Made by a program: the position numbers and the translations under genes. Source: Nitrospirota bacterium (GTDB taxonomy: Bacteria > Nitrospirota > 9FT-COMBO-42-15 > HDB-SIOI813). From it: DNA of 64,000 bases. The notes beneath the pieces were generated by a model. It was not told where the DNA came from, did no database searches, and saw only the letters and a list, made by a program, of their open reading frames with translations. The stretch spans positions 14,092-78,091 of the forward strand of contig JADZCV010000048.1 in NCBI GenBank assembly GCA_020851375.1, written 5' to 3'. Every line of letters begins with the position of its first letter. Position 1 is the first letter of the stretch. Shown here one piece after another: positions 1 to 64,000 of this stretch.

Positions 1-631
1 CATGAATAAGGGCTGCCTGCTCAAGACTCAGTATCTTATCATGCTGAAAACATGCCTTTTCAGCAAGGAATGCAGAAAATCTTGCAACCCTTTCAGAGTG
101 GCCCCTCGTATACTGGTCTTTTGCGTCAATGGTTGCAAGCAACGCCTTTACCGTACTTGCATAATGACTTTCAATATTCCGTTTCGCATCCTCAACTTTT
201 TTTGATAATTCAGAAGTGGCTATGTGCAGCCTCTCTATCTCAAGCCTGGTCTTGACCTGCTCCCCCCGCCTTGCTACCCCTTTTTCCACTATTTCAATCA
301 CATCCTTGTGATCAAAGGGTTTAATAAGGTAGTCAAGTGCACCGTAACGAAGGGCATTCTTTGCAGTATCCACACTGGCATATGCCGTCATCAAAACAAC
401 TTCGGTGTCCGGCTTTGTTTCTTTGATCTTTTTCAGAAGCTGCAATCCATCCATGCCGGCCATCTTGATATCTATGATCGCCACATAGAAGTCTTTTTTG
501 CCGAGGCAATCCAGGGCCAGTTCACCATTTTCAACTGTCGTTACTTCATGTTTATTCTTCAGAATCATGCGGAGAGCTTCCCGTGGTCCCACCATATCAT
601 CAACCACGAGGATGTTGCATTTATTCTCCAT
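1..631 (-). CDS. Response regulator with an N-terminal receiver domain followed by an HD-GYP phosphodiesterase domain. Partial: the C-terminus lies beyond the window start.
   Basis: The reverse-strand translation begins MENKCNILVVDDMVGPREALRMILKNKHEVTTVENGELALDCLGKKDFYVAIIDIKMAGMDGLQLLKKIKETKPDTEV, which is a CheY-like REC domain with the phospho-acceptor Asp in IIDIKMAGMDG. It continues ...IDAKDQYTRGHSERVA, the start of an HD domain. The start codon (CAT on the + strand at 629-631) abuts the stop of the upstream histidine kinase. Confidence 0.75.
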   Translation of the reverse strand, partial: MENKCNILVVDDMVGPREALRMILKNKHEVTTVENGELALDCLGKKDFYVAIIDIKMAGMDGLQLLKKIKETKPDTEVVLMTAYASVDTAKNALRYGALDYLIKPFDHKDVIEIVEKGVARRGEQVKTRLEIERLHIATSELSKKVEDAKRNIESHYASTVKALLATIDAKDQYTRGHSERVARFSAFLAEKACFQHDKILSLEQAALIH

Positions 632-2359
632 TCAATCCTCCTGTTTAGCGTCTTGCAGGTTTGAAGGAAGGATGACAGTCAGTGTAGTACCCTGATTGAG
701 CACGCTGCTGACAGTGATTTTTCCTCCGTGTCCTTCAATGATCTTCCTGCTCAATGGAAGTCCCAGCCCCACACCCTTCTCCGGGGTCGTATAAAAGGGA
801 TCAAAAATCCTGTCAATGTCTTCCTGAGGTATTCCTTTACCTGTGTCTTTGATTGAAACAGAACAAGTTTCATCTTCCGGGGTCTGTTCGACATCTATTG
901 TCAGTGTCCCGCCTGATGTCATTGCGCTCAATGAATTCTGTATAAGATGAGAAAAGGCCTTTCCCAACTGCACCTTGTCTGCCCGAAGAATAATTGTGTC
1001 ACGCTTGTAGTTTCTTAAGATGCGAAATTCAGACTGCTTAACATTCCTGGTGACGGCCAAAATACTGTCATCAAGTACCTTGCCAATATCCACCAAGTTA
1101 AATTTATACTCTATAGGATGAGTAAATGCAATCAATTTTTCTACGAGGCTGTTTAATTTTTCCACCTCTCCTGTTACAGTAGTATAGAAAAAATCTTTAA
1201 ACTCAGGATCATTGTACCGTTCTTTCATCAATTGAGTGAATGTCCTGATAGAGACAAGCGGATTTCTCAGCTCGTGAGACATCCTCCCGACCAATTCGTT
1301 AAATATCAGGGAGTCCTCATCAGTCTTCTTTTCTGATACCACTTCCCTCTTTTCAGATTCCATCTGTTCAAGAATCTTCTGAATATATTCCTTCTGTTCA
1401 CAGATACTCTGGTAGTGATATATGTCACGAATCGCCTTTCCAAGATAAGTAGCAAGTATGAATATCCGCTCCAGTTCCGGATTATTAAAAGGAATACCTG
1501 TAATCTTATTGTCAAGATTCAATATACCGGTAAGTTTGCCCTCATTTATTACCGGAATAGTGACTGCAGAATGCAGCATCTTCATCTCCCTTAATGCACT
1601 GCTCAGAATAGTCTGCTGTTCCGCACTTTCATGGTCTGCGGAGTTCCTCTTCAATATCCTGCCGCTCGCAGAGAGCCACAGGACAATGGAACTTCCGGAA
1701 GAAAGATAAAGCCTTGAAACAAAATCAGGAGAGAGCCCCCTTGAACACCTGATCCTGTAAATTCCGTCTTTCTGATCTGACAGGAGTATTGAAGCACGGC
1801 CCACTGCCGTAGTATCCATCAGGGTGTCGAGAAACATATTAAGCATCCTGTCGAGGTCAAAGTTGTTTAGAGTAAAGGTCTTTGACAGCTCTATAGCCTT
1901 CTCAAGATGTCTGAATGAAAGGTAAACAGTGTCTGCCTGAAGCTGATACTGTGAACGTATCTCAGGGTCGGGATATCTCATGCCCCCGACTTCATCATAT
2001 ATGCTATGCCTCTCTTTTACCCTTCTCAGGGTAGCCCTGATTCCTGAGTGCGACAGAGGCGTATAAATTATATCGTCAAATCCAGTATTATATTTGTCCT
2101 TTTCATCCTCAGATATACTAAATGGGACAATGCCTATCAAACGGGTGGCTTCCCTGCATGACCTTAACCTTCCCATATCCTCATCAATCATGTCTGATAT
2201 AGTCACATCAATTGCTACGCTTACAATATGCTCTTCCTGAAGAAGGACCAGACCCTTTTTAAGGCTGTCTGCCGTCATTATAATATATTCATCTGCAAGC
2301 GATGACTTAAAGCTGTTGACCATCTCTGCGGATGATGTTATGAGTAATAGCAGTTCCAT
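632..2359 (-). CDS. Sensor histidine kinase with a degenerate receiver-like N-terminus, a GAF domain, and HisKA plus HATPase_c domains.
   Basis: 575-aa ORF. It contains the H-box MSHELRNPL, a G-box GKGIPQEDIDRIFDPFYTT and GVGLGLPLSRKIIEGHGGKI. The GAF-like region lies between. Confidence 0.8.
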   Translation of the reverse strand: MELLLLITSSAEMVNSFKSSLADEYIIMTADSLKKGLVLLQEEHIVSVAIDVTISDMIDEDMGRLRSCREATRLIGIVPFSISEDEKDKYNTGFDDIIYTPLSHSGIRATLRRVKERHSIYDEVGGMRYPDPEIRSQYQLQADTVYLSFRHLEKAIELSKTFTLNNFDLDRMLNMFLDTLMDTTAVGRASILLSDQKDGIYRIRCSRGLSPDFVSRLYLSSGSSIVLWLSASGRILKRNSADHESAEQQTILSSALREMKMLHSAVTIPVINEGKLTGILNLDNKITGIPFNNPELERIFILATYLGKAIRDIYHYQSICEQKEYIQKILEQMESEKREVVSEKKTDEDSLIFNELVGRMSHELRNPLVSIRTFTQLMKERYNDPEFKDFFYTTVTGEVEKLNSLVEKLIAFTHPIEYKFNLVDIGKVLDDSILAVTRNVKQSEFRILRNYKRDTIILRADKVQLGKAFSHLIQNSLSAMTSGGTLTIDVEQTPEDETCSVSIKDTGKGIPQEDIDRIFDPFYTTPEKGVGLGLPLSRKIIEGHGGKITVSSVLNQGTTLTVILPSNLQDAKQED

Positions 2360-2371
2360 GATGAATGACTC

Positions 2372-3547
2372 CTAAGTTGCATTACTTGCCGGAAGTTCAA
2401 CTGTAACTGTCGTCCCCTGTTTATAAGCGCTGTCTAAGGATATCTTTCCTCCGTGATTTGACACCATCCTCTTGCAGATAGACAGACCAAGGCCTGTTCC
2501 TTTGCCTTTTGTCGTAAAGAAGGGTTCAAATACATGCTGCATATTTTCTTTCTCAATGCCACTGCCCGTATCTGATATCTTTACTATAAGTTTTTTAATT
2601 TTATCACTGTCTGCCCCGATGTTGAAACCTACAGTTATTCTCCCCCCGGTCTGCATAGCCTCATGGCTGTTCAGAAAGATGTTGAGGAAAAGCTGTTTTA
2701 ATTGAGCCCTGTCACCATAAATCGCAGGAATATCTGAAAGGTAATTCCTCGAAACCAAAATGCCGCACTCATCAAACCGTGCAGAAAGCAGGGCTATTAC
2801 CTCATCAATCAAACCCTGTATGTCAACGCTGGTAAAATCGGGTTCAGATGATTTTGCAAAATCGAGCAGGTCTGATACGATATTTCCTATCCTGTCTATC
2901 TCGCTAATGGCAATATTCGTAAACCGGAATCTGAACTCCTCGTCATCATACCTCTCAGGCAGGAGCTGAGCCAGCGTCTTTATCGAAACAAGTGGATTCT
3001 TGATCTCATGGGCAAGTCCGGCTGCAACATAGCCGAGCGATGCAAGCCTCTCTGCCTCTTCTTTTTTTAAAACAACATCTTCATGATGTCTCTTCAACCC
3101 TTCCACTTCTTTCAGGATATTCAACCTCGATAGGACAGACGAGAGGATAATTGACAGCAGTGAAAAGACCCTCGTGTTTTCATCGCTGTGAAACAACAGC
3201 GCCGCATGGATTGAACCGTCAATATTGACCGGAACAATAGTGTTTACTGTCCTGCGTAATTCGAGCGGGAGCAGACAGGAGAGTTCCTGATTAATCTTAA
3301 AAGTTCTCTCCCTGAAGGTATCCATTATCAGGTCAGATGGTATGTGTATGTCATGGTAGGTCTCATTAATCTTCCATTTGCCTTCCCCGGCCTGCCTGAT
3401 AATGCAGCCTGATGTGGTCTTTGAAACAGTCATGCAGAGGGTAAGAGCGCTTTTAAGAATCTCGTCTTCCGTCTCCAGTGATATAAACCCTTCAATGCCA
3501 TCACTCAGTATTATAAGCAGTTCATCACTGTTCCTATAAACTTCCAA
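2372..3547 (-). CDS. GAF-domain sensor histidine kinase
   Basis: 391-aa ORF. It contains the H-box LAHEIKNPL, HATPase motifs DTGSGIEKENMQHVFEPFFTTK and GTGLGLSICKRMVSNHGGKISL, and an N-terminal GAF-like region. Confidence 0.8.
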   Translation of the reverse strand: MEVYRNSDELLIILSDGIEGFISLETEDEILKSALTLCMTVSKTTSGCIIRQAGEGKWKINETYHDIHIPSDLIMDTFRERTFKINQELSCLLPLELRRTVNTIVPVNIDGSIHAALLFHSDENTRVFSLLSIILSSVLSRLNILKEVEGLKRHHEDVVLKKEEAERLASLGYVAAGLAHEIKNPLVSIKTLAQLLPERYDDEEFRFRFTNIAISEIDRIGNIVSDLLDFAKSSEPDFTSVDIQGLIDEVIALLSARFDECGILVSRNYLSDIPAIYGDRAQLKQLFLNIFLNSHEAMQTGGRITVGFNIGADSDKIKKLIVKISDTGSGIEKENMQHVFEPFFTTKGKGTGLGLSICKRMVSNHGGKISLDSAYKQGTTVTVELPASNAT

Positions 3548-5552
3548 AGATCACCACCTTGTTTTTTCCCTGACTCTTTGCCCTGTACAGGGCCCTGTCA
3601 GCGTTATTGATAAGCTCTTCTGCCGCAGAGGCATCGTCTGGAAAAGATGCAATTCCGAGACTTACAGTAATATTCAATGTTGTGCCGGTATCTTTTGCGA
3701 GGCATACGGTCCCTTCAATCTCGGCCCGGATACGTTCAGCAATAATACCTGCGTCATTTTTGTCTGTCGTTGGAAGGATAATTGCGAATTCTTCTCCTCC
3801 ATACCTTGCTGCAATGTCAATTATCCTAACACATCTCCTTATAACACTGGTAGTGGTCTTTAAAATTTCATCTCCGTATAAATGTCCATAGGTATCATTG
3901 AGGTTCTTAAAATTATCTATGTCAAGTATAATAAGTGAAAACGGTTGTCTGTGACGTTTGGAACGCTCCATTTCCTCTGCTATCCTCTCTTCAAAATATC
4001 TCCTGTTAAGGAGGCTTGTAAGCGGATCAGTTATGGATATCTTGCGCAGGTCAATGGCGCTCTGATAATAGACCCTGCGCTCAATTGCAACTGCCGAATA
4101 GAGGGCTATTGCCTCAAGAAGTTTGATATCATTTTCTGAAAAGAAGGTTCCATCTTTCTTATCAGCCAGATTTAACACGCCTATGCTCTTATTCCTTATC
4201 TTAAGCGGGAGGCTTATAAATGACTTTGTCCTGTAGCGGACCCGGTTGGGCCTCGAGACCCTGTTGTCCGCTTCCACGTTACTTACAACCATCGGCATCC
4301 CTGTTTCCAATACGCTTCCTGCTATTCCCTCCCCGGGTCTTATCCTGATGTGACTGAGAATTGCAAGGTTCAGGCCCAGTGTTGATTTTACTTCAATCTC
4401 ATGTGCCTCCTCATTCAGCAGCATTATTGAACCCTGCTCTGCACCAACAACCTCCGCAGACTTTTCCACTATATTGCTAAAGAGGTCGCTGGAATCTATG
4501 CATGAGGCGATGGCATACAGGGCGTGAAGTGATGCCAGAACCCTGTTTTCCATGTCAGCACGGGCCGCTGCAAGGATGTGATTGCCCATCACCGTTGCGA
4601 TGCACTGGCAAAATATTTTGAGAAGTTCTTCATCGGCCTGCGATATCTTCGTATTGAATATTACTATCAGGCCATCTACCCTGTTGCCGATGCTGACCGG
4701 AAATATTTTAACCGAGGTAAAGACACTCGGGAAACCTGCCTTTAGAATTTCAAATACCTCTGTTGACTCCGCTGTATCTTTCCTTATTAAAACGTCATTA
4801 ATCATACTGTCAGACTCACTTATGCGAAATCCTGAGAGAGAGTCTTTTGCGTATCCGAATGCGGCTTTTGACGAAAAGTTATCACTGCTGTTTTCTCTTA
4901 TCAGCAACATGGCGGTTCTTGCATTGAATAACACGCCAATAGAATCAAGCACAGTATCGTAAAACACCTTTTCATCCGCCATGATTCCCGGGGAAGTTGC
5001 AATTCTGATTATAGTATTGATACGGGACATGTCATTTTCCATATCCCTCTTGACGCTGTCACCCTGCAGCAGGTGATCAACTACTGTTTTCAGGGCATCT
5101 GCAGAAGATTTGAATGCTTCTCTGTTTTTTGTGGAAACCCCTCTGACAGCTTCAGAGATGCGGTTATCATCAATCCCAAGCTTTTCAGCAACACTCCTGT
5201 AAGCAACCAGGTCATCATATGAGGTTAATATTCTTCCCCCAAGTATGAAACGCGTACCACTATTCCCGGTATTGGGTAAAACAGGGATGGCAACACTATT
5301 CAGGTGGGCATAACACTTGAAATATACAGGTTCTTGTCTTTTGTTGGCCTGTGCAAGGGGCGCGGTACAATCCCTCTCACAGAATAATCTTCCGTTACTA
5401 TCTTCCTGCAGCAACCTGCATAATCTGAACTCATCACTTTGCCCGGCCTTATACCTAACCTCGTTACAGCAGACTAATGTAAAATCTGCAAGTCTTGCAA
5501 GAATGCCCGTCCACTCAGATGTCAATTCCCTGATGAAGTTATTATTGTCCAT
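3534..5552 (-). CDS. Diguanylate cyclase (GGDEF) with a Cys-rich N-terminal sensory domain and tandem GAF domains
   Basis: 672-aa ORF. The C-terminus reads RYGGEEFAIILP with the GGEEF active-site motif, preceded by ITDPLTSLLNRRYFEE. It is the first gene of a four-gene operon on the − strand. Confidence 0.85.
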   Translation of the reverse strand: MDNNNFIRELTSEWTGILARLADFTLVCCNEVRYKAGQSDEFRLCRLLQEDSNGRLFCERDCTAPLAQANKRQEPVYFKCYAHLNSVAIPVLPNTGNSGTRFILGGRILTSYDDLVAYRSVAEKLGIDDNRISEAVRGVSTKNREAFKSSADALKTVVDHLLQGDSVKRDMENDMSRINTIIRIATSPGIMADEKVFYDTVLDSIGVLFNARTAMLLIRENSSDNFSSKAAFGYAKDSLSGFRISESDSMINDVLIRKDTAESTEVFEILKAGFPSVFTSVKIFPVSIGNRVDGLIVIFNTKISQADEELLKIFCQCIATVMGNHILAAARADMENRVLASLHALYAIASCIDSSDLFSNIVEKSAEVVGAEQGSIMLLNEEAHEIEVKSTLGLNLAILSHIRIRPGEGIAGSVLETGMPMVVSNVEADNRVSRPNRVRYRTKSFISLPLKIRNKSIGVLNLADKKDGTFFSENDIKLLEAIALYSAVAIERRVYYQSAIDLRKISITDPLTSLLNRRYFEERIAEEMERSKRHRQPFSLIILDIDNFKNLNDTYGHLYGDEILKTTTSVIRRCVRIIDIAARYGGEEFAIILPTTDKNDAGIIAERIRAEIEGTVCLAKDTGTTLNITVSLGIASFPDDASAAEELINNADRALYRAKSQGKNKVVIFGSL

Positions 5553-5703
5553 TTTTCCCGTTTTAAAATTGCAGAAATATTATCAGAACAATGCCATGTT
5601 TTCTACCCCATTAAAAGATCCTAATTAATATAATATGTAGCAAAAATAGTGCCATAATTTTGACGCAGTCGTCTTAGTTGACATTTAATTGTTAAATGGC
5701 TTA

Positions 5704-5785
5704 CATTAAATGGGGACAGCGACTATTTATTTTGCAGATGACTACTAGGTTAAGACAAATAAATAGTCGCTGTCCCCATTTAATG
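5704..5785. promoter_or_regulatory. Perfect 26-bp inverted repeat (long stem-loop or palindromic operator) immediately upstream of the hemE Shine-Dalgarno sequence
   Basis: The left arm ttaaatggggacagcgactatttatt (5705-5730) is exactly complementary to the right arm aataaatagtcgctgtccccatttaa (5758-5783). The loop is about 27 nt. TTGACA at 5678-5683 is a possible -35 element. The SD GGAGG is at 5787-5791. Confidence 0.5.
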
Positions 5786-5799
5786 CCGGAGGATGTCTG

Positions 5800-6840
5800 A
5801 TGTTAAAAAATGATAGTTTCCTGAAGGCCTGCCGAAGGGAGCCGGTTGATTTCACCCCTGTCTGGATTATGAGGCAGGCAGGCCGCTATATGAAGGAATA
5901 CCGAGACATAAGAAAGAAGGTTGATTTTCTCACAATGTGTAAGTCCCCTGAACTTGCTGCTGAGGTTACCATGCTGCCCGTAGATATACTCGGCGTGGAT
6001 GCCGCCATACTATTTTCTGACATTCTCATACCTGTAGAGGCAATGGGTATAGGGGTCACGTTCACAGAAAAGAGGGGACCTGTCCTGTCTAATCCGGTAA
6101 GGTCAGACAATGAGCTTAAGGCCCTTCGGGTACCGGATAATGTGAAATCAAAGGAACTGATGCCTTTTATCCCACAGGCAATAAAACTCATACTTCAGGA
6201 GCTTGGCGGACGTGTACCTTTGATAGGTTTCTCAGGGTCACCCTTTACCCTCGCAACATATATAATTGAAGGAGAGACCTCAAGGAACTTTACATGGATT
6301 AAACGCATGATGTATGAAAATCCGTCACTCTTGCACAAGCTACTCGATAAAATAACCTCTGCAGTCATAAGCTACCTTAACATGCAAATCAATGCCGGGG
6401 TTCACGCAGTCCAGTTGTTCGATACCTGGGCAGGCTGGCTCGCCCCTGATGACTACAGGGAGTTTGCCCTCCCTTATGCAGAACGGGTGATACGCGGGAT
6501 TGACAGGAAGGGGGTCCCTTTAATCTATTTTGCAAATGGTGTAAGCGGGATACTGGAATATATGGTCAACTCAGGAGCTGATGTTGTCGGCCTTGACTGG
6601 CGGATAGATATGGCAGATGCTGTAAGAAGAAGCAACAGGAGGGTAGCACTGCAGGGCAATTTAGACCCCTGTGTACTTTACGGACCGCCGGCTGTTATAA
6701 GAAAGTATACAAAGACCATCATTGAAAAATATGGAGAGGAACCAGGCCACATCTTTAACCTTGGACATGGAATCCTCCCTGATATTCCCGTAGATCATGC
6801 TAAGGCATTGGTTGACATAGTCCACGAACTGAGTAGTTAA
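5800..6840 (+). CDS. hemE: Uroporphyrinogen decarboxylase
   Basis: 346-aa ORF beginning MLKNDSFLKACRREPVDFTPVWIMRQAGRYMKEYR, the canonical HemE N-terminus. SD GGAGG lies 8 nt upstream. Confidence 0.93.
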   Translation: MLKNDSFLKACRREPVDFTPVWIMRQAGRYMKEYRDIRKKVDFLTMCKSPELAAEVTMLPVDILGVDAAILFSDILIPVEAMGIGVTFTEKRGPVLSNPVRSDNELKALRVPDNVKSKELMPFIPQAIKLILQELGGRVPLIGFSGSPFTLATYIIEGETSRNFTWIKRMMYENPSLLHKLLDKITSAVISYLNMQINAGVHAVQLFDTWAGWLAPDDYREFALPYAERVIRGIDRKGVPLIYFANGVSGILEYMVNSGADVVGLDWRIDMADAVRRSNRRVALQGNLDPCVLYGPPAVIRKYTKTIIEKYGEEPGHIFNLGHGILPDIPVDHAKALVDIVHELSS

Positions 6841-6858
6841 CGCTTAAAAAGGCAGGAA

Positions 6859-6987
6859 GATGAAAATCCCCCTTAGTCCCCCTTTTCCAAAGGGGGAAAG
6901 TAATTCTTCTCTGTGTAAAAGGGGGAAATTAGTTCCCCCCTTTAGTAAAGGGGGGATAGGGGGGATTTGAACGGAGATTTTCGAGTG
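6859..6987 (+). repeat. Family-A structured repeat (copy A1): G5/C5 multi-hairpin element ending in SD plus GTG
   Basis: aaaatccccc ttagt ccccc ttttccaaa ggggg ... cccccc tttagtaaa gggggg atag gggggatttgaacGGAGAttttcgaGTG. The outer arms are aaatccccc and gggggattt. Similar copies occur at six other loci. Confidence 0.8.
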
Positions 6988-8370
6988 AAGACAGAAATTA
7001 CCATAGATATTAACACCCTCCTTAAATATGACAAGGCCGGCCCGCGTTATACGAGTTATCCCACAGCCCCTGTCTGGAATGAGAAGTTCGGTCCTGAGCA
7101 GTTCAGGGAGAAGATTATTGAAACTAACAGGGCAGATAGCAGTGCACCTTTGTCATTATATTTTCACATCCCATTCTGCTATTCACTCTGTTTTTATTGT
7201 GGCTGCAACTCAATTATCACAAGGAAGAAGGGGCATGCAGGTGAGTATATCTCATATCTGAAAAAGGAGATGGAAAACATATCCCGCCTTGTCAAAAGAA
7301 ACAGGCAAGTGGTCCAGTTGCACTGGGGCGGGGGCAGCCCTGACTTTCTCAGTCCATCTGAGATGGAAGAATTGTACGGATATATAAAAGATAATTTTAC
7401 GATCGCTGTTGGTGCAGAGGCAGGGGTTGAACTTGATCCGCGTGAGACGACATTTGAGCACGTGCAGACCTTGAAAAGACTTGGGTTCAACCGCATCAGT
7501 ATGGGCATCCAGGACCTAAATCCACGGGTCCAGGAGGCTGTAAACAGGGTCCAGAGCGAAGAGACATCAGGAAGACTTGTCAACTGGTGCAGGGATCTTG
7601 GATTTGAGAGTATAAATGTAGACCTGATTTATGGGCTTCCATTTCAGACCGCAGATTCATTTAAGGAGACGGTTGACCGTATCATCGCCATCAATCCTGA
7701 AAGGATAGCAGTGTTCAATTATGCGCATGTACCCTGGATGAAGAAGCATCAGAAGATGATACATGAGGAAGACCTTCCAAAAGGGAGGGAAAAGCTTGAG
7801 ATACTCAAGATGGTCATTGAGAAATTCACAGGCGCAGGATATGTCTATATTGGTATGGACCATTTTGCAAAGCCGGATGATGAACTCTGCATCGCACAAA
7901 GAGAGAAGACCCTGTACAGGAATTTTCAGGGCTACACAACAAAGGCCGGCTGCGACCTCTATGGATTTGGCATGACCTCCATAAGCATGGTCGGCAACTG
8001 CTATGCCCAGAACCTGAAGGCGCTTAATGATTATTACGCTGCTGTAAGTGCCGGCAGGCTGGCAACTCACAGGGGCTATGAGCTGACAGATGATGATATC
8101 CTGAGGAGACATATTATTACGAGGCTGATGTGTGACTTCGAACTTGTCAAACATGAGGTTGAGTCAAAATACAACATATCCTTTGATGACTATTTCAGCG
8201 ATGCCTTAAAGAGGCTCGTGGCATTTCAGGATGACGGCTTGTTAAAACTTCAGCCTGACAGGATAGAGATCTCAGACTCAGGCCGCATACTTGTCAGGAA
8301 TATCGCAATGGTATTCGATGCTTATCTGAACGCCCCTGGCAGAGAGATGAAATTTTCGCGAACAATATGA
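6985..8370 (+). CDS. hemN: Oxygen-independent coproporphyrinogen III oxidase (radical SAM)
   Basis: Contains the radical-SAM Cys motif HIPFCYSLCFYCGC and the N-terminal KYDKAGPRYTSYPTAP characteristic of HemN. The ORF track starts at a TTG at 6967 inside the repeat. A GTG at 6985 with GGAGA 7 nt upstream is the more plausible start. Confidence 0.88.
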   Translation: MKTEITIDINTLLKYDKAGPRYTSYPTAPVWNEKFGPEQFREKIIETNRADSSAPLSLYFHIPFCYSLCFYCGCNSIITRKKGHAGEYISYLKKEMENISRLVKRNRQVVQLHWGGGSPDFLSPSEMEELYGYIKDNFTIAVGAEAGVELDPRETTFEHVQTLKRLGFNRISMGIQDLNPRVQEAVNRVQSEETSGRLVNWCRDLGFESINVDLIYGLPFQTADSFKETVDRIIAINPERIAVFNYAHVPWMKKHQKMIHEEDLPKGREKLEILKMVIEKFTGAGYVYIGMDHFAKPDDELCIAQREKTLYRNFQGYTTKAGCDLYGFGMTSISMVGNCYAQNLKALNDYYAAVSAGRLATHRGYELTDDDILRRHIITRLMCDFELVKHEVESKYNISFDDYFSDALKRLVAFQDDGLLKLQPDRIEISDSGRILVRNIAMVFDAYLNAPGREMKFSRTI

Positions 8371-9371
8371 CAGACGGCAAATCTACCACAGCAGTCCTTC
8401 TGATAAATATGGGCGGTCCTGATTCCCTGGATGCTGTTGAGCCCTTCCTTTATAATCTTTTTTCTGATTCAGACATAATGGGCTTTAACAGGGTATTACT
8501 CCCGGTTTTAAAACCACTTGCAAGGCTTATTGCACGCAGCAGGGCCCCAAAGGTAAAGAAATATTACAGCGCCATAGGTGGAAAATCACCTATAGTAAAA
8601 CTTACCATGCAGCAGGCAAAGGCCCTTGAAGAGTCACTTCAGAAACAGGGCAATATCTGGGTCTTTGTCTCCATGAGATACTGCCGCCCGACTATAGAAG
8701 ATGCAGTTAAGGACATGCTCGAGTTTCCATTGACCAAGCTTATAATCCTGCCGCTGTATCCCCACTACTCGGTTACGACAACAGGTTCGGCATTCAATGA
8801 GTTCAAGCGGATCCTGAAGGGGATAGGCACTCCTACAATCGAAATCCGTTATATAAATGACTGGCACGATAACCCATCGTACATTGATGCAGTGTGTGAA
8901 ACGATACAGGATACCGCCTCGCTGCACCACCTTGATATTCATAAGACTCCGGTTGTATTCAGCGCACACGGGTTACCCATGAAATTTATCAGGCGCGGCG
9001 ACCCGTATGCCAAGCAGGTGGAAAAGAGCGTTGAGCTGATCGCCGGCAGGCTCGGGAACCTGAAGGATTATCACCTGTCATATCAGAGTCGCGTGGGACC
9101 GTTGAGATGGCTCGGGCCGTCAACTGACGATGTCCTGAGACAGATCGGAAGTAAGGGGGCAAAAAACGTTATGTTAGTGCCGATCAGCTTTGTATCCGAG
9201 CATGTAGAAACCCTTTACGAGATGGATATCCTCTACAAAGAAAAGGCAGGAGAATACGGAATCACAAACTTCTACAGGGCCCCTGCACTAAACGATTCGC
9301 CTCTTCTGATTGATGCATTGAAGGAAATGGTAATTACAGCATGTATTCCCCCTTCTAATCCATTCTTCTGA
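8367..9371 (+). CDS. hemH: Ferrochelatase
   Basis: 334-aa ORF beginning MTDGKSTTAVLLINMGGPDSLDAVEPFLYNLFSD, the typical ferrochelatase N-terminus. Its start overlaps the hemN stop. Confidence 0.9.
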   Translation: MTDGKSTTAVLLINMGGPDSLDAVEPFLYNLFSDSDIMGFNRVLLPVLKPLARLIARSRAPKVKKYYSAIGGKSPIVKLTMQQAKALEESLQKQGNIWVFVSMRYCRPTIEDAVKDMLEFPLTKLIILPLYPHYSVTTTGSAFNEFKRILKGIGTPTIEIRYINDWHDNPSYIDAVCETIQDTASLHHLDIHKTPVVFSAHGLPMKFIRRGDPYAKQVEKSVELIAGRLGNLKDYHLSYQSRVGPLRWLGPSTDDVLRQIGSKGAKNVMLVPISFVSEHVETLYEMDILYKEKAGEYGITNFYRAPALNDSPLLIDALKEMVITACIPPSNPFF

Positions 9372-9397
9372 TTAAAAAAGCCGGGGGTCACAGAGGT

Positions 9398-9468
9398 AGA
9401 TGAAAATCCCCCTTAGTCCCCCTTTACCAAAGGGGGAAAGGGGGGATTTGAACGGAGAATTTCAGGTG
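9398..9468 (+). repeat. Family-A repeat (short copy A2)
   Basis: gatgaaaatcccccttagtccccctttaccaaagggggaaaggggggatttgaacggagaatttcaggtg, directly fused to a family-B module. Confidence 0.8.
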
Positions 9469-9655
9469 AACCGTCATGAGCCCTTCGACTGTTCGGCACG
9501 CTCACAGCTCGGGGCTCACCAGGGTTCATGAAAACGTCATTCCCGCGCAAGCGGGAATCCAGACCGCGGCCTGGTTCTGGATTCCCACTCCCAGCTTAAG
9601 TCATGCGGGGACAGGTTCCGTGGGAATGACGGGTATTTAGGAGTATTTTCGAATG
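9456..9655 (+). repeat. Family-B structured repeat (copy B1, one unit) ending in AGGAG plus the ATG start of hemY
   Basis: ...cgtcattcccgcgcaagcgggaatccagaccgcggcctggttctggattcccactcc...gggaatgacgggtatttAGGAGtattttcgaATG. It is the reverse complement of the 25.2-kb array unit. Confidence 0.8.
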
Positions 9656-11026
9656 AAAGTTATAATCATCGGCGGCGGCATTTCCGGCCTTACTGCTGCC
9701 TACTGGCTGCACAAAAGCGGTATTGATGTCACCGTCCTCGAAAAAGGAGATAGGGCCGGCGGGTCTATACGCACAGAAACGCATAAGGGCTACCTTATTG
9801 AATACGGCCCCAACTCTACACTCGACCTGTACAAAGAGGCGGATGACCTGTGCGAGTCACTCGGCATCAGTGGATATAAGATATACGGCAGTGAAGATGC
9901 AAAAAACCGTTATGTCGTCAGAGACGGCAGATTAAGGCCTTTACCACTTGGTCCTCTCCAGTTTCTGTCAACTGACCTCTGGACTATACAAGGGAAACTG
10001 AGGCTTATGTGCGAACCATTTATCCGCAAGTTCGCCGGCAGCCACGAGGAGACGATCGCTGAGTTCGTTAAGAGGAGGACAGGACAGGAGTTCCTCGATT
10101 ATGCCATTGACCCCTTTGTTACAGGGGTGTTTGCAGGAGATCCCTACAAACTTTCATTAAAGAGCTGTTTTCCAAAGATGTATGGTATGGAGCTTGAGCA
10201 TGGCGGGCTTGTGAAAGCCGCAATATTCGGAAGGAAAAAGAAGGGTGAGCCAAAGCGAAAGATGCGCCTTTTTTCATTCAGGGACGGCCTGGGAACTTTA
10301 CCTGAGGCAATAAGAAAGACCCTTGGTGACAGGTTTGTTGGTGGGTGTAACGTGCTGTCAGTGAAGAAGGCAGAAAAAGGTTTCGAAGTTATTACAGAAA
10401 ATGTTTCTGCCCCCACTCCACAGCCTGGACTTTTCAAGGCCAACATCGTCATCTTTGCTACACCTGCCTGGGCAACAGCAAGGTTGATCCAGCCGATATC
10501 CGAATATGTCGCTGCCCATCTGATGCAGATACAATACGTCCCTGCAGTAATCGTCTTCACAGGGTTTGACAGGGGACATATAAAACAGAAACTCGATGGC
10601 TTTGGCTTCCTCATACCGCGGAAAGAGTCCCGTGAACGGGGTTACAACATCCTCGGGAGCATCTGGAGCTCCGAAATTTTCGCAGGACGTGCGCCTGAGG
10701 GTAAGGCCGCCTTCACAACCATCCTTGGCGGCGCAAGGAAGGATGACATACTCGAATACAGCGACAGGGAACTCATTGAAATGACATTGCGTGACTTAAG
10801 GTACATCCTCGGTATAGAAGAAAAACCTGAGTTCGTACAGCTAATACGCCATACACGGGCAATCCCGCAATATATCATCGGCCATCAGGAGCGCATAGAT
10901 GCTGTTCAGGAGGCTATCAGGAAAATTCCCGGCTTATATCTCTCAGGCAACTACCTCAACGGTGTTTCAGTTGGACACTGCATAGCCGAGGCAACAAAAC
11001 TTTCGGCTGTGATGAAAGGGGTCTGA
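9653..11026 (+). CDS. hemY: FAD-dependent protoporphyrinogen/coproporphyrinogen oxidase (HemY/HemG-type amine oxidase)
   Basis: 457-aa ORF beginning MKVIIIGGGISGLTAAYWL, a Rossmann FAD-binding GxGxxG motif. It sits in the hem cluster. Confidence 0.82.
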   Translation: MKVIIIGGGISGLTAAYWLHKSGIDVTVLEKGDRAGGSIRTETHKGYLIEYGPNSTLDLYKEADDLCESLGISGYKIYGSEDAKNRYVVRDGRLRPLPLGPLQFLSTDLWTIQGKLRLMCEPFIRKFAGSHEETIAEFVKRRTGQEFLDYAIDPFVTGVFAGDPYKLSLKSCFPKMYGMELEHGGLVKAAIFGRKKKGEPKRKMRLFSFRDGLGTLPEAIRKTLGDRFVGGCNVLSVKKAEKGFEVITENVSAPTPQPGLFKANIVIFATPAWATARLIQPISEYVAAHLMQIQYVPAVIVFTGFDRGHIKQKLDGFGFLIPRKESRERGYNILGSIWSSEIFAGRAPEGKAAFTTILGGARKDDILEYSDRELIEMTLRDLRYILGIEEKPEFVQLIRHTRAIPQYIIGHQERIDAVQEAIRKIPGLYLSGNYLNGVSVGHCIAEATKLSAVMKGV

Positions 11027-11030
11027 CCCG

Positions 11031-11390
11031 CTACCCCCCAACACGAATAATGGTTTTTACATTACCACGCGGATTCCAGTCGCCTGTTACTTCAATCCGC
11101 CTCGGTTCAATAAGATTTTTCAGGTCGTCATATATCTTGTTTGTTGCAGATTCATGAGAGATATACTGGTCACGGAACTTATTAAGGTACAGCTTCAATG
11201 AGCGCAGCTCAACGATATACTTGTCAGGCACATAGTTAATCTTAATTGTCGCATAATCAGGATAGCCGGAGCGGGGACAGAGGCATGAGAATTCAGGAAA
11301 CGAGATGTCAATAACATAATCCCTGTCCTGATACGGATTCTCCCACTTCTCAAGCTCAGCCTTCTCAATCTCTTCCTTGCCGTATTTCAT
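11031..11390 (-). CDS. queF: NADPH-dependent 7-cyano-7-deazaguanine (preQ0) reductase
   Basis: 119-aa ORF containing [42 protein letters not shown], the QueF catalytic Cys and E(S/L)K(S/A)hK(L/Y)(F/Y) signature. Confidence 0.9.
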
Positions 11391-11420
11391 CTCTAATTCA
11401 TCCTTAAAAAGGGGGCAGAT

Positions 11421-12350
11421 TTATTTTCCCGCAGCCGCAACCACATTTCTCATAAACCTCTCCCACTTGATACGCATGACAGAATTATCATGAAAAACCT
11501 TTTTGAAACCTTCCCGATCCATCTCCATTAAATCCGCAAGCAGGGGAGAAGTCAACTCTTTTCTTGGTATAAAACCAGTCTCTGTGGCTGCCTGAGCAAC
11601 ATTATTCCATGGGCAGGCCCACTGGCAATCATCACAACCAAAAATCTTATTGCCTGTCATAGATTTCAATTCTTCAGGTATCGCCCCTTTTAATTCACCA
11701 AGCAGGTATGATATGCATCGCCTCGCATCAACAACGTAAGGCGCAACAATAGCGCCTGTTGGACAGGCCTCGATACATCTGGTGCACTCACCGCAGCGAT
11801 CCTGCAGCGGGGCATCAAACTCCAATTCTGTGTCAAGGAGTATTACCCCAAGCACTAACCACGACCCGGCGTCCGGGCTGATGATAAGGGAGTGCTTTCC
11901 CATCCATCCAACACCGGACATAGCGGCATATGCCTTTTCAAGGACAGGGCCTGTGTCTACATATATCTTTCCGTCTGCTTTTTTATCAGTCAGGGTCTTA
12001 ATCCTTACAAGAAACTCTTCAAGCCTTGACTTGACAACGTCATGATAGTCCTCATTAAGCGCATAATTTGCAATGTACCCCCTGGCATGGTCATCAAGGC
12101 ATCCCCTGCGATCCCCCCCAGGATAATAATTCATAGAGACCACTATGACAGACTTGATTTCAGGAAATACGATGGAAGGGTTTAAGCGTCTCTCCGGCTC
12201 CCTGGATAAGAACCTCATCTCACCTTCAAAACCGCACTTAAGCCACCCCTGAAATCTCTTGCCCCATAGAGATGCATCAGGAGGGGAAATGCCAACATGC
12301 CGGAAGCCTAAACTTATGCCAATATCCTTAATGTCACGGGTAAGGGTCAT
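11421..12350 (-). CDS. queG: Epoxyqueuosine reductase
   Basis: 309-aa ORF containing the 4Fe-4S motifs CGECTRCIEACPTGAI and CDDCQWACPWN. Confidence 0.88.
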   Translation of the reverse strand: MTLTRDIKDIGISLGFRHVGISPPDASLWGKRFQGWLKCGFEGEMRFLSREPERRLNPSIVFPEIKSVIVVSMNYYPGGDRRGCLDDHARGYIANYALNEDYHDVVKSRLEEFLVRIKTLTDKKADGKIYVDTGPVLEKAYAAMSGVGWMGKHSLIISPDAGSWLVLGVILLDTELEFDAPLQDRCGECTRCIEACPTGAIVAPYVVDARRCISYLLGELKGAIPEELKSMTGNKIFGCDDCQWACPWNNVAQAATETGFIPRKELTSPLLADLMEMDREGFKKVFHDNSVMRIKWERFMRNVVAAAGK

Positions 12351-12471
12351 AGTAAATACCAGGTAGTCACATTAAATGGGATAGGCAATACACCGGATAC
12401 GCCCCTACAGCTTGACAATTCCGTCATTTTCCATGAAAATGACCATGCACACCTATAGTATATACCCAAAT

Positions 12472-12548
12472 GCGCCTGTAGCTCAAATGGATAGAGCGTC
12501 GGACTACGAATCCGCAGGTTGGGGGTTCAACTCCCTCCAGGCGCGCCA
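12472..12548 (+). tRNA. tRNA-Arg(ACG)
   Basis: gcgcctg-ta-gctc-aaatggat-agagc-g-tcgga-ctACGaa-tccgc-aggtt-ggggg-ttcaact-ccctc-caggcgc-gcca folds as a cloverleaf. The anticodon loop is ctACGaa, the T-loop is GTTCAACT, and the 3' CCA is encoded. Confidence 0.85.
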
Positions 12549-12570
12549 ATTGATCACAGGCCATCATCTG

Positions 12571-13683
12571 TCATGCCGCCTCTTGTGAGAGAGCCATCTG
12601 TATCGAGCGGATAAAATTATCCAGTAAAAAGGGGTTAAAGTCTTTTTCCCTTCCCTTTCTCATCAAGGCAATGACTTCCTCTGTTTCCAGACTCTCCCTG
12701 TAAGGCCTGTGGCTCCGCAGGGCGTCAAAAAAATCAGAGATGGCAATGATCTGACTCAGAATATGCTGCCTCCTGCCAGCCGTATGGAGTCCGGGATAGC
12801 CTGAGCCGTCACAACGCATATGATGCTCAAATGCAATCAGCGGGGCAAGGCGGGTCAGGTTATCCATTTTGGCAAGGTATCGCGCACCATAAAGCGGATG
12901 TTTTTTTATTTCAGCAAATTCCCTGTCATCAAGTTTGCCATTTTTATCCAGGATTTCTTTAGGTATGAACAATTTTCCCGCATCATGCAAAAGGGCGGCA
13001 ACACCGATTTCATGCAGCAGTTCATCCTGGATCCCGAGGCTGTCCGCCTGAAATATGGAGAGAACGGCAACATTGGAGGCGTGCGTATAGGTATATTCAC
13101 TAAATGATCTAACGGGGCTCAACAGCTTTAGGATATGCGCCTCATTTCTGAAAGTGATAATGAACTGCACCACAATCTCCTCGAGTCCTGCAATGTTGAG
13201 TTTTTTAAAAGGAGAGATGGAATGGAAAATATCCTGAACCTTTGCAATATCCTCCTTCGGAAGATTTGATATTTCCTCGCCCTCGCAGGGAGTGGACCGG
13301 GGATTCGGGACGCAGACGTCAATAGTTCCGGTCCTGATGTGCGGGGCGGGATTCATTATTTTATCCGTATCAGAGACGTCAATGATGAACTGTCTGAACT
13401 CTGAAAGGGAAAGACCCTTCAGAAAGTCGACGCGGGTAATACCTTTTCTCCTTAGATATCTTATAAAATTCGCCTTGTTGGCTCCGGCATCCGTGAGCTC
13501 CTGTTTGTTCACAATCAGTTTGTGGTCTATGATCATGATCTCACACTGCTCACCCAGGATCTCACCAAGCATTCTATAAGTCTTTTTCACGAGCTCATTG
13601 AATATTTCATGCTCTGCTGAATAAAGTGAGCAATTGGCAATGGTGATTGTAAAAGTCGTCAGGAATTTCCCTATGGCATCCAT
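12571..13683 (-). CDS. HD-GYP domain c-di-GMP phosphodiesterase with an uncharacterized N-terminal domain
   Basis: 370-aa ORF containing HDAGK...HPLYGARYL...EHHMRCDGSGYPG, the HD and GYP motifs. Confidence 0.85.
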   Translation of the reverse strand: MDAIGKFLTTFTITIANCSLYSAEHEIFNELVKKTYRMLGEILGEQCEIMIIDHKLIVNKQELTDAGANKANFIRYLRRKGITRVDFLKGLSLSEFRQFIIDVSDTDKIMNPAPHIRTGTIDVCVPNPRSTPCEGEEISNLPKEDIAKVQDIFHSISPFKKLNIAGLEEIVVQFIITFRNEAHILKLLSPVRSFSEYTYTHASNVAVLSIFQADSLGIQDELLHEIGVAALLHDAGKLFIPKEILDKNGKLDDREFAEIKKHPLYGARYLAKMDNLTRLAPLIAFEHHMRCDGSGYPGLHTAGRRQHILSQIIAISDFFDALRSHRPYRESLETEEVIALMRKGREKDFNPFLLDNFIRSIQMALSQEAA

Positions 13684-13695
13684 TCTCTGAGTCCT

Positions 13696-15768
13696 TTATC
13701 CCCTTTCATCAGGATAATTCCTGAGCGATTGACGTATCTCTTCTTTCAGCCTATCCAGGGCGCCCCTGAAGAGGAGGGACTTTTCTGAAAGTATGTTTTT
13801 AAGCGTGCCGAGGGCACGGGAGTCTCCTATCTGGCCGAGCGCCCTGACAATGTGGATCTTGCCTTCATAGTTGGAACCCGTAATGCTCTTTCTCCTGAGC
13901 ATTTCAAGAAGCTCCGGCACAACCTCCCTCACCTTAAATGTCCCTGATAGGGCAATGGCCCTGTTCAACAGATCCGGAGAGTCGGACTTCAATAAATCCC
14001 TCAGGGCCTCAATTCCAAAAGAGTCCTTGAAATTCAGCAGACATTTTAATGCCTCATAACTGACCTTGGGGTTTTCATGATTGCAGTAACTTCTGGCATA
14101 TTGAAGCGCGTCCTGACCGCCGCATTCATTCAGGATGAACAGCATATTCCTTTTTACAAACCATCTGTCATCATTGAGATACCTGACCACATCCGGTACA
14201 GCCTTCTCCCTAAAATGGGTCACCAGACCTGTCAGAAACCTCCTGGTAGACGGCGATTCCTCGCCAATGAGTGCGCCGATTAATGATGCGATCATCTTTT
14301 CTCCGTAATACTCGCACATGTTCAGTATCTCTTCCCGCTTCTCCCTGCCCATGATTTTTAATGAGTCAATGAACAATGCGATGAATTCCCCGGAATGGAA
14401 ATATCCTAAAATATTCGAAACGCCGTCCGGTGATTTTCCTGAATTGCTGCTGGACTCTAATATCCTGATTGTTTTCAATGCCTGCTCATACTGACCGGTA
14501 TATATGAATTGAACGATCTGGTCCTTCAGTATATGGGCATAAAATTCGCAGTCTTCACGGGGTATGATCCCATCCGTCTCAGAGAGTGTCAGCTCCAGGA
14601 TGATTTCATGAAAAAAAGTTTCAATCTGCTCATCCTGCCACTCACCCTTAAATTCTTCTATCCATTCCGTCTGGATCGAGTCAGCATTAAATTGGATCAG
14701 GCGCTGGATATCCTTATGATAGGAATCGGTCACGAATGCCTTGAAATCCGCACTGCTCAACAAACTGGTCAGTTCCGGAGAAAGAAGGAAGTCGTCTTCG
14801 ATGAGTCCCTCCCGATAATAAGGGGCCTCAGAACTTTTCTGCTGAAACACCGAGAATTTATCGAGAATGTTTTTTAATGCCTCTGGGATGGCCACCAATT
14901 GTTCGTTGATGACACTGAGCAAATTGATGACAGTGTCCACAGATGTATCCCGGAGAGATTCCTCGGCAGTCTCCAAATCCCTGGAAAGGACATTCACCGC
15001 GGATGAGAGGAAATGACCCTTCAATTCCGGCCGCAGCCTGTTAATAAAATCCATCACGTTTTTCAACTCATTGGGCGAAAAGGACCTTTCCGAGGATTTC
15101 CTGACGTAGGAAGTGATGACCTTCTCATAGCTGTCTTCCCTTATTTTGCCGCTATCAGCCCTGTTTATGTATCCCGCGAGCTGATCAGGAGGGATCGTTG
15201 ACAGAATATCAGGCGACTCATCAGGTTTCAGGCTCCCTTCGAGAAGACCGAATACATACTTTTCCCAAAGGGATATTTTATGGTCTTCGTTCTGCTTCCC
15301 ATCCGCTTCGATAAGATGGAATACAGAGAAATCAACGGATCCTATCTTGAGGTGAGTAATGTGGCAATCAATGAATAACTTCTGTATATCTTCTGGAGAC
15401 GCATTTCCGGCATTGTCTGAAATGAACCGGTGAAACGAGTAAAGCTCATCCTTTGTCAGCCCGCTTATGAACGTGACGAAGGCGATATTTTTCTTGCTCA
15501 GAGAGTCGGCAAATTCCTTATAAACCGGGTTCTTCTTGTCGAGGTGATGACTATCAACGATGAGAACATCCTTTGCGACTACAAGGGTAATATCTTGTCT
15601 CAACGCAAAGAGTTTTTGCAGAAAGTCAAATACTTTATTCAATGACTTTTCTACCACCGGATGATTTTTGGGATAGATAGATACATTGTGACGCGAGATG
15701 TTGAGTTCAATGATGGCTTCACTGAGCAATCGGGTATCAAGGGGGAGTTCGTCTTTTGTTTCGGTCAT
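13696..15768 (-). CDS. Large HEAT-repeat (PBS-lyase-like) protein. Its N-terminal domain resembles the N-terminus of the adjacent HD-GYP protein.
   Basis: 690-aa ORF. The C-terminal third has repeated HEAT-like units (VRYLNDDRWFVKRNMLFILNECGG, ALKCLLNF..., IVRALGQIGDSRALGTL). In its N-terminal 120 aa, the hydrophobic/charged pattern LIVDSHHLDKK...FISGLTKDELYSFHRFISDN resembles HDGYP LIVNKQELTD...FLKGLSLSEFRQFIIDVSD. Stop/start spacing suggests an operon with the HD-GYP gene. Confidence 0.55.
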   Translation of the reverse strand: MTETKDELPLDTRLLSEAIIELNISRHNVSIYPKNHPVVEKSLNKVFDFLQKLFALRQDITLVVAKDVLIVDSHHLDKKNPVYKEFADSLSKKNIAFVTFISGLTKDELYSFHRFISDNAGNASPEDIQKLFIDCHITHLKIGSVDFSVFHLIEADGKQNEDHKISLWEKYVFGLLEGSLKPDESPDILSTIPPDQLAGYINRADSGKIREDSYEKVITSYVRKSSERSFSPNELKNVMDFINRLRPELKGHFLSSAVNVLSRDLETAEESLRDTSVDTVINLLSVINEQLVAIPEALKNILDKFSVFQQKSSEAPYYREGLIEDDFLLSPELTSLLSSADFKAFVTDSYHKDIQRLIQFNADSIQTEWIEEFKGEWQDEQIETFFHEIILELTLSETDGIIPREDCEFYAHILKDQIVQFIYTGQYEQALKTIRILESSSNSGKSPDGVSNILGYFHSGEFIALFIDSLKIMGREKREEILNMCEYYGEKMIASLIGALIGEESPSTRRFLTGLVTHFREKAVPDVVRYLNDDRWFVKRNMLFILNECGGQDALQYARSYCNHENPKVSYEALKCLLNFKDSFGIEALRDLLKSDSPDLLNRAIALSGTFKVREVVPELLEMLRRKSITGSNYEGKIHIVRALGQIGDSRALGTLKNILSEKSLLFRGALDRLKEEIRQSLRNYPDERG

Positions 15769-15884
15769 AGCGTATACCGTCTATTATCTATACAATAACA
15801 CCCTATTATCGGACGATTATTAGTTATGTTTGAGAAAAGGAAGGGATCTGAGTACTGAAGAGGCGAGCAGGCGCGCCAATGGCT

Positions 15885-16187
15885 CTACACCATATAGTCT
15901 GCGACACGCCTTTCAGAGCATACTTTGTCAATAAACTCCACTGCCTTGACATGTTCAGGATGTATGCGGTATGCCTCCAGCGCATTTAAGTCATCAAATT
16001 CAGAGTAGAGCGCTATATCCGCGGCGCTTGCAGATTTGCCGATATTTATCCCGACTTCAAGGTATTTTACAACCGGTATTTTATCCTTCAGGGATTCCAG
16101 TAATACCTTCAACTCCCGCAGGTTCTCATCCTTACCCTTCCCTAAAGCCGATTCTTTCAACCTGAACATTACAATGTGCGTTAACAT
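15885..16187 (-). CDS. Dabb-family stress-responsive alpha/beta-barrel protein
   Basis: 100-aa ORF beginning MLTHIVMFRLKE. Size and pattern match Dabb. Confidence 0.65.
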   Translation of the reverse strand: MLTHIVMFRLKESALGKGKDENLRELKVLLESLKDKIPVVKYLEVGINIGKSASAADIALYSEFDDLNALEAYRIHPEHVKAVEFIDKVCSERRVADYMV

Positions 16188-16317
16188 TATACCCTCCTGA
16201 GATTATTCTTCCCTGATGCCCCCACATATTACAACAAAACCTCCAAACATTCCAACAGGGACGGCTATTTGACATTTATATTGACAAACCCTCTGAATGT
16301 TGTTTAAAGTGTAACGT

Positions 16318-16908
16318 ATGAAAAAGAGCTGGATCATAATTGGCGTTATCATAATAGCAGTGATAATACTCTTCCGGTTATTCGTATCACCGTACAACAA
16401 CATGGTCAGGATGGAGGAAGGTGTTACCTCCCAATGGGCACAGGTAGAAAATGTGTACCAGAGGAGGGCAGACCTCATCCCAAATCTTGTAAACACAGTA
16501 AAGGGTTATGCCGCACATGAAAAAGAGACTCTCACACAGGTTATAGAGGCACGTTCCAGGGCAACTCAGGTCACAATTAATCCTGAGAAGTTAACGCCTG
16601 AGGCCCTGCAGCAGTTTCAGGAGGCACAGGGGGGACTCAGTTCAGCCTTGTCCCGCCTGATGGTGGTAGTCGAAAGATACCCGGACCTGAAGGCCAATCA
16701 GAACTTCCTGGAACTGCAGGCTCAGTTGGAGGGATCTGAAAACCGGATCGCTGTCGAGCGCAATAAATTTAATGAGACCGTCCAGCGATACAATGCATAC
16801 ATACGTTCCTTCCCGAACAATATCGTAGCCTCTATATTTAACTTTGAGAAAAAGCCATACTTTGAAGCCGACAAGGGTGCAGAAAAAGCGCCCGAAGTAA
16901 AATTTTAG
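16318..16908 (+). CDS. lemA: LemA family protein
   Basis: 196-aa ORF with an N-terminal TM helix, then NMVRMEEGVTSQWAQVENVYQRRADLIPNLVNTVKGYAAHEKETL, the conserved LemA core. Confidence 0.85.
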   Translation: MKKSWIIIGVIIIAVIILFRLFVSPYNNMVRMEEGVTSQWAQVENVYQRRADLIPNLVNTVKGYAAHEKETLTQVIEARSRATQVTINPEKLTPEALQQFQEAQGGLSSALSRLMVVVERYPDLKANQNFLELQAQLEGSENRIAVERNKFNETVQRYNAYIRSFPNNIVASIFNFEKKPYFEADKGAEKAPEVKF

Positions 16909-16965
16909 TTGCGCCGACCATCATGGCCGGCTTTTACGGATTGGTCGGACAGGGTGCATTTCCAG

Positions 16966-17403
16966 ATGAAACTCTTCACCAAAGAAGACCGCGATAAAAT
17001 TACCGCAGCAATCGGAATGGCGGAGAAACAGACCTCCGGTGAGATAAGGCTTTTCATTGATGATAAATGCAGGGGCAACGTCCTCGACAGGGCCGCGTTA
17101 ATCTTTGAAAAATTAGAGATGCACAAGACTGCAGCCAGGAATGGTGTTCTGTTTTATCTGGCAGTCCGTGATCACAAGTTCGCCATCCTCGGTGATGCAG
17201 GCATTAATGCGGTCGTTACGCATGGTTTCTGGGACGAAATAAAAGATACCGCGATAGAGCACTTTAAAAAAGGTGAATATTCAGAGGGCCTGATCAAAGG
17301 TATTGACATGGCTGGTACGGCACTTAAACAATACTTCCCCTATGACGAAAGAGACAAGAATGAATTATCAGATGAGATCGTATTCGGCCAGAAGGATACA
17401 TAA
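16966..17403 (+). CDS. TPM-domain protein (DUF477/YgcG-like), LemA partner
   Basis: MKLFTKEDRDKITAAIGMAEKQTSGEIRLFIDD...GVLFYLAVRDHKFAILGDAGIN is the typical TPM phosphatase-domain pattern. The ORF-track start at 16909 is probably an upstream extension. Confidence 0.7.
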   Translation: MKLFTKEDRDKITAAIGMAEKQTSGEIRLFIDDKCRGNVLDRAALIFEKLEMHKTAARNGVLFYLAVRDHKFAILGDAGINAVVTHGFWDEIKDTAIEHFKKGEYSEGLIKGIDMAGTALKQYFPYDERDKNELSDEIVFGQKDT

Positions 17404-18193
17404 GCACTTACTTTATTCCGCAGTATTATTTTTACTTTTCATTCCTGCCGTATTATTTGCCGAGACCTTTCCACAAAGGCCCTCCCCTCCGCGGCTTGTC
17501 AATGACTACACCAATACCCTGAAACCGGAAGAGCAGGAGGTGCTGGAGAGGAAACTCGTTGAGTTTGACAATACAACGTCTACCCAGATTGTAATCGTCA
17601 TTCTGGAAACCCTTGACGGCTACCCAATCGGCGACTACACAGTAAAACTCGGTGAGGAGTGGGGTGTTGGCCAAAAGGACAAGAATAACGGAGCTGTAGT
17701 GCTCGCAGCCATGAAAGACCGCGAGGTCTTTATCGCTACCGGCTATGGCCTTGAAGGTGCAATCCCTGACGCACTTGCAAAACGGATTGTAGAGTTCGAC
17801 ATAAAACCATATTTCAAACAGGGGCTCTACTACGAGGGGCTTGACAGGGCAACGGACTCAATGATAGCCCTGGCTAAAGGCGAGTATACTGCAGAAAGGC
17901 ACAGCAAACCGGGCGTGCCCATCTTTTTCCGCATCCCCTGGTTTTTTATCATTTTTGTTATCATCTTTTTCATCATTATGCTTAGCCGGGCAAGAAGGTA
18001 TCGCGGCATCGCCTCCAATAATAACGTCCCCTTCTGGATGGCACTCATACTCGCAAACATGGGAAGCCGCCACCATCGGGGCAAGTGGGACGATTTCTCG
18101 TCAGGCGGCGGAGGCTTCGGCGGCGGCAGCGGGGGTTTCGGCGGCTTCGGTGGAGGAAGTTTCGGGGGCGGAGGCGCCGGAGGCAGGTGGTAG
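17360..18193 (+). CDS. TPM-domain membrane protein with a C-terminal Gly-rich tail (YgcG-like)
   Basis: Has a signal/TM segment LLYSAVLFLLFIPAVLFA, a TPM core (EQEVLERKLVEFDNTTSTQIVIVILETLDGYPIGDYTVKLGEEWGVGQKDKNNGAVVLAAMKDREVFIATGYG), a TM helix IPWFFIIFVIIFFIIML, and a tail GGGGFGGGSGGFGGFGGGSFGGGGAGG. It overlaps the upstream TPM gene by about 40 nt in another frame. The exact start (17360 or 17372) is uncertain. Confidence 0.7.
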   Translation: MNYQMRSYSARRIHKHLLYSAVLFLLFIPAVLFAETFPQRPSPPRLVNDYTNTLKPEEQEVLERKLVEFDNTTSTQIVIVILETLDGYPIGDYTVKLGEEWGVGQKDKNNGAVVLAAMKDREVFIATGYGLEGAIPDALAKRIVEFDIKPYFKQGLYYEGLDRATDSMIALAKGEYTAERHSKPGVPIFFRIPWFFIIFVIIFFIIMLSRARRYRGIASNNNVPFWMALILANMGSRHHRGKWDDFSSGGGGFGGGSGGFGGFGGGSFGGGGAGGRW

Positions 18194-18558
18194 GAGCAGG
18201 GATTTTCAGGTGAACCGTCATGAGCCCTACGACTGTACGACAAGCTCACAGCTCAGGGCTCACCAAGGTTAATGAAAACGTCATTCCCGCGTAAGCGGGA
18301 ATCCAGACCGATGGCATGATTCTGGATTCCCACTCCCCGCTTGATCATGCGGGGACAGGTTCCGTGGGAATGACGGGTACTTAGGAGTATTTTCGAGTGA
18401 AACGTCATGAGCCTCAGCCTCACAAAGGTTAATGAAAACGTCATTCCCGCGTAAGCGGGAATCCAGACCGAGGCCTGGTTCTGGATTCCCACTCCCCGCT
18501 TGATCATGCGGGAACAGGTTCCGTTGGAATGACGGGTAGATAGGAGAATTTTCTGGTG
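18190..18558 (+). repeat. Family-B repeat (copy B2, about 1.8 tandem units) ending in the GTG start of fhs
   Basis: Two near-identical modules, each ...cgtcattcccgcgtaagcgggaatccagacc...ctggattcccactccccgcttgatcatgcggg[g/a]acaggttccgt[g/t]ggaatgacgggta(c/g)(t/a)taggag(t/a)attttc(g/t)(a/g)gtg. The first module begins at the stop codon of the TPM gene. Confidence 0.85.
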
Positions 18559-20184
18559 AAACATATCTCAGAAATTGCCGCTTCCATAGACCTTGTATCT
18601 CACGAAATTGACAAACACGGCCAATATATAGCAAAGGTCACACCAGCAGGTCTTGAAAAACGATTATCTCCACGACGCGGTAAATACGTCGTCCTTACAG
18701 CCATAACCCCAACCGGCTCAGGAGAAGGAAAAACAACTGTTGCCATAGGCCTTGGCATGGCAATGTGGCGGATCGGCAAAAAAGGGGTCGTCACCCTGCG
18801 ACAGCCGTCATTAGGGCCGCTTTTTGGTATGAAGGGTGGGGGCACAGGCGGAGGAAAGGCCATGCTGCTGCCGCAGGAGACGATAAACCTTGGTCTGACA
18901 GGCGATAACTACAGGGTGAACGCAGCCCACAACCTCCTGAGCTCCTTTGCAGATAATCATATCTACCGTAACAGCCCCATTAATATTGATCCCGCCAGCC
19001 TCTTCTGGCCGCGTACAGTAAATATCAATGACAGGGCGCTTCGTGAAATTATTGTCGGCTCAAATGAAAAGGGCGGAGGATTCCCTCATCCCGGCCGCTT
19101 TGTTCTTACAGAGGCGTCAGAGGTAATGGCAATCCTCTCCCTCTCTTCTACGCTCAAAGACATGAGGGAGCGTCTTGGCAGGATCATAGTCGCCTTAAAT
19201 AAGAACGGCGCCCCTGTGACAGCAGAGGACATAAAGTGTGCAGGGGCAATGGCAGTTATCTTGCGCGATGCACTGCGCCCCAACTTATTACAGACCTCAG
19301 AAGGGACTCCAGCCTTCGTACATACAGGACCGTTCGCAAATATAGCCCCGGGCATAAGTTCACTCATTGCAGATCAGCTCGCGCTATCTCTTGCTGATTA
19401 TGTAATAACAGAGGCGGGCTTCGGCGCTGATCTCGGTTTCGAAAAACTCGTAGACATAAAGTGCCGGTCGGGCAACCTCTATCCTGATTGCGCAGTGGTG
19501 GTTGTTACACTGAAAAGTCTTAAGACGCACGGAGGAAATCCAGACGGTGGACTTGCAGAGATAGACAGGGGAATGTCACATCTCGAAAAACAGATTGAGA
19601 ATGTAAAATATTTTAAAGTGCCCCTTGTTGTTGGTGTTAACAGACACGAGGACGATAAAGGGGATGAGATAAACTATTTGCTCAAATGTATTGAAGCACT
19701 TGGCGTAAGGGCGGTTACGGTGACGCCATGGAAAGATGGCGGGGCAGGGGTGGTTGACCTTGCAAAGGCCGTAGAAGAGATTACCGCAGGGCCCGTCACA
19801 GACACCAGACAGCGACGATTTCTATACGACCTGAATACCCCGGTCGAGGATAAAATTAACACGATAGCCCAAATTATGTATGGCGCAAAAGATGCAGCGT
19901 TCTCTGAAACGGCAATGATAAAATTACAACTGATAAACAGGCTGGGACTCAGCAACCTCCCCGTGTGCATGGCAAAGGTCCACAACTCACTCTCACATAC
20001 ACCTAAACTTTACGGAAGGCCAAAAGGGTTTACACTCCCGGTCGAAGAAATACATATTGCTGCAGGCGCTGGATTTATCTACCCGATCTGTGGAAGGATA
20101 TTTCCCCTCCCGGGCCTGCCATCCAAACCTCTTGGTGAAGAGATGGACATAGATACAGATACCTGGGAGATTCGTGGATTATAA
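18556..20184 (+). CDS. fhs: Formate--tetrahydrofolate ligase
   Basis: 542-aa ORF with a GTG start. It contains the P-loop ITPTGSGEGKTTVAIGL and the conserved FTHS body. Confidence 0.93.
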   Translation: MKHISEIAASIDLVSHEIDKHGQYIAKVTPAGLEKRLSPRRGKYVVLTAITPTGSGEGKTTVAIGLGMAMWRIGKKGVVTLRQPSLGPLFGMKGGGTGGGKAMLLPQETINLGLTGDNYRVNAAHNLLSSFADNHIYRNSPINIDPASLFWPRTVNINDRALREIIVGSNEKGGGFPHPGRFVLTEASEVMAILSLSSTLKDMRERLGRIIVALNKNGAPVTAEDIKCAGAMAVILRDALRPNLLQTSEGTPAFVHTGPFANIAPGISSLIADQLALSLADYVITEAGFGADLGFEKLVDIKCRSGNLYPDCAVVVVTLKSLKTHGGNPDGGLAEIDRGMSHLEKQIENVKYFKVPLVVGVNRHEDDKGDEINYLLKCIEALGVRAVTVTPWKDGGAGVVDLAKAVEEITAGPVTDTRQRRFLYDLNTPVEDKINTIAQIMYGAKDAAFSETAMIKLQLINRLGLSNLPVCMAKVHNSLSHTPKLYGRPKGFTLPVEEIHIAAGAGFIYPICGRIFPLPGLPSKPLGEEMDIDTDTWEIRGL

Positions 20185-21192
20185 ATGATCCGCAATATCG
20201 CTGAATCTCGTCCGCCACTCAGCATGTGCCTTTGACAGGACATCAAGAAACTTGTCCAGCTCATCCTTCCTATCAGAAATCCACTGGTCAACATTTCTCC
20301 AGGACGTCTTCGCAGAACCCTGACTGCCAGTCCCTGCCTCAGCTTCACGCATGGTGAGCTCAATAGCATAATATTGTTTTGACTCCGGACCAGGATAAGA
20401 GGTCTTCCTTACATCCTTTACATCAGCAAACATTATTGAGTACGATTTCTTCCCGCTCTCTCCATTCCTCTGGCAGGTCACCCCTGCATCCGAAACGCTG
20501 CAGCTTTCCTGCCCTCCCTGGGTTGCAAGAGAAAAAGTCCCATATTGCTTGCCGGCCTTCTTAGACTCTTCTATCCTCCTCTGACGCTCTGACTGCAACC
20601 GCCGTCTCGTCTCCTCCTCCTTACCCTTAGCCGCAGCCAACTGTTGCATCTCTTTCTGCTCTTCAGCGATCTCTGCTGCAGTAAGTTGGAAAGGCTCTTC
20701 TGAATAGGCTAATTCCATGCCGTCATAACGCCAGCCATCGTTGTCAGGCATAAATGCCGCATAGCCGCTCCCGCCGGCAACAATAAACCGTTTCCAGAGT
20801 GATGGTACGTCCGGATTATACTTCCACGTAAACTTGGCCTGCTTAAACTTCATACCCATATTCAACTCTTTGATATCTGTAATGCTGATTTTTATATCCG
20901 CATTCTGTGATGAGATTAACACGTCACCAGTAGCGGAATGTTTCAGTGACTTCAGTTTCGCGGCCGTGGCACGGGCCGTTAACTTCCCTTCGGCATCCCA
21001 CATCCCCTGTGCCACGCCCTTCTCAAACCCGCCCTTTTGCAGGCGCAGGTTAAACCTCACATCTTCCTGTGCAATGTGACTGGCGATTTCCTGTTCAGCA
21101 ATCTTTGCGTCAACATCCTTATACCCGGCAAAAGAGGCCGGCGCCCAGACAAGAGACAGGCTCATCAACAATGCAAGAAAGTAAATTATCAT
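20179..21192 (-). CDS. Hypothetical secreted or periplasmic protein with a central charged coiled-coil segment
   Basis: 337-aa ORF with a signal peptide MIIYFLALLMSLSLVWAPASFAG and a coiled-coil EEQKEMQQLAAAKGKEEETRRRLQSERQRRIEESKK. No recognizable catalytic motif. It overlaps the fhs stop convergently. Confidence 0.45.
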   Translation of the reverse strand: MIIYFLALLMSLSLVWAPASFAGYKDVDAKIAEQEIASHIAQEDVRFNLRLQKGGFEKGVAQGMWDAEGKLTARATAAKLKSLKHSATGDVLISSQNADIKISITDIKELNMGMKFKQAKFTWKYNPDVPSLWKRFIVAGGSGYAAFMPDNDGWRYDGMELAYSEEPFQLTAAEIAEEQKEMQQLAAAKGKEEETRRRLQSERQRRIEESKKAGKQYGTFSLATQGGQESCSVSDAGVTCQRNGESGKKSYSIMFADVKDVRKTSYPGPESKQYYAIELTMREAEAGTGSQGSAKTSWRNVDQWISDRKDELDKFLDVLSKAHAEWRTRFSDIADHL

Positions 21193-21249
21193 CGTAAACC
21201 TCCGTATCAGCTTTTCTTCACAGTACCTGGAGTAATATGACAGTTTCCC

Positions 21250-21693
21250 TTACTTTTGTTTTGCCACCCATGCAGCTATTTCTTTATTAAACTTTTTTAA
21301 GATATCCAGCTTGCCTGTAAGGGCCTCGTATACCTTCTTTGAATCAAGGTTCACATATTCATGGATAAGCACATTCCTGAAACCTCCAAAACCTTCAAGT
21401 CCCTTTGACAGCTTCCTGGATATGACCTTCTTGTTTGCAAGTCCCCTGGTAATATCTTCATATTCATCACAGTATTCGGAATACATACTTGAGAGAATAT
21501 GTGCCCCGATATCAAAAACCATTTCTGCCGTAATTATGAATCCACGTTCAACAATCCACTGTGTTTTTATATCAGCCTTGTACTTATTCCATGAAATCCC
21601 CTTGTATTCCTCCAACACCTTCAGTGTCTCATCCATTTTAAGCAGCCGGTCTTCTATAGATTCTTTCCTATACACCATGACGGAGACCCTCAT
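21250..21693 (-). CDS. hepT: HepT-like (DUF86) toxin of a HepT/MntA type VII toxin-antitoxin pair
   Basis: 147-aa ORF with the R-x4-HxY motif in GGFRNVLIHEYVNLD near the C-terminus. It lies downstream of, and overlaps, the mntA gene. Confidence 0.78.
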   Translation of the reverse strand: MRVSVMVYRKESIEDRLLKMDETLKVLEEYKGISWNKYKADIKTQWIVERGFIITAEMVFDIGAHILSSMYSEYCDEYEDITRGLANKKVISRKLSKGLEGFGGFRNVLIHEYVNLDSKKVYEALTGKLDILKKFNKEIAAWVAKQK

Positions 21694-22072
21694 GCATGTT
21701 CCTGAGATAAATACGTCTCAGGTGTTTTTTATCCATATATGTCTGCCATGTCTTTAACTCAAAGTCATTCAGCAGGTCTTCATTCTTAAAATAAATAACC
21801 CTGCCTTCTCTTATTATCTGGTACCTGAAGGATGCAGGTTTATCGCTCATCGTGACAAGGTCAATCTTCTCCGTTCCCAGTGCTTTTGTTATCCTGGCCC
21901 ATAATTTACAATATCTATCAAGTGTAAGCTTCGGGGCATAGATGGCAATATCAATGTCAGAGGTCTTCCTTGCCTTTCCTGCAACGTGAGAACCAAAGAG
22001 ATAGGCAATCTCTACATCCTGAAATTCCTGCCAGATGGATGTGAGTTCCTTATTAATCTTTCGTATATTCAT
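21668..22072 (-). CDS. mntA: MntA-like minimal nucleotidyltransferase antitoxin
   Basis: 134-aa ORF. LFGSHVAGKARKTSDIDIAIY contains the GS-x9-DxD nucleotidyltransferase motif. Its last 26 nt overlap the hepT start. Confidence 0.78.
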   Translation of the reverse strand: MNIRKINKELTSIWQEFQDVEIAYLFGSHVAGKARKTSDIDIAIYAPKLTLDRYCKLWARITKALGTEKIDLVTMSDKPASFRYQIIREGRVIYFKNEDLLNDFELKTWQTYMDKKHLRRIYLRNMHEGLRHGV

Positions 22073-22149
22073 CAGATTGCCCTTGCCGTTAATGTAACAT
22101 TATACTAAGAATTCCCACGAAGTATAAAGACATTTATTTAACTTGATAA

Positions 22150-22296
22150 TTCCCTGTAGCTTGCTACAGGTTTTCCTGTCATTCCCACGAAAGTGGGAAT
22201 CCAGTTTTTGCTTTGATCTGGATTCCTGCTTACGCAGGAATGACGTTGAAGTTGCTTAGATACCCTGCAGCTTGCTGCAGGGTTCTTCATTCAGTA
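22150..22296 (-). repeat. Divergent family-B-like element (B3) bracketed by twin hairpins
   Basis: The core is gtcattcccacgaaagtgggaatccagtttttgctttgatctggattcctgcttacgcaggaatgacg (cf. the 25.2-kb unit). It is flanked by ccctgtagcttgctacagg (22152-22170) and ccctgcagcttgctgcaggg (22263-22282). Confidence 0.6.
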
Positions 22297-23196
22297 TTAC
22301 TTGATCTTCAGGGCCTCCCTGTACACCTTGTTTCTTGGAAGATTCATATCTTTTGATGCCCGTGTTACTGCATCCTTTAAACTGAGTCCTTCCTTCTTCA
22401 TCAGCATTTCGAGACAAGACCTCAGGTCTGAAATGTCTGTAACAGTTTCTTCCTGCGCACCTTCTATTATGATGGTGATCTCACCCTTCAGGCTCCTCCC
22501 CATGATCTTTTCCATAACACCTGAAACCCTGTCCCGTATGACCTCTTCAAACATCTTGGTAAGCTCCCGTGTCAGGACAATCTTTCTGTCGCCCAGGATT
22601 TCGAAGATATCTTCAAGCGTTGAAGACGCCCGCCGGGGCGTTTCAAATATAATGATAGTGCGCCTTTCCGATGACAGCTCCTTTAGCCTTTTCTGACGTG
22701 CCGCACTTTTAGAAGGAAGGAAGCCTTCAAAGACAAAGGCATCTGTTGGAAGGCCTGAGATTGAGAGGGCGGCAATGGATGCCGTGGGGCCGGGGATCGG
22801 CGTTATCTTTATGTTTTCTTCTATAGCCCTGTTGATGAGGTAGTATCCTGGATCTGATATGCCTGGAGTTCCAGCGTCAGACACCAACGCAATGTCATGT
22901 CCTTCTTTTAATTTGGCTATGAGTATTTCAGACTTTTCTTCCTTATTGTGGTCATGATAACTTGTTTGCGGTGTGTGTATGTCGTAGTGGTGAAGTAATT
23001 TCTGCGTATGGCGGGTGTCTTCAGCGGCTATTAGTCTGACGCTTCCCAGGACCTTCAATGCCCGGAGCGTTATATCCTCCAGATTGCCGATTGGCGTGCT
23101 GACAATGTATAGGATACCTTTACCTGTATTATTCAACCTCACCCTTATCCAGGATAGCGATATGCGGCAGGTTCCTGTATTTATCCTGGTAGTCAA
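22297..23196 (-). CDS. rsmI: 16S rRNA (cytidine1402-2'-O)-methyltransferase
   Basis: Contains ILYIVSTPIGNLEDITLRALKVL, the tetrapyrrole-methylase fold signature of RsmI. The true start is probably internal to the 299-aa ORF, around ...GKGILYIV. Confidence 0.82.
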   Translation of the reverse strand: MTTRINTGTCRISLSWIRVRLNNTGKGILYIVSTPIGNLEDITLRALKVLGSVRLIAAEDTRHTQKLLHHYDIHTPQTSYHDHNKEEKSEILIAKLKEGHDIALVSDAGTPGISDPGYYLINRAIEENIKITPIPGPTASIAALSISGLPTDAFVFEGFLPSKSAARQKRLKELSSERRTIIIFETPRRASSTLEDIFEILGDRKIVLTRELTKMFEEVIRDRVSGVMEKIMGRSLKGEITIIIEGAQEETVTDISDLRSCLEMLMKKEGLSLKDAVTRASKDMNLPRNKVYREALKIK

Positions 23197-23665
23197 GGCC
23201 GTAGCCGATTATGAATTTATTAGGAATAGTAAAACCGAGATATTCTATTGGCACTGAATGTTTTCTTCTTTCGGCCTTGTCAAGGAGGACGCAAAGTTTT
23301 AAAGAGTCAGGGTTTTTTGCCAGAAGCGCCTTGTAAATATAATCAAGCGTCAATCCTGAATCAATAATATCCTCAACAAGCAGCACATCTTTACCTTCTA
23401 TAGGTGTGGTCAGCTCCTGTACAATATTTACTGCGCCGCAGGAGGTAGACCTTTCTTTGTAACTCGATACCATCATGAAGTCCACCATAACAGGCAATTG
23501 GATGTTTCTCACGAGATCGGCAAAAAAGGTGTAGGCGCCCTTAAGCAAACATATCATCAGCAGGTCTTTACCGTCATAATCTGCGGTAATCTTTGCCCCA
23601 AGTTCTCTGACCCTCTTTTCTATCTCCCTCTGCGTAATGAGTGGTTTGCCGTAAATGCGTTCCAT
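23129..23665 (-). CDS. hpt: Hypoxanthine phosphoribosyltransferase
   Basis: 178-aa ORF containing the PRPP-binding motif VLLVEDIIDSGLTL. Confidence 0.88.
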   Translation of the reverse strand: MERIYGKPLITQREIEKRVRELGAKITADYDGKDLLMICLLKGAYTFFADLVRNIQLPVMVDFMMVSSYKERSTSCGAVNIVQELTTPIEGKDVLLVEDIIDSGLTLDYIYKALLAKNPDSLKLCVLLDKAERRKHSVPIEYLGFTIPNKFIIGYGLDYQDKYRNLPHIAILDKGEVE

Positions 23666-23738
23666 GCCTTCCTTCCTTTCTTATTTGATGATACACTTGA
23701 CTGGGCAACTTCAAGCCGGCCATAAAGGCCGGCGCTGC

Positions 23739-25160
23739 TTACGCCGCAATCCTTACAACTTTCACCTCAAGTATCTTTTTCGTTTCAGTGGTTACCCGGA
23801 ACCTCTCATCACCCCTGTATCCGGCAATCCACATAATCCCTTCCGGAGAGGTCAGAAGCGGTATCCTGTCTCTCTCTCTTCGGGATATTTTTAAATCAAT
23901 AAAATACTCCTTTATCTTTTTCTTCTTCCCCCCCATTCCCTGCGGGCAGAAGAAGTCGCCGTCCCTCCGGTTTCTGATGACCAGCGGTTCAGAGAATTTA
24001 CTCATATCAAACAAGGCAGCGCTTCTTCCGGCCTCTGTCGCATCAGTCAATCCTTCCTTCAGAACAGGGGAGGTCCGGATAGTTGTGTTAATTTTCATTC
24101 CAGCTTCCGGTACAATAGTATCCCCCGGCACCCTTACTGTATATGCATACTGAGGGGTTGATGTCACTGCTGACCTTAAATATATGCTGAATACATCTCC
24201 TCTTCTCTCAGCCGCGACACCCGCAGGAAAATCAATCTCCCCGGCCCTGTCATTTTGCAGCAGTGCGAGCGCCTCCTCTACATGCCTGCAGGAGAGGGCA
24301 ATACCCTCTGCCCCTTTAACAGCCTCTACAGCAAACCGTACGAGTCTCCTCTTCACCGGCTCCTCACAGGAGTCAAACCTTTTCACATCAAACTTTATCA
24401 TGCCTTCTGACTCATTTATTACCATATCCCGGAATATTTTTCTAACATAATTATCAAGAAATACATCCTCATCTCTTAAAATATTCAGACTCCTGACAAG
24501 TGTATCCATTATATTCGGATTATATTCCTTCGCAAGATGAGGTATAAGTTCCAGACGGATCTTATTTCTCAGATAAACAGGGGTCAGGTTTGATGAGTCA
24601 ATCCTGCAGTGGATATCATTTTCTGATAAATACTCTTTGATCTCTTCACGAAAGACCCCGATAAGGGGCCGTATTATCTTGTCCCTCACAGGCGGGATAC
24701 CGGAAAGGCCGTGAGACCCGGCCCCCCTGAGGAGACGCATCAGGAATGTCTCTGCCTGATCATCCGCTGTATGGCCAAGGGCAATCCTGTCTGCGCCGGT
24801 TTTGTCAGCGGCTAAACCAAAGAATCTGTAGCGCACCTCGCGTGCAGCCTCCTGTTTTGATATACGATACTCCCTGGCATATGCCGGAGTATCTGAATAC
24901 TCTGCAATTACCGGAACCCCGAGCGTCTTACCCATATCCTGGACAAACCTTGAATCTTCCTCTGCCTCTTCCCCGCGAAATCCGTGATTGAGATGAGCAA
25001 TATGAAGGGTGAGGTCATATTCATCCTGCAATTCTTTTAACAGATGAAGGAGACAGACAGAGTCAGGGCCGGAGGAAACACCGATGAGCACGGTATCTCC
25101 TTTTGCAAGCATATCATGGTGCCTGATAGTATCCCGGACTTTTTTTATTAACATGGTCAT
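23739..25160 (-). CDS. tilS: tRNA(Ile)-lysidine synthetase
   Basis: 473-aa ORF with the PP-loop IGVSSGPDSVCLLHLL and a C-terminal TilS substrate domain. Confidence 0.88.
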   Translation of the reverse strand: MTMLIKKVRDTIRHHDMLAKGDTVLIGVSSGPDSVCLLHLLKELQDEYDLTLHIAHLNHGFRGEEAEEDSRFVQDMGKTLGVPVIAEYSDTPAYAREYRISKQEAAREVRYRFFGLAADKTGADRIALGHTADDQAETFLMRLLRGAGSHGLSGIPPVRDKIIRPLIGVFREEIKEYLSENDIHCRIDSSNLTPVYLRNKIRLELIPHLAKEYNPNIMDTLVRSLNILRDEDVFLDNYVRKIFRDMVINESEGMIKFDVKRFDSCEEPVKRRLVRFAVEAVKGAEGIALSCRHVEEALALLQNDRAGEIDFPAGVAAERRGDVFSIYLRSAVTSTPQYAYTVRVPGDTIVPEAGMKINTTIRTSPVLKEGLTDATEAGRSAALFDMSKFSEPLVIRNRRDGDFFCPQGMGGKKKKIKEYFIDLKISRRERDRIPLLTSPEGIMWIAGYRGDERFRVTTETKKILEVKVVRIAA

Positions 25161-25161
25161 C

Positions 25162-25782
25162 CGAAAATGTTCCTATGTACCAGTCATTCCCACGGAACCT
25201 GTCCCCGCAGGATTTTTCACCCGTCATTCCCACGCAAGTGGGAATCCAGAACCAGGCCCCGGTCTGGATTCCCGCTTACGCGGGAATGACGTTTTTCATG
25301 ACCCCTTGTGAGCCCAGAGCTGTGAGCTTGTTGAACAGTCGAAGGGCCCATGACGGTTCACCTGAAAATGCTCCAAAGTACCCGTCATTCCCACGGAACC
25401 TGTCCCCGCAAGATTTTTCACCCGTCATTCCCACGTAAGTGGGAATCCAGAACCAGGCCATCGGTCTGGATTCCCGCTTACGCGGGAATGACGTTTTTCA
25501 TGACCCCTTGCGAGCCCAGAGCTGTGAGCTTGTCGAACAGTCGAAGGGCTCATGACGGTTCACCTGAAAATGCTCCTGTGTACCCGTCATTCCCACAGAA
25601 CCTGTCCCCGCAGGATTTTTCACCCGTCAGTCCCACGTAAGTGGGAATCCAGAACCAGGCCCCGGTCTGGATTCCCGCTTACGCGGGAATGACGTTTTTC
25701 ATGACCCCTTGCGAGCCCAGAGCTGTGAGCTTGTTGAACAGTCGAAGGGCCCATGACGGTTCACCTGAAAATCACTGCAGCT
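25162..25782 (-). repeat. Family-B repeat array (B4): three tandem units of about 201 bp between the ribF stop and the tilS start
   Basis: The unit ...acccgtcattcccacggaacctgtccccgcaggatttttcacccgtcattcccacgcaagtgggaatccagaaccaggccccggtctggattcccgcttacgcgggaatgacgtttttcatgaccccttg(t/c)gagcccagagctgtgagcttgt(t/c)gaacagtcgaagggc(c/t)catgacggttcacctgaaaat... is repeated at about 25178, 25380 and 25582 with a few SNPs. The ORF-track peptides across it are spurious. Confidence 0.88.
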
Positions 25783-26701
25783 TCGTCAGGACTGCCCTTG
25801 CATCCTCTACATCCTTCGTAATCTGCAATATCAACTCTTCCTTATCCCCGAACTTTTTTTCCTCTCTGATCATCCTGATAAACTGGACTGTCAGGTGCTC
25901 ATGGTAGAGCTGTCCGCTGAAGTCAAACAGGTATACCTCTATGCCGATCCTCTCCCCGGCAAATGTCGGCTGATTACCTATGTAGCATGCGCCCTCCAGG
26001 ATCATCTGACCCCGTAGTACCCTGACAGCATAAATCCCGTTTTGGGGAATAGCCTCATCAACCGTATAGATGTTTGCAGTAGGGTAGCCCAGCAGCATCC
26101 CGCGGTGATGCCCAGGCATAACGACCCCATCAACGGAATAATATCTTCCTAAAAGCCCGGCCGCAGTGTCAACCTCACCTTTCAAGAGGAGCTCACGGAT
26201 CCATGAACTGCTGACCCTCTTCCCTTCGATTACTACCGGCTCTGCCTCTTCGACCTCAAAACCGAGCATCTTTCCCTTTTGACGAAGATACGGGACATCC
26301 CCTGACTGACCTTTTCCAAATTTATAATTGGCCCCTACAATAATGACCCGGGCACCTATCTTGTTGCAGAGAAGGTCCTCTGCAAATTCATCCGGGGATT
26401 TGCCGGCAAACTCAGGCGTAAATTCAATGCAAATAACGATGTTTATTCCAAATGACTGAAAAAGTTCAATCTTTTCCTGGAGAGATATCAATTGACGGGG
26501 CGCCTTATCCGGCCTTAATACCTTGGCCGGATGAGGCTCAAACGTAATGACAACGCTGACAGCTCCTGTTTCAGACGCACGCCTGACCACCCTTTGCAGG
26601 AGCTCCTGATGGCCAAGATGAACTCCATCAAAGTTTCCAATAGTCACAACCGTATTGGTGAGACCTTTTGGAATGGCGGCAATGCCCCTGATGATATTCA
26701 A
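25772..26701 (-). CDS. ribF: Bifunctional riboflavin kinase / FMN adenylyltransferase
   Basis: 309-aa ORF with the N-terminal FAD-synthetase motif GNFDGVHLGHQ and a C-terminal riboflavin kinase domain. Confidence 0.9.
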   Translation of the reverse strand: MNIIRGIAAIPKGLTNTVVTIGNFDGVHLGHQELLQRVVRRASETGAVSVVITFEPHPAKVLRPDKAPRQLISLQEKIELFQSFGINIVICIEFTPEFAGKSPDEFAEDLLCNKIGARVIIVGANYKFGKGQSGDVPYLRQKGKMLGFEVEEAEPVVIEGKRVSSSWIRELLLKGEVDTAAGLLGRYYSVDGVVMPGHHRGMLLGYPTANIYTVDEAIPQNGIYAVRVLRGQMILEGACYIGNQPTFAGERIGIEVYLFDFSGQLYHEHLTVQFIRMIREEKKFGDKEELILQITKDVEDARAVLTKLQ

Positions 26702-26705
26702 TTAA

Positions 26706-28569
<1,864 letters not shown>

Positions 28570-28574
28570 ATTCA

Positions 28575-28696
28575 CACAAAAATCTCCAATCAAATCCCCC
28601 ATCCCCCCTTTAGTAAAGGGGGGAACTAATATCCCCCTTTTATATAGAAAGGAATTATTCTCCCCCTTTGAAAAAGGGGGACTAAGGGGGATTTAA
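28575..28696 (-). repeat. Family-A repeat (A3) between the hemC stop and the hemD start
   Basis: The reverse complement reads aaatccccc ttagt ccccc tttttcaaa ggggg ... cccccc tttactaaa gggggg at gggggatttgattGGAGAtttttgtgtgaat(ATG). Confidence 0.8.
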
Positions 28697-29622
28697 TTCC
28701 GAATTCCGTATACTTCCTGCAGAATTTCCTGCCCCCCCTGCGCCAACAGGCTTTCTGCAAGGGCTATCCCTGCATCCTCAGGATTATCAGCCGTCCCTGA
28801 CCTCTTTTCCCTTACCATCCTGCGTCCATCAACAGACGCAACAAACCCTTCGATTGCAATACCATCACCCTTCATTGTTGCGTAAGCGCCTATGGGAACC
28901 TGGCATCCGCCTTCGAGCCTTTTCAAAAAGGCCCTCTCTGCCCGAACACAGATGTTTGTCTCCATGTGATCAAGCGGTCTGATTATATCAAGTGTATCGC
29001 CGTCAGATTCTCTGCACTCTATACAAAGCGCTCCCTGTCCAATAGCAGGTACGCTGGTTGTTTCCGGCAGGTATTCTGTAATCCTGTCTGCCCATCCAAG
29101 CCTTCGGATGCCTGCTGCGGCAAGAATAATGGCATCAAACTCACCAGCCTCGAGTTTTTTTATCCTCGTGTCAAGATTCCCCCTGAGCGGATGGATAACA
29201 ATATCAGGTCTCTGGTTAAGCAGCTGGGAAATCCTCCTGAGGCTGCTCGTACCTATACGTGCGCCGTGCCTGAGGTGTAAAAATCCACTCCCGTCCCTGG
29301 ACAGCAGGGCATCCCTCGGATCTTCACGCTCCGGGATGGCGCCTATGCAAAGTCCTTCAGGGAGGATGGCAGGGACATCCTTCATACTATGAACGGCTAT
29401 ATCAATGTCATTCCGTAAAAGGGCGTCTTCGATCTCTTTCACAAAAAGCCCCTTGCCTCCTACCTTTGCAAGCGGGACATCGAGTATCTTATCACCTGTG
29501 GTCTTTATCTTCTGTATAGTAACAGTGATGCCTGCATAACGGGCCTCAAGCTCTGACTTTATATGCTCTGCCTGCCATATGGCAAGTTTGCTTCCCCTGC
29601 TGCCGATCCTGATTTCTTTCAC
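28693..29622 (-). CDS. hemC: Hydroxymethylbilane synthase (porphobilinogen deaminase)
   Basis: 309-aa ORF with a GTG start, beginning MKEIRIGSRGSKLAIWQAEHIK, the typical HemC N-terminus. Confidence 0.9.
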   Translation of the reverse strand: MKEIRIGSRGSKLAIWQAEHIKSELEARYAGITVTIQKIKTTGDKILDVPLAKVGGKGLFVKEIEDALLRNDIDIAVHSMKDVPAILPEGLCIGAIPEREDPRDALLSRDGSGFLHLRHGARIGTSSLRRISQLLNQRPDIVIHPLRGNLDTRIKKLEAGEFDAIILAAAGIRRLGWADRITEYLPETTSVPAIGQGALCIECRESDGDTLDIIRPLDHMETNICVRAERAFLKRLEGGCQVPIGAYATMKGDGIAIEGFVASVDGRRMVREKRSGTADNPEDAGIALAESLLAQGGQEILQEVYGIRN

Positions 29623-29624
29623 TC

Positions 29625-29830
29625 GAAAATACTCCTAAGTATCCGTTATTCCCACAGAACCTGTCCCCGCAGGATTTTTCACCCGTCATTCCCACGCAAG
29701 TGGGAATCCAGAACCAGGCCACAGTCTGGATTCCCGCTTACGCGGGAATGACGTTTTTCATGACCCCTTGCGAGCCCAGAGCTGTGAGCTTGTCGAACAG
29801 TCGAAGGGCTCATGACGGTTCACCTGCGGA
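29625..29830 (-). repeat. Family-B repeat (B5, one unit) supplying AGGAG plus the GTG start of hemC
   Basis: ctttcactcgaaaatactcctaagtatccgttattcccacagaacctg...gtcattcccacgcaagtgggaatccagaaccaggccacagtctggattcccgcttacgcgggaatgacg... Confidence 0.85.
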
Positions 29831-29839
29831 CGCCCATCA

Positions 29840-31138
29840 TCATTCTCCCTTTTCATTCTCCTCAGCTGCCTTGACCTCAAGGTTAAATATCTTCCTTATC
29901 GTCTCCACATATAGTAAGCCATTGCTCGAGTTCGACTCTGATTTAAGGGCTACAAGAGGGCCGTGCAGTATCTTGCTCACTATCGTATTCGTCAGCCCTT
30001 CTACCACTGCTATCTCTTCAGGAGACAGCGTCCTCAGTTTTTCCGTCATCCGATCCAGCTCCTTTTTCCGTATATCCTCAACCTTATCCCTGAGGGCAAC
30101 AATTGTGGGCACAACCTCGAGCGATTTAAACCATTTCGAAAATGTCCCTACCTCTTCCACAATGATCTGCTCCCCCTTATCCGCCTCCTCCTGTCTCGTC
30201 CTGCGGTTTGCCTCAACAACCGCCTGCAGGTCATCTATATCATACAAAAATACATTATCAATCTTATTAATTGCAGGGTCAATATTTCTCGGAACTGAAA
30301 TATCTATGAGAAAAATTGGCGTGTTTCTTCTCTTATGAATAATATCCTGCATATGTTCAGCCCTTATAATATAATCAGGGGCACCTGTGGAACATATTAC
30401 AACATCAGACCTCCCCATTTCCTCTAAAAAATTTTCAAATCTTACTGCACGGCCATTATAGGCCTGCGCAAGGTTTAACGCCCTGTCATAATTTCTCGTG
30501 GAAACAACTATCTCTTTGATGCCGCTGCTGACAAGGTAATTAGCTGCAAGCTCACCCATCTCACCTGCGCCAACAAGCAGCCCCCTTTTATCCCTCAAAC
30601 TGCTGAAGATCTTTTTTGCAAGCTCTACTGCAGCAAAACTTATAGATACGGCATTTTCAGCAATCCTGGTCTCTGTCCTCACACGTTTGGCAACTGATAT
30701 GGCTTTTTTAAAGAGCTTATTTAAGATCGCACCGGTCGTCTTGTTTAACAGGGCCGTGTCAAAGGCATCCTTTACCTGTCCAAGTATCTGAGGTTCGCCC
30801 ACCACCATCGAATCAAGGCTTGAGGCAACCCTGAAAAGATGTTTTACGGCCGCCTCATTTTTATGAATATAGAGGTGTTGTGTCAGGGACTCAATCGGCA
30901 GGTGAGTCTGGTATGAGTGCAAAAAATCTTTGACCCTTGCGATACCGACCTCAGATTTGTCAACAATGGCATATATCTCCACACGGTTGCATGTGGACAG
31001 GATAAGGCATTCACTGACATTCTCATAACCTTTGAGCCGTACAATTCCATCTGACAGCATCTGGCCTGAAAATGACAGCTTCTCCCTCACTTCAACCGGC
31101 GCTGTATTATAACTGAGTCCTGTTAATATGATGTCCAT
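29840..31138 (-). CDS. hemA: Glutamyl-tRNA reductase
   Basis: 432-aa ORF. The N-terminus MDIILTGLSYNTAPVEVREKLSF and the catalytic Cys in ILSTCNRVEIY are HemA hallmarks. Confidence 0.9.
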   Translation of the reverse strand: MDIILTGLSYNTAPVEVREKLSFSGQMLSDGIVRLKGYENVSECLILSTCNRVEIYAIVDKSEVGIARVKDFLHSYQTHLPIESLTQHLYIHKNEAAVKHLFRVASSLDSMVVGEPQILGQVKDAFDTALLNKTTGAILNKLFKKAISVAKRVRTETRIAENAVSISFAAVELAKKIFSSLRDKRGLLVGAGEMGELAANYLVSSGIKEIVVSTRNYDRALNLAQAYNGRAVRFENFLEEMGRSDVVICSTGAPDYIIRAEHMQDIIHKRRNTPIFLIDISVPRNIDPAINKIDNVFLYDIDDLQAVVEANRRTRQEEADKGEQIIVEEVGTFSKWFKSLEVVPTIVALRDKVEDIRKKELDRMTEKLRTLSPEEIAVVEGLTNTIVSKILHGPLVALKSESNSSNGLLYVETIRKIFNLEVKAAEENEKGE

Positions 31139-31156
31139 AACCTTTAGTGCACACCT

Positions 31157-32029
31157 TTACATGAAGGCGTGCTTTCCATGCAGGAGCATATTGACTCCCA
31201 CAAAGGTAAAGATCACGCCGGCAAACCCTATAATTGCCAGCCAGGCTGCCTTCCTGCCACGCCATCCCACTGTTATCCTTCCATGAAGCATCGCAGCATA
31301 GAAAAGCCATACTATCAAAGACCACGTCTGTTTAGGGTCCCAGTTCCAGTAGGTACCCCAGGCAAACTCGGCCCAGATTGAGCCTGTAATTATGCCAAGG
31401 GTCAGGAGAGGAAAACCAAAGGATATGGCGCGATAATTGAGATTGTCCAGCATGTCAAGGGCCGGTAGTTTAAAATAGAGCTTGTTAAACCTCTTGGATT
31501 TCAGAAACCACTCCTGCAGCAGATACATTATACCTGCAAGAAATGCCATAGAAAAGGCCGCTGACCCCATTATGGCGAGGATGGTATGAACACCAAGCCA
31601 TGCACTCTGCAACTGGGGATCAAGCATCTTTATCTCCATGGGAAGCGTGGCAGAAGATATAAGGGAAATAAAGGTGACAGGCAACACGAATGAACCCAAA
31701 ATATAGATCCTGTACTTATACTCTATGAGGAGAAAGGCAAGGACAAGCGCCCATGAGAAAAAGGACATGGCCTCATGGAGGCTTGTTATGGGTATATACG
31801 ATGCCTCAGCAGTACGCACTATAAGTGCGGCCGTATGAATCAGAAAACCAAGGCCCGTCAGTCCAAAGGACAACCTCGGCGGTCTTTCCTTCCTGCTGAC
31901 AAGAAAGTAGAGAAACGAAGCCATTCCAAGGAAATAGGCCCCAAGGGCAGCCTTAAAAAAAAAGATGTTCACCATGTTTGGATAGTTTAACTTTATTGAA
32001 GAATGCGTGTCAAGAAAAGTACTTGACAA
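31157..32029 (-). CDS. Cytochrome c assembly protein CcsA/HemX-like membrane protein
   Basis: 290-aa polytopic membrane protein with the Trp-rich motif WAEFAWGTYWNWDPKQTWSLIVWLFYAAMLHGR. It is located upstream of hemA, like hemX. Confidence 0.72.
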   Translation of the reverse strand: MSSTFLDTHSSIKLNYPNMVNIFFFKAALGAYFLGMASFLYFLVSRKERPPRLSFGLTGLGFLIHTAALIVRTAEASYIPITSLHEAMSFFSWALVLAFLLIEYKYRIYILGSFVLPVTFISLISSATLPMEIKMLDPQLQSAWLGVHTILAIMGSAAFSMAFLAGIMYLLQEWFLKSKRFNKLYFKLPALDMLDNLNYRAISFGFPLLTLGIITGSIWAEFAWGTYWNWDPKQTWSLIVWLFYAAMLHGRITVGWRGRKAAWLAIIGFAGVIFTFVGVNMLLHGKHAFM

Positions 32030-32142
32030 ACCATTAATTTGGGAATATTATCCCAAATCTGAACCATTATTGATAACTATCCCCAAAACGGAGGTGCCTT
32101 ATGAGAAACTAACTAACTTGTTTACAGAAGGAGGCAACAGTA

Positions 32143-33936
32143 ATGAAGAAGAATATTTACCACAAATTAATCCGTTTCTTGTTTTTGGTCACTATATTGG
32201 CCCCCCTCAGGGTCTACGGGTATAATCCGGTAGAATCGAGCATCCAGTTACGAGAACGGGGAATACAAAGTTATCTGAGTGAATCTGCCTTTCTGTCCAC
32301 CATCAGGAATAATGATGCATCTTCAGTTAAGCTATTTCTGGACGCCGGCATAAATCCCGATGCCAGATACCAGGATAATACAACTGCATTAATACTCGCT
32401 GCAGGAAATGGAAACGAAGTTATTGTTAAAGCCCTTCTCGACCGGGGTGCCGACGCAGGGGCGGTGAATAAGGATGGCCTGACCCCCCTGGTAACAGCCT
32501 CCATACATGGGCATACGGCTATTGTAAAGTCCTTGCTGGAACGAACTTCAAACGAGGACGAAAAGATTGCAGCACTGATGGTTGCAACTATGAAGGGGCA
32601 TACCGGCATCGTTCAGGCCCTTCTGTCCGGCGGGGCTGATGTCAATGCCAGTGACAGGTATGGCTGGACCCCCCTCATGTATGCAGCAAGGATGGGGCAC
32701 ACAAGGATTGCAAAGATTTTACTGGCTAACGGAGCTTTGGCAAACAACAGTGACAGCTCTGGACAGACCGCCCTTTTACTTGCAGTCAAAGAGGGTCACT
32801 ACGATATTGTAAAAATCCTTATTGATAAGGGCGCGGATCCGAATATCAAAGACTCCGAAGGAAAAACAGCCCTGGTATATGCAACAGAGAGAGGATATAA
32901 TGACATCGTAAGGGTTTTGCTTGATAATGGCGCCAGCCCGGTTAGGGGTAAGTTTGGCATGTCATTGCTGGAAACTGCCGCAATCAATAATCAAAGTAAC
33001 ATTGTGGAAACCCTTCTGGACAGAGGGGTAGATAGTGATGTCAGCAATGATGTACTTATGCTTGCAGCGGGCCTCGGTCACAGCGAAGTTGTTCAGTCCC
33101 TTTTGTCAAGAGACGCAAATGCCAATACCATGACTGAATCCGGAACAACGGCGCTGATGATTGCATCAGAGCAGGGACATCCGGATGTCGTCAGGATATT
33201 GTTGAACAAGGGTGCCAGGATTGATGATGTCACTGCTCAGGGCGAAACAGCCCTGATGATCGCTGTAAGGCAGGGGCATACTAATGTGGTGCAATACCTG
33301 CTCGAGAAGGGTGCAAGAATAAATGTTTCTGCACATGAAGGCGATACTCCGCTAATTGCAGCGATCAGATACGGATACCCGGAAATTGTCCAGATTTTAC
33401 TGGATGAGGGCGACAAAATTGATGCTGGTACAAGCGAAGGCGATACTCCGCTCATGATTGCTGCAAGGTACGGCAGAAATGAAATTGTACAAATCCTCCT
33501 GTCCAGAGGTGCAAATGTGAATGCCTCAACAAAGGCCGGCATGACCCCGCTTATTGCTGCGGCAATGAAGGGCGAGGTCAAAATTGCAAAATCCCTGCTG
33601 GATAAGGGAGCGGATGTAAATGCAGCTACTAAAGAAGGAATTACCCCTTTGATATTTGCTGCAGGCTTCGGCAGCAAAGACATGGTGAGCACGCTGCTGG
33701 CCAGGAACGCTCATGTAAATGCAAAAACCTCGGAAGGTTTAACAGCCCTGATAGTAGCCTCGGAGCAGGGTTACTCAGACGTCGTGCTAATCCTTTTGGC
33801 AAATGGCGCTGATACAACTATAAGAACAATAGATGGCCAGACAGCCCTGACGATGGCGGAAAAAAAACACCACTCCGGCATCACCAGGTTGTTTACCCTT
33901 AACTATCCCTTAGTAAAGAATCGTGCAGGATTGTAA
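32143..33936 (+). CDS. Secreted ankyrin-repeat protein (about 17 ANK repeats)
   Basis: 597-aa ORF with a signal peptide MKKNIYHKLIRFLFLVTILAPLRVYG, followed by 33-aa units G-TPL--A---GH--IV--LL--GADVNA repeated throughout. Confidence 0.82.
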   Translation: MKKNIYHKLIRFLFLVTILAPLRVYGYNPVESSIQLRERGIQSYLSESAFLSTIRNNDASSVKLFLDAGINPDARYQDNTTALILAAGNGNEVIVKALLDRGADAGAVNKDGLTPLVTASIHGHTAIVKSLLERTSNEDEKIAALMVATMKGHTGIVQALLSGGADVNASDRYGWTPLMYAARMGHTRIAKILLANGALANNSDSSGQTALLLAVKEGHYDIVKILIDKGADPNIKDSEGKTALVYATERGYNDIVRVLLDNGASPVRGKFGMSLLETAAINNQSNIVETLLDRGVDSDVSNDVLMLAAGLGHSEVVQSLLSRDANANTMTESGTTALMIASEQGHPDVVRILLNKGARIDDVTAQGETALMIAVRQGHTNVVQYLLEKGARINVSAHEGDTPLIAAIRYGYPEIVQILLDEGDKIDAGTSEGDTPLMIAARYGRNEIVQILLSRGANVNASTKAGMTPLIAAAMKGEVKIAKSLLDKGADVNAATKEGITPLIFAAGFGSKDMVSTLLARNAHVNAKTSEGLTALIVASEQGYSDVVLILLANGADTTIRTIDGQTALTMAEKKHHSGITRLFTLNYPLVKNRAGL

Positions 33937-35116
33937 AGAAACAAGGAAAATTGCCGCAAATGTTGCGCGGCTATCGAATCTGCTGACACGGGACCGGGCA
34001 GACCTCCCTCACTCATATCTAAAGGACAATGAGCTGCGGGAGGCATATATCGCTTATTATCTACCTGCGAATATGTATAAGGTGCACCTCCCCCTAAGGG
34101 AACTATCCCGTCATCCGGCAGGGGTTCTCAGGAAAGACAGGCTTCGTATCCTTGATCTTGGCTCCGGTCCTGGAACAGCAATCCTTGGCATCATGGACTT
34201 CTTTTCCGGATCTTCCGATAAACCTTTCCTTGAGTTTACCGCAGTTGACCCTGTTGAAGAAAACCTGATGGAAGCGTTGCGGCTCTTCCGGTCTTTCAAA
34301 GAAGATGCCAGCGCAGATGCCTCGCTAATAACTGCCAAATCAGTAATCGAGAGAACTAAATCTCTTCCGCAAGGACCGTTTGATATTATTATTATGTCTA
34401 ATGTCCTGAGCGAGGCGGGTCATCCGGCAGCCGGACTTGAAAAAATCCCCCTTACTCCCCCTTTTTCAAAGGGGGAAATAAGACCCTCCCCTTTAGAAAA
34501 GGGGGGAAGGGGGGATTTGAATCCGGATTACCGGTTGAACCTGGTGAAGTCCGTGATAAGCGGGCGCCTTGCCACTGACGGAAGCCTTATCATTATAGAA
34601 CCGGCCCTCCGTGAGACATCACGGGAACTGCTTGAGGTCAGAGACGGCTTGTTGAAAGGCGGGCTTCATATCTACTCACCGTGTCTCATGAATAATCCGT
34701 GCCCGGCCCTCACCAATCCCAAAGACTGGTGTCATGAAGATATACCGTGGGATCCACCGGCGGCTATCCGGGAAATAGACAAATTGACCGGCTTGAGAAA
34801 AGACTCCCTGAAGTTTTCCTATCTGGTTATCAGAAGGGACGCCCTCTCCATCAGAGACATCGTCAGAGACAACACCTTCAGGGTAGTCAGCGAACCGCTC
34901 GTTTCAAAAGGAAAGATCGAGTTTTACCTGTGCAATGCAGGCGGCAGACGGCTTGCAGTAAGACTGGACAGGGATAAAAGCAATTTGAATGAACAATTTT
35001 CAACTCTTAAGCGGGGCAATATCATTTCATTCGAGGGTCTGGTTGATGAAGGGAAGAGGCTTCGGCTCGTAAAGGAGACTCTCACCCATCCCTTTTCCGT
35101 GAGGGCAGAGGAATGA
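33923..35116 (+). CDS. Rsm22-like SAM-dependent methyltransferase carrying an in-frame family-A repeat insertion
   Basis: The N-terminal region LLTRDRADLPHSYLKDNELREAYIAYYLPANMYKV...ILDLGSGPGTAI resembles the Rsm22/COG5459 MTase. A 27-aa segment KIPLTPPFSKGEIRPSPLEKGGRGDLN is encoded by the repeat. Confidence 0.55.
   Translation: MQDCKETRKIAANVARLSNLLTRDRADLPHSYLKDNELREAYIAYYLPANMYKVHLPLRELSRHPAGVLRKDRLRILDLGSGPGTAILGIMDFFSGSSDKPFLEFTAVDPVEENLMEALRLFRSFKEDASADASLITAKSVIERTKSLPQGPFDIIIMSNVLSEAGHPAAGLEKIPLTPPFSKGEIRPSPLEKGGRGDLNPDYRLNLVKSVISGRLATDGSLIIIEPALRETSRELLEVRDGLLKGGLHIYSPCLMNNPCPALTNPKDWCHEDIPWDPPAAIREIDKLTGLRKDSLKFSYLVIRRDALSIRDIVRDNTFRVVSEPLVSKGKIEFYLCNAGGRRLAVRLDRDKSNLNEQFSTLKRGNIISFEGLVDEGKRLRLVKETLTHPFSVRAEE
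34441..34522 (+). repeat. Family-A repeat (A4), intragenic and in-frame
   Basis: aaaaatccccc ttact ccccc tttttcaaa ggggg aaataagaccctcccctttagaaaa gggggg aa gggggatttgaa, inside the 33923..35116 ORF. The reading frame is maintained across it. Confidence 0.8.
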
Positions 35117-35144
35117 GTGAGAGAACATTTCATGGCATGAGAAA

Positions 35145-35435
35145 CTACTTCTTTTCTTCCTTCTTTTCTTCTTTCTTCTCTTCTGCCTTGATGGATTTGG
35201 CATGTCCCTTGTCAGCATCCACCTCGACCATAGCTCCAACCTTTACATCGCCGGCCTTTTTTGTGGTAGCATCAAAATGGACCTTGTGCTCCTTGCCTTT
35301 GGCGTCTTTTATGAAGTAGAATGAGCCCTTATCATCAATCTTTTCCAGCTTACCCTTAACCTCTGCTGCAAAACCAAGGCTGACAAAGGAGAGGACTGCA
35401 ACTGCCATAACCATACCTTGTAATATGCGTTTCAT
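35145..35435 (-). CDS. Small secreted protein with a C-terminal (EEKK)n low-complexity tail
   Basis: 96-aa ORF with a signal peptide MKRILQGMVMAVAVLSFVSLGFAA and the tail KAEEKKEEKKEEKK. Confidence 0.45.
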   Translation of the reverse strand: MKRILQGMVMAVAVLSFVSLGFAAEVKGKLEKIDDKGSFYFIKDAKGKEHKVHFDATTKKAGDVKVGAMVEVDADKGHAKSIKAEEKKEEKKEEKK

Positions 35436-35560
35436 ATATGAATCACCCCCTTTCTGTTTTTTTGTACTCGTTGAAGCCGGATGCCTGAGCCCCGGCCTTT
35501 ACAATCTGACAACTTTATACTAAAAAGATTAAATGGATATTAATAATAAATTAATTTTTT

Positions 35561-36964
35561 CTAATCCCAAACCGGAAGGGATACGGTAAACGTACTCCCC
35601 TTGCCAACAGTACTTTCTACGGATATGGCACCGTGGTGAGCTTCAACGATCCATTTGCAGAGGCTTAATCCAAGTCCATGTCCCTGGTTTGAGCGGGATT
35701 TATCCGCCTGGTAAAACCGTTCGAATATATGCGGAATATCCTCTTCCGGAATGCCACAACCGGTATCCGCCACAGAGACCAATACCCCGCCATCTTTTCT
35801 GCAGAGCGAGAGTACGACATCTCCTCCTTCCGGAGTATATATAACGGCATTCTGGACGAGGTTGAGCAATAGTTCTCCAAGGAGGAGTTCGTCTCCCCTG
35901 ATCAGGAGAGCGCCCTGTGTATCCAATGTCATATGAATTTTTTTCTCCAGGGCAGGAGTCCGGAATTGTTTATAAACGTATCCCAGCAGTTCCGCCAAAT
36001 CAAGCTCAACCGTATTGAGCGTAATCTCCCCCCGGTCGGCCCTGGAAAGGAATAAAAGCCTTTCCACGATCTTTTCCATACGGAGGATCTCTTCGAGATT
36101 GCTTTCGAGGGTCTTTTGGTACTCCTCACTGCTTCGCAATCTCTTCAGGCCCAGCTCCGTCTGTCCCCGTAGAATGGAAAGCGGAATCCTGAGCTCATGA
36201 GAGACATTATCGCTGAACTCCGCGATCTGCCGGAAAGATTTCTCAAGCCTTGTAATCATATCGTTAAACGCAGCCGTCAGGTCTCTTATCTCCTGGCTGG
36301 TCCCCTCTGACACCTCTATTCTGTGCTGCAGGTCGCCTGAACTTATACGATGAGATGCCCTGATCACAGCATCCAGTGGTTTCAGGGCCCGCTTTGTAAG
36401 GAACCACCCCCCTCCGCCAATGAGCACTGTAGTAGCCGGAATAAATAAGAGATTCAGGAACAATAAATTTTCCAGGGTGGTTTGAATATCATGGATGGAG
36501 CTCCCGACCTGAATAATATAGACCAGCCTGTTCCCATGGAACACAGGCTTGGTCAATATGCGCATAGAGGTGAGGCCATCCATTACAGAGAGCGTAGTCA
36601 GACTTTTTTCATTGTGGAATATCTTCCCCCACATCTCTTCTGTTACCGGAAATCTCTCCTCCTCAGATACAGATGAGCTGAAGATGATCTCTCTGGAGGG
36701 ATCATATACCTCCACAATAATCCCCTTTAATTCAATATCCGGATACTCCCGTACCATCCTTGCAACAGCTGTCTTGACATCATCTTTTGTAGGAACCTTC
36801 CCCGGTATTGAGGAATCAAGGATATCGGCAACTACCTTCAGTGAGTAGTCTTTCTGACTCTCCAGTATACTTTTATATCCGGTGTAACGAATTCCGGCCA
36901 GGAAGCTCAGGACTACAATGACTAAGATACTAAACCATATGGCCAGCCTGGTCCGTATGGCCAT
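35561..36964 (-). CDS. Sensor histidine kinase (TM-sensor-HAMP-HisKA-HATPase), partner of the OmpR-family regulator
   Basis: Start MAIRTRLAIWFSILV with a GGGAGGG SD. H-box: VSHELRIPL. HATPase: DTGCGIPEEDIPHIFERFYQAD, GHGLGLSLCKWIVEAHHGAI. Confidence 0.85.
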   Translation of the reverse strand: MAIRTRLAIWFSILVIVVLSFLAGIRYTGYKSILESQKDYSLKVVADILDSSIPGKVPTKDDVKTAVARMVREYPDIELKGIIVEVYDPSREIIFSSSVSEEERFPVTEEMWGKIFHNEKSLTTLSVMDGLTSMRILTKPVFHGNRLVYIIQVGSSIHDIQTTLENLLFLNLLFIPATTVLIGGGGWFLTKRALKPLDAVIRASHRISSGDLQHRIEVSEGTSQEIRDLTAAFNDMITRLEKSFRQIAEFSDNVSHELRIPLSILRGQTELGLKRLRSSEEYQKTLESNLEEILRMEKIVERLLFLSRADRGEITLNTVELDLAELLGYVYKQFRTPALEKKIHMTLDTQGALLIRGDELLLGELLLNLVQNAVIYTPEGGDVVLSLCRKDGGVLVSVADTGCGIPEEDIPHIFERFYQADKSRSNQGHGLGLSLCKWIVEAHHGAISVESTVGKGSTFTVSLPVWD

Positions 36965-37637
36965 TATTTCCCTCCCGCAACATATAACCGACACCACGGA
37001 TGGTCTGAATCAGCTTATGCGGCTCTCCCTTGTCAATCTTATTACGCAGGTAGGTAATGTACACATCAATGACATTCGTCTCTGTATCAAAATCAATGTT
37101 CCAGACATGTTCGGATATCATGCTGCGGGTGAGTACCCTGTTTGGATTTCGCATGAAGTACTCGAGCAGTGCATACTCCTTGTTGGTCAGATCTATCCTT
37201 CTGCTTCCGCGGTAAACCTCCCGCATCACTGGATTTAACTTCAGGTCATCGATCCTCATGGCTCCAGCCTGTTCCGGTGACCGCCGGCGAAGGAGCGCCC
37301 TAATCCTGGCTAAAAATTCTTCAACGGAGAAGGGTTTGGTCAGATAGTCATCACCCCCCAAATCAAGGGCCATGACCTTATCTTTGACGGCATCCCTTGC
37401 CGTAAGCACAAGGATCGGTGTTTTACACCCCGTTTTCCTGAGCTTCCTGATGATATTCAGCCCGTCCATTTTGGGGAGCATCAGGTCCAGTATAATCAGG
37501 TCATAGTCATGGGTCTCAGCGAACAACAGTCCGTCCTCGCCATTAAATGCCTGGTCCGCTGCATGCTGTTCTTCTTCAATGGCCTGGCACAGAAAATTGG
37601 AAACCTTTTTTTCATCCTCAATAATTAATATTCTCAT
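36930..37637 (-). CDS. OmpR/PhoB-family response regulator
   Basis: 235-aa ORF beginning MRILIIEDEKKV, with DLMLPKMDG and a winged-helix C-terminus ...YITYLRNKID...IQTIRGVGYML. Confidence 0.9.
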   Translation of the reverse strand: MRILIIEDEKKVSNFLCQAIEEEQHAADQAFNGEDGLLFAETHDYDLIILDLMLPKMDGLNIIRKLRKTGCKTPILVLTARDAVKDKVMALDLGGDDYLTKPFSVEEFLARIRALLRRRSPEQAGAMRIDDLKLNPVMREVYRGSRRIDLTNKEYALLEYFMRNPNRVLTRSMISEHVWNIDFDTETNVIDVYITYLRNKIDKGEPHKLIQTIRGVGYMLREGNNGHTDQAGHMV

Positions 37638-37745
37638 AATCAGAAGTTACCGTAGCAGGATGAGGCTATGCTGTCAAGCGGACGGTTTCGCGCAACAAAA
37701 AATAAATCTGTCCCCTTTTCCTGAATTTTACTACAATACGTTTAT

Positions 37746-38519
37746 ATGGAACCACTCCTGGAGGCAAAAGACGTATCAAAATACTTTGGTGGTCTTAAGG
37801 CATTGGACGGGGCAGTGCTTGATATATTCCCCGGCGAGATCATAAGCCTTATCGGACCTAATGGTGCAGGCAAAACAACGTTTTTCAATTGTATCACCGG
37901 CCTGGTATCACCGGACAAGGGCGAAATTATATTTAAAGGTAAAAAGATCAATAACCTGAAGCCCCACGAAATTACCAGGCACGGTATTGCAAGGACTTTT
38001 CAAAACCTGCGCCTGTTTGCCGAGATGACAGCCCTTGAGAATGTCATGGTAGGAGGATTCTGCAGGACAAAGGGTAGTTTGGCAGGGGCCATATTCCGTA
38101 CCAGAAACACGATTGAGGAAGAGCGCCGGCTGTCATCAAAGGCAATGAAACTGCTCGAATTCGTAGGCATTGGAGGCCTGATGGAGAGCTGGGCAAGGGA
38201 TCTCTCTTACGGCGACAGGAGGAGGCTTGAGATTGCGAGGGCGCTCGGCAGTGAACCATCACTCCTGCTTCTTGACGAGCCTGCGGCAGGACTGAACCCG
38301 AGTGAGTCAGGAAAACTCATGGATATCATCAGACAGATACGCGACAGGGGAATTACCATACTCCTTATCGAGCACGATATGACGGTAGTTATGGGTATCT
38401 CCGACCGTGTTGCTGTGCTCGATTACGGAGTAAAGATTGCTGAAGGCCTGCCTGCAGAGATACAAAGGAATCCGGCTGTAATTGAGGCTTATCTTGGAAA
38501 AGAGGAAAACATAAACTAA
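37746..38519 (+). CDS. livG: Branched-chain amino acid ABC transporter ATP-binding protein (LivG-type)
   Basis: Walker A GPNGAGKTT, signature LSYGDRRRLEIARAL, Walker B LLLLDEPAAGL. Confidence 0.82.
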   Translation: MEPLLEAKDVSKYFGGLKALDGAVLDIFPGEIISLIGPNGAGKTTFFNCITGLVSPDKGEIIFKGKKINNLKPHEITRHGIARTFQNLRLFAEMTALENVMVGGFCRTKGSLAGAIFRTRNTIEEERRLSSKAMKLLEFVGIGGLMESWARDLSYGDRRRLEIARALGSEPSLLLLDEPAAGLNPSESGKLMDIIRQIRDRGITILLIEHDMTVVMGISDRVAVLDYGVKIAEGLPAEIQRNPAVIEAYLGKEENIN

Positions 38520-39232
38520 TGCTCCGCCTTGAAAACGTGCACGCCTCATATGAAGCCATAGAGGTACTAAAGGGCATCTCTCTGGAAGTAAAGAAAGGGG
38601 AGATAGTTACTATTATAGGCGCCAACGGCGCAGGCAAGACCACCACACTAATGTCCATTTCAGGAATAAACAGGGTTCTTAAAGGAAATATCACCTTCAA
38701 TAACCAGGATATTTCAAACCTCCCGCCGCATAAGATCGTAGGGCTCGGTATCTCCCAGGTCCCAGAAGGGAGGAGGATACTGCCTCGCTTTACAGTACGC
38801 GAGAATCTGGAGATGGGGGGTTTTTTGTGCCGGGAAAAAAAGGAGTTGAAAGAGAGGATTGACATGATTTACAGTCACTTCCCGATTCTATCGGAACGGA
38901 GAAGTCAGTATGGCGGGACGCTGAGCGGCGGTGAGCAGCAGATGCTTGCAATCGGCCGGGCGCTTATGTCAAAACCTGTTCTCCTGCTTCTTGACGAGCC
39001 TTCGCTGGGATTAGCGCCAATGGTTGTATCCAGGATCTTTGATATAATCCGTAAAATCAACAGGGAGGGAGTAACCATCCTGCTTGTAGAGCAAAATGCA
39101 AGAGCAGCCCTCATGCTCGCCAACAGGGGATACGTGATGGAAACAGGAGCAGTTATCCTTTCCGATGACGCAAAGTCTCTGATATCAGACAAAAAGGTGC
39201 GCGAGGCATATTTGGGAGAGTCCGGGGCTTAA
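38519..39232 (+). CDS. livF: Branched-chain amino acid ABC transporter ATP-binding protein (LivF-type)
   Basis: Walker A GANGAGKTT, signature LSGGEQQMLAIGRAL, Walker B LLLLDEPSLGL. Confidence 0.82.
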   Translation: MLRLENVHASYEAIEVLKGISLEVKKGEIVTIIGANGAGKTTTLMSISGINRVLKGNITFNNQDISNLPPHKIVGLGISQVPEGRRILPRFTVRENLEMGGFLCREKKELKERIDMIYSHFPILSERRSQYGGTLSGGEQQMLAIGRALMSKPVLLLLDEPSLGLAPMVVSRIFDIIRKINREGVTILLVEQNARAALMLANRGYVMETGAVILSDDAKSLISDKKVREAYLGESGA

Positions 39233-39245
39233 GGATTTTTTTCTC

Positions 39246-39274
39246 TTGACGATAATAATTTATTATGTTAGATT
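39246..39274 (+). promoter_or_regulatory. Putative sigma70-type promoter for cspA
   Basis: TTGACG at 39246-39251, a 17-nt spacer, then TAGATT at 39269-39274. It lies about 130 nt upstream of the csp ATG, consistent with the long csp 5' UTR. Confidence 0.4.
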
Positions 39275-39336
39275 GTTAACGTTTTTATGCATCAGATTTT
39301 GCAGTCTTGATGAAATAGTAGATCGGCCATCGGTAA

Positions 39337-39372
39337 CCGCAGGGGTTTGTAGTGGCCTCTGCGGTTTTTTTT
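39337..39372 (+). terminator. Hairpin plus T8 within the csp leader, downstream of livF (attenuator or terminator)
   Basis: ccgcagggg-tttgtagtgg-cctctgcgg followed by tttttttt. Confidence 0.5.
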
Positions 39373-39400
39373 ATTTCTGTAGAAAAGGAGGTCAGAAGCA

Positions 39401-39601
39401 ATGCCAAGAGGTCGTGTAAAATGGTTCAATGACAAAAAAGGCTACGGTTTCATTGAACAAGAAAATGGCGAAGATGTCTTTGTACATTTCTCAGCCATAA
39501 CTGAAGAAGGCTTCAAGAGCTTGAGCGAAGGTCAGGAAGTAGAGTTTGAAGTTACGTCCGGTCCTAAGGGTGCCCAGGCCAAGAACGTCACTAAAGTGTA
39601 A
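39401..39601 (+). CDS. cspA: Cold-shock protein (CspA family)
   Basis: [33 protein letters not shown] contains RNP1 (KGYGFI) and RNP2 (VFVHF). SD AAGGAGG. Confidence 0.93.
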
Positions 39602-39614
39602 ATCCGTAGAATCA

Positions 39615-39645
39615 AGTGCCCCGCTTCGGCGGGGCACTATTCTTT
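39615..39645. terminator. Bidirectional rho-independent terminator between csp and pepA
   Basis: agtgccccgc-ttcg-gcggggcact followed by attcttt. It is preceded by T-rich sequence on the other strand. Confidence 0.7.
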
Positions 39646-41149
39646 AAGCATCCATCAATAACTGCAGAATCAGTCTCGTGCCAACTGCCGTAGGGCCAGC
39701 AGGCACATATGCCTTATCTTTGTCACCCCATTCCGTGCTTGCAATATCAAGGTGCACCCATGGATAGTTTTCAACAAATTTACTGAGGAAGATAGCGGCC
39801 GTTATAACTCCTCCTTCCCTTCCTCCTGAGTTTTTCATGTCTGCTACAGGTGTCTTTATCTGCTCTGCATACTCATCCCACAAAGGCATCTCCCAGACCC
39901 TTTCCCAAACCTTCTCCCCGGCTGCAGTTACACGATCCTTTAACGCCTTGTCATTACCCAGCATTCCTATTGCATGACTCCCCAATGCAACTGCACAGGC
40001 TCCGGTAAGCGTCGCTATATCAATTATCCATCTTGGCTTATATCTCGTTGCATAGAAGAGGGCATCGCTCAATGCAAGCCTTCCCTCTGCATCCGTACTG
40101 ATAATCTCTATGGTCCTCCCGCTCATGGATCTGAGGATATCACCCGGCCGGATTGCGGTTCCGCTCGGCATATTTTCAGTTGCAGGAAGCAATCCCACTA
40201 TATTGAGAGGGAGTCTTAGCATGGATGCCGCCCTTAGAACTCCTATTGTCGCAGCCCCGCCGGACATATCATATTTCATTTTGCCCATCCCTTCGCTCGG
40301 CTTAATAGAGATCCCTCCACTGTCAAATGTGATGGACTTGCCGACAATTACAACAGGCTTTTCTCCCTTTTTACCCCCGTTATACTCCAGAATTATAAAC
40401 TTAGGCGGCTCTGCACTACCCTGTGATACCCCAAGATATGCACCCATACCAAGCTTCTCTATCTGTGGCCTGGACAAAACCGTACACTTAATTTTTGCAG
40501 ACCTCGCCATTTTCTTTGCAGATTCAGCAAGTATGCCGGGGGTCATATCATTGGCAGGATAGTTGATGAGGTCGCGGGCCAGATTAACTGAATCCGAGAT
40601 TATCCGCCCCTTTTCAACACCCTTTTTAACAGCAGTAACGGTCTTTCTGTCTTTCTCAACAAAACGCATCTCTTCTATATTTTTTGTATTGCCGTTTTCC
40701 CTGACCTTGTATTTGGTAAACCTGTAAAGCGCCAGGTTAGCTGCCTCAGACACAGCCGTCGCAACGTCCTCTGCTGTCACGCCCTGCGTTGTTTTAATAA
40801 ACGAAACTGCTGAAACTCCAACTTTCTTTAATCCCATTTCCCTGGCACGCAGAACCCCCCGGCCTGCAGCCTGCCGTATCTGTTCAATCCCTGCCTTTTC
40901 AACCTTCCCCAACCCGCACAAAATAAAATATCCGGCCGGCGCCATCTCCCTCGTTTCAAGAACCTCTGTCTGCTCAATCTTGCCTGTAAACGATTTGCGG
41001 CTTAATACCCTGTCAACGGTCCCTCCGAGAAGCCTGTTTACCTCTTCAGCAAACGGGCTCATTTCTCCAGTATCTTCATAAATACCAATAAGTATCGCAT
41101 CCACACGTTCTCTTAAAAGCGAACCTTCTTTTACTGTAAACTTGATCAT
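39644..41149 (-). CDS. pepA: Leucyl aminopeptidase (M17)
   Basis: Starts at MIKFTVKEGS. It has the M17 active-site region NTDAEGRL and motifs GKSITFDSGGISIKPS. The track's longer ORF is an N-terminal extension. Confidence 0.85.
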   Translation of the reverse strand: MIKFTVKEGSLLRERVDAILIGIYEDTGEMSPFAEEVNRLLGGTVDRVLSRKSFTGKIEQTEVLETREMAPAGYFILCGLGKVEKAGIEQIRQAAGRGVLRAREMGLKKVGVSAVSFIKTTQGVTAEDVATAVSEAANLALYRFTKYKVRENGNTKNIEEMRFVEKDRKTVTAVKKGVEKGRIISDSVNLARDLINYPANDMTPGILAESAKKMARSAKIKCTVLSRPQIEKLGMGAYLGVSQGSAEPPKFIILEYNGGKKGEKPVVIVGKSITFDSGGISIKPSEGMGKMKYDMSGGAATIGVLRAASMLRLPLNIVGLLPATENMPSGTAIRPGDILRSMSGRTIEIISTDAEGRLALSDALFYATRYKPRWIIDIATLTGACAVALGSHAIGMLGNDKALKDRVTAAGEKVWERVWEMPLWDEYAEQIKTPVADMKNSGGREGGVITAAIFLSKFVENYPWVHLDIASTEWGDKDKAYVPAGPTAVGTRLILQLLMDA

Positions 41150-41165
41150 GATGTCCCAATCCCCC

Positions 41166-41801
41166 TCAGTCTTTCCTCGTGATAAAGTATGAAAAACCTT
41201 CCTCTGACAGTTTCTCTGCCAGATATTCCGCCCGCTTGATATCCTTAGTAGAACCGACACGTACCCTGTAAAACTGTTTATCCTTTGTCCCGAAAGTTTT
41301 TATATACACGTCCTGATATCTGCGGTTCAATTTTTCCTTTAGTCTTATGGCATTCTCCTCCAACTCAAAAGAGCCCACCTGTACTGTAAAATCCGTCAGG
41401 CTCTCTCCCCATTTCAATACCTTTATCTCAACCCGGGATAATCCCTTTTCTGCCATTCCAATTTCCCGGGCAGCCGAGTACGACAGATCTATGATGCGGC
41501 CGTCTACAAAAGGACCCCTGTCATTTATCTTTACTACTACGGACTGGTCATTCTCCAGGTTTGTGATTTTTGCAACCGTGCCAAGGGGCATGAGTTTATG
41601 AGCCGCAGTGAGGTCATACATATTGTATATCTCGCCGCTTGACGTAGGCTTGCCGTGAAAATCCTCACCATACCACGACGCTATACCCCTCTCCACATAG
41701 CCCGCTGCATAGGGAGACCTGTGGGCAGGCAGGGTACAGGAGGAAACGACAAGTGCAACAATAAAAATAAACAGGTGCGGTATCTTAAACGACCTCTCCA
41801 T
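41166..41801 (-). CDS. rlpA: Septal ring lytic transglycosylase RlpA family protein (DPBB plus SPOR domains)
   Basis: 211-aa ORF with a signal/lipo region, then [60 protein letters not shown] (the RlpA DPBB fold). The C-terminal segment FTVQVGSF...YRVRVG is a SPOR domain. Confidence 0.85.
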
Positions 41802-44229
41802 CTTCCCTCTCTGCTAATTTTACAACTCCGGCAACCTTATCATTATCTTCAATATTAATAAGCCTTACCCCCTGGGTATTGCGGCCAATGATGGATATGT
41901 CCCTCGTCTTCATCCTTATTATCATACCTGCAGACGTAAGTATCATTATCTCGTCATCTTCAGTCACCTGTATGGCTGAAATGGCCTTGCCGTTTTTCTG
42001 GGTGACTTTTATAGTGAGGATCCCCTTGCCGCCGCGCCCCTGCATCCTGTACTCAGACAGATCTGTCCTTTTCCCGTAACCCCGTTCAGTAACCGTCAGA
42101 ATGGAAGAATTGTCCTGCACTATCTCCATACCTACAACAAAATCGTCTTCATCAAGATCAATCCCCTTGACACCCCTTCCGACCCTCCCTATAGTCCTGA
42201 TATCTTCCTCGTTGAAGCGGATTGACATGCCATTATGCGTACTCAGCAGAATCTCCTGATTGCCTGACGTAATTCGGACTGACCCTAACTTATCACCTTC
42301 ATCAAGCAGTATGCCGATTATACCGCCCACCCTTATGCTGCTGTAAACATTGAGCGGGGTCTTTTTAATCACGCCCTTTATGGTTGCCATAACAACATAT
42401 TCTGTTTCACTGAAGACCTTTACCGGCAACACAGCAGTAACGCGTTCATCCTTGTTTAGCTGAAGCAGGTTTACTATGGCCTTGCCTTTTGCAAGCCTGC
42501 CTGCCTCCGGTATCTGGTGCACCTTCATGCTGTAAACCTTACCGCTGTCTGTAAAGAAGAGCAGGTAGTCGTGCGTGGACGCAACAAAGAGGTGCTCAAC
42601 AAAGTCCTCCTCCTTTGTCTCCATCCCTATCTTACCCTTTCCTCCCCGTTTCTGGCTCCTGTATGTCGTTACCGGATTCCTCTTTATGTATCCGGTGTGG
42701 GAAATCGTTATTACCATATCTTCTTCAACGATAAGGTCTTCTATATCAATCTCTTTTGTCTCAGGGACTATCTCTGTCCTCCGGGAGTCTGAGTATGCCT
42801 CCTTAATTTGTGTCAACTCATCCATTATTATCTTCATCACAAGGGCATCGCTGGAAAGTACGGAATTCAGATATGCAATCAGCTCAATGAGCTGTCTGTA
42901 TTCTTCCTCAAGCTTTTCACGTTCAAGGCCTGTAAGCCTCTGCAACCTCATATCGAGTATGGCCTGGGCCTGAATGGCTGAAAGGGTAAACCTGGCAATC
43001 AGTGCACCCTTTGCCTCCTCAGGAGTCCTTGACCTCTTTATCAGGTTTATTATCTCATCAAGGTTAGCCAGCGCTATTTTGAGGCCCTCCAAAATGTGGG
43101 CCCTCTCTTCTGCCTTCTTCAGCTCATACTGGCTCCTCCGGACTACCACCTCACGCCGGTGTTCTATAAAATAACCGAGCATGTCCTTCAGATTCAGGAT
43201 TCTTGGCTGATTATTAACAAGGGCCAGCATTATGATGCCGAAACTGCTCTGCATCTGGGTATGTTTATACAAGTGATTAAGGATTATCGCAGCCTGCTCC
43301 CCTCGTTTTACTTCAACGACGATACGCATCCCATCGCGGTCTGATTCATCCCTGACCTCAGAAATCCCCTCAATTTTCTTATCTCTCACAAGTCCTGCGA
43401 TCGCTTCTATAAGCTTTGCCTTGTTTACCTGATAGGGGATCTCGGTAATAATAATGCTCTCCCTGTCTGTCCTTTGATTGGTCTCTATGAGCGCCCGCGC
43501 CCTCATCTGAACGATTCCCCGGCCAGTCCTGTAAGCCTCCCGGATCCCGGTGAGACCATGAATAAAACCTGCAGTGGGAAAGTCAGGGCCCTTAATGATG
43601 CCAGTCAGCTGGTCCACAGTTACATCCGGGTTTTCAATATACATAATCAGACCGTCCACAATCTCGCCAAGATTATGGGGTGGGATGTTCGTGGCCATAC
43701 CGACAGCAATTCCCGCTGCACCGTTTATAAGCAGGTTAGGTATCTTTGCAGGGAGGACAAGCGGTTCTTCCATTGAGCCGTCATAATTCGGGATGAAGTC
43801 TACGGTCTCCTTGTCAATGTCAGCCAGCATCTCACTGGTAATCCTGGACATCCTGATCTCGGTATAACGCATCGCTGCAGGCGGGTCTCCGTCAACAGAG
43901 CCAAAGTTTCCCTGTCCGTCAATCAGCGTGTATCTCATCGAGAAGTCCTGGGCAAGCCTCACAGCGGTATCGTAAACAGCGACATCACCATGCGGGTGAT
44001 ATTTACCAATAACATCGCCGACGATCCTCGCCGACTTCTTATACGGCCTGTTCCATACAACGCCCATCTCATGCATGGCAAACAGGACACGCCTGTGAAC
44101 GGGCTTCAGGCCATCTCTTATATCAGGCAGGGCCCTTCCTACGATAACACTCATGGCATAGTCAAGATACGAAGACCTCATCTCATCTTCGATACTTACC
44201 GGCACCCTTCTTTCGCCACCTATAGCCAA
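41785..44229 (-). CDS. gyrA: DNA gyrase subunit A
   Basis: 814-aa ORF containing [33 protein letters not shown] and the active-site region AAMRYTE. A TTG start is inferred, because an in-frame TGA lies upstream. Confidence 0.95.
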
Positions 44230-44246
44230 TTCATGCCCTCCATGCG

Positions 44247-44343
44247 TTCACTCGAAAATCTCCGTTCAATTCCCCCTATCCCCCTTTACTAAAGGGGGGG
44301 AACGAATTTCCCCCTTTGGAAAAGGGGGACTAAGGGGGATTTC
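44247..44343 (-). repeat. Family-A repeat (A5) between gyrB and gyrA
   Basis: The reverse complement reads aaatccccc ttagt ccccc ttttccaaa ggggg aaattcgtt ccccccc tttagtaaa ggggg atag ggggaattgaacGGAGAttttcgaGTGaac. Confidence 0.8.
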
Positions 44344-44368
44344 TCATCTGCCTTTGTGAGCCCCCATT

Positions 44369-47960
<3,592 letters not shown>

Positions 47961-47980
47961 ATTATCACCTTCCTTTTCTT

Positions 47981-49300
47981 TTACTCTTTGATCTTTTTTA
48001 TCAAATCATCTATCAGATAAACCATATTGGGGTCATTTGCCTTTAGCTTTTCTATCATGTTACATGCATAAATTACCGTTGAATGGTCCTTTCCACCAAA
48101 GAGCCGTCCTATCTCAGGAAAAGACATCTTAAGGAGCTCCCGGCATAAAAACATGGCAATTTGCCGCGGAACAACGAGGGTCTTTGTCCGCTTCTTTGAT
48201 TTAAGGTCAACCATCTTTATGTTAAAGTGGGCTGTTATCACCTTCTGTATTTTATCAACCGTTATTTTCTCTTCCCGCTCCCTGATAATATCTTTAAATA
48301 TACGTTTTGCAAGTTCAAGAGAAAGCTCCTGACCTGTCAGCGATGAGAAGGCACCAAGCCGTATCAGGGCCCCCTCCAGTTCTCTGACATTTGTCCTTAT
48401 GTTCTCAGCAAGAAACATTGCAACATCGTCCGGGAAAATAACGTGTGGAAATTCACCGGCTGCCTTCTTTTTAAGTATTGCAATCCTTGTCTCTATGTCC
48501 GGAGGCTGTATGTCCGCCAGCAGTCCCCACTCAAACCTCGAACGGAGCCGTTCATCTATATGTTGAATATCCTTTGGAAAGCGGTCGCTTGTAATAACAA
48601 TCTGTTTTCGCGCCTCGTAAAGGGCATTAAATGTATAAAAGAACTCTTCAACGGTCCTGTCTTTTCCGGCAATAAACTGAATATCATCCATAAGAAGCAC
48701 ATCTATGTTGTTTCTGTACTTATTTCTCAGGTCTATGGTCTTATTGTTTAAAATAGCCTGAATCACCTCATTGGTAAATTGCTCGGAGGAAACATACAGT
48801 ATTCTGCAGGAAGGTTTAGCTGCCATAATATGGTTTCCTATGGCATTAAGAAGATGCGTCTTTCCCAGCCCAACACCGCTGTAAATAAACAGAGGATTAT
48901 ATCCTGAACCCGGCGCCTCTGCTACTGCCCTTGTTGCAGCATGTGCAAACTGATTGCTCGGACCAATTACAAAAGAATCAAACGTATACTTTGGATTTAA
49001 TTTTTCATCCTTCTTCTTTCTTAATCCGGTTGCTGGAGATGACTCTGCTGCTGAATCCTTAAGGTCTTCGCAGACCACAAAATCAATGTCTATTTCCTTT
49101 CCGGCAACCTTTTTTACAGTGTTTTTAATAACATCCATAAAATGATCCCTTAACCAGTTGCCAAGGAACACACTTGGAACTCCAATCTCCATAAAATTTT
49201 CCTTTAGTGAGTAGAGCCTGGTAGTGCGGAACCAGTTGTCAAAACTCTGTCTTGTAATTACATTTTCAATTTCTGAAAGACTAATTTCCCAGATATCCAT
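47981..49300 (-). CDS. dnaA: Chromosomal replication initiator DnaA
   Basis: 439-aa ORF with the AAA+ Walker A NPLFIYSGVGLGKTHLL and the C-terminal DNA-binding signature ...KDHSTVIYACNMIEK. Confidence 0.95.
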   Translation of the reverse strand: MDIWEISLSEIENVITRQSFDNWFRTTRLYSLKENFMEIGVPSVFLGNWLRDHFMDVIKNTVKKVAGKEIDIDFVVCEDLKDSAAESSPATGLRKKKDEKLNPKYTFDSFVIGPSNQFAHAATRAVAEAPGSGYNPLFIYSGVGLGKTHLLNAIGNHIMAAKPSCRILYVSSEQFTNEVIQAILNNKTIDLRNKYRNNIDVLLMDDIQFIAGKDRTVEEFFYTFNALYEARKQIVITSDRFPKDIQHIDERLRSRFEWGLLADIQPPDIETRIAILKKKAAGEFPHVIFPDDVAMFLAENIRTNVRELEGALIRLGAFSSLTGQELSLELAKRIFKDIIREREEKITVDKIQKVITAHFNIKMVDLKSKKRTKTLVVPRQIAMFLCRELLKMSFPEIGRLFGGKDHSTVIYACNMIEKLKANDPNMVYLIDDLIKKIKE

Positions 49301-49589
49301 TTAAACATTCCACAAACAATTTACAAACATAGTTATCAACAGGTGTTAATAACCCTGTTAATTACTTACATTACAAAGAGTTGAATATATATGAACATGC
49401 AGCTTAAATATACTTATTGGTACTGAATGAGGGACTTTTTACTATAACAGACTATTTATATAAAGGCAATGTCATAATACTTAAAAATGTCCCCGGTTAT
49501 AAACAACTTCATCAACTGAATTACCCTTATTATTCAATTAATTATAAATCTATCCACAAACTAACAGCTATTAATACTACTACTATATT
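49301..49589. other. Putative chromosomal replication origin (oriC): an AT-rich region with DnaA-box-like 9-mers upstream of dnaA
   Basis: The region is more than 70% AT. DnaA-box-like 9-mers (8 of 9 matches to TTATCCACA) are TTATCAACA at 49333, TTATAAACA at 49497 and CTATCCACA at 49550. A run atattttaaatatatatatttatataa lies at the distal end. The gene order is dnaA-dnaN-gyrB-gyrA. Confidence 0.5.
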
Positions 49590-50501
49590 TTAAATATATA
49601 TATTTATATAAGAAGAAGATTTCAGGTTATATAACCATTCCTTATAAGAGCTTTCACTCTTTTCCTGAAAGACAGATTCCATTATGTTATCTCTAACCTC
49701 ATTAATGGATCTAAAACCCGTCTTTTTCACCTCAATCAACTTTATAATATAAAAACCCGCTGAAGTTCTGATTACATCACTTACCTCACCCTCTTTTAGA
49801 CTAAATGCAGGCTTTTCAAGTTCAGGCATTAAATCACCCTTTTTTATAAAACCGAGGTCGCTTACAAAGTTAATATCCCTTGAATCAGAATATCTCCTCT
49901 TTAGATCAGAGATGGATATGTTATTATTAAGATATTCACGAATGTTATTTATCTTTTTTAAAGCCCTCTGTAATTCATCCTCTGAGTCCGGATCCTTCAA
50001 TGGAACATTTACATAGCCAATCCTTATATTCTCAGGGAGTTTGAAATCAGACATATGAGATTGGTAATATGCCTCGATTTCCTTATCGCTGACCGAGATT
50101 TTTGATTTTACCTCCCTGTTTACAACCTTCAGAATGATTATCTGCTCCATAATTTCTCTTTTATAATCTTCTACAGAGATGCCTTCTCTGATCAGGGCAT
50201 CTTTCATCTCTTCGTCTGAGTTAAACTTGTTCATCTTTTTTATGTCATTCAGCGCCTCATCCACTTCTGAGCTATTAGCGGATATGCCCTTTTTCTTTGC
50301 GGTCTGGAGCTGTAATTTTTTTTCAATTAAGAATGACAGGGTTTTTGAAGGAAAGACCTTTGTATCTGCTGTCCTTAATTCGCCTGAAGTAATAACATCA
50401 TCGTTGACTACAGCAATGATCCTTTCTTCATCAGCCGATGCATTACAAAAAGGGGTAATAAGCAGTGATAATATAATGAATAAAAGTCCAATAATTTTCA
50501 T
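49590..50501 (-). CDS. SurA/PrsA-like periplasmic peptidyl-prolyl isomerase (parvulin)
   Basis: 303-aa ORF with a signal peptide MKIIGLLFIILSLLITPFCNASA and a C-terminal parvulin-like segment ...DLGFIKKGDLMPELEKPAFSLKEGEVSDVIRTSAGFYIIKL. Confidence 0.7.
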   Translation of the reverse strand: MKIIGLLFIILSLLITPFCNASADEERIIAVVNDDVITSGELRTADTKVFPSKTLSFLIEKKLQLQTAKKKGISANSSEVDEALNDIKKMNKFNSDEEMKDALIREGISVEDYKREIMEQIIILKVVNREVKSKISVSDKEIEAYYQSHMSDFKLPENIRIGYVNVPLKDPDSEDELQRALKKINNIREYLNNNISISDLKRRYSDSRDINFVSDLGFIKKGDLMPELEKPAFSLKEGEVSDVIRTSAGFYIIKLIEVKKTGFRSINEVRDNIMESVFQEKSESSYKEWLYNLKSSSYINIYI

Positions 50502-50503
50502 GA

Positions 50504-51367
50504 TTATTTTAAAAGATCTTCCTTTATTGTGATGCTTGCCTTTGATTTAAGGCCTGCCACAAGATTATCAAACTTTTCCTTCTTCTTTTTCTTTAACAGA
50601 TTCTGCTCCAACTCTGTCTTTGCATCAGCAAAACTCTTCTCTTTTCCTGTCCTTCTGTCAGTTATCTTTATTATATGATAACCAAAACGGCTTTCAACAA
50701 TATCGCTTATTTCACCTTTTTTTAATTTAAATGCAGCAGTCTCAAATTCTGGCACCATAACCCCTGAATGGAAGTAACCAAGGTCTCCACCCATTGCCTT
50801 ACTGCCTGTATCTATAGAAGAGGATTTTGCGAGATCCTCGAACTTTGCGCCTGCCCTGAGCTTTTTTAGAATGCCTTCTGCCTCCTCTTTGGTCTTCAGG
50901 AGGATGTGGCTTGCCCTGACCTCAACCGGTGCCTTTGCCTCTTCAGGGTGTTCATCATAATATTTTTTTAATTCTTCATCCGATATTTTCATGTCTTCCT
51001 CAAGTTCTTTCTTAAAGAACTTTTCTACCAGTATTCTCTTCTTCATTTCTTCAAGCATATCTGCAGTTTCTTTTTCCTTATCCAGACCTTTATGTATGGC
51101 CTCCTGATACAATAATTCTCTGACAATCAGGTTATCAAGAAAACCTTTCTTAGTTTCAAGGTCAAGGTTACCTCCATGGGCCACAGTTGGATACTCCTTA
51201 AGTCTTTCATTAAAATCAGAAAGAGTTATTTCAGTATTGTTAATCTTTGCCAATATCTGCCCGCTGTCAGCGCCTTTAACAGCTTCCTTCTGCTTGCAGG
51301 ATATGGAGGAAAAGGACACTACGGATACCATTGCTGCGGTTAAAATAATAAGTCTTTTATTCATCAT
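50504..51367 (-). CDS. Parvulin-type peptidyl-prolyl isomerase lipoprotein
   Basis: 287-aa ORF with a lipobox FSSISC and the parvulin core RASHILLK...GGDLGYFHSGVMVPEFETAAFKLKKGEISDIVESRFGYHIIKI. Confidence 0.75.
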   Translation of the reverse strand: MMNKRLIILTAAMVSVVSFSSISCKQKEAVKGADSGQILAKINNTEITLSDFNERLKEYPTVAHGGNLDLETKKGFLDNLIVRELLYQEAIHKGLDKEKETADMLEEMKKRILVEKFFKKELEEDMKISDEELKKYYDEHPEEAKAPVEVRASHILLKTKEEAEGILKKLRAGAKFEDLAKSSSIDTGSKAMGGDLGYFHSGVMVPEFETAAFKLKKGEISDIVESRFGYHIIKITDRRTGKEKSFADAKTELEQNLLKKKKKEKFDNLVAGLKSKASITIKEDLLK

Positions 51368-51397
51368 ATCTCCTTTGTGTTAAAATAAATGTAATAT

Positions 51398-54300
51398 TTA
51401 AACATACCCCCCTACAACTTTCAAGCAGTTTATTATCTCAGAAAACAACCTTGACGGTTCCCTGTCTTTGAGCAAGAGGAGGAATTTATATTCTGATAAA
51501 AAGCGGATGTTTTTAGAATAAATCCTGATAATTTTCTGAAAAAGATCACTGCTTTTCTCTGTAACCTGAGGGTCAACAGTAAAGACAACCCCGCCGTCTC
51601 CGTCTTCAATTTTTGATATCCGGGACAAACATGCAAGGAGTTTAACCTCTATAATTTTTAACAGATTTTCCACCTGCAATGGTATTTGGCCGTAGCGGTC
51701 TGCCATCTCTTCCTTTATTGAGGATATCTGGGAATCTTCTCTGATGGATGAAAGCCTCTTGTATATAGAGAGTCTCTGGGATGAATCACTTATATATTCC
51801 TCCGGGATGTAGGAGGCGATTCCAAGGTTTATTGTCGGGACAAAATCCTCTTCTACTTTTTCACCACGGAATTGTTTGACCGCCCGGTCAAGCATCTGGG
51901 TATAAAGCTCAAAACCGACAGACGCAATGTGTCCTGACTGCCTGTGTCCCAGGAGGTTGCCGGCCCCGCGTATCTCGAGGTCCTTGTTTGCAAGCCGGAA
52001 GCCGGCCCCGAGGCCAGTCAATTCCTGTATAGCCTTTATCCTTTTCTTTGCATCTGTTGTCAGCACATCATCTGCAGGGACGATCAGGTATGCATATGCC
52101 TGGTGACCTGATCTGCCTACGCGCCCCCTTAACTGGTACAGGTCTGCAAGCCCGAACATATCTGCCCGATTGATAATTATGGTATTTGCCTCAGGTATAT
52201 CAAGGCCTGACTCTACAATCGCCGTGCAGACAAGGAGGTTATAATCACCGTTTATAAATTTGAGCATGACATCTTCAAGGAGGCGTTCCCTCATCTGTCC
52301 GTGCGCAACCCCAATGCGTGCCTCAGGAATCAGCTCCTGCAGCACATTTGCAATCCCTGCAATAGTTTCCACCCTGTTGTGAACAAAATATACCCTTCCG
52401 CCCCTGTCAAATTCACGAAGGATTGCAGTACGGATAATCTTTTTGTCGAACGGGATTATAATGCTGTGTATTGCAATCCGGTCTTCCGGCGGAGTCTCTA
52501 TTACACTTAAATCACGTATGCCAAGTAGGGCCATCTGAAGGGTCCGGGGAATTGGTGTCGCGGAGAGAGACAGGACATCAACACTCTTTCGCAACTGCTT
52601 TATACGCTCTTTCTGCGATACGCCGAAACGCTGTTCCTCATCCACAATAAATATTCCGGCGTTTCTGAATTTAATATCCTTCTGCAACAGGCCGTGCGTG
52701 CCAATGACAATGTCTATTGTGCCTTCTGCCAGCCCCCTGATAATCTCCTTCTGCTCCTTATGAGACCTGAAGCGGCTGAGCATCTCCACCCGTACCGGAA
52801 AAGACGCAAAGCGCCGTGCAAATGTCTGATAATGCTGCTGGGCCAGAAGGGTAGTAGGGACAAGTATTGCGGCCTGTTTGCCCTCGATGACCACCTTGCA
52901 GGCTGCCCTGAGGGCAACCTCCGTCTTCCCGTATCCGACATCTCCGCAGATGAGCCTGTCCATGGGTTTTTGTGTCCCGAGGTCTCTCATTACATCTTCT
53001 ATGGCAGTAAGCTGGTCCGGTGTTTCTTCAAACTCAAAGGAAGACTCAAACTCTTTCATGAGGTGGTTTTCCGGCAGATAAGGTGTTCTTTCCACGACCA
53101 TGCGTGTAGCATAAAGTTCGACCAGTTCCCCGGCAATCTCTTCAATCGCCTTTTCCACCCTTTTTTTGGTCTTTTCCCACTGTGACCCCTGGAGCTTGTC
53201 AATGTGAGGCGCGTGCCCCTCTGCACTGGCATATTTCTGGACGAGGTCCATCTTGTTTACCGGCACATAAACATAATCACTGCCTGAATATCTTATACAG
53301 AGAAAATCACCCTCCCCGCCGCTCAGTGTTTTTCTTACAAGTCCCTCATACTGTCCTATGCCGTGCTGGAGGTGGACCACATAGTCCCCTTCCCGGAGGT
53401 CCTGAAATGAAGTCAGAAAGGGTCGGGACTTCTGTTTCGCAGGGGGCCGCCGCCTGCCCTTTTTCCCGAAGATCTCATCTTCAGTTATAAAGAGCAGGGA
53501 TGCCGCCGGATAAAAAAAGCCTGAAGAAAGATGACCGGATATTATACTAACAGGAAGGTGACCAATATCCGGCGTAGTGTGGGGGGGTATCCCCCGCCTT
53601 ACGGTTTCCTGTTTTTTACCGGGCATTTCCCTGCCGAACATAAGGCCGGCCGTAAATGCCGGCGCTACGTCTTCGATTTTCTTCATTGTCGCCGGAACGT
53701 CATACTCCATAAGTATATCCCTGAACCGCTCTGCCTGTCCTGTAGTTGGTGAAACAACAACAATCAGATTCTCCTTCCTTAATATATCCAGCCTCTCTGA
53801 TGTTTCCTTCAAAGGAGAAGGGGAGAGCAGGGATGATACCGAATTAATGGAATACGAAATAGTGCCTTCTATCGGAATTGCCTCAATATTTATCCTGTTT
53901 TTAAACAATTCCCGGAAATCCGTTATCTCATTCCATGGAAAATATAATTTCCCTGGTTCTTCTGCACGGCGTCCCTGAAGGAGGGCATCTTTGTACGTCT
54001 CCAGGATCTGGGACCAATATTCACCGGCATTTTTTTTAATCTCTGCTGCCTCGTCAAATACAACAATATCTTCATCAGAAAGATATTCGAACAGCGAACC
54101 AGCGTTTACACCCTCACAAGGTTCTTTTGCAGGCATGATTACAGCAGAATCAACCTGGGCTACAGACCGCTGGTTCTCAGGGTCAAAACGCCTCAGTGAC
54201 TCTATAGTATCCCCGAAAAACTCAATCCTTAGAGGACCATCTTCACCCGGCGAATACACGTCTATAATCCCGCCCCGGAGGGCAAACGTCCCGCCTTTAA

Positions 54301-54751
54301 TGACAAGGTCTGACGGTTCATATCCGATTTCAACGAGGTGAGCTGCAAATGCCTCTTTGTCCAGATCTGTTCCCGGCCTGATATGCCGCATCATGTCTTT
54401 CAGTGTGCCGGGTCTGATGACCTGCTGAATCATGGAATGGGCAGGACAGACAAAAATACCGCGCCTGCCTGACAGCAATGCAAGATAGGCGGACATCCTT
54501 GTATCCGTTATATCCGGGTGGGGAAGGATAGTGTCGTATGGAAGTATTTCCCAGTAAGGAAATGAGAAAATAGGGGGGGATGATGGGTAAAATTGCGAAA
54601 ATAAACGCAAGTCTGTCTGAAGCGTTTCCGTTGTTTCGCTGTCAGGAGTTACTACGAATATGGAATGATTAGTCCTCGCAAAGAGTTCCGCAAGGTAAAG
54701 GGCCTTTGATGAACCCCACAGGCCGCTGATTTTAGAGATATGTTCACTCAA
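51398..54751 (-). CDS. mfd: Transcription-repair coupling factor
   Basis: 1117-aa ORF with a UvrB-like N-terminus, an RNAP-interacting domain, and a superfamily-2 helicase core (LICGDVGYGKTEVALRA, DEEQRFGV, QLRGRVGRS). Confidence 0.95.
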   Translation of the reverse strand: MSEHISKISGLWGSSKALYLAELFARTNHSIFVVTPDSETTETLQTDLRLFSQFYPSSPPIFSFPYWEILPYDTILPHPDITDTRMSAYLALLSGRRGIFVCPAHSMIQQVIRPGTLKDMMRHIRPGTDLDKEAFAAHLVEIGYEPSDLVIKGGTFALRGGIIDVYSPGEDGPLRIEFFGDTIESLRRFDPENQRSVAQVDSAVIMPAKEPCEGVNAGSLFEYLSDEDIVVFDEAAEIKKNAGEYWSQILETYKDALLQGRRAEEPGKLYFPWNEITDFRELFKNRINIEAIPIEGTISYSINSVSSLLSPSPLKETSERLDILRKENLIVVVSPTTGQAERFRDILMEYDVPATMKKIEDVAPAFTAGLMFGREMPGKKQETVRRGIPPHTTPDIGHLPVSIISGHLSSGFFYPAASLLFITEDEIFGKKGRRRPPAKQKSRPFLTSFQDLREGDYVVHLQHGIGQYEGLVRKTLSGGEGDFLCIRYSGSDYVYVPVNKMDLVQKYASAEGHAPHIDKLQGSQWEKTKKRVEKAIEEIAGELVELYATRMVVERTPYLPENHLMKEFESSFEFEETPDQLTAIEDVMRDLGTQKPMDRLICGDVGYGKTEVALRAACKVVIEGKQAAILVPTTLLAQQHYQTFARRFASFPVRVEMLSRFRSHKEQKEIIRGLAEGTIDIVIGTHGLLQKDIKFRNAGIFIVDEEQRFGVSQKERIKQLRKSVDVLSLSATPIPRTLQMALLGIRDLSVIETPPEDRIAIHSIIIPFDKKIIRTAILREFDRGGRVYFVHNRVETIAGIANVLQELIPEARIGVAHGQMRERLLEDVMLKFINGDYNLLVCTAIVESGLDIPEANTIIINRADMFGLADLYQLRGRVGRSGHQAYAYLIVPADDVLTTDAKKRIKAIQELTGLGAGFRLANKDLEIRGAGNLLGHRQSGHIASVGFELYTQMLDRAVKQFRGEKVEEDFVPTINLGIASYIPEEYISDSSQRLSIYKRLSSIREDSQISSIKEEMADRYGQIPLQVENLLKIIEVKLLACLSRISKIEDGDGGVVFTVDPQVTEKSSDLFQKIIRIYSKNIRFLSEYKFLLLLKDREPSRLFSEIINCLKVVGGYV

Positions 54752-54761
54752 CTAAACTTAT

Positions 54762-55235
54762 TTACACCCTGTATTTTCTGATTATATTCTCGATAATATT
54801 TGTTGACGACGCCCCTTCAATAAACGGTATGGTGCATACCTTTCCGCCGTAAGATTCGACTATATCCCTTCCTATGATTTGATCAATGCCCCAGTCACCA
54901 CCCTTGACCAGGACATCAGGTTTGACTGCCGCAATAGTATTATAAGGGTCAGGCTCATTGAAAATAACGACAAAGTCCACACAGCGGAGCGCCAAAAGCA
55001 CCTCTGCACGCTCCTCCTGCGGTACAATAGGGCGATTCTGTCCCTTTATTATTTTTACCGACTCATCACTGTTTAAACCGACAATAAGCACATCCCCGAG
55101 ATTTCTGGCCTCTTTCAGATACCGGACATGACCGACATGGATGATGTCAAAACATCCGTTAGTAAAAACGATGCTCTTTCCGGTCTGCTTCAAAGTGTTA
55201 ACAGATTTAGATAAGGTTGATATATCAGTGGCCAT
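54762..55235 (-). CDS. D-glycero-beta-D-manno-heptose 1-phosphate adenylyltransferase (HldE domain II / RfaE2-like cytidylyltransferase)
   Basis: The region from MATDISTLS... contains [20 protein letters not shown], the (H/T)xGH nucleotidyltransferase motif, and a C-terminal ...[11 protein letters not shown]. Confidence 0.78.
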
Positions 55236-55252
55236 CAATTCATACCGGTTTC

Positions 55253-55828
55253 TTATCCGAACAATGCATCTTCCACAACCTGGCAAATCACATGCCCTAA
55301 GGTAATGTGGACCTCCTGTATGCGCGGAGTGGATTGGGATGGGACGACAAAGGCATAATCAGCAAGAGAGGCAAGCCTGCCTCCGCCTCCGCCTGTCAGG
55401 CCAATTGTGGTAATCCCCAAATTCTTTGCAGCCTCAACAGCTGCCACTACATTTGGAGAGTTGCCGCTCGTACTGATCGCAATAACTATATCACCCTTCC
55501 TTGAAAGCGCCTCTACCTGACGGCTGAATACAAGGTCATATCCGTAATCGTTGCCGATGCTGGTTATGACTGCCATATCAGTATTAAGGGCGATTGCAGG
55601 GAGCGGAGGCCTGTCCTTTTGAAACCTGTTTACAAACTCACCGGCTATATGTGAGGCGTCAGATGAACTTCCGCCATTGCCCATCAGGAGGAGCTTGTTT
55701 CCATTCCTGAACGCAGAAATTATCAGCTCAGAAACCTCTCCTATGAGTTGAGAATACTGTGATATAAACAGTTCCTTTGTCCTGATGCTATCCGCGAATA
55801 GATTTCTTATTTTGTCATCCATCTTCAC
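55253..55828 (-). CDS. gmhA: Phosphoheptose isomerase (SIS domain)
   Basis: 191-aa ORF with SIS motifs [19 protein letters not shown] and [15 protein letters not shown]. It has a GTG start. Confidence 0.83.
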
Positions 55829-55829
55829 T

Positions 55830-56172
55830 CGAAAATACTCCTAAGTACCCGTTATTCCCACGGAACCTGCCCCCGCAGGATTTTTCACCCGTCATTCCCA
55901 CGCAAGTGGGAATCCAGAACCAGGCCCTGGTTCTGGATTCCCGCTTTCGCGGGAATGACGTTTTTACGATACCTTGTGAGCGCAATCTCATGACGGTTCA
56001 CCTGCAAATGCTCCTAAGTACCCGTTATTCCCACAGAACCTGCCCCCGCAGGATTTTTCACCCGTCATTCCCACGCAAGTGGGAATCCAGAACCAGGCCC
56101 CGGTCTGGATTCCCGCTTTCGCGGGAATGACGTTTTTACGATACCTTGTGAGCGCAGTCTCATGACGGTTCA
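55830..56172 (-). repeat. Family-B repeat (B6, about 1.7 tandem units) supplying the SD and start for gmhA
   Basis: cttcactcgaaaatactcctaagtacccgttattcccacggaacctg...gtcattcccacgcaagtgggaatccagaaccaggccc(tg/cg)gt(tc/c)tggattcccgctttcgcgggaatgacg... appears twice. Confidence 0.85.
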
Positions 56173-56268
56173 TCTGAAAATCCCCGTTCAAATCCCCCCT
56201 ATCCCCCCTTTAGTAAGGGGAGAACTAATTTCCCCCTTTGAAAAAGGGGGACTAAGGGGGATTTTCAT
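56172..56268 (-). repeat. Family-A repeat (A6) fused to the B6 array, after the hpf stop
   Basis: tccccgttcaaatcccccctatcccccctttagtaaggggagaactaatttccccctttgaaaaagggggactaagggggatttt. Confidence 0.8.
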
Positions 56269-56275
56269 GGTGATT

Positions 56276-56629
56276 TTATTCCTGCTTCCTCGGTTTTTTC
56301 TCCGCCCGTCTTATTTTGTATTCATGTTCATGTTTCATCATATCCTTAAACTTTTTTATTTCCCTAAGCAGTCCATCAAATGCCAGATTCATGGCATTAA
56401 AGGCATCGAATCCCTTGTCCTTTGCTCGCAGTTTTTTCCTTGGAACGGAAAGGGTCAGAGATGTATAGTATTCCTCCCTCCGTGCATGTTTTTCAAAAGT
56501 GACCTCAAGGCTTACCGTATCATCATCAAATGTCGGAAGAAGTTCCTCCACCTTGCTTATCTTTTTTTCAAGCATTGCCTCCACCTGCGGCATAGGCTCG
56601 AGGTTTTTGTAGAATACTTTGCTAATCAT
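56276..56629 (-). CDS. hpf: Ribosome hibernation promoting factor / YfiA (S30AE family)
   Basis: 117-aa ORF. MISKVFYKNLEPMPQVEAMLEKKISKVEELLPTFDDDTVSLEVTFEKHARREEYYTSLTLSV is the typical HPF fold signature. Confidence 0.78.
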   Translation of the reverse strand: MISKVFYKNLEPMPQVEAMLEKKISKVEELLPTFDDDTVSLEVTFEKHARREEYYTSLTLSVPRKKLRAKDKGFDAFNAMNLAFDGLLREIKKFKDMMKHEHEYKIRRAEKKPRKQE

Positions 56630-56632
56630 ATC

Positions 56633-58051
56633 TTAATCCTCCTGTTCTTTGGTTGTTTCTTCAAATCCGTCAAGGAATAACTCTATTATCCGGTCCCTTA
56701 TGGTTGATTCACGTTTGTCGCCAAAATGTCTGAAAAAGTTCCTGAGCGGGACTACAGCCTTGGCCATATGGCTATGCCCGCCGGCGCTGCCGAACTGGCT
56801 GAAGGCGTTTTTGACAATTACGCCTGCACTCCTGACATACCCTACGTTTCTGACAGATATTATCAGATTCCCCCTGAATATTCCAGAGACAACTGACCAC
56901 TCTACCCCCTCTATCTGCAGGGAGAAGTCTGCAAAGTGGGGTATCACGTCCTCCCGCCTTACCTTGCCAAGATGTGAAAACAGGATATTTTTTACAATCC
57001 TCCTTTTCTTGAGCGCATTACTGAAGGAATCAATATCTTCAGGATGTACCTCAGGGCGCTCTATTCTCCTCAGGATGTTTGCATTTGCAAGGGTATACAG
57101 ATAAGAGAAGGCCTCGATATCAGCCGGGTCAACACCCCTTCCAAGCAGGAGGGTATCGCTCTTAATTCCATACAGCAGGGCAGTCGCGAGCCGCTGGGAT
57201 ATATTGAATTCAACAGCCCTTAGATATTCAGTAAGGATAGAGGAGGTTGCCCCATAATTGGCTTTTATGTCTTTAATTTTTGCCTGATAACCCGGTTTTT
57301 CCGGGTGATGGTCTATTACAACATCTGCCATGATGATGCACTGATTATTATTTGTAAACAGATGGGGAGGCTGAACATCGAGCAGGCAGAGGCTGTCATA
57401 TTTCCTGATCACGTCAGGCGTGATCTTCTCAACCTCTATATCCAGCAGCCTGATCATTGCAAGATTCTCAGGTCTTGTTACCTCTCCAAATGATGCAATA
57501 TGCGCTGTAGACCTGTTTCGCCCTATCAGGTGCCGGAAGGCAAGGGCGCTGGCTATTGCATCAGGATCCGGATCTGACTGTATAAGGAGGAGAATCCTGT
57601 CTTTATCAGTAAATAACTCCCTTATCCGCTGGACATGTTTTTTTTTAAATGCCTCTTCTATCTTCGGCTGACAAAGTTCTGTGAAAATCGAAGATGGTTT
57701 TACAATCTTTGCACTGAGCTGTTCCGGCAAGTCCACCTCTTTTTCTTCTATTATTATAGTGGGCTGGTAGGGGTGATACTTTGCAACCAACTTCAAGATA
57801 GCTGATAAAAAAGACCTGTTCTTTACCGAGATGATAAGGCAGCTATCCGGTTTTAACTGCAGGTTTCTAAAGAACCTGTCCCGGTCTGTATCAAAAGCAG
57901 ACACCTCTGCAGATACTCCCTGACCATGGAGTCTTTCGTATAATGCGGGGGTATTTACAATGAAATGTACGGTATCCCTTCTGGTAGAAAGGGTCTTAAG
58001 GAGCATTAAGAAATACGGGAGTTCGTCCTGACAGAGGATAATGTAATCCAT
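56633..58051 (-). CDS. DHH-DHHA1 family phosphoesterase (NrnA-like) with an extra N-terminal domain
   Basis: 472-aa ORF with the DHH motif VVIDHHP, the preceding LLIQSDPDPDAIASALAF, and the DHHA1 GGH motif GSAGGHSHMAKA. Confidence 0.72.
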   Translation of the reverse strand: MDYIILCQDELPYFLMLLKTLSTRRDTVHFIVNTPALYERLHGQGVSAEVSAFDTDRDRFFRNLQLKPDSCLIISVKNRSFLSAILKLVAKYHPYQPTIIIEEKEVDLPEQLSAKIVKPSSIFTELCQPKIEEAFKKKHVQRIRELFTDKDRILLLIQSDPDPDAIASALAFRHLIGRNRSTAHIASFGEVTRPENLAMIRLLDIEVEKITPDVIRKYDSLCLLDVQPPHLFTNNNQCIIMADVVIDHHPEKPGYQAKIKDIKANYGATSSILTEYLRAVEFNISQRLATALLYGIKSDTLLLGRGVDPADIEAFSYLYTLANANILRRIERPEVHPEDIDSFSNALKKRRIVKNILFSHLGKVRREDVIPHFADFSLQIEGVEWSVVSGIFRGNLIISVRNVGYVRSAGVIVKNAFSQFGSAGGHSHMAKAVVPLRNFFRHFGDKRESTIRDRIIELFLDGFEETTKEQED

Positions 58052-59784
58052 TATTTTCCTGACTTATGAAGCCTGAGGGCCTTTTTATTGAATTGCAGGG
58101 CCTTGTTGTATTCCCCACACTTGATATAAATATTCCCTATTCCGAGGTAGGCCAGCTCCATGGATAATCTGTCGCCGAGTTTCATATGTATGTTAAGTGC
58201 CCTGGTAAGAAACTGAAGCCCGCGCTTATAATTTCCCTTACTGCTGTAGACCGACCCTATCCGGGCATAAGCATTTCCAATGCCGGGTTTATTGTCCATC
58301 TCGTTATAAATGTCCACTGACCGGAAGAGAAAATCAAGCGCCTTGTCATATTCGCCCCTGCTGCTGTAAATATTGCCAAGGCTTACCTGAATATTAGCCA
58401 GCGCCGACTGCTCACCGCTCTTATTGCCTATTTCCTTGAAGATGTCAAGCGCCATCTCCTGGTGTTTAAGTGCAGACTCAAAGTCTCCCTTACTGCTGTA
58501 AATATTTCCGATATTGGCATAAACAGTTCCCACACCCAGCTTATTGCCGAGATTTTGATGGATCCGGCGGGCCTTGTGATGAAAATCGAGGGCCTTTTCA
58601 TAGTCCCCCTGATGACAGTATGTATTTCCTATATTGGTGTATACGCTCCCGACTCCAACAAGATTGTTGAGCTCCTCATGAATTTTCAGGGCCTTATTAT
58701 AATAATCGAGCGCCCGTGGATAGATCCCCTTGTGGCTGTATATATTTGCAATGTTGGAATAGTCGCTTCCTTCCCCCAGCCGGTTTGCCAACTGCCTGTG
58801 GATAGTCAGGGCCTTTTTATAATAACTAAGCGCCTTGTCATACTTCCCCATTTCGGCATAGATAGTCCCGAGGTTGGCGTGGTCATTGGCCTCGCCGAGC
58901 CTGTGGCCCAGATGGGCATGTATCTTTAAGGCCTTCTCATAGTAGCGAACGGCATTATTTTGGTCTCCCTGAATGTTGTAGATATTCCCGATGTTTGTAT
59001 AATCATTTCCTTCCCAGATACGGTTTTGCAGGCGGCGGTGAATTGCAAGGGCGCGCTTATGATGTTCGAGGGCGTTTGAGTAATCACCCCTTTTGCTCAG
59101 GACATTTCCGATATTGGCATAGATATTTCCCTCACCGAGCCTGTACTCTACAGCTTTGTATATCTCAAGGGCCTTTTCATAATAAGTCATGGCCTTCTTG
59201 TAATCTCCCTGGAATTTGTAGAGTATCCCAAAGCTGCTGTAGTCGTGACCTATTTCAAGTGTCCTGCCCAGCGACTTGTGGATAGTCAGGGCCTTTTTAA
59301 AATAAGTGCCAGCCTCCCCTGTCTTTCCCTGAATAGCCATTATGGTGCCTATATTGTTGTAAGCCCCCCCTTCTTCCACCTTGTCACCGCTCTTCTTAAA
59401 CATAGCGAGGGCCTCTTCAAAGCACCGGATAGCCTCAGCATACTTGCCTTTTTTGGAATGAATGGCGCCGATCCGCCTCAATGACTTGCCATGTCCGTTA
59501 TTATATCCGGAGGTTATGGCATCCTGCAGGGCATGTTTATAGAATTCGATGGCTGCGGAATATTCACTCTGTGAATCAGCAATCTTTCCATACAGGAGGG
59601 CTATCTCTGAATGGACGTCCTTTTTCCCGGGATTCAGGGATGATACCCTGTCGAGATGAGAGGATGCCTTCTTGTATTCCCCCCTGTCTATTGCAGATTC
59701 TATAAGGACCAACTGCCGTTCTAAGGAACTATCCATGTCAGGATTTACATTATACACAAACTTGACTTCCATGTCACCTTTCAC
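58051..59784 (-). CDS. Tetratricopeptide-repeat protein (about 13 TPR units)
   Basis: 577-aa ORF with iterated 40-aa units: A..NIGNIY...G.Y..AL.YY.KAL.IH..LG.R.GEG. Confidence 0.8.
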   Translation of the reverse strand: MKGDMEVKFVYNVNPDMDSSLERQLVLIESAIDRGEYKKASSHLDRVSSLNPGKKDVHSEIALLYGKIADSQSEYSAAIEFYKHALQDAITSGYNNGHGKSLRRIGAIHSKKGKYAEAIRCFEEALAMFKKSGDKVEEGGAYNNIGTIMAIQGKTGEAGTYFKKALTIHKSLGRTLEIGHDYSSFGILYKFQGDYKKAMTYYEKALEIYKAVEYRLGEGNIYANIGNVLSKRGDYSNALEHHKRALAIHRRLQNRIWEGNDYTNIGNIYNIQGDQNNAVRYYEKALKIHAHLGHRLGEANDHANLGTIYAEMGKYDKALSYYKKALTIHRQLANRLGEGSDYSNIANIYSHKGIYPRALDYYNKALKIHEELNNLVGVGSVYTNIGNTYCHQGDYEKALDFHHKARRIHQNLGNKLGVGTVYANIGNIYSSKGDFESALKHQEMALDIFKEIGNKSGEQSALANIQVSLGNIYSSRGEYDKALDFLFRSVDIYNEMDNKPGIGNAYARIGSVYSSKGNYKRGLQFLTRALNIHMKLGDRLSMELAYLGIGNIYIKCGEYNKALQFNKKALRLHKSGK

Positions 59785-59858
59785 TATAATCCCAAATTAC
59801 TTTTCATAATAGATGCATCATCTCAGAGACTCAACAGCATTATTATTGTTACAATGGC

Positions 59859-59988
59859 AGATGAAAAATCCCCCTTAGTCCCCCTTTACAAAGGGGGAAA
59901 GTATTCCCTCTCTGCATAAAAGGGGAACATCCGTTCCCCCCTTTAGTAAAGGGGGGAGAGGGGGGATTTGAACGGAGAATTTCAAGTG
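59859..59988 (+). repeat. Family-A repeat (A7) ending in GGAGA plus the GTG start of the export gene
   Basis: gatgaaaaatccccc ttagt ccccc tttacaaa ggggg aaagtattccctctctgcataaaa gggg aacatccgtt cccccc tttagtaaa gggggg agag gggggatttgaacGGAGAatttcaaGTG. It is nearly identical in architecture to A1. Confidence 0.85.
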
Positions 59989-62142
59989 AAAAAATCAGTT
60001 CCTGCCTTGCTTTCCACAGCAATGGCCGTCCTGCTTACGGCGATGTGTTCGGGTGTATCTGTTTCCCGGGCAGCAAACCAGTTTAACATCCCTGGTACTT
60101 CAGGGATGCCGGGGTTGTCACTGCCCTCAGGCATACCTTCAGCGCCGGAACAACACCAGATGGTTCAGGGGCTTCAGCCGCAGAGGCCGGACGGTCGGGA
60201 TCTTTCTCCGCCAGTCAGGCACAAAAACATACCCTCTCCATTCGAAGACTACATACAGGGGAAAATCCCTGACCTTGTATCAACAAGCGTCGAGCAGTTC
60301 GGATACAACCTTTTTGAAGAGCCGCCGAGCACATTTGCGCCGGTGGATACTGTGCCTGTATCGCCCGATTACCTCGTTGGCCCAGGGGATGAGATAAGGA
60401 TAAACATCTGGGGCAAACTAAATGCCGACCTTACAGCTGAAATTGACAACGACGGCAAAATAAACGTTCCCCAGCTTGGCATAATATACCTGACAGGCCT
60501 GACATTTGCCGAGGCAAAAGAGACAATAGAAAAGACATTCGGCCGGTACTACAGGCCGGAAGAGGTCAAGATAAATGTCAGTCTTGGACGCCTCCGGACC
60601 ATAACCGTATTCATTGTGGGCAAGGCACAAACCCCCGGAAGCTACTCACTATCCTCTCTGTCAACCCTTGTCAACGCACTCTTTGCCGCAGGCGGGCCTG
60701 CCAAGAATGGCACTATGCGGGACATACAGGTGAAGCGTAACGGAGTGACAGTCACAAATTTTGATTTTTATGACTTCCTCCTTAAGGGAGACAAGACAAA
60801 GGACATAAGGCTATTGCCAGAGGATGTTATATTTATACCACCTGCCGGGCCGCAGACCGCTGTTACTGGTTATGTCAATACGCCGGCTATATATGAGCTA
60901 AAGGGTGAAAAGACAGTAAAAGAGGTGATAGAACTTGCCGGCGGATTAAACGACATTGCGTTTCAGGGGAGGCTTCAGATCGAGCGTATCATGGATAACA
61001 GATATGGCACTGTTTATGATGCAAACATAGAAGACATAAAGACGGCAGATGTCAGCGTGCAGGGTGGAGACCTTATAAAGGTCTTTCCTGTTGTCCAGGA
61101 TAAAAAGGTTGTAAGGCTTGTAGGGGCAGTTCAGAGAGAGGGTCAGTATGGCGTTGGTCAGGGGCTTACTGTAAAGGACCTGATCGCCATGGCAGGGGGC
61201 CTTAGGTATTTTGCCTTTACAGATGAGGCTGAGATAACCAGGGTAGTCGTTACTCAGAAAGGACCTGAGACTACGAAGCTGCCTATCAATCTTAGAAAGG
61301 CCATGGATGGCGACCCCAGGCATAACCTCCCGCTGCAGGAAAATGACTACCTGATTGTAAAGAGCGTCCCGGAATGGGAATTATACAGGACTGTAACCAT
61401 TGAAGGTGAGGTAAGATTTCCAGGGATGTATACTATCAGGAAGGGGGAGACACTGTCATCACTCCTGAAGCGCGCGGGTGGTTATACGGACAAGGCGTAT
61501 CTCAAGGGTACAATATTTAACCGGGAATCTGTCAGGGAACTGCAGCAGAGACAGAATGAGGAGTCAGTAGACAGGTTAGAGCGGCAGATGATGATCCAGT
61601 CAGCAGGAACAATTGAAGCTGCTCTAACTCCTGAAGACGCAAGCCAGCAGAAACTGGTTTTTGAGCAGAGAATGGCGCTCCTGGAAAAGTTAAGATCAGC
61701 CCAGGCAAGGGGGAGGCTCAGTATCAGGTTAGACCCAATTGACCGATTTGAGGGTTCTCCCTATGATATTGCGCTGGAAAATAAAGATAGGATCGTGATT
61801 CCTGAAAAGCCCCAGCAGGTCCAGGTGATAGGCTCTGTCTATAATCAGACCGCCTTTGTATATGACCCTCAGGGTACAGTATCAACCTATATATCAAAGG
61901 CCGGCGGTATGACTCGGGATGCAGACAAGAAGGAGATGTATGTCTTAAAGGTGGATGGCTCTGCTGTGAGTAAAAGGGCCTCAGGGGGGGTGTTTGGCAG
62001 CTGGGGAGAGCTCGACCCTGGTGACACTATCGTTGTTCCGGAAAAGATCGAAAAGATAGCGTGGCTGAAGGAGGTCAAGGACATAACACAGATACTCTAT
62101 CAGATAGCCGTTACTGCCGGTGTCTTGATAGTTGCCTTTTAA
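59986..62142 (+). CDS. Polysaccharide export protein (Wza/GfcE-like; Poly_export plus SLBB domains)
   Basis: Signal peptide VKKSVPALLSTAMAVLLTAMC. Poly_export motif: YLVGPGDEIRINIWG. There are several SLBB-like repeats. The track's TTG start at 59968 lies inside the repeat, and GTG at 59986 is preferred. Confidence 0.8.
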   Translation: MKKSVPALLSTAMAVLLTAMCSGVSVSRAANQFNIPGTSGMPGLSLPSGIPSAPEQHQMVQGLQPQRPDGRDLSPPVRHKNIPSPFEDYIQGKIPDLVSTSVEQFGYNLFEEPPSTFAPVDTVPVSPDYLVGPGDEIRINIWGKLNADLTAEIDNDGKINVPQLGIIYLTGLTFAEAKETIEKTFGRYYRPEEVKINVSLGRLRTITVFIVGKAQTPGSYSLSSLSTLVNALFAAGGPAKNGTMRDIQVKRNGVTVTNFDFYDFLLKGDKTKDIRLLPEDVIFIPPAGPQTAVTGYVNTPAIYELKGEKTVKEVIELAGGLNDIAFQGRLQIERIMDNRYGTVYDANIEDIKTADVSVQGGDLIKVFPVVQDKKVVRLVGAVQREGQYGVGQGLTVKDLIAMAGGLRYFAFTDEAEITRVVVTQKGPETTKLPINLRKAMDGDPRHNLPLQENDYLIVKSVPEWELYRTVTIEGEVRFPGMYTIRKGETLSSLLKRAGGYTDKAYLKGTIFNRESVRELQQRQNEESVDRLERQMMIQSAGTIEAALTPEDASQQKLVFEQRMALLEKLRSAQARGRLSIRLDPIDRFEGSPYDIALENKDRIVIPEKPQQVQVIGSVYNQTAFVYDPQGTVSTYISKAGGMTRDADKKEMYVLKVDGSAVSKRASGGVFGSWGELDPGDTIVVPEKIEKIAWLKEVKDITQILYQIAVTAGVLIVAF

Positions 62143-62145
62143 GAT

Positions 62146-62703
62146 ATGCCATTTAATTTTACGAGACTGTCTATCCCTGACATTGTACTAATAGAACCGC
62201 GGGCCTTCCGTGACGGGCGGGGTTTCTTTATTGAGACATATAAGTATTCTGAATTTGCCTTTGCAGGAATATCCGGCCATTTCCTGCAGGACAATCACTC
62301 GCAATCTTCTAAAGGTGTCTTGCGCGGACTTCATTATCAGTTAAATCCGAAGGCCCAGGGGAAATTGCTTAGATGCCCAAAGGGGAAGATATTTGACGTG
62401 GCAGTTGATATCAGGAGGGGTTCACCTGATTACGGAAAGTGGGTCGGCATTGAGCTCTCTGAAGAAAATAATAGTATGCTCTACATACCGCCGGGCTTTG
62501 CACACGGATTTTTGACACTCAGTGATATGGCAGATGTCCTTTATAAATGTACGGAAGAATACTCGCCGGAACATGAAAGGGGTATTGCCTGGAATGATCC
62601 GGAAGTTAATATTGACTGGCCAATAAAGACCCCCATCCTTTCGGCAAAGGACCTGTCGTACGGGACGTTGAAGGATGCAGATAACAATTTCAGGAGAGAA
62701 TAG
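62146..62703 (+). CDS. rfbC: dTDP-4-dehydrorhamnose 3,5-epimerase
   Basis: 185-aa ORF with a cupin fold containing RGLHYQ, GKLLRCPKGKIFDVAVDIRRGSPDYGKW, and FAHGFLTLSD. Confidence 0.9.
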   Translation: MPFNFTRLSIPDIVLIEPRAFRDGRGFFIETYKYSEFAFAGISGHFLQDNHSQSSKGVLRGLHYQLNPKAQGKLLRCPKGKIFDVAVDIRRGSPDYGKWVGIELSEENNSMLYIPPGFAHGFLTLSDMADVLYKCTEEYSPEHERGIAWNDPEVNIDWPIKTPILSAKDLSYGTLKDADNNFRRE

Positions 62704-62706
62704 ATC

Positions 62707-64000
62707 ATGCCCACTAATCTTGTCCTCAAGTACCGCAGGCTGTTGATAGTATCCCTTCATCTCTTCCTGATTGTATTCTCAAACCTTTTCGCCTTTTTTC
62801 TCCGGTTTGAAGGGGCAATTCCATCATCATATTTCAGGATGATAGGTATTACACTGCCGGCCGTTGCATTAACGCGTCTTGCAGTGTTCTACTTCTTCGA
62901 CCTTCACAGCGGCCTGTGGAGATATGTCAGCATCAGAGACCTCCTTCAGATTATTAAGGCCGTTTTCCTGAGCTCGGTAATTATCGGGCTCATAGTATAT
63001 CCTGTCCTTGATTATCAGTTCTATCCCCGCTCAATCATGGTAATGGACAGCGTCTTTATCATGGTCCTCATGGGAGGAGTAAGGTTTACCTCAAGGGTAA
63101 TCAGGGAGAAGGCACGGTTTGCAAGGCATGAAAAGAAACGTGTTTTCATCTATGGCGCAGGAGATGCCGGTGAGCTTCTCCTGAGGGACATGTTAAAGAA
63201 CCCGGACTACACCTTACACGCAACCGGCTTCATAGATGATGACAAAAAGAAAAAGGGACTCAAGATTCATTCTGTGCCAGTCCTGGGTACAGGAGATGAC
63301 CTTGCGCATCTTATAAAGAAACATGCCCCGGAGGAGATTATCATAGCCATCCCGTCTGCAAAGCCTGCGCAAATCCAGAAGATTATGGGTGAGTGCAAGA
63401 AGCATGATGTTGTACTAAAGACCCTTCCAAGCCTTAAGGATGTTATAAAGGGGCAGGTCTCGGTCAGTCAGATAAGGGACATATCTATTGAAGACCTGTT
63501 GTTCAGGGACCCTGTATCCATAAATCCCGAAAATATCCGTGACCTTGTGTGCGGCAAAAGAGTACTCGTGACAGGCGCCGCCGGGTCAATCGGGTCAGAA
63601 CTTTGCAGGCAAATCCTCCAGCATAATCCCAGAAGCCTGATACTGTACGACCGCAATGAGAACGGGCTCTATTTTATTGACCATGAACTGGGGCAAAAAT
63701 ATTCAAGAGACTTCTTTAACGTGGTAATAGGTGATATATGCGATACGAACAGGTTATATATGAAGTTTAAAAAATACAGGCCTGAGATCGTGTTTCATGC
63801 CGCGGCATACAAACATGTCCCACTGATGGAGGATAATATAGTCGAGAGTATCAAAAACAATGTCCAGGGGACATGGAATGTCATGGAGCTGTCTGATCAG
63901 TTTGGTGTCGGGACATTTGTCCAGATATCCACTGACAAGGCGGTTAATCCTACGAGCGTTATGGGGGCATCAAAGCGGATTGCAGAGATGGCTGTAACAC
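62707..64000 (+). CDS. Polysaccharide biosynthesis protein CapD/PglF/WbpM-like (membrane domain plus NDP-sugar 4,6-dehydratase). Partial: it runs off the window.
   Basis: The translation MPTNLVLKYRRLLIVSLHLFLIVFSNLFAFF... contains 4 TM helices, then VLVTGAAGSIGSELCRQIL and YKHVPLMEDN. Confidence 0.85.
   Translation, partial: MPTNLVLKYRRLLIVSLHLFLIVFSNLFAFFLRFEGAIPSSYFRMIGITLPAVALTRLAVFYFFDLHSGLWRYVSIRDLLQIIKAVFLSSVIIGLIVYPVLDYQFYPRSIMVMDSVFIMVLMGGVRFTSRVIREKARFARHEKKRVFIYGAGDAGELLLRDMLKNPDYTLHATGFIDDDKKKKGLKIHSVPVLGTGDDLAHLIKKHAPEEIIIAIPSAKPAQIQKIMGECKKHDVVLKTLPSLKDVIKGQVSVSQIRDISIEDLLFRDPVSINPENIRDLVCGKRVLVTGAAGSIGSELCRQILQHNPRSLILYDRNENGLYFIDHELGQKYSRDFFNVVIGDICDTNRLYMKFKKYRPEIVFHAAAYKHVPLMEDNIVESIKNNVQGTWNVMELSDQFGVGTFVQISTDKAVNPTSVMGASKRIAEMAVT

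Follow-up and report, generated by a model that had tools for sequence, protein, structure and literature searches.

Why do the same structured repeats stand directly before the start codons of functionally unrelated genes, and do they serve these genes or exploit them? The question arises from a 64-kb stretch (hereafter the window) of an uncultured Nitrospirota genome, a short-read metagenome bin, which was examined together with about 185 kb from relatives (given below by L numbers).

Repeat loci in the window

An earlier note on this DNA had described two repeat families, A and B, at 13 loci. Both families are present where it placed them, and the recount gives 11 loci comprising seven A units, nine B units and one partial B core:

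6865..6989, + strand: A unit, long form, with two CCCCCTTT/AAAGGGGG hairpins within a AAATCCCCC...GGGGGATTT stem; preceded by ATGAA (6860-6864); ends GGAGATTTTCGA-GTG-AA, the GTG at 6985 being the hemN start
9405..9470, + strand: A unit, short form with a single hairpin; ends GGAGAATTTCAG-GTG-AA, where a B unit adjoins
9471..9657, + strand: B unit, subtype i; ends TAGGAGTATTTTCGA-ATG-AA, the ATG at 9653 being the hemY (protoporphyrinogen oxidase) start
18193..18214, + strand: core-less terminal motif GGAGCAGGGATTTTCAGGTGAA, adjoining the stop of a TPM-domain gene; left border of the fhs array
18215..18401, + strand: B unit, subtype i, first of two in the fhs array; ends TAGGAGTATTTTCGAGTGAA
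18402..18560, + strand: B unit, second of two, with a short left module; its GTG at 18556 starts fhs (formate-tetrahydrofolate ligase)
22175..22250, - strand: partial B core with two inverted dRS3-type hairpins and no terminal motif
25157..25771, - strand: array of three B units, subtype ii (25759-25559, 25558-25357 and 25356-25157); left edge TTTTCAGGTGAA (25771-25760) adjoins the ribF stop TGA (25774-25772); right end GGAACATTTTCGG-ATG-A, the ATG at 25160 opening the tilS ORF
28571..28694, - strand: A unit, long form; first bases overlap the hemC stop codon; end GGAGATTTTTGT-GTG-AAT-ATG, with GTG 28575 or ATG 28569 as candidate hemD start
29618..29826, - strand: hemC locus; CAGGTGAA (29826-29819, old hemC start region), then a B unit (29818-29618) ending TAGGAGTATTTTCGA-GTG-AA, the GTG at 29622 being the hemC start
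34442..34539, + strand: intragenic A unit, in frame and in sense within an Rsm22-like methyltransferase gene (33923-35116); TTGAA on both sides, terminal motif degenerate
44247..44342, - strand: A unit between gyrB and gyrA; ends GGAGATTTTCGA-GTG-AA
44231..44251, - strand: six-codon mini-ORF opened by the motif GTG, its TGA one base before the gyrA TTG
44229, - strand: gyrA start TTG, with its own GGAGGG
55824..56263, - strand: A-B-B array (A 56263-56169, B 56168-55996, B 55995-55824), preceded by ATGAA (56268-56264); ends TAGGAGTATTTTCGA-GTG-AAG-ATG, the gmhA start being GTG 55828 or ATG 55822
59762..59790, + strand: promoter-like site TTGACT, 17 nt, TATAAT (11 of 12 matches), upstream of the next A unit
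59866..59990, + strand: A unit, long form, in the 5' leader of a polysaccharide-export (wza-like) gene; end GGAGAATTTCAA-GTG-AA, the GTG at 59986 being the opening codon of the wza-like ORF

The A hairpin, CCCCCTTT-N3-AAAGGGGG, has 11 copies in the window against 0 expected, and the B hairpin, ATTCCC-N8-GGGAAT, 15 exact matches against 0.01 expected. The 16-mer GGAG(A/T)ATTTTC(A/G)AGTG, previously given as the common terminus, is enriched as well (seven matches with at most two mismatches, against 0.24 expected in the window) but is slightly off for the A units, which read GGAGATTTTC without the extra base. The looser pattern GRRG, 0-4 nt, TTTY, 2-4 nt, RTGA has 14 matches in the window, 13 of which are unit ends; the remaining one (56270, + strand) corresponds to an A left end read in reverse complement. 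Ten arrays terminate in GGAG, 7-9 nt, GTG or ATG, and AA. To say that every module does so is an overstatement, since the partial B core (22175-22250) lacks a terminal motif and that of the intragenic A unit at 34442-34539 is degenerate. The partial core has other small hairpins on its flanks and lies upstream of an MNT/HepT toxin-antitoxin pair.

Head-to-tail chaining, also described before, is seen as A-B at hemY, A-B-B at gmhA, B-B at fhs and B-B-B at tilS, with B units of 159-202 nt that are often no multiple of three in length. For three arrays the copy numbers may be wrong, as they come from a short-read metagenome bin and independent assemblies end within the repeats. The idea that the repeats as such were collapsed or mis-joined in assembly or binning could draw on the independent Logan contigs with hemC, which reach only about 1 kb and break off within the flanking repeats, leaving array lengths uncertain. 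The same contigs, however, reproduce the junctions of B tail, motif and hemC and of hemC and the A unit exactly, elements of a similar kind are found at these junctions in further assemblies, a 589-kb contig among them, and reading frames are intact across every junction; we regard an artefact as having a negligible chance.

Anatomy and boundaries of the units

The long A unit is built as AAATCCCCC-TTAGT-CCCCCTTT..AAAGGGGG, a spacer and then an inverted copy, and the B core as GTCATTCCCGCGTAAGCGGGAATCCAGA, 8-12 nt and TCTGGATTCCCACTTRCGTGGGAATGAC; both are doublets of inverted REP hairpins with a short spacer. All units end exactly at TGAA on the right, and all eight aligned A units are invariant up to TGAA and divergent directly after it. 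The left flank is usually TGA(A), often the stop codon of the upstream gene: in the window this is so at ribF, and L125, L257 and L258 show the same for their upstream gene. (A/T)TGA(A/G) precedes seven of the eight aligned A units, and the B units are all preceded by CAGGTGAA or by its variants CAGATGAA (first B unit at gmhA) and CGAGTGAA (second B unit at fhs). The units are palindromic, and most copies have TGA(A) on both sides, the left and right copies being non-identical: the preceding base differs (ATGAA on one side, GTGAA on the other), so that they do not establish a simple target-site duplication. The intragenic A unit is bordered by TTGAA at both ends, in a place that involves no start codon.

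Three B ends share the string TACTTAGGAGTATTTTCGAGTGAA, and two A ends the string TTGAACGGAGATTTTCGAGTGAA, with sequences diverging thereafter. These identical strings running from core to motif suggest that the motif travels with the cores.

Start codons probably supplied by the repeats

Nine gene identities were confirmed by NCBIfam, and the proteins begin within a few residues of the profile starts. GGAG, which we infer to act as a ribosome-binding site (RBS), followed after 7-9 nt by GTG or ATG inside the repeat, opens eight long ORFs. For hemN, hemY, fhs and hemC the motif codon is the only credible start in the window sequence: going upstream, the frame meets a stop within 15-39 nt, and the 40 codons that follow offer no other start. 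The one further candidate, at hemN, is a TTG in frame 18 nt before the motif codon, inside the hairpin and without a Shine-Dalgarno (SD) sequence. An alternative ATG lies two codons downstream of the motif codon in gmhA, tilS and hemD, and the wza-like gene has later TTG and ATG candidates. Compared with relatives, the motif codon of gmhA and of the wza-like gene stands at the native start position. The window has GTG in places where relatives have ATG. For gyrA the start is the gene's own TTG, which lies 22 nt past the motif GTG and in a different frame; the mini-ORF arrangement found there recurs in L232 and at hemD of L125. About 60% of the other window genes have an SD of the GGAG/GAGG/AGGA type, none with a TTTTC spacer.

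The central observation of the earlier note, an SD and start-codon module fused to gene starts and always facing the gene, is thus borne out, and in four genes this module provides the only available start. Its list of starts taken from repeat ends is forced for hemN, hemY, fhs and hemC and has to be relaxed for gmhA and the wza-like gene, which have alternatives, while gyrA uses its own TTG. As each repeat carries an RBS and a start codon at its end, translation of several essential genes probably begins in repeat sequence.

Orientation and genomic context

Orientation agrees with the local gene direction at all 11 units or arrays, across alternating strands, and the claim that the repeats match the downstream gene holds at all ten motif-bearing arrays through several strand switches. 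Ten of the 11 loci are extragenic, and all ten motif-bearing arrays abut a start codon in sense. The proposed placement at gene starts applies to these ten and not to the unit at 34442-34539, inside the Rsm22-like gene. Almost every copy has co-directional genes on either side and so stands downstream of one and upstream of the next.

On the antisense strand, B subtype ii has two terminator-like sites (hairpin and T-run) per unit; the sense strand has none. A scan with a sigma-70-type consensus gave no promoter match inside the units. The sole good match, at 59762-59790, is upstream of its unit and conserved in L260, and would place the wza-like A unit within a 5' UTR.

Empty sites in relatives

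In related genomes the same junctions are empty, being ATGA or GTGA overlaps or spacers of 1-21 nt, which implies that the elements are insertions. The hemE/hemN junction is a 14-nt spacer without insert in L134 and L136, hemH/hemY reads TGAaATG without insert in L134-L136, ribF/tilS is an uninterrupted overlap in L128 (ATGA) and L131 (GTGA), hemA/hemC has no B unit in L125 or L131, and hpf/gmhA in L259 is a 21-nt spacer with no motif. Relatives had been proposed as a source of empty sites and target-site duplications; the former were found, and for the latter, ATGAA against GTGAA does not establish a simple form.

Core-less motif-like sequences (GGGGTTTTCGGATGAA and variants) occur at the same junctions in relatives, namely at hemC in L125 and L131, at gmhA and the wza-like gene in L260 and at tilS in L125. 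They imply that the motif may be an older, independent feature or target site and not cargo. According to this alternative, a lineage-specific initiation motif, or the operator of a translational regulator, would have marked some gene starts beforehand, and REP-type cores would insert or recombine just upstream, using the motif as attachment site and taking their orientation from a directional target. The hemA/hemC junction fits, as the motif is there in all six genomes behind four different cores or none, and so do arrays flanked by the motif on both sides, as att-like integration predicts. Truly empty sites, however, have no motif (tilS in L128, L131 and L258; hemY in L134-L136; gmhA in L259), identical strings of 24-25 nt run from core into motif at unlinked loci, and the intragenic A unit carried a degenerate motif into a coding region. 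Furthermore, the tilS spacer of L125 resembles a decayed B tail, so that core-less motifs can be remnants. An older motif is, on this evidence, an unlikely though serious explanation.

The different cores behind the hemA/hemC motif agree equally well with core exchange by recombination and with repeated insertion. Spread without a transposase, through gene conversion, unequal crossing-over or excision of circles and their reintegration between flanking motif repeats, would account for different cores within the same frame at one site in different genomes. Direct repeats of 12-20 nt flank each unit and the number of units varies between arrays; of the units at tilS, the first and third are 96% alike and the second is nearer to the hemC unit. 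Recombination does not account for the first arrival at motif-less junctions (tilS, hemY, gmhA) or for an intragenic copy flanked only by TTGAA, and homology of 12-20 nt is short for RecA-dependent exchange. We consider it improbable as the main route of spread.

RNA structure and hairpins in other phyla

The RNA folds of the cores are very stable (z = -5 to -6) and leave the motif unpaired, downstream of the hairpins. Such folds with an exposed RBS, several G-U pairs on the sense strand of the consensus fold and four served genes of haem biosynthesis could speak for host-selected leaders, either a regulon-wide cis-regulatory RNA or a processed small RNA, a reading that the earlier note had offered. 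The analysis did not support it. Only a tRNA matches Rfam in the whole window, and lowering the threshold to E<=1 adds only chance hairpin matches far below gathering; covariation is nearly absent, with a double change in only 3 of 45 predicted pairs; the downstream genes (gyrA, tilS, fhs, gmhA and the polysaccharide exporter) are functionally unrelated, and the same junctions work without units in relatives. The A hairpin 21-mer is present in about 19 phyla without bias toward gene starts, and between co-directional genes of other phyla the hairpins are found 16 times in sense and 29 times in antisense. Selected RNA leaders are therefore very improbable.

Comparison with known repeats

Neisseria REP2 and the Borrelia plasmid IR are dispersed repeats of 120-150 bp with internal stem-loops and an RBS and ATG fused to ORFs (Delihas 2011, PMC3184786, a review that cites Parkhill 2000, Morelle 2003 and Dunn 1994 for them). 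Set beside REP2 by description, the present units likewise supply the translation start. REP2 and IR also carry a promoter, stand before transcription units and have no terminal inverted repeats, whereas the present units are mostly inside operons, have no promoter-like match, are built on REP-doublet palindromes with two alternative cores, chain head to tail and mostly use GTG.

MIRUs are short repeats apparently inserted in one orientation at start codons between operon genes, often as head-to-tail tandems and with minimal harm to the downstream gene (PMC12548453). Intercistronic position, contact with the downstream start codon, single orientation and tandems are all found here, and the RTGA joint corresponds to the -4 stop/start overlap of MIRUs. 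MIRUs differ in having no REP-type palindromes and in keeping expression through a unit-spanning ORF that is translationally coupled to the gene. In the present units the frames end internally: in B, the ORF opened by the motif closes after 11-21 codons at an internal ATGA (61 codons in the first B unit at gmhA), the B frame that closes with the final TGA meets another in-frame stop nine codons upstream and contains no start codon, and the A-internal ORF is open in only three of five copies inspected by eye. Expression would hence depend on the unit's own SD and start codon. With REP2 and IR carrying an RBS and ATG (PMC3184786) and MIRUs inserted at start codons (PMC12548453), the earlier view that this element class is undescribed does not hold; the present elements are a variation on repeats already known in Neisseria, Borrelia and mycobacteria, with REP2, the Borrelia IR and MIRUs as closest precedents.

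Nor can the units be set against ordinary REP/BIME elements, as had been done, since their cores are REP doublets and the B hairpin is the Neisseria dRS3/REPIN hairpin, identical at 20 of 21 positions to the N. meningitidis REPIN master 21-mer and matching N. gonorrhoeae over 32 nt at 97% (blastn). REPINs consist of two inverted REPs, each containing a short palindrome, with a spacer that varies but leaves them less than 130 bp apart. They are mobilised by a RAYT (Y1/HUH) transposase, whose cognate single-copy gene is usually REP-flanked, lie almost always outside genes and in no set position relative to gene starts, and are held to be lineage-specific and vertically inherited. Both present cores have the inverted-doublet architecture; the units differ in abutting gene starts in sense, in including one intragenic copy and in having hairpins common to many phyla. 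No transposase was found among the scanned window proteins (part of the ORFs) or in the Pfam lists for the relatives' loci.

In NIMEs, dRS3 copies flank many RS families of 50-150 bp in long arrays by variable surface-protein genes. The arrays described here are also mosaic and modular. They have one to three units, each with two dRS3-type hairpins at spacings of about 22 nt and about 150 nt; their spacer modules are of only two or three subtypes, and their neighbours are housekeeping genes. To our knowledge, neither REPINs nor NIMEs have been described with an RBS and start codon or with a fixed orientation to genes. dRS3 is a 20-bp inverted repeat, ATTCCCNNNNNNNNGGGAAT, of the form ATTCCC-N8-GGGAAT, and NIME arrays are said not to occur outside Neisseria (PMC1797815). 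The B hairpin, with its 15 exact matches, conforms to the dRS3 consensus.

In-frame fusions of repeats and ORFs are reviewed in PMC3184786. The A unit lying in frame in a variable loop of the Rsm22-like methyltransferase, and apparently translated, recalls the Rickettsia palindromic elements (RPEs), with the difference that it is a single case and that the family here sits mainly at intercistronic junctions rather than in coding sequence. Correia/NEMIS and ERIC, which are co-transcribed palindromic MITEs of intergenic regions, can influence the expression of neighbouring genes through their orientation and hairpins; what they bring is a promoter, an IHF site or a site of RNase processing and not an RBS with a start codon. 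Correia elements are mentioned in PMC1797815 and PMC3184786. Neither Correia/NEMIS nor ERIC has sequence similarity to the present units. Elements derived from IS200/IS605 (PATE type) have subterminal hairpins and insert strand-specifically, 3' of a fixed target of 4-5 nt, without duplication. The pattern TGAA-unit-TGAA is compatible with this; orientation here follows the genes across strand switches. MITEs have terminal inverted repeats and a target-site duplication and derive from a parent IS; we know of no such IS for the present units.

Proposed insertion at stop/start junctions

Anatomy, boundaries, presence or absence between relatives, fixed orientation and the forced start of four genes were observed directly. 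As the more probable reading of these observations, held with moderate confidence, we propose that non-autonomous REPIN/MITE-like elements break open a junction of stop and start codon and rebuild it from an initiation region that they bring along. The elements, probably mobile, would have two interchangeable cores, each a doublet of inverted REP hairpins, and their niche would be the transcribed junction of co-directional genes. Insertion would split a junction at which stop and start ancestrally overlapped as RTGA or stood a very short spacer apart, the left TGA(A) being the junction's former stop codon or start region and the right end a complete translation-initiation region (GGAG, a U-rich spacer of 7-9 nt, GTG or ATG, AA). 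The upstream gene would retain its stop and the downstream frame would join the element's RBS and start codon; as the right end recreates a TGAA joint, more units could be added head to tail. Selection, rather than the chemistry of insertion, would fix the orientation: only units in sense would survive because only sense restores the downstream start, and because the opposite orientation would place terminator-like hairpin and T-run sites inside the operon. A single-strand transposase of the RAYT/IS200 type would be the natural candidate enzyme.

A more specific version, possible but doubtful at present, is that these are single-strand hairpin elements of the HUH/RAYT type that insert 3' of TGA(A), the very sequence that the common ATGA/GTGA stop-start overlap makes. 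With an RBS and RTGAA at the 3' end of the element, each insertion would repair itself, keeping the stop and providing a new start. That two hairpin blocks are near-identical in about 19 phyla points, in this version, either to horizontal spread of REPs or to an unknown, widely conserved recognition protein. If it is true, operon junctions of essential genes such as gyrA, hemC and tilS would be a safe niche for selfish DNA, and even an entrenched one, since loss of the element would remove the gene's start.

Anatomy and number of the repeat units

Repeat finding revealed two families of repeats in the window, the units of which are chained head to tail into arrays at gene junctions. In family A an outer stem, AAATCCCCC...GGGGGATTT, surrounds a single hairpin in the short form and a pair of hairpins in the long form; the hairpin, CCCCCTTT-N3-AAAGGGGG, occurs 11 times versus 0 expected in a pattern scan of the window. 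Family B units are 159-202 nt long, with a core of two inverted ATTCCC-N8-GGGAAT hairpins (15 occurrences versus 0.01 expected in the same type of scan). Altogether 7 A units, 9 B units and one partial B core are found at 11 loci of the window, where an earlier note had counted 13, the copy numbers within arrays being those of a short-read bin at whose repeats independent assemblies break. The evidence comes from this single window plus about 185 kb of related genomes. The window belongs to a MAG of an uncultured Nitrospirota bacterium, and its HemC, HemY and GmhA proteins are 100% identical to NCBI MAG proteins.

All units except the partial core end in GGAG, a U-rich spacer of 7-9 nt, GTG or ATG, and AA (the terminal module, M3). 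The 16-mer proposed in the earlier note as the common end of the modules is indeed enriched (7 matches in the window versus 0.24 expected), and a pattern admitting the A variant has 14 matches in the window, 13 at unit ends and one at the left end of an A unit in reverse complement. That every module ends in the motif is correct save for two cases, the partial B core, which lacks M3, and an intragenic A unit, in which the M3 copy is degenerate.

Coordinates of the two exceptions in the window
22175-22250: partial B core, without M3
34442-34539: A unit, in frame within an Rsm22-like methyltransferase gene (ORF 33923-35116)

Around the partial core lie CCTGCAGCAAGCTGCAGGG-type hairpins and a TATAAT-like box recognized by eye, and an MNT (nucleotidyltransferase)/HepT toxin-antitoxin pair follows downstream (21250-22300). 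The pair is missing at the corresponding position in two related genomes (L125 and L128), and thus looks like a separate insertion. The direct repeats at 58050-59310 (spacings of 120, 240, 360 and 600 nt), in a TPR-repeat protein gene (58051-59784), are coding repeats of TPR units and have nothing to do with the A and B elements.

Start codons probably supplied by the terminal module

NCBIfam confirmed the identity of hemN, hemY (protoporphyrinogen oxidase), fhs, tilS, hemD, hemC, gyrA, gmhA and the polysaccharide exporter (wza-like) gene, and the profile alignments of all nine start within a few residues of the M3 codon.

Candidate start codons of the genes that follow M3
hemN, hemY, fhs, hemC: in-frame stop 15-39 nt upstream; no alternative start codon over the following 40 codons
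gmhA, tilS, hemD: the alternative is an ATG two codons downstream of the M3 codon
wza-like gene: later TTG and ATG candidates
gyrA: an ORF of six codons begins at the M3 GTG, and one base separates its end from the TTG of gyrA itself

For hemN, hemY, fhs and hemC the upstream stop, together with the lack of a later start, implies that the codon of the repeat is the start. The upstream in-frame stop of hemY, fhs and hemC is the TAG of the B-unit M3 itself; hemN alone has an extra in-frame TTG, 18 nt upstream, which lies within a hairpin and has no Shine-Dalgarno sequence (SD). The earlier proposal that the repeat provides the start therefore stands for these four genes, while gmhA and the wza-like gene, for which the same had been proposed, have alternative candidates. 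NCBI annotates hemC from the GTG of the repeat (29620-29622; 309 aa) and gmhA from the ATG two codons past the GTG of the repeat (55822-55828; 189 aa). The order seen at gyrA, that is, M3 codon, mini-ORF and real start, recurs in a metagenome locus (L232) and at hemD of L125. About 60% of the other genes of the window have an SD of the GGAG/GAGG/AGGA type, none with the TTTTC spacer. The HemY homologues of the relatives range from 453 to 498 aa.

Position, orientation and boundaries

Nine arrays lie between co-directional genes and occupy all of the sequence between the stop and start codons, and one lies in a 5' leader, 3' of a good promoter match. An A unit separates gyrB from gyrA; the dnaA-dnaN-gyrB-gyrA cluster (41785-49589, minus strand), which has a low-GC neighbour stretch (37-39% GC at 48-52 kb), is probably the chromosomal origin region. 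As the earlier note had stated, the units follow the local gene direction at every locus, despite the alternation of strands in the window. Replication direction, as in IS200/IS605-like elements, was rejected as the sole cause of the orientation, since the + - + - + alternation tracks the local genes.

When eight A units are aligned together with the adjoining DNA, the sequence is invariant up to TGAA and divergent from the next base on, and (A/T)TGA(A/G) precedes 7 of the 8. B units have CAGGTGAA or a one- to two-base variant of it on the left and RTGA(A) at the right end. The intragenic A unit, which adds about 10-25 residues (KIPLTPPFSKGEIRPSPLEKGGRGDLNP) in comparison with individual orthologues (the loop is shorter in all three), has TTGAA on either side, which implies that the joint is independent of a start codon. 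At ribF/tilS the window reads ...CAGTGA, then the array ending in TTTTCGGATGA, then CCATG..., the left TGA being the stop codon of ribF; the stop of the upstream gene also serves as the left TGA in L125, L257 and L258. The M3 codon of gmhA and that of the wza-like gene sit exactly where the native ATG is. Unlinked loci share identical strings of 24-25 nt that run from the core through M3 and stop at TGAA, which implies that M3 travels with the units.

Empty sites in related genomes

Syntenic loci from seven related genomes (HemC identity 86-75%) were compared with the window. The empty sites that the earlier note had suggested looking for in relatives were found at five junctions.

Junctions of the window and their counterparts in related genomes
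hemE/hemN: L134, L136; 14-nt spacer
hemH/hemY: L134, L135, L136; TGAaATG
ribF/tilS: L128, ATGA overlap; L131, GTGA overlap; L258, plain spacer
hemA/hemC: L125, L131; without core
hpf/gmhA: L259; 21-nt spacer, without M3

Judging from these sequences, the repeat elements are insertions, and the ancestral state of ribF/tilS is a GTGA overlap, as in L131. Compared to the empty sites, two codons of hemN are lost in the window and in L135, where a unit resembling dRS3, the 20-bp inverted repeat of Neisseria, occupies the hemN junction. Elsewhere the hemA/hemC junction contains an A-type unit (L128), an unrelated palindrome (L257) or half an A unit (L258). The genome of the window is unusually rich in A/B elements, with 11 loci per 64 kb versus 0-2 cores per 20 kb in the syntenic regions of the relatives.

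In the main alternative M3 would itself be older, a site-specific motif or attachment site, upstream of which cores come and go. The six-genome pattern at hemC and the M3 copies without a core in relatives would fit such a site, but there are also empty sites without the motif, and a decayed B tail in L125, which suggest that the core-less M3 copies are remnants. Recombination between flanking copies of the motif probably contributes to the growth of arrays and the exchange of cores. A B unit is also present in the more distant relative L258 (16530-16680; HemC 75% identical), again with TGAA/ACGTC as its left joint; the start codon of its motif is mutated to ATA, and the AhpC-like gene downstream has an AAGGAGG-ATG of its own, which implies that the family is old in the clade and that an unneeded motif decays.

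Two other features were noticed in the relatives. At ribF/tilS of L257 (GCA_016234155.1, 7195-7290) about 29 nt of the 3' end of ribF (CACTTCGTGGGTACCCCGAAATCAAAAT) are directly repeated past the stop and followed by an AT-rich insert terminating in the motif GGTTATTTTCGGGTGAAAG. Downstream of queG in L136 (GCA_964611625.1, 12869-21383), genes for a phage-type integrase, an AAA_25 protein and terminase-like (GpA) proteins suggest a prophage or integrated element, by which synteny with the window is disrupted.

REP/REPIN nature of the cores

Each core is built from a REP sequence with its hairpin, present twice in inverted orientation around a short spacer, and so fits the definition of a REPIN (bioRxiv 10.1101/2021.07.10.451892). 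The B hairpin fits the dRS3 consensus, described as specific to Neisseria (PMC1797815), at 9539-9559 and in 14 further hairpins of the window. The copy at 9539-9559, ATTCCCGCGCAAGCGGGAATC, is identical at 20 of 21 positions to the REPIN master 21-mer of N. meningitidis, ATTCCCGCGCAGGCGGGAATC, and blastn found 97% identity over 32 nt between the B hairpin and N. gonorrhoeae. A plasmid collection returned only Neisseria and Sphingopyxis fragments for B and no match for A; a full-text literature search returned only Neisseria papers for the B hairpin sequence and none for the A hairpin sequence. A metagenome scan with the 15-mer GTGAACCGTCATGAG listed 120 loci, nearly all of them chance matches, with real B units only in L232, L155 and L166.

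The A-core 21-mer AATCCCCCTTAGTCCCCCTTT, present at 6864-6884 and in six further A units, matches species-representative genomes exactly at least 120 times, against about 0.3 expected by chance according to our own estimate. Those listed, which include neither the source genome nor its close relatives, come from about 19 phyla, with anammox Planctomycetota, Dehalococcoidia, Omnitrophota, Patescibacteria, Leptospiraceae and cultured Bacteroidota among the hosts; nearly all are full hairpins, and several genomes have 5-8 copies among those listed. Among the matches listed none has M3, and those between co-directional genes have no sense bias (16 sense versus 29 antisense), many others being in convergent spacers. 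The link to gene starts hence belongs to the composite units of this lineage and not to the hairpins. The sharing of two REP hairpins across phyla, the REPIN hairpin of meningococci being one of the two, runs counter to the idea that REPIN sequences are lineage-specific.

RNA structure and signals

RNA folding gave very stable folds for the cores (z = -5 to -6), with M3 unpaired. Ten B units yield a consensus fold with hardly any covariation, the copies being too much alike, and the fold is thus neutral on an RNA function. Rfam gave no match to the units at the gathering threshold or at E<=1, and a consensus scan for sigma-70-type promoters found no promoter-like site within them. In B subtype ii each unit has two terminator-like sites (hairpin plus T-run), both of them antisense, and no sense one; some antisense A ends are also predicted to be terminator-like.

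A leader peptide or a through-ORF such as that of MIRUs was rejected on account of the varying length of the mini-ORFs (mostly 11-21 codons, 61 in one unit). The mini-ORFs, in which there is a variable TTCGACTG mini-repeat, do not occur in short units, and 2 of 5 copies of the A-internal ORF are interrupted. An identity as integron attC sites or CRISPR was likewise rejected, the GTTRRRY core being absent and the arrangement differing from a regular repeat-spacer array.

Proposed origin and relation to known systems

The best reading of the family is that of non-autonomous REPIN/MITE-like elements. We propose that they enter stop/start junctions beside TGA(A), that the junction would then be repaired by the element's own initiation region, and that the sense orientation may have become fixed because it alone restores a start and avoids polarity. 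A mobilising enzyme, use of the starts and transcription are what we infer.

The principle of a repeat that donates a ribosome-binding site and a start codon has been described for the Neisseria REP2 and Borrelia IR repeats (PMC3184786), and tandem insertion at start codons in one orientation for MIRUs (PMC12548453). The earlier note had recognised no described class in the pattern; its working principle has these precedents, although the units belong to none of these families: REP2 has a promoter, which the units of the window lack; MIRUs couple genes by a through-ORF, which the units also lack; and a fixed relation to gene starts, found in the units, is not described for REPINs or NIMEs. As one defining feature each of REP2 and MIRUs fails, and the relation to gene starts sets the units apart from REPINs and NIMEs, we regard the units as a variant and not a member of any of these families.

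For practical purposes, gene callers are inconsistent on starts at the units, and assemblies break there. If the model is true, essential housekeeping genes of this lineage, namely hemC, hemN, hemY and fhs, and probably gmhA, tilS and hemD, would be translated from starts and ribosome-binding sites donated by repeats, and the rare precedents of REP2 and MIRUs would gain a counterpart among REP/REPIN-type palindromes, in a phylum that is uncultured. No part of a bacterial genome is tighter than the stop/start junctions of operons; the model would explain how small mobile repeats colonise them without killing the host and why, once there, they become hard to lose.

Follow-up and report, generated by a model that had tools for sequence, protein, structure and literature searches.

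Three head-to-tail copies of a mosaic repeat, non-coding, non-autonomous, and specific to this Nitrospirota species, make up the spacer between ribF and tilS. The triplet, which carries the NTS hairpin, was probably built by insertions targeted to the pentanucleotide RTGAA, each of which regenerated its own target. Here, the window denotes the whole 64-kb stretch of DNA that was analyzed. TRF reports one tandem array at 25163..25772 (period 201, 3.0 copies, 94% matches, score 1120). The genes on either side were assigned by Pfam as ribF (FAD synthetase/riboflavin kinase, 25772..26701) upstream and tilS (tRNA-Ile lysidine synthetase, 23739..25160, whose 90% cluster includes NCBI MCC7203371.1) downstream. 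Both are on the minus strand, and transcription therefore proceeds from ribF through the array to tilS. The 611 nt that separate the ribF stop codon (TGA, 25772-25774) from the tilS ATG (25158-25160), that is 25161..25771 on the minus strand, consist of an 8-nt partial tail and three units, as delimited by TRF and by sequence. The preliminary description of three head-to-tail copies of a unit of about 201 bp spanning the entire gap up to the tilS ATG is thus confirmed by the TRF period and copy number, by the unit lengths of 201, 202, and 201 nt, and by the agreement of the stop and start coordinates with Pfam.

In the direction of transcription, the partial tail ATTTTCAG occupies 25765-25772 (minus strand), its first A (25772) also closing the ribF stop codon TGA. 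It is followed by the ribF-proximal unit 1 (25564..25764, 201 nt), the middle unit 2 (25362..25563, 202 nt, with a 1-nt insertion within the doublet spacer, CCGATGGCC), and the tilS-proximal unit 3 (25161..25361, 201 nt), whose tail AGGAACATTTTCGG (25174->25161) abuts the tilS ATG; all three lie on the minus strand. Each unit is composed of two modules, termed H (approximately 62 nt) and B-core (approximately 134 nt); in unit 1 GTGAA and the H module extend over 25764->25698 and the B-core over 25697->25564. The H module is CGTCAT followed by a GAGCCC...GGGCTC hairpin, while the B-core carries two 28-nt NTS/SRM hairpins as an inverted doublet, ahead of the tail GGAG-N-ATTTTC-NN-RTGAA. The copies had been described as perfect, with about 5 SNPs. 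In gapped alignment the unit pairs in fact display 7-10 mismatches plus one 1-nt indel, corresponding to approximately 95-96.5% identity. An alignment of four copies, namely the three array units and a solo copy beside hemC, contains 20 variable positions, most of which differ among the array units themselves. The array units differ from the solo copy, 4 kb away, by 10-13 mismatches, with SNPs common to both in a mosaic pattern, and the middle unit is unlike every other copy in the window. The proposal that the array marks a recent expansion is therefore not supported, divergence between units being similar to that from the hemC copy. The array units do not group together as closest relatives, and repeated insertion or conversion accounts for this better than a single recent duplication would.

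The hairpins of the B-core identify the repeat. The dRS3 hairpin has been known since 2000, and its 20-bp pattern ATTCCC-N8-GGGAAT is found at 15 sites in the window against 0.01 expected from shuffles, 5 of the 15 being in the array. There, five intact hairpins and one mutated hairpin are separated by alternating spacers of 22-23 nt and approximately 140 nt. Two such hairpins per unit had been claimed, which is correct for five of the six; in the sixth (25628-25647) a T to G change (AGTCCC) abolishes the motif match. Moreover, the equation of the core with the Neisseria dRS3 repeat, in a host that is indeed a member of Nitrospirota and not Neisseria, can be put more strongly, in that a longer, oriented sequence is matched. 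With the published 28-nt NTS, CGTCATTCCCGCGMAVGCGGGAATCYRG (PMC11893778), as the query, the window yielded 3 exact matches; the count rises to 9 when up to 1 mismatch is allowed and to 16 when up to 3 are. Three of the 9 are in the array, one per unit, on the sense (minus) strand. The SRM search pattern occurs 9 times in the window and 0.2 times in shuffles. By sequence, whether judged by at most 1 mismatch or by the SRM pattern, these hairpins belong to NTS/SRM, known since 2025 as the recognition site of the Ssn GIY-YIG nucleases, by which it is bound and cut, strand-specifically, as single-stranded DNA in Neisseria and Wolbachia (PMC11893778). Cleavage by Ssn requires GTC 5' of the palindrome, and binding requires a C immediately following it (PMC11893778); the array copies all read CGTC-ATTCCC...GGGAAT-C, so that both oriented flanks are present. 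At least 120 genome stretches, representing many phyla, contain the same 27-mer core, and the NTS hairpin core is therefore a pan-bacterial motif. Among plasmids, matches are confined to the bare hairpin, in Neisseria and Sphingopyxis.

The canonical hairpins lie on the minus strand at 25667..25694 in unit 1 (CGTCATTCCCGCGTAAGCGGGAATCCAG, with 1 mismatch to NTS and a match to the SRM pattern), at 25466..25493 in unit 2, and at 25264..25291 in unit 3, the latter two also matching NTS. Their inverted partner arms are on the plus strand. The arm of unit 3 (25222..25249) is an NTS variant, CGTCATTCCCACGCAAGTGGGAATCCAG, with a stem A:T in place of G:C; equivalent arms are present in unit 2 (25423-25450) and, in mutated form (GTCAGTCCC), in unit 1 (approximately 25624-25651). 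The arms of the doublet, with their CCAGAACC/GGTCTGG extension, are predicted in both the minimum free energy and centroid structures to pair into a hairpin of approximately 70 nt, in line with the ccagaacc...ggtctgg stem and the long-range pairing noted earlier. The folding of one unit, suggested as a check at that time, likewise gave a stable predicted hairpin (-48.9 kcal/mol as DNA, z = -6.9), and for the whole spacer as RNA the prediction is -325 kcal/mol (z = -9.1).

Several conventional identities were discarded. A protein-coding repeat, conceivable as 201 nt equals 67 codons, is contradicted by 4-10 stops in every frame, by the frame shift of the 202-nt unit, and by the NCBI annotation, which places no gene there. 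A conserved 21-codon mini-ORF starting from each GTG is interrupted in other copies by the 26-nt and other out-of-frame indels, and of its 3 variable sites 2 are non-synonymous. No Rfam family reached the gathering score, the only matches being chance-level miRNA and RsmY hits with E above 0.1. Spacer-like unique segments, an attC-type core, and cas or intI genes are all lacking, so a CRISPR or integron array was also rejected.

Comparison with relatives indicates the ancestral state. Four relatives with TilS 76-82% identical retain the order hemA-hemC-hemD-hemB-ribF-tilS-hpt-rsmI. In two of them ribF and tilS overlap by 4 nt, and in the other two the genes are 28 and 33 nt apart; no NTS was found in their 57.6 kb, compared with 16 in the 64 kb here. 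Given these short or overlapping junctions without NTS, the array is a species-specific insertion. The overlap or near-contact of the two genes in the relatives also suggests that ancestral ribF and tilS were translationally coupled. In this species 611 nt of highly structured sequence now part the two genes, and tilS would start from the Shine-Dalgarno sequence (SD) and ATG of the last unit.

Judged from its sequence, the tail of the repeat provides a putative ribosome-binding site and start codon for the next gene. At the internal junction at 25357..25374 (minus strand) the tail reads GGAGCATTTTCAG/GTGAA, in which an SD-like GGAG and a 9-nt spacer precede GTG; its counterpart is at 25559-25576. 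At the terminal junction (25158..25174, minus strand) AGGAACATTTTCGG is followed directly by the tilS ATG, and the predicted N-terminus M-x-x-L-I-K/R-K is that of the relatives. The TilS start annotated at NCBI is two codons downstream of the tail ATG. The pattern ATTTTCNNRTGAA has 12 sites against 0.14 expected, and all 12 are inside elements. Of 9 gene-proximal tails, 8 have an in-frame RTG located where Pfam coordinates lead one to expect the N-terminus; for example, the HemC domain begins at residue 4 and the Rossmann fold of the protein resembling protoporphyrinogen oxidase (PPO) at residue 2. In a sister strain, CysC and a hydrogenase-like gene likewise start at the tail RTG. The exceptions are gyrA (44229) and one sister-strain gene (L128), where the tail RTG opens an upstream ORF of 6-7 codons instead.

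The unit is a dispersed repeat, with at least 9 units in the 64 kb. A solo 201-nt unit lies between hemA and hemC (29623..29823, minus strand), its tail GTG (29622-29620) being the hemC start. A tandem doublet of a 173-nt variant, with a 26-nt deletion in H (55829..56173, minus strand), ends in the GTG start of a SIS-domain gene (55828) and is preceded by a family-A element at approximately 56168-56268. A second tandem doublet (18210..18555, plus strand), in which the variant is 159/187 nt long and the second arm contains a nested hairpin, runs into the GTG at 18556 that starts formate-tetrahydrofolate ligase (FTHFS). At 9400..9652 (plus strand) a family-A core is followed by one B unit, whose tail supplies, at 9653, the ATG with which the PPO-like flavoprotein gene begins. 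Finally, a 148-nt NTS-doublet element with inverted arms of approximately 65 nt (22138..22285, minus strand) is directly 3' of ATGAA, downstream of rsmI. Modules are seen in mixed arrays of the types A-B, A-B-B, and B-H-A. The H/B junction pattern of the composite unit recurs in only 5 metagenome contigs, all from assembly WBZO01, the sister strain. The single B unit upstream of hemC in the window corresponds in the sister strain (L130) to a B-tail, H, and an A-core, with ATG in place of GTG.

All modules are placed directly 3' of RTGAA and have RTGAA at their own end, a sequence with a background of 0.26% of positions. The left junctions read RTGAA/AAACGTCATT and RTGAA/CCGTCAT, and family-A cores, which carry no CGTCAT or NTS, have the same RTGAA junctions. 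Two empty sites can be compared with their filled counterparts, one of them in a relative with 78% TilS identity. In L133 the empty hemC site reads ...CAGGTGAA/AGAAATC, while here ...CAGGTGAA is followed by 201 nt ending in CGAGTGAA and then by AGAAATC. The 148-nt element at 22138..22285 is missing from L127 (92% nucleotide identity), a clean presence/absence polymorphism: the empty site AATGAA/ATAAATG is filled here as AATGAA, 148 nt ending in AAGTTAA, and ATAAATG, and the BLAST alignment breaks at exactly that base. In both pairs the insertion is directly after RTGAA, with a 2-nt AA duplication possible at the second; the right ends (GTGAA, GTTAA, ATGAC) differ from the left target. The APS-kinase gene was considered as a further pair and dropped, the two genes not being orthologous.

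From these junctions we infer that the elements may insert 3' of RTGAA without duplicating the target, as hairpin-bearing single-strand elements. IS200/IS605 derivatives and REPs insert in this manner, 3' of a short target and without target duplication. Each insertion would regenerate RTGAA, so that further copies could land at the ends of resident copies, and same-orientation tandem arrays and A/B/H mosaics would therefore result. RTGAA is also a start codon plus AA; an insertion at a start codon would be tolerated, since the tail of the element puts back an SD at a distance of 9 nt together with RTG-AA in frame, although gyrA and the L128 gene do not start at the tail RTG. As single-stranded DNA, the three sense-strand NTS hairpins are probably Ssn-type cleavage sites, if the genome encodes such a nuclease. 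It should be noted that targeted insertion is probable, with only two empty/filled comparisons available, and that the array comes from a metagenome-assembled genome (MAG) with its internal junctions seen in that assembly alone. Neither an ssn gene nor a Y1/RAYT or IS110-type transposase gene was detected among the ORFs of the window that were covered, and this, like the RTGAA junctions of the family-A cores, which Ssn alone could not account for, also weighs against the mechanism. The strict H-B-H-B-H-B alternation, furthermore, is equally expected from unequal crossing-over of a composite unit.

Such crossing-over, or replication slippage, is the best surviving alternative, although we consider it rather unlikely. 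One composite unit would have been inserted or inherited once and then have grown to three, the differences among units arising afterwards through mutation and through gene conversion involving dispersed copies, and targeted insertion would not be needed. The strictly head-to-tail units with a single orientation and regular period, together with the doublets of other variants at two more loci, are in keeping with this history, and Neisseria NIME arrays are thought to vary in length through recombination (PMC1797815). However, the units diverge as much among themselves as they do from the solo hemC copy, arrays of the A-B, A-B-B, and B-H-A types are impossible by local duplication alone, and clean insertions exactly after RTGAA are observed at two sites. 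Crossing-over and targeted insertion are not mutually exclusive.

A selected role for the array as a cis-regulatory structured RNA, its copy number setting the expression of tilS (with hpt and rsmI) relative to ribF, appears improbable. Such a role would suit its position inside an operon, the very stable predicted structure, the SD-GTG on each unit, and the replacement of ancestral translational coupling. Neither a sense-strand terminator nor a sigma-70-like promoter was predicted in the array, terminator-like sites being confined to the antisense (plus) strand, and read-through is therefore expected. Nevertheless, the unrelated hemC, SIS-domain, FTHFS, and PPO-like genes are preceded by the same unit, close relatives manage without the array, Rfam provides no match, the mini-ORF is not conserved, and the sole hint of copy-number polymorphism is one SNP.

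Known repeat systems resemble the array in part. The NTS/SRM repeats of Chenal et al. 2025 (PMC11893778) share the 28-nt sequence, including the CGTC oriented 5' of the palindrome and the C that follows it, and they too are hairpin-forming, multicopy, clustered around genes, and spread across phyla. Here, in contrast, the hairpin is an inverted doublet within a larger modular element (H, core, and SD/start tail), the elements abut start codons and form regular tandem arrays, and 64 kb contain no visible ssn; that paper describes no target pentanucleotide, empty/filled sites, or translation-initiation tail (PMC11893778). NIMEs, in which dRS3 flanks RS elements, are likewise mosaic arrays of ATTCCC-N8-GGGAAT with repeat segments of 20-150 nt between, and arrays at the same locus vary between strains (PMC1797815). 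They draw on more than 100 RS families in patchwork fashion and adjoin surface-antigen genes, whereas the present array is regular, with two alternating spacers, in a housekeeping operon. In Neisseria, dRS3 is the integration site for filamentous prophages via an IS110-type recombinase. NIME arrays were stated in 2007 to be absent outside Neisseria (PMC1797815). A dRS3 array is nevertheless found here, in a host other than Neisseria, and no prophage or recombinase gene is beside any copy in the window. Correia repeat enclosed elements (PMC1797815) are also small, non-autonomous, and located just upstream of genes whose expression signals they alter; the present repeat differs in having no terminal inverted repeats and in supplying an SD and start codon. 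The repeat also resembles REP/BIME-REPIN and other IS200/IS605-derived elements in its non-autonomous, intergenic inverted hairpin doublet, its strand-specific orientation, and in seeming to insert 3' of a 4-5-nt target that is not duplicated. It differs in carrying the Ssn motif, not the GTAG REP, and in a target that coincides with start codons. Long terminal inverted repeats, a TA duplication, and the supply of promoters or RNase III sites characterize Correia elements, while non-autonomous elements of the IS200/IS605 type have a fixed tetra- or pentanucleotide target and subterminal hairpins without terminal inverted repeats.

These last likenesses raise the prospect of a REP/BIME-REPIN system mobilized by RAYT, an IS200/IS605-like Y1 transposase whose gene is flanked by its cognate REPs, in place of an Ssn-associated repeat, which we regard as very unlikely. 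The dispersed intergenic doublet forms one long hairpin of approximately 70 nt, as in a REPIN, and IS200/IS605 elements characteristically insert 3' of a short target with no clear duplication (in part after the discussion in PMC11893778). On the other hand, the hairpin is NTS base for base, a motif tied statistically and biochemically to Ssn, and its 5' flank is CGTC with no GTAG-type tetranucleotide. No Y1/RAYT (PF01797) or IS110-type gene was detected in the window by Pfam among most long and longer small ORFs. The ssn gene (cd10448 GIY-YIG), often flanked by the motif in genomes that carry it, was also not found, either in the 64-kb window, by motif scan and by tblastn with an Ssn homologue from L052, or in approximately 5 kb of flanking unitigs (approximately 4 kb and 1.3 kb beyond the window); Logan annotation covered 632-5552 of the window in the enzyme-gene search. 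In other genomes ssn is within 8 kb of the motif at only 1 of 120 motif-bearing loci, and its absence from this window therefore says little.

That the three copies, or the ribF-tilS join itself, are an assembly artefact of a de Bruijn graph threaded through a dispersed repeat is similarly improbable: the source is a MAG contig, the repeat has at least 9 units in 64 kb, and every Logan unitig from six runs ends within 16-83 nt of the array edges, but the adjacency and full gene order are kept in four relatives, both outer junctions recur with unit-specific SNPs in independent samples, the three units are distinct, with the middle one unlike any other window copy, and like tandem junctions occur at two other loci and on one sister-strain contig. 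The ribF-tilS array is real, only its exact copy number of 3 being provisional. That number comes from one MAG contig; the short-read unitigs of six samples confirm both outer boundaries and all end inside the repeat. In one unitig (L123) the SNP state of the tilS-proximal unit is found next to ribF, a weak hint of polymorphism.

A wider reading is speculative, and we hold it to be unlikely: NTS/SRM repeats in general would be RTGAA-targeted, non-autonomous single-strand transposable elements with a portable SD and start codon, possibly freed by Ssn, and more than nuclease recognition sites; by regenerating RTGAA on insertion they would build arrays. The left boundary of the B-core is located 3 nt to the 5' side of CGTCATT, near the approximate position of the Ssn cut, and Ssn could therefore be the releasing enzyme. 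No GIY-YIG nuclease is known to rejoin DNA, and family-A cores have no CGTCAT or NTS, so Ssn alone is insufficient to account for all modules.

In practical terms, such repeats break short-read assemblies, yield spurious ORFs (VIPAKAGIQ, WIPAYAGMT, RGND), and can shift start-codon calls, as for TilS at NCBI. The locus offers a species with recent expansion of the motif, relatives with TilS 76-82% identical having none, and its clean empty and filled sites point to RTGAA as a defined target. A tail carrying both a ribosome-binding site and a start codon would explain how a 0.6-kb selfish array can lie between two formerly overlapping essential genes. If the wider reading were true, this would be the first case of a GIY-YIG enzyme driving a REP-like repeat family, the portable SD and start codon would let NTS/SRM elements colonize start codons within essential operons, and the expansion of NTS repeats, left open by the 2025 paper (PMC11893778), would be explained.

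Applied to the window, Tandem Repeats Finder places one array at 25163-25772 (period 201, 3.0 copies, 94% matches, score 1120), between ribF (25772-26701, minus strand) and tilS (23739-25160, minus strand), both assigned by Pfam. The 5' edge is an 8-nt piece, ATTTTCAG, whose first base is the last A of the ribF stop codon TGA; units of 201, 202 and 201 nt follow in order of transcription, and then directly the tilS ATG. The gap is otherwise empty, so the array is real and fills the spacer up to that ATG, as the preliminary description had proposed. The three tandem copies also stand, but they are not perfect: each pair differs by 7-10 substitutions and one 1-nt indel (about 95-96.5% identity), and one of the six ATTCCC-N8-GGGAAT hairpins (the dRS3 pattern, found 15 times in 64 kb where shuffles give 0.01) is mutated. 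Folded as ssDNA, one unit reaches -48.9 kcal/mol (z = -6.9), in keeping with a hairpin-rich unit; folded as RNA, the spacer has z = -9.1. No Rfam match was found in the array. Regarding the assembly, RibF is identical to NCBI MCC7203372.1, and TilS and HemB share 90%-identity clusters with MCC7203371.1 and MCC7203373.1, respectively, all three labelled Nitrospirota/Nitrospirae MAG and encoded on an 80.9-kb contig. Both outer array junctions, unit-specific SNPs included, are reproduced by Logan unitigs from six runs, and every unitig with identical TilS or RibF (six runs) ends 16-83 nt inside the array. In one unitig, L123, the ribF-adjacent unit has the SNP state seen in the tilS-proximal one, which weakly suggests that copy number might vary among samples.

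Oriented with the downstream gene, the H module of the unit follows GTGAA and runs from CCGTCATGAGCCC to GGGCTCGCAAGGGGTCATGAA. The B-core then begins with AAACGTCATTCCCGCG, holds an inverted hairpin doublet and closes with GGGAATGACGGGTAnnTAGGAGnATTTTCrr directly before RTGAA (RTG being ATG or GTG); its last 13-18 nt are termed tail M. Beyond the array, the unit recurs singly upstream of hemC (29623-29823), as doublets of two variants, one of 173 nt (55829-56173) and one shorter (18210-18555), and once behind a family-A element (9400-9652). Family A carries CCCCCTTT/AAAGGGGG hairpins, starts with ATGAA followed by AATCCCCC and ends with GGAGATTTTCGA before GTGAA, a tail common to family B; its sites are 6860-6989, 9400-9470, 28570-28697, 34442-34539, 44246-44347, 56168-56268 and 59861-59990. 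The string ATTTTCNNRTGAA is found 12 times, where 0.14 are expected, and always within an element. Internal repeats of the H module (e.g. 25698-25764, and the sister-strain loci L128-L132), (TTCGACTG)n and (CTCACAG)n, vary in number by copy and strain, and some H copies have deletions of 26 nt or larger. The family-A core at 34442-34539 is contained, in frame, in a gene for an Rsm22-like methyltransferase (33923-35116, plus strand), at about residues 173-205 (...GLEKIPLTPPFSKGEIRPSPLEKGGRGD...), and resembles Rickettsia palindromic elements, which are inserted within coding sequence; the 70% identical orthologue in the relative L133 has a different, shorter loop there. A 597-aa ankyrin-repeat protein (32143-33936, plus strand) adjoins this gene. 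Direct repeats at about 58-59 kb, with spacings in multiples of 120 nt, fall within a TPR-repeat protein gene (58051-59784, minus strand). The elements also yield spurious ORFs of 50-117 aa (25084-25640, 18253-18634, 55815-56191, 9476-9640) with the recurring strings VIPAKAGIQ, WIPAYAGMT, DSRLRGND and SFPRKRESR, which are a hazard for annotation.

The hairpin itself is widespread. With one genome per species scanned, its 27-nt core, GTCATTCCCRCGNAAGYGGGAATCCAG, was found in at least 120 stretches, the matches listed covering Alpha-, Beta- and Gammaproteobacteria, Desulfobacterota, Nitrospirota, Chloroflexota, CPR lineages, Planctomycetota, Acidobacteriota, Gemmatimonadota and others, usually singly or as an inverted doublet. 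Partner arms in other phyla (GTDB genomes, L003-L122) show compensatory stem variants: ATCCCCGC/GCGGGGAT, ACCCCCGC/GCGGGGGT and ATGCCCGC/GCGGGCAT. The 28-nt Neisseria Transformation Sequence (NTS), CGTCATTCCCGCGMAVGCGGGAATCYRG, contains dRS3 and has been generalised to "Ssn-related motifs" (SRM) that co-occur with ssn across phyla; SsnA, a small GIY-YIG protein, binds the NTS hairpin only as ssDNA and in one orientation, cutting a few nucleotides upstream of it (Chenal et al. 2025, PMC11893778). The window holds 3 exact NTS matches, 9 with at most one mismatch and 16 with at most three, and 9 matches to the published SRM pattern against 0.2 in shuffles, in agreement with the earlier proposal of a hairpin shared with Neisseria. 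Exact NTS, CGTCATTCCCGCGNAAGCGGGAATCCAG, also occurs in 52 viral or prophage stretches of IMG/VR (L138-L189). Judged by these matches, the hairpin is a pan-bacterial, already described motif, here of the NTS/SRM kind in a NIME-like array. Every unit of the array has, on the sense strand, an NTS with one mismatch (25264-91, 25466-93, 25667-94) and, on the other strand, an inverted variant with A:T in place of G:C in the stem; relative to the gene that follows, all nine near-canonical NTS of the window are in the sense orientation. By analogy with Neisseria, and given an Ssn gene in the genome, the three sense-strand NTS would be substrates of an Ssn-type nuclease when the DNA is single-stranded.

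At the opposite end of the unit, the tail provides an SD and a start codon. In eight of nine gene-proximal tails in the window, the tail RTG is in frame with the next gene and falls where domain coordinates place the N-terminus. The eight proteins are HemC, whose domain begins at residue 4; a PPO-like flavoprotein, whose Rossmann fold begins at residue 2; formate-tetrahydrofolate ligase; a SIS-domain protein; a HemN-like protein; a Wza-like exporter; HemD; and TilS. Only at gyrA does the RTG instead begin a uORF, of 6 codons. Further examples in the sister strain (assembly WBZO01) are CysC and a hydrogenase-like gene, along with one more uORF case. The first tilS ATG (25160) agrees with the N-terminus of relatives, M-x-x-L-I-K/R-K; the NCBI model starts two codons downstream. 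TilS is likely to initiate from AGGA-N10-ATG of the last unit. In L133, which is without B elements, solo tail-like sequences (TTTTTCAG before GTGAA, GGGTTTTCGG and GGGGCATTTTCTG before ATGAA; 6040-6064, 9930-9953, about 7100-7131, 17707) stand at the hemC, tilS and murJ starts, and at hemD via a short uORF; these are possible footprints, or target sites of the ancestral state.

RTGAA precedes and ends every module, against a background of 0.26% of positions. At hemC, the empty site of L133 reads TTTTTCAGGTGAA then AGAAATCAGG, and the filled site of the window CCGCAGGTGAA, 201 nt ending in TTTTCGAGTGAA, then AGAAATCAGG. Downstream of rsmI, the empty site of L127, a strain with 92% nucleotide identity, reads GCTAATGAA then ATAAATGTC, and the filled site CTGAATGAA, a 148-nt NTS-doublet element ending in ATCAAGTTAA, then ATAAATGTC; the L127 BLAST alignment breaks exactly at the insertion base, directly after ATGAA. 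The insertion point is thus immediately 3' of RTGAA in both comparisons. This 148-nt element (22138-22285) has two inverted NTS hairpins, each flanked by a CCCTGCAG-CAAG-CTGCAGGG-type hairpin, and adjoins a separate insertion of about 0.8 kb, also absent from L127, with a HepT/MntA toxin-antitoxin pair (21250-22072; HepT-like RNase and nucleotidyltransferase). The right ends GTGAA, GTTAA and ATGAC do not repeat the left target. This resembles insertion 3' of a target without duplication, which is characteristic of single-strand elements of the IS200/IS605 type and of non-autonomous elements derived from them. The same parallel is raised in the discussion of PMC11893778.

An element would land 3' of RTGAA without target duplication, and its own 3' end would regenerate RTGAA for further insertions, which would explain head-to-tail arrays of one orientation and A/B/H mosaics. 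RTGAA being a start codon plus AA, insertions onto start codons would survive because the tail again supplies an SD, spaced by 9 nt, together with RTG-AA in frame. Array growth by unequal crossing-over is a serious alternative, and one compatible with insertion. By pairwise alignment, the array units resemble one another no more closely than they resemble the solo hemC copy; repeated insertion or conversion fits these distances at least as well as a single recent duplication does. As to the enzyme, the boundary of the B-core is 3 nt 5' of CGTCATT, close to the reported Ssn cut, and A-cores are without this motif. No ssn, Y1 transposase or IS110-type gene was found in the window or about 5 kb of extensions. 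DNA joining is not known for GIY-YIG enzymes. The window probably contains the replication origin, with dnaA, dnaN, gyrB and gyrA in a row (41785-49589, minus strand) and a 290-nt gap upstream of dnaA (49301-49589); on both sides of this region element orientation tracks gene direction, not replication direction.

Comparison with relatives places the elements in time. The order hemA-hemC-hemD-hemB-ribF-tilS-hpt-rsmI is kept in four relatives (TilS 76-82% identical), so the ribF-tilS adjacency is genuine. Their junction is a 4-nt overlap in L134/L135 and L137, a 28-nt gap in L136 and, in L133, a 33-nt gap with the solo M-like GGGTTTTCGG before ATGAA. On this sequence comparison, the array is an insertion into a junction that was probably once translationally coupled. 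NTS are absent from the 57.6 kb of the relatives' loci but number 16 in the 64-kb window, indicating that the doublet is a recent, species-specific expansion; A-type hairpins are present without NTS in L134 (e.g. between hemA and hemC), L136 and L137, implying an older A/H/M scaffold. None of the H, A and M modules was found among the 120 other-phyla core loci listed, and five metagenome contigs, all in the one assembly WBZO01, are the only ones with the H/B junction pattern CAGGTGAACCGTCATGRGCCC. In this assembly the hemD-hemC segment shares 92-94% identity with the window, and upstream of hemC stand a B-tail, H, an A-core, tail and ATG where the window has one B unit and GTG; modules, SD and start codon have therefore been exchanged together.

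Within the array, no sigma-70-like promoter is predicted and terminator-like hairpins with T-runs lie only on the antisense strand, so ribF-tilS read-through across the 611-nt structured spacer is likely. A putative tuning of expression by copy number is possible. What is new here is a modular element whose tail serves translation initiation, the element's apparent targeting to RTGAA, which clean empty sites support, and, in a Nitrospirota bacterium, a triplet inserted between two once-overlapping essential genes.

Follow-up and report, generated by a model that had tools for sequence, protein, structure and literature searches.

We analysed a 64-kb stretch of DNA from the phylum Nitrospirota, referred to here as the window, and found a repeat of family A inside a gene for an Rsm22-type methyltransferase. 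In the reading that we prefer, and to which we give a probability of about 0.85, this repeat, which resembles a REP dimer, was inserted in frame, is tolerated as a loop of the protein and has kept its palindrome. The element would be a non-autonomous, REPIN-like hairpin repeat that consists of two inverted hairpin units and a short tail and is read through by the Rsm22 gene. The approximately 28 added residues would be tolerated in the loop between strand beta4 and helix alphaD while the gene stays under purifying selection. Stems and synonymous sites would remain unchanged through a constraint at the level of structure or through templated correction between the arms. The features are listed in Table 1.

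Table 1. Host gene, parts of the inserted element and the further family-A copies of the window.
Feature	Position	Strand	Evidence
Host gene, 397-aa Rsm22/METTL17-type class I SAM methyltransferase	33923–35116	+	ORF list, Pfam, homologs, fold match, omega, synteny
Left junction CAT CCG GCA GCC GGA CTT GAA (H-P-A-A-G-L-E)	34421–34441	+	comparison with the empty L030, C-type and A-type alleles
Family-A core, complete two-hairpin (REP-dimer-like) unit	34441–34522	+	full-length, end-to-end alignment with intergenic copies of the two-hairpin form (44260, 56180); fold
Left palindrome half AAATCCCCC-TTACT-CCCCCTTTTTC-AAAGGGGGAAA	34443–34478	+	fold; motif match at 34443–34464
Right palindrome half TCCCCTTTAGAAAAGGGGGGAAGGGGGGATTT	34487–34518	+	fold; inverted-repeat pair I14 with 44268–44342
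7-nt linker and degenerate 12-nt family tail (CCGGAT TACCGGTTGAAC, P-D-Y-R-L-N)	34523–34540	+	same register as the tail CGGAGAT-TTTCGAGTGAA of intergenic copies
Intergenic family-A copy, three-hairpin form; tail provides GGAG and the GTG start of a HemN-like gene	6859–6989	+	copy alignment
Short intergenic copy of family A, with a family-B unit after it	9399–9470	+	copy alignment
Intergenic family-A copy upstream of a HemD-like gene	28571–28698	-	copy alignment
Intergenic two-hairpin family-A copy, nearest relative of the intragenic copy in the window (85% over 75 nt)	44247–44348	-	I14, copy alignment
Intergenic two-hairpin copy of family A, next to a family-B array	56169–56269	-	copy alignment
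Intergenic family-A copy; tail provides GGAG and the GTG start of a 718-aa secreted protein	59860–59990	+	copy alignment

The 81-mer AAAAATCCCCC...GGGGGGATTTGAA at 34441–34521 occurs once in the window, with 0 occurrences expected in shuffled sequences. A sequence-only reading of the same DNA had claimed that a complete family-A repeat lies in frame in the 397-aa ORF. This was the case, and the 27 codons K174 to N200 (34442–34522) gave exactly the peptide that had been quoted. The element folds into a long hairpin (-56.8 kcal/mol, z = -4.6), and equal stability was reached by 0 of 200 shuffled sequences. In the palindrome halves of the core, 62 of the 81 positions are paired and 19 are unpaired. 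The family-A core has three fully open frames, two forward and one reverse, and one of these is used in the Rsm22 gene. Terminal inverted repeats (AAATCCCCC...GGGGGATTT) are present in the family; head and tail, which lie beyond them, are not inverted copies of each other.

The tail of the window copy agreed with the family consensus at 10 of 18 positions (hand count on the copy alignment), and the residues encoded by it open the helix 201–215. In the L029 ortholog, TTTCGAGTGAAC stands unaltered at the corresponding offset, so that its tail is identical to the A consensus over 12 nt. At the position of the tail all insert-bearing orthologs encode D/N-(Y/F)-R-x-N, and empty orthologs encode an EKRV-type sequence. 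Element-derived sequence probably runs on through linker and tail to 34540 (P201–N206) in the window copy. The left junction is two codons longer than in the empty allele, and the core starts after TGAA. It might conceivably be what is left of an earlier element or of a head hairpin (TCCGG-CAG-CCGGA). The inserts have TGAA (site 1) or GAAA (site 2) on their flanks; these motifs at both ends also belong to the element, which prevents the definition of a clean target-site duplication.

The host gene is a real Rsm22/METTL17-type methyltransferase gene under purifying selection, with omega values of 0.20–0.33. Its ORF begins with GTG and shares 14 nt with the end of the ankyrin-repeat gene that precedes it. 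The proposed Rsm22-like identity of the host was confirmed by Pfam (Rsm22, PF09243, E = 3e-15, 56.7 bits against a cut-off of 23; Methyltransf_12/23 were also matched) and by the fold, for which the yeast Rsm22 chains in 8d8k/8d8j were the best PDB matches. The homolog search returned 2146 proteins, and close homologs carry the NCBI label "small ribosomal subunit Rsm22 family protein". In the homolog alignment, columns D78, G80, G82, P83 and G84 of LDLGSGPG (glycine-rich motif I) are invariant, and C254, C260, C270 and C337 are invariant across 40 aligned sequences. METTL17 and Rsm22 bind Fe-S clusters (PMC11046306, PMC12375894), and these four cysteines are a candidate for a cluster site. The gene order hemA-ccsA-Rsm22-ABC is conserved in relatives, and because of this conserved synteny the syntenic Rsm22 genes were treated as orthologs.

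An alignment to orthologs had been set beforehand as the test of the insertion. The gap fell precisely at the insert in the insert-free orthologs: the segment from motif IV to beta5 comprised exactly 30 residues in 104 of 117 classifiable homologs and 58 residues in the window protein. The net gain is thus 28 residues and not the 27 that had been predicted; 27 stem from the core and the rest from junction and tail. The 12 longer versions were all among the 22 closest matches. The earlier suggestion of a lineage-specific protein variant was supported. At the DNA level, CCTGAA is directly followed by AGGATTGAGAAACGGGTAGCA in the empty allele L030 (CCTGAA-AGGATT), and C(C/T)TGAA is followed by AAAATCCCCC in the A alleles. 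At the right junction the tail replaces 15 host nucleotides, so that EKRVA is changed to DYRLN, and since the tail sits in place of host sequence, a deletion, replacement or conversion would be needed in addition to the insertion. Besides the NCBI MAG record P0001, the in-frame element was present in the Logan assemblies L027 and L028, which derive from different runs, and in the ENA assembly L029. L027 and L028 (97% identical) were collinear with positions 29794–40117 of the window, and zero elements were gained or lost. Among GTDB representative genomes there was one close relative, L001.

The AlphaFold2 model of the host protein reached a pTM of 0.84, and its alternation of strands and helices is that of a class I SAM methyltransferase fold. 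The insert was modelled as a low-confidence loop, as had been anticipated: pLDDT was below 50 solely at residues 168–198 and 393–397, and the low values at the insert are partly due to the fact that 4 of the 40 aligned sequences contain it. It lies between strand beta4 (153–159) and helix 201–215 (alphaD), with beta5 at 216–227. This model predicts a surface loop within the Rossmann-type methyltransferase fold; it is not the inter-domain linker that had been considered. In class I methyltransferases motif IV borders the substrate pocket, and the insert comes after motif IV. From the intact frame and the selection on the gene we infer that the insert is translated as part of the Rsm22 protein.

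The core was compared between the window and L029. It is identical at 75 of 81 positions (93%) versus 77% for the remainder of the gene (binomial P = 2e-4), and the raised identity is limited to the core. Third codon positions agreed at 25 of 27 sites in the core versus 206 of 340 elsewhere (binomial P = 2e-4). The core differences comprise 0 synonymous and 6 nonsynonymous changes at a gene dS of 0.81, and five of the six fall in the 19 unpaired positions, and the 62 paired ones contain the sixth (Fisher P = 0.002). In L027, two changes within the stem preserve pairing and a third, at the stem edge, breaks it. The intragenic copy of the window is 93% identical to the intragenic copy of L029 versus at most 85% to any copy of its own genome. 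Both intragenic copies have a six-A junction and loop variants (AGA, AA) in common, which are missing from the intergenic copies of the window. A recent insertion, one of the two options named earlier, did not hold. Since orthologs whose genes are 77% identical (dS 0.81) carry the matching core, the insertion is not recent. The conserved unit, as judged from these comparisons, is the palindrome as DNA or RNA and not the peptide; because all core differences between the window and L029 change the amino acid, the peptide is not under selection.

The same site is occupied by other repeats in other orthologs. L032, L035, L034 and L001 harbor a C-type REP dimer at the insert site, L033 harbors a CGTC-type (family B) dimer, L036 has a remnant and L030 is empty. 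The flanks of L029 (A), L032 (C) and L030 (empty) are 95–99% identical over kilobases, and both gene ends are 97–100% identical among these three. The alleles are mosaic, with a central segment that moved between lineages by recombination. This pattern shows that repeats can create protein length variants inside one species. The beta4-alphaD loop would be a recurrent landing or exchange site that holds family A, C or B, decayed remnants, or the ancestral empty state. An older C-type insertion may have been replaced later by the A core. The history may have comprised one old insertion, with later exchange of cores and recombination between alleles, or a series of independent insertions.

The window contains seven full family-A copies, one of which is intragenic, and the motif AAATCCCCCYTANTCCCCCTTT had 10 matches in the window versus 0 in 100 shuffles. 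The architecture of the family is modular, with a head hairpin, one to three core hairpins and a tail. A DNA scan detected family A in over 120 metagenome contigs, where its copies are nearly always located outside genes. No long ORF reads through six of the seven copies in the window or through 58 of the 60 copies sampled from metagenomes; the remaining two of these (2/60, ~3%) lie in frame in a TonB gene and a cytochrome/TPR gene. This estimate of other hosts is based on the metagenome DNA scan combined with an ORF read-through test, and short "intragenic" A or C matches to a loose regular expression in other loci were left out of the counts. A search with two concatenated core peptides returned only unannotated ORFs of 33–98 aa and missed the Rsm22 proteins, and was hence uninformative on other hosts. 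A second in-frame A unit lies at a different site of an Rsm22-type gene in P0014 (DNA level), and P0018 has a matching peptide there. Families A and C are dispersed repeats in the ortholog-bearing genomes. No transposase or other mobilising enzyme was linked to the elements, and no insertion sequence with matching ends was seen in the window or the loci. In L035 a Y1_Tnp gene adjoins the Rsm22 gene, but the inverted repeat on its flanks is a different one; tblastn of this Y1 transposase against the 64-kb window gave no match.

A less probable but serious account of the diverse inserts is that the loop is a hotspot, which A, B and C each entered independently, A twice, attracted by the site or by an earlier resident element. 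It is possible that a TGAA-type motif or the shared tail was targeted, in which case each insertion's own tail would explain the common D(Y/F)RxN. The insert type is indeed discordant with the gene tree, as A turns up on two distinct branches and the empty alleles group within insert-bearing ones. The close similarity of L029, L032 and L030 in flanks and gene ends, the tail of L029, which is the exact A consensus over 12 nt while that of the window is not, and the second site struck in the Rsm22 gene of P0014 also favor independent entries. However, recombination of the central segment can yield such incongruence without new insertions. The three intragenic A cores share the six-A junction, the 81-nt two-hairpin form and the loop variants, which are missing from 10 intergenic copies, and A and C alleles have the two extra left codons and near-identical diverged tails in common (window versus L032, 16 of 18 positions, hand count), which argues against separate insertions. 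We consider it unlikely that the loop is a true cassette-exchange site, where families sharing head hairpin and tail are swapped by a site-directed mechanism. Such exchange might proceed by single-strand cleavage beside TGAA by an unlinked Y1-type enzyme or by conversion via the shared tail. If it were true, the palindromes would be actively maintained and a single species would hold alternative variants of the protein loop.

More doubtful still is a domesticated function, by which the palindrome or the peptide would be kept for use in the Rsm22 gene, for example as a translational pause in the middle of the fold, a site of processing, by RNase III for instance, a DNA site bound by a protein, or a loop extension near the active site. 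In the stems and at synonymous sites, conservation far exceeds that of the gene background, and the modelled position after motif IV would be next to the substrate pocket. Nevertheless, stem conservation is equally expected of a palindromic repeat without a role for the host, and every core difference between the window and L029 alters an amino acid. Otherwise similar orthologs contain unrelated families, decayed halves or empty alleles, which also speaks against a use. Rfam returned only sub-threshold, miRNA-like hairpin noise at the element (one tRNA was above threshold in the whole window), and no terminator-like site was detected at it on the + strand. An artefact, be it an assembly error, a boundary between two genes or a pseudogene, is very improbable. 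Repeats commonly cause misassembly, and the Pfam matches do break at the insert (Methyltransf_12/23 stop at about residue 175 and Rsm22 begins at 199), which is due to the inserted residues. Yet the element is in frame in at least four independent assemblies, the fold is continuous across it and omega is well below 1. The split into two genes, raised before as an alternative, was rejected: the homologs are single polypeptides that span both sides. Least credible of all is a native segment of the Rsm22 gene from which the repeat family arose. Nothing beyond the sequence identity itself points to it, and the segment is absent from 104 of 117 homologs while the family occurs in over 120 metagenome contigs and hardly ever inside genes.

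The tolerated in-frame insertion that we favor is a new example of a known phenomenon. The sequence-only reading had called intragenic survival of such repeats rare; this agrees with the low in-frame proportion among the sampled copies, but the phenomenon itself had already been documented. According to the passages devoted to them in PMC10969869 and PMC3184786, the Rickettsia palindromic elements (RPE; Ogata et al. 2000) are palindromes of ~100–150 bp inserted in frame in unrelated housekeeping genes, their peptides occupy fold-compatible positions, and the host genes still function. The Rsm22 insertion resembles RPEs, functionally only, by an in-frame palindrome in a functional gene, an indel against orthologs and a predicted loop position. 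It differs in that ~3% of sampled copies and one of seven window copies are in frame here, and in that the phylum is Nitrospirota.

GTAG/CGTC-tagged REPs are short G+C-rich hairpins, mostly in inverted (head-to-head) dimers. Intragenic dimers encode 20–30 aa, their hosts include RNA-modifying enzymes, and some genes were struck twice (Di Nocera et al. 2013, PMC3733652). The CGTC type has no known transposase of its own, and orthologous recB genes contain different REPs at about one site (PMC3733652). Three families at one Rsm22 site and polymorphism at the species level go further than the recB example. The tag is carried by families B (CGTCATTCCCGCG) and C ((C/T)GTCAYCCYGAAC), and family B of the window fits the CGTC description of Di Nocera et al. 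(CGTC, a ATTCCCGC stem, a short loop and CCA). Family A is unlike the tagged REPs: its units start with AAATCCCCC and lack a GTAG/CGTC tag, and they have a tail in common and an additional inverted repeat on the outside (AAATCCCCC/GGGGGATTT). Family A shares with the REPIN-RAYT system (Bertels and Rainey 2011, PMC3116915) a pair of inverted REP units that are separated by a spacer and able to form a single long hairpin, a large number of dispersed copies and long-term retention at orthologous positions. In contrast to that system, no hairpin-flanked RAYT was found in the 64-kb window or the L035 locus, family A has no GTAG tag, and one copy is intragenic, while REPINs were described as extragenic. 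Classical MITEs (Correia, ERIC, BOX/RUP, BRE; PMC3184786) share with family A the small size, terminal inverted repeats, stable RNA hairpins and occasional in-frame fusion to ORFs. Unlike these, family A showed no clear target-site duplication or cognate insertion sequence, it is modular, and its tail doubles as ribosome-binding site and start codon of downstream genes.

The insertion extends the phenomenon known from Rickettsia and REPs to Nitrospirota and to an Rsm22/METTL17-type protein, and provides a well-controlled natural case of a mobile palindromic repeat absorbed by a conserved enzyme without destroying it. With empty, occupied, swapped and decayed alleles in syntenic orthologs, the question of how a palindrome is kept up becomes approachable, and it can be asked here because stems and synonymous sites are frozen while the peptide drifts. 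For annotation pipelines, repeat-derived peptides such as PPLEKGGRGDL are to be expected in real proteins, and many spurious small ORFs are to be expected from the intergenic family-A copies.

The sequence-only reading had placed a family-A repeat in frame within a 397-aa Rsm22-like ORF, and the ORF list, the location of the string and the Pfam matches bore this out. Rsm22 (PF09243, E 3e-15) matched residues 199-341 of the window protein and generic methyltransferase domains matched residues 70-175, the matches being interrupted at the insert. At E ≤ 1e-5 the protein, identical to a Nitrospirae MAG record, had 2146 homologs; for several, the source gives the name 'small ribosomal subunit Rsm22 family protein'. 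The AlphaFold2 model (40 homologs) was confident (pTM 0.84), and its best PDB matches were yeast Rsm22 in 8d8k and 8d8j, both mitoribosomal small-subunit assembly intermediates. We treated the compared genes as orthologs because synteny was conserved (hemA, a cytochrome c assembly gene, Rsm22, two ABC ATPases). The Rsm22 gene is under purifying selection: omega was 0.33 in the comparison with an ortholog of 96.5% identity and 0.20 in that with an ortholog of 77% identity.

Features of the window and of loci from other assemblies (L-handles)
Feature	Position	Remark
Rsm22-type ORF	window 33923-35116 (+)	397 aa
Intragenic family-A core	window 34441-34521	AAAAATCCCCC...GGGGGGATTTGAA
Codons K174-N200	window 34442-34522	translate as KIPLTPPFSKGEIRPSPLEKGGRGDLN
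Other family-A copies	window, near 6860, 9400, 28590, 44260, 56180, 59860	
Family-B units	window 25157-25772, 55825-56210, 18194-18562, 9450-9660, 29619-29831, 22175-22247	
Start in repeat tail	window 6985 (+)	HemN-like
Start in repeat tail	window 9653 (+)	FAD oxidase-like
Start in repeat tail	window 18556 (+)	542-aa ORF
Start in repeat tail	window 29622 (-)	HemC-like
Start in repeat tail	window 55828 (-)	191-aa ORF
Start in repeat tail	window 59986 (+)	718-aa secreted protein
Haem genes with upstream arrays	window 6985-9653, 28560-29622 and neighbours	
Ankyrin-repeat ORF	window 32143-33936 (+)	597 aa
tRNA gene	window 12472-12545 (+)	
Rsm22 gene, A allele	L029:3038-4216	
Rsm22 gene, C allele	L032:9273-10451	double hairpin CGTCACCCTGAAC...GTTCGGGATGAC, different from A
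Rsm22 gene, empty allele	L030:10001-11089	
Rsm22 site	L035, L034/L001	partial or degenerate C
Rsm22 site	L033	family-B unit GTCATTCCCG...CGGGAATGAC
Rsm22 site	L036	6-aa remnant with tail-like AATTTTCGGATCAAC
Second-site A unit (P0014)	L037:1786-1890	105 nt
A unit in TonB gene	L069:~2080-2115	
A unit in multihaem cytochrome/TPR gene	L094:5164-5196	
Y1 transposase gene	L035:8360-9055 (-)	IS200/RAYT-like, PF01797

The 27-codon peptide quoted in that reading agreed exactly with our translation. Membership of a hairpin-forming repeat family was likewise confirmed: the motif AAATCCCCCYTANTCCCCCTTT had 10 matches in the window versus 0 in 100 shuffles, and the predicted fold of the intragenic element was a long hairpin (-56.8 kcal/mol; z = -4.6 versus shuffles). 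An alignment of 15 copies from the window and related genomes showed a modular unit: left and right hairpins, in some copies with a middle one between them, then a linker of 7 nt and a tail of 12 nt (TTTCGAGTGAA plus one base). Like the copies at 44260 and 56180, the intragenic one is complete and has two hairpins; three of the six reading frames of its core are open throughout, two of them forward and one reverse. No Rfam family matched the element in searches of the element and of the whole window; the sole above-threshold match in the window was a tRNA gene.

An indel among orthologs at exactly this position had been predicted, and we found it. The segment from motif IV (SNVLSE) to strand beta5 (IIIEP) comprised exactly 30 residues in 104 of 117 classifiable homologs and 58 in the window protein; it was longer in 12 proteins, all within the 22 closest matches. 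Insert-free relatives read ...HxDPERI-EKRVxLL... at the site in the protein alignment. In the DNA, CCTGAA is followed by AGGATTGAGAAACGGGTAGCA in the empty allele of L030, and C(C/T)TGAA by AAAATCCCCC... in A-bearing alleles. The model places the insert after strand 153-159 and before helix 201-215, which strand 216-227 follows, and therefore within the Rossmann-type fold. The predicted location is thus an intra-domain loop (beta4-alphaD) and not an inter-domain linker as had been suggested. Low model confidence was restricted to residues 168-198 and the last five residues, over the insert partly because just 4 of the 40 sequences in the alignment contain it.

The same A core was present in P0002, a homolog with 94% protein identity, and in P0003-P0005 (75%). 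Between the window and L029, an ENA locus, the core was identical at 75/81 nucleotides (92.6%) and 25/27 third codon positions, versus 77.2% and 206/340 in the rest of the gene (binomial P 2e-4 each). The core held 0 synonymous and 6 nonsynonymous differences, versus a dS of 0.81 and an omega of 0.20 in the rest of the gene. Raised identity was limited to the core (flanks 0.72-0.78). Of the six differences, five lie at unpaired positions (19 in the core) and one at a paired position (62 in the core; Fisher P = 0.002). In the core of L027, a Logan locus, two within-stem substitutions preserved pairing; a third change, which hit the same stem-edge position, 34487, did not. The window copy was nearer to the L029 intragenic copy than to any copy in its own genome, and the two shared a six-A junction and AGA and AA variants. 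This closeness across genomes argues against a recent insertion, one of two alternatives that had been proposed, and against ongoing homogenisation by the window's own copies. By these comparisons the insert is old, and conservation applies to its nucleotides, not to its peptide. What preserves the palindrome would be either constraint at the level of structure or templated correction of one arm by the other; the data fit both.

The site is occupied by several repeat families and is polymorphic at the species level. The genomes of these orthologs contain dispersed intergenic copies of both A and C. All insert-bearing alleles have D/N-(Y/F)-R-x-N right after the insert. In L029 the sequence here is GACTTTCGAGTGAAC, which includes a perfect 12-mer of the family tail, spaced 7 nt from the core as in intergenic copies. 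The ends of intergenic C units, ...GGGATGACAGGGAGGCAGTATTTTCGGATAATG, line up in register with intragenic ...GGGATGACAGGGAGGCTGGATTATCGGTTGAAC; the tail therefore derives from the element. It takes the place of host EKRVA at the start of helix alphaD. By hand counts, the window tail agreed with the consensus at 10 of 18 positions and with the C-allele tail at 16 of 18, and is itself probably element-derived.

In a protein tree with the insert masked, all insert-bearing proteins formed one clade, with C types basal, A on two branches and empty alleles nested inside. Kilobases of flank were 95-99% identical among L029 (A), L032 (C) and L030 (empty). Their gene ends (codons 1-57 and 218-392) were 97-100% identical, and codons 58-217 only 57-87%. 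P0010 is a mosaic: its ends match A-type P0003 at 97% and 95%, and its middle matches the empty P0013/14 (88-90%) and not P0003 (69%). Divergent middles between near-identical ends, together with this mosaic, indicate that allelic recombination moves the central segment with its insert state. The segment (codons about 58-217) resembles a recombination hotspot or a group of alleles that have been exchanged. For such a distribution, repeated independent insertion at a hotspot is a live explanation. We tentatively prefer, with a probability of about 0.4, a history in which an old C-type insertion came first. An A core would then have replaced C, leaving two extra left codons and, in the window lineage, a C-like tail, and the alleles would have spread by recombination.

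In-frame A units were also found elsewhere. P0014 carries a complete short unit (head hairpin, core, linker, consensus tail TTTCAAGTGAAA) at a second site in the same gene family, residues 73-107, which follows the N-terminal helices and directly precedes motif I; a peptide that matches it is present there in P0018 (protein level only). On two unrelated metagenome contigs, A units are read in frame in a multihaem cytochrome/TPR gene and, in the same KIPLTPPFSKGEI frame, in the linker region before the TonB_C domain of a TonB gene. The exact A left hairpin occurred in >120 metagenome contigs, and long ORFs read through 2 of the 60 copies with enough flank. Within the window, 1/7 A copies and 0/16 B hairpins are intragenic. 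Intragenic survival is thus as rare as had been supposed, but the phenomenon is documented. In-frame palindromic repeats in functional genes include Rickettsia RPEs (Ogata 2000, via PMC10969869), BRE, ERIC, BOX and RUP elements (PMC3184786) and GTAG/CGTC REPs (PMC3733652). In the REP study, intragenic dimers contribute 20-30 aa, certain genes carry two insertions, hosts include RNA-modifying enzymes, and Xanthomonas recB has different REPs at about the same site (PMC3733652). The Rsm22 case is a further example, from another phylum and in another host protein. Unlike REPs and REPINs, family A has no GTAG/CGTC tag, and no RAYT was linked to it, either in the window or at L035, where other repeats flank the Y1 transposase gene; we therefore call it REP-dimer-like, not REPIN. 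The original observation is thus confirmed, and its interpretation supported with amendments in three respects: the loop is intra-domain, the insertion is old and the phenomenon was already known. What is added is a multi-family site polymorphic at the species level, palindrome-level conservation, and a tail that also provides translation starts.

In the last unit of each array, the tail shared by A and B (GGAG-n-ATTTTCGAGTGAA) gives the gene downstream an SD-like GGAG and its GTG/ATG start, so that codons 1 and 2 of these genes, which are unrelated, lie inside repeat sequence. Family B consists of ~200-nt units, often tandem, each with inverted pairs of CGTC-tagged hairpins (CGTCATTCCCGCGnAAGCGGGAATCCAG) and closing with a family-A tail; it fits the published definition of CGTC-tagged REPs (CGTC-REP/dRS3-like). 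A or B arrays lie directly upstream of each of several haem-biosynthesis genes (HemN-, HemC- and HemD-like, protoporphyrinogen-oxidase-like FAD protein). Relatives have other families at the same intergenic positions, e.g., C upstream of hemC in L029. The Y1 transposase gene, 1 kb upstream of the L035 Rsm22 ortholog, has an inverted repeat of its own on either side (TTATTCCGGGGACAC / GTGTCCCCGGAATGA) that bears no relation to family A, B or C.

The ankyrin-repeat gene directly upstream of Rsm22 overlaps its start by 14 nt and encodes a hydrophobic, signal-peptide-like N-terminus; it is also present in L027 and missing there in L029, L030, L032, L033, L035 and L036. Cysteines C254, C260, C270 and C337 of the window protein were invariant across 40 bacterial homologs. 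Eukaryotic METTL17/Rsm22 binds an Fe-S cluster (PMC11046306, PMC12375894), and by analogy bacterial Rsm22-type proteins may do so. In the protein alignment A1, P0021 has an internally duplicated beta5-alphaE region and P0091 (Nitrospinae) an insert of 23 aa, YPHTQKAPNHYKNPSPSRVGVGV, ahead of the YSPCL motif (variants at columns 320-370 and 400-422).
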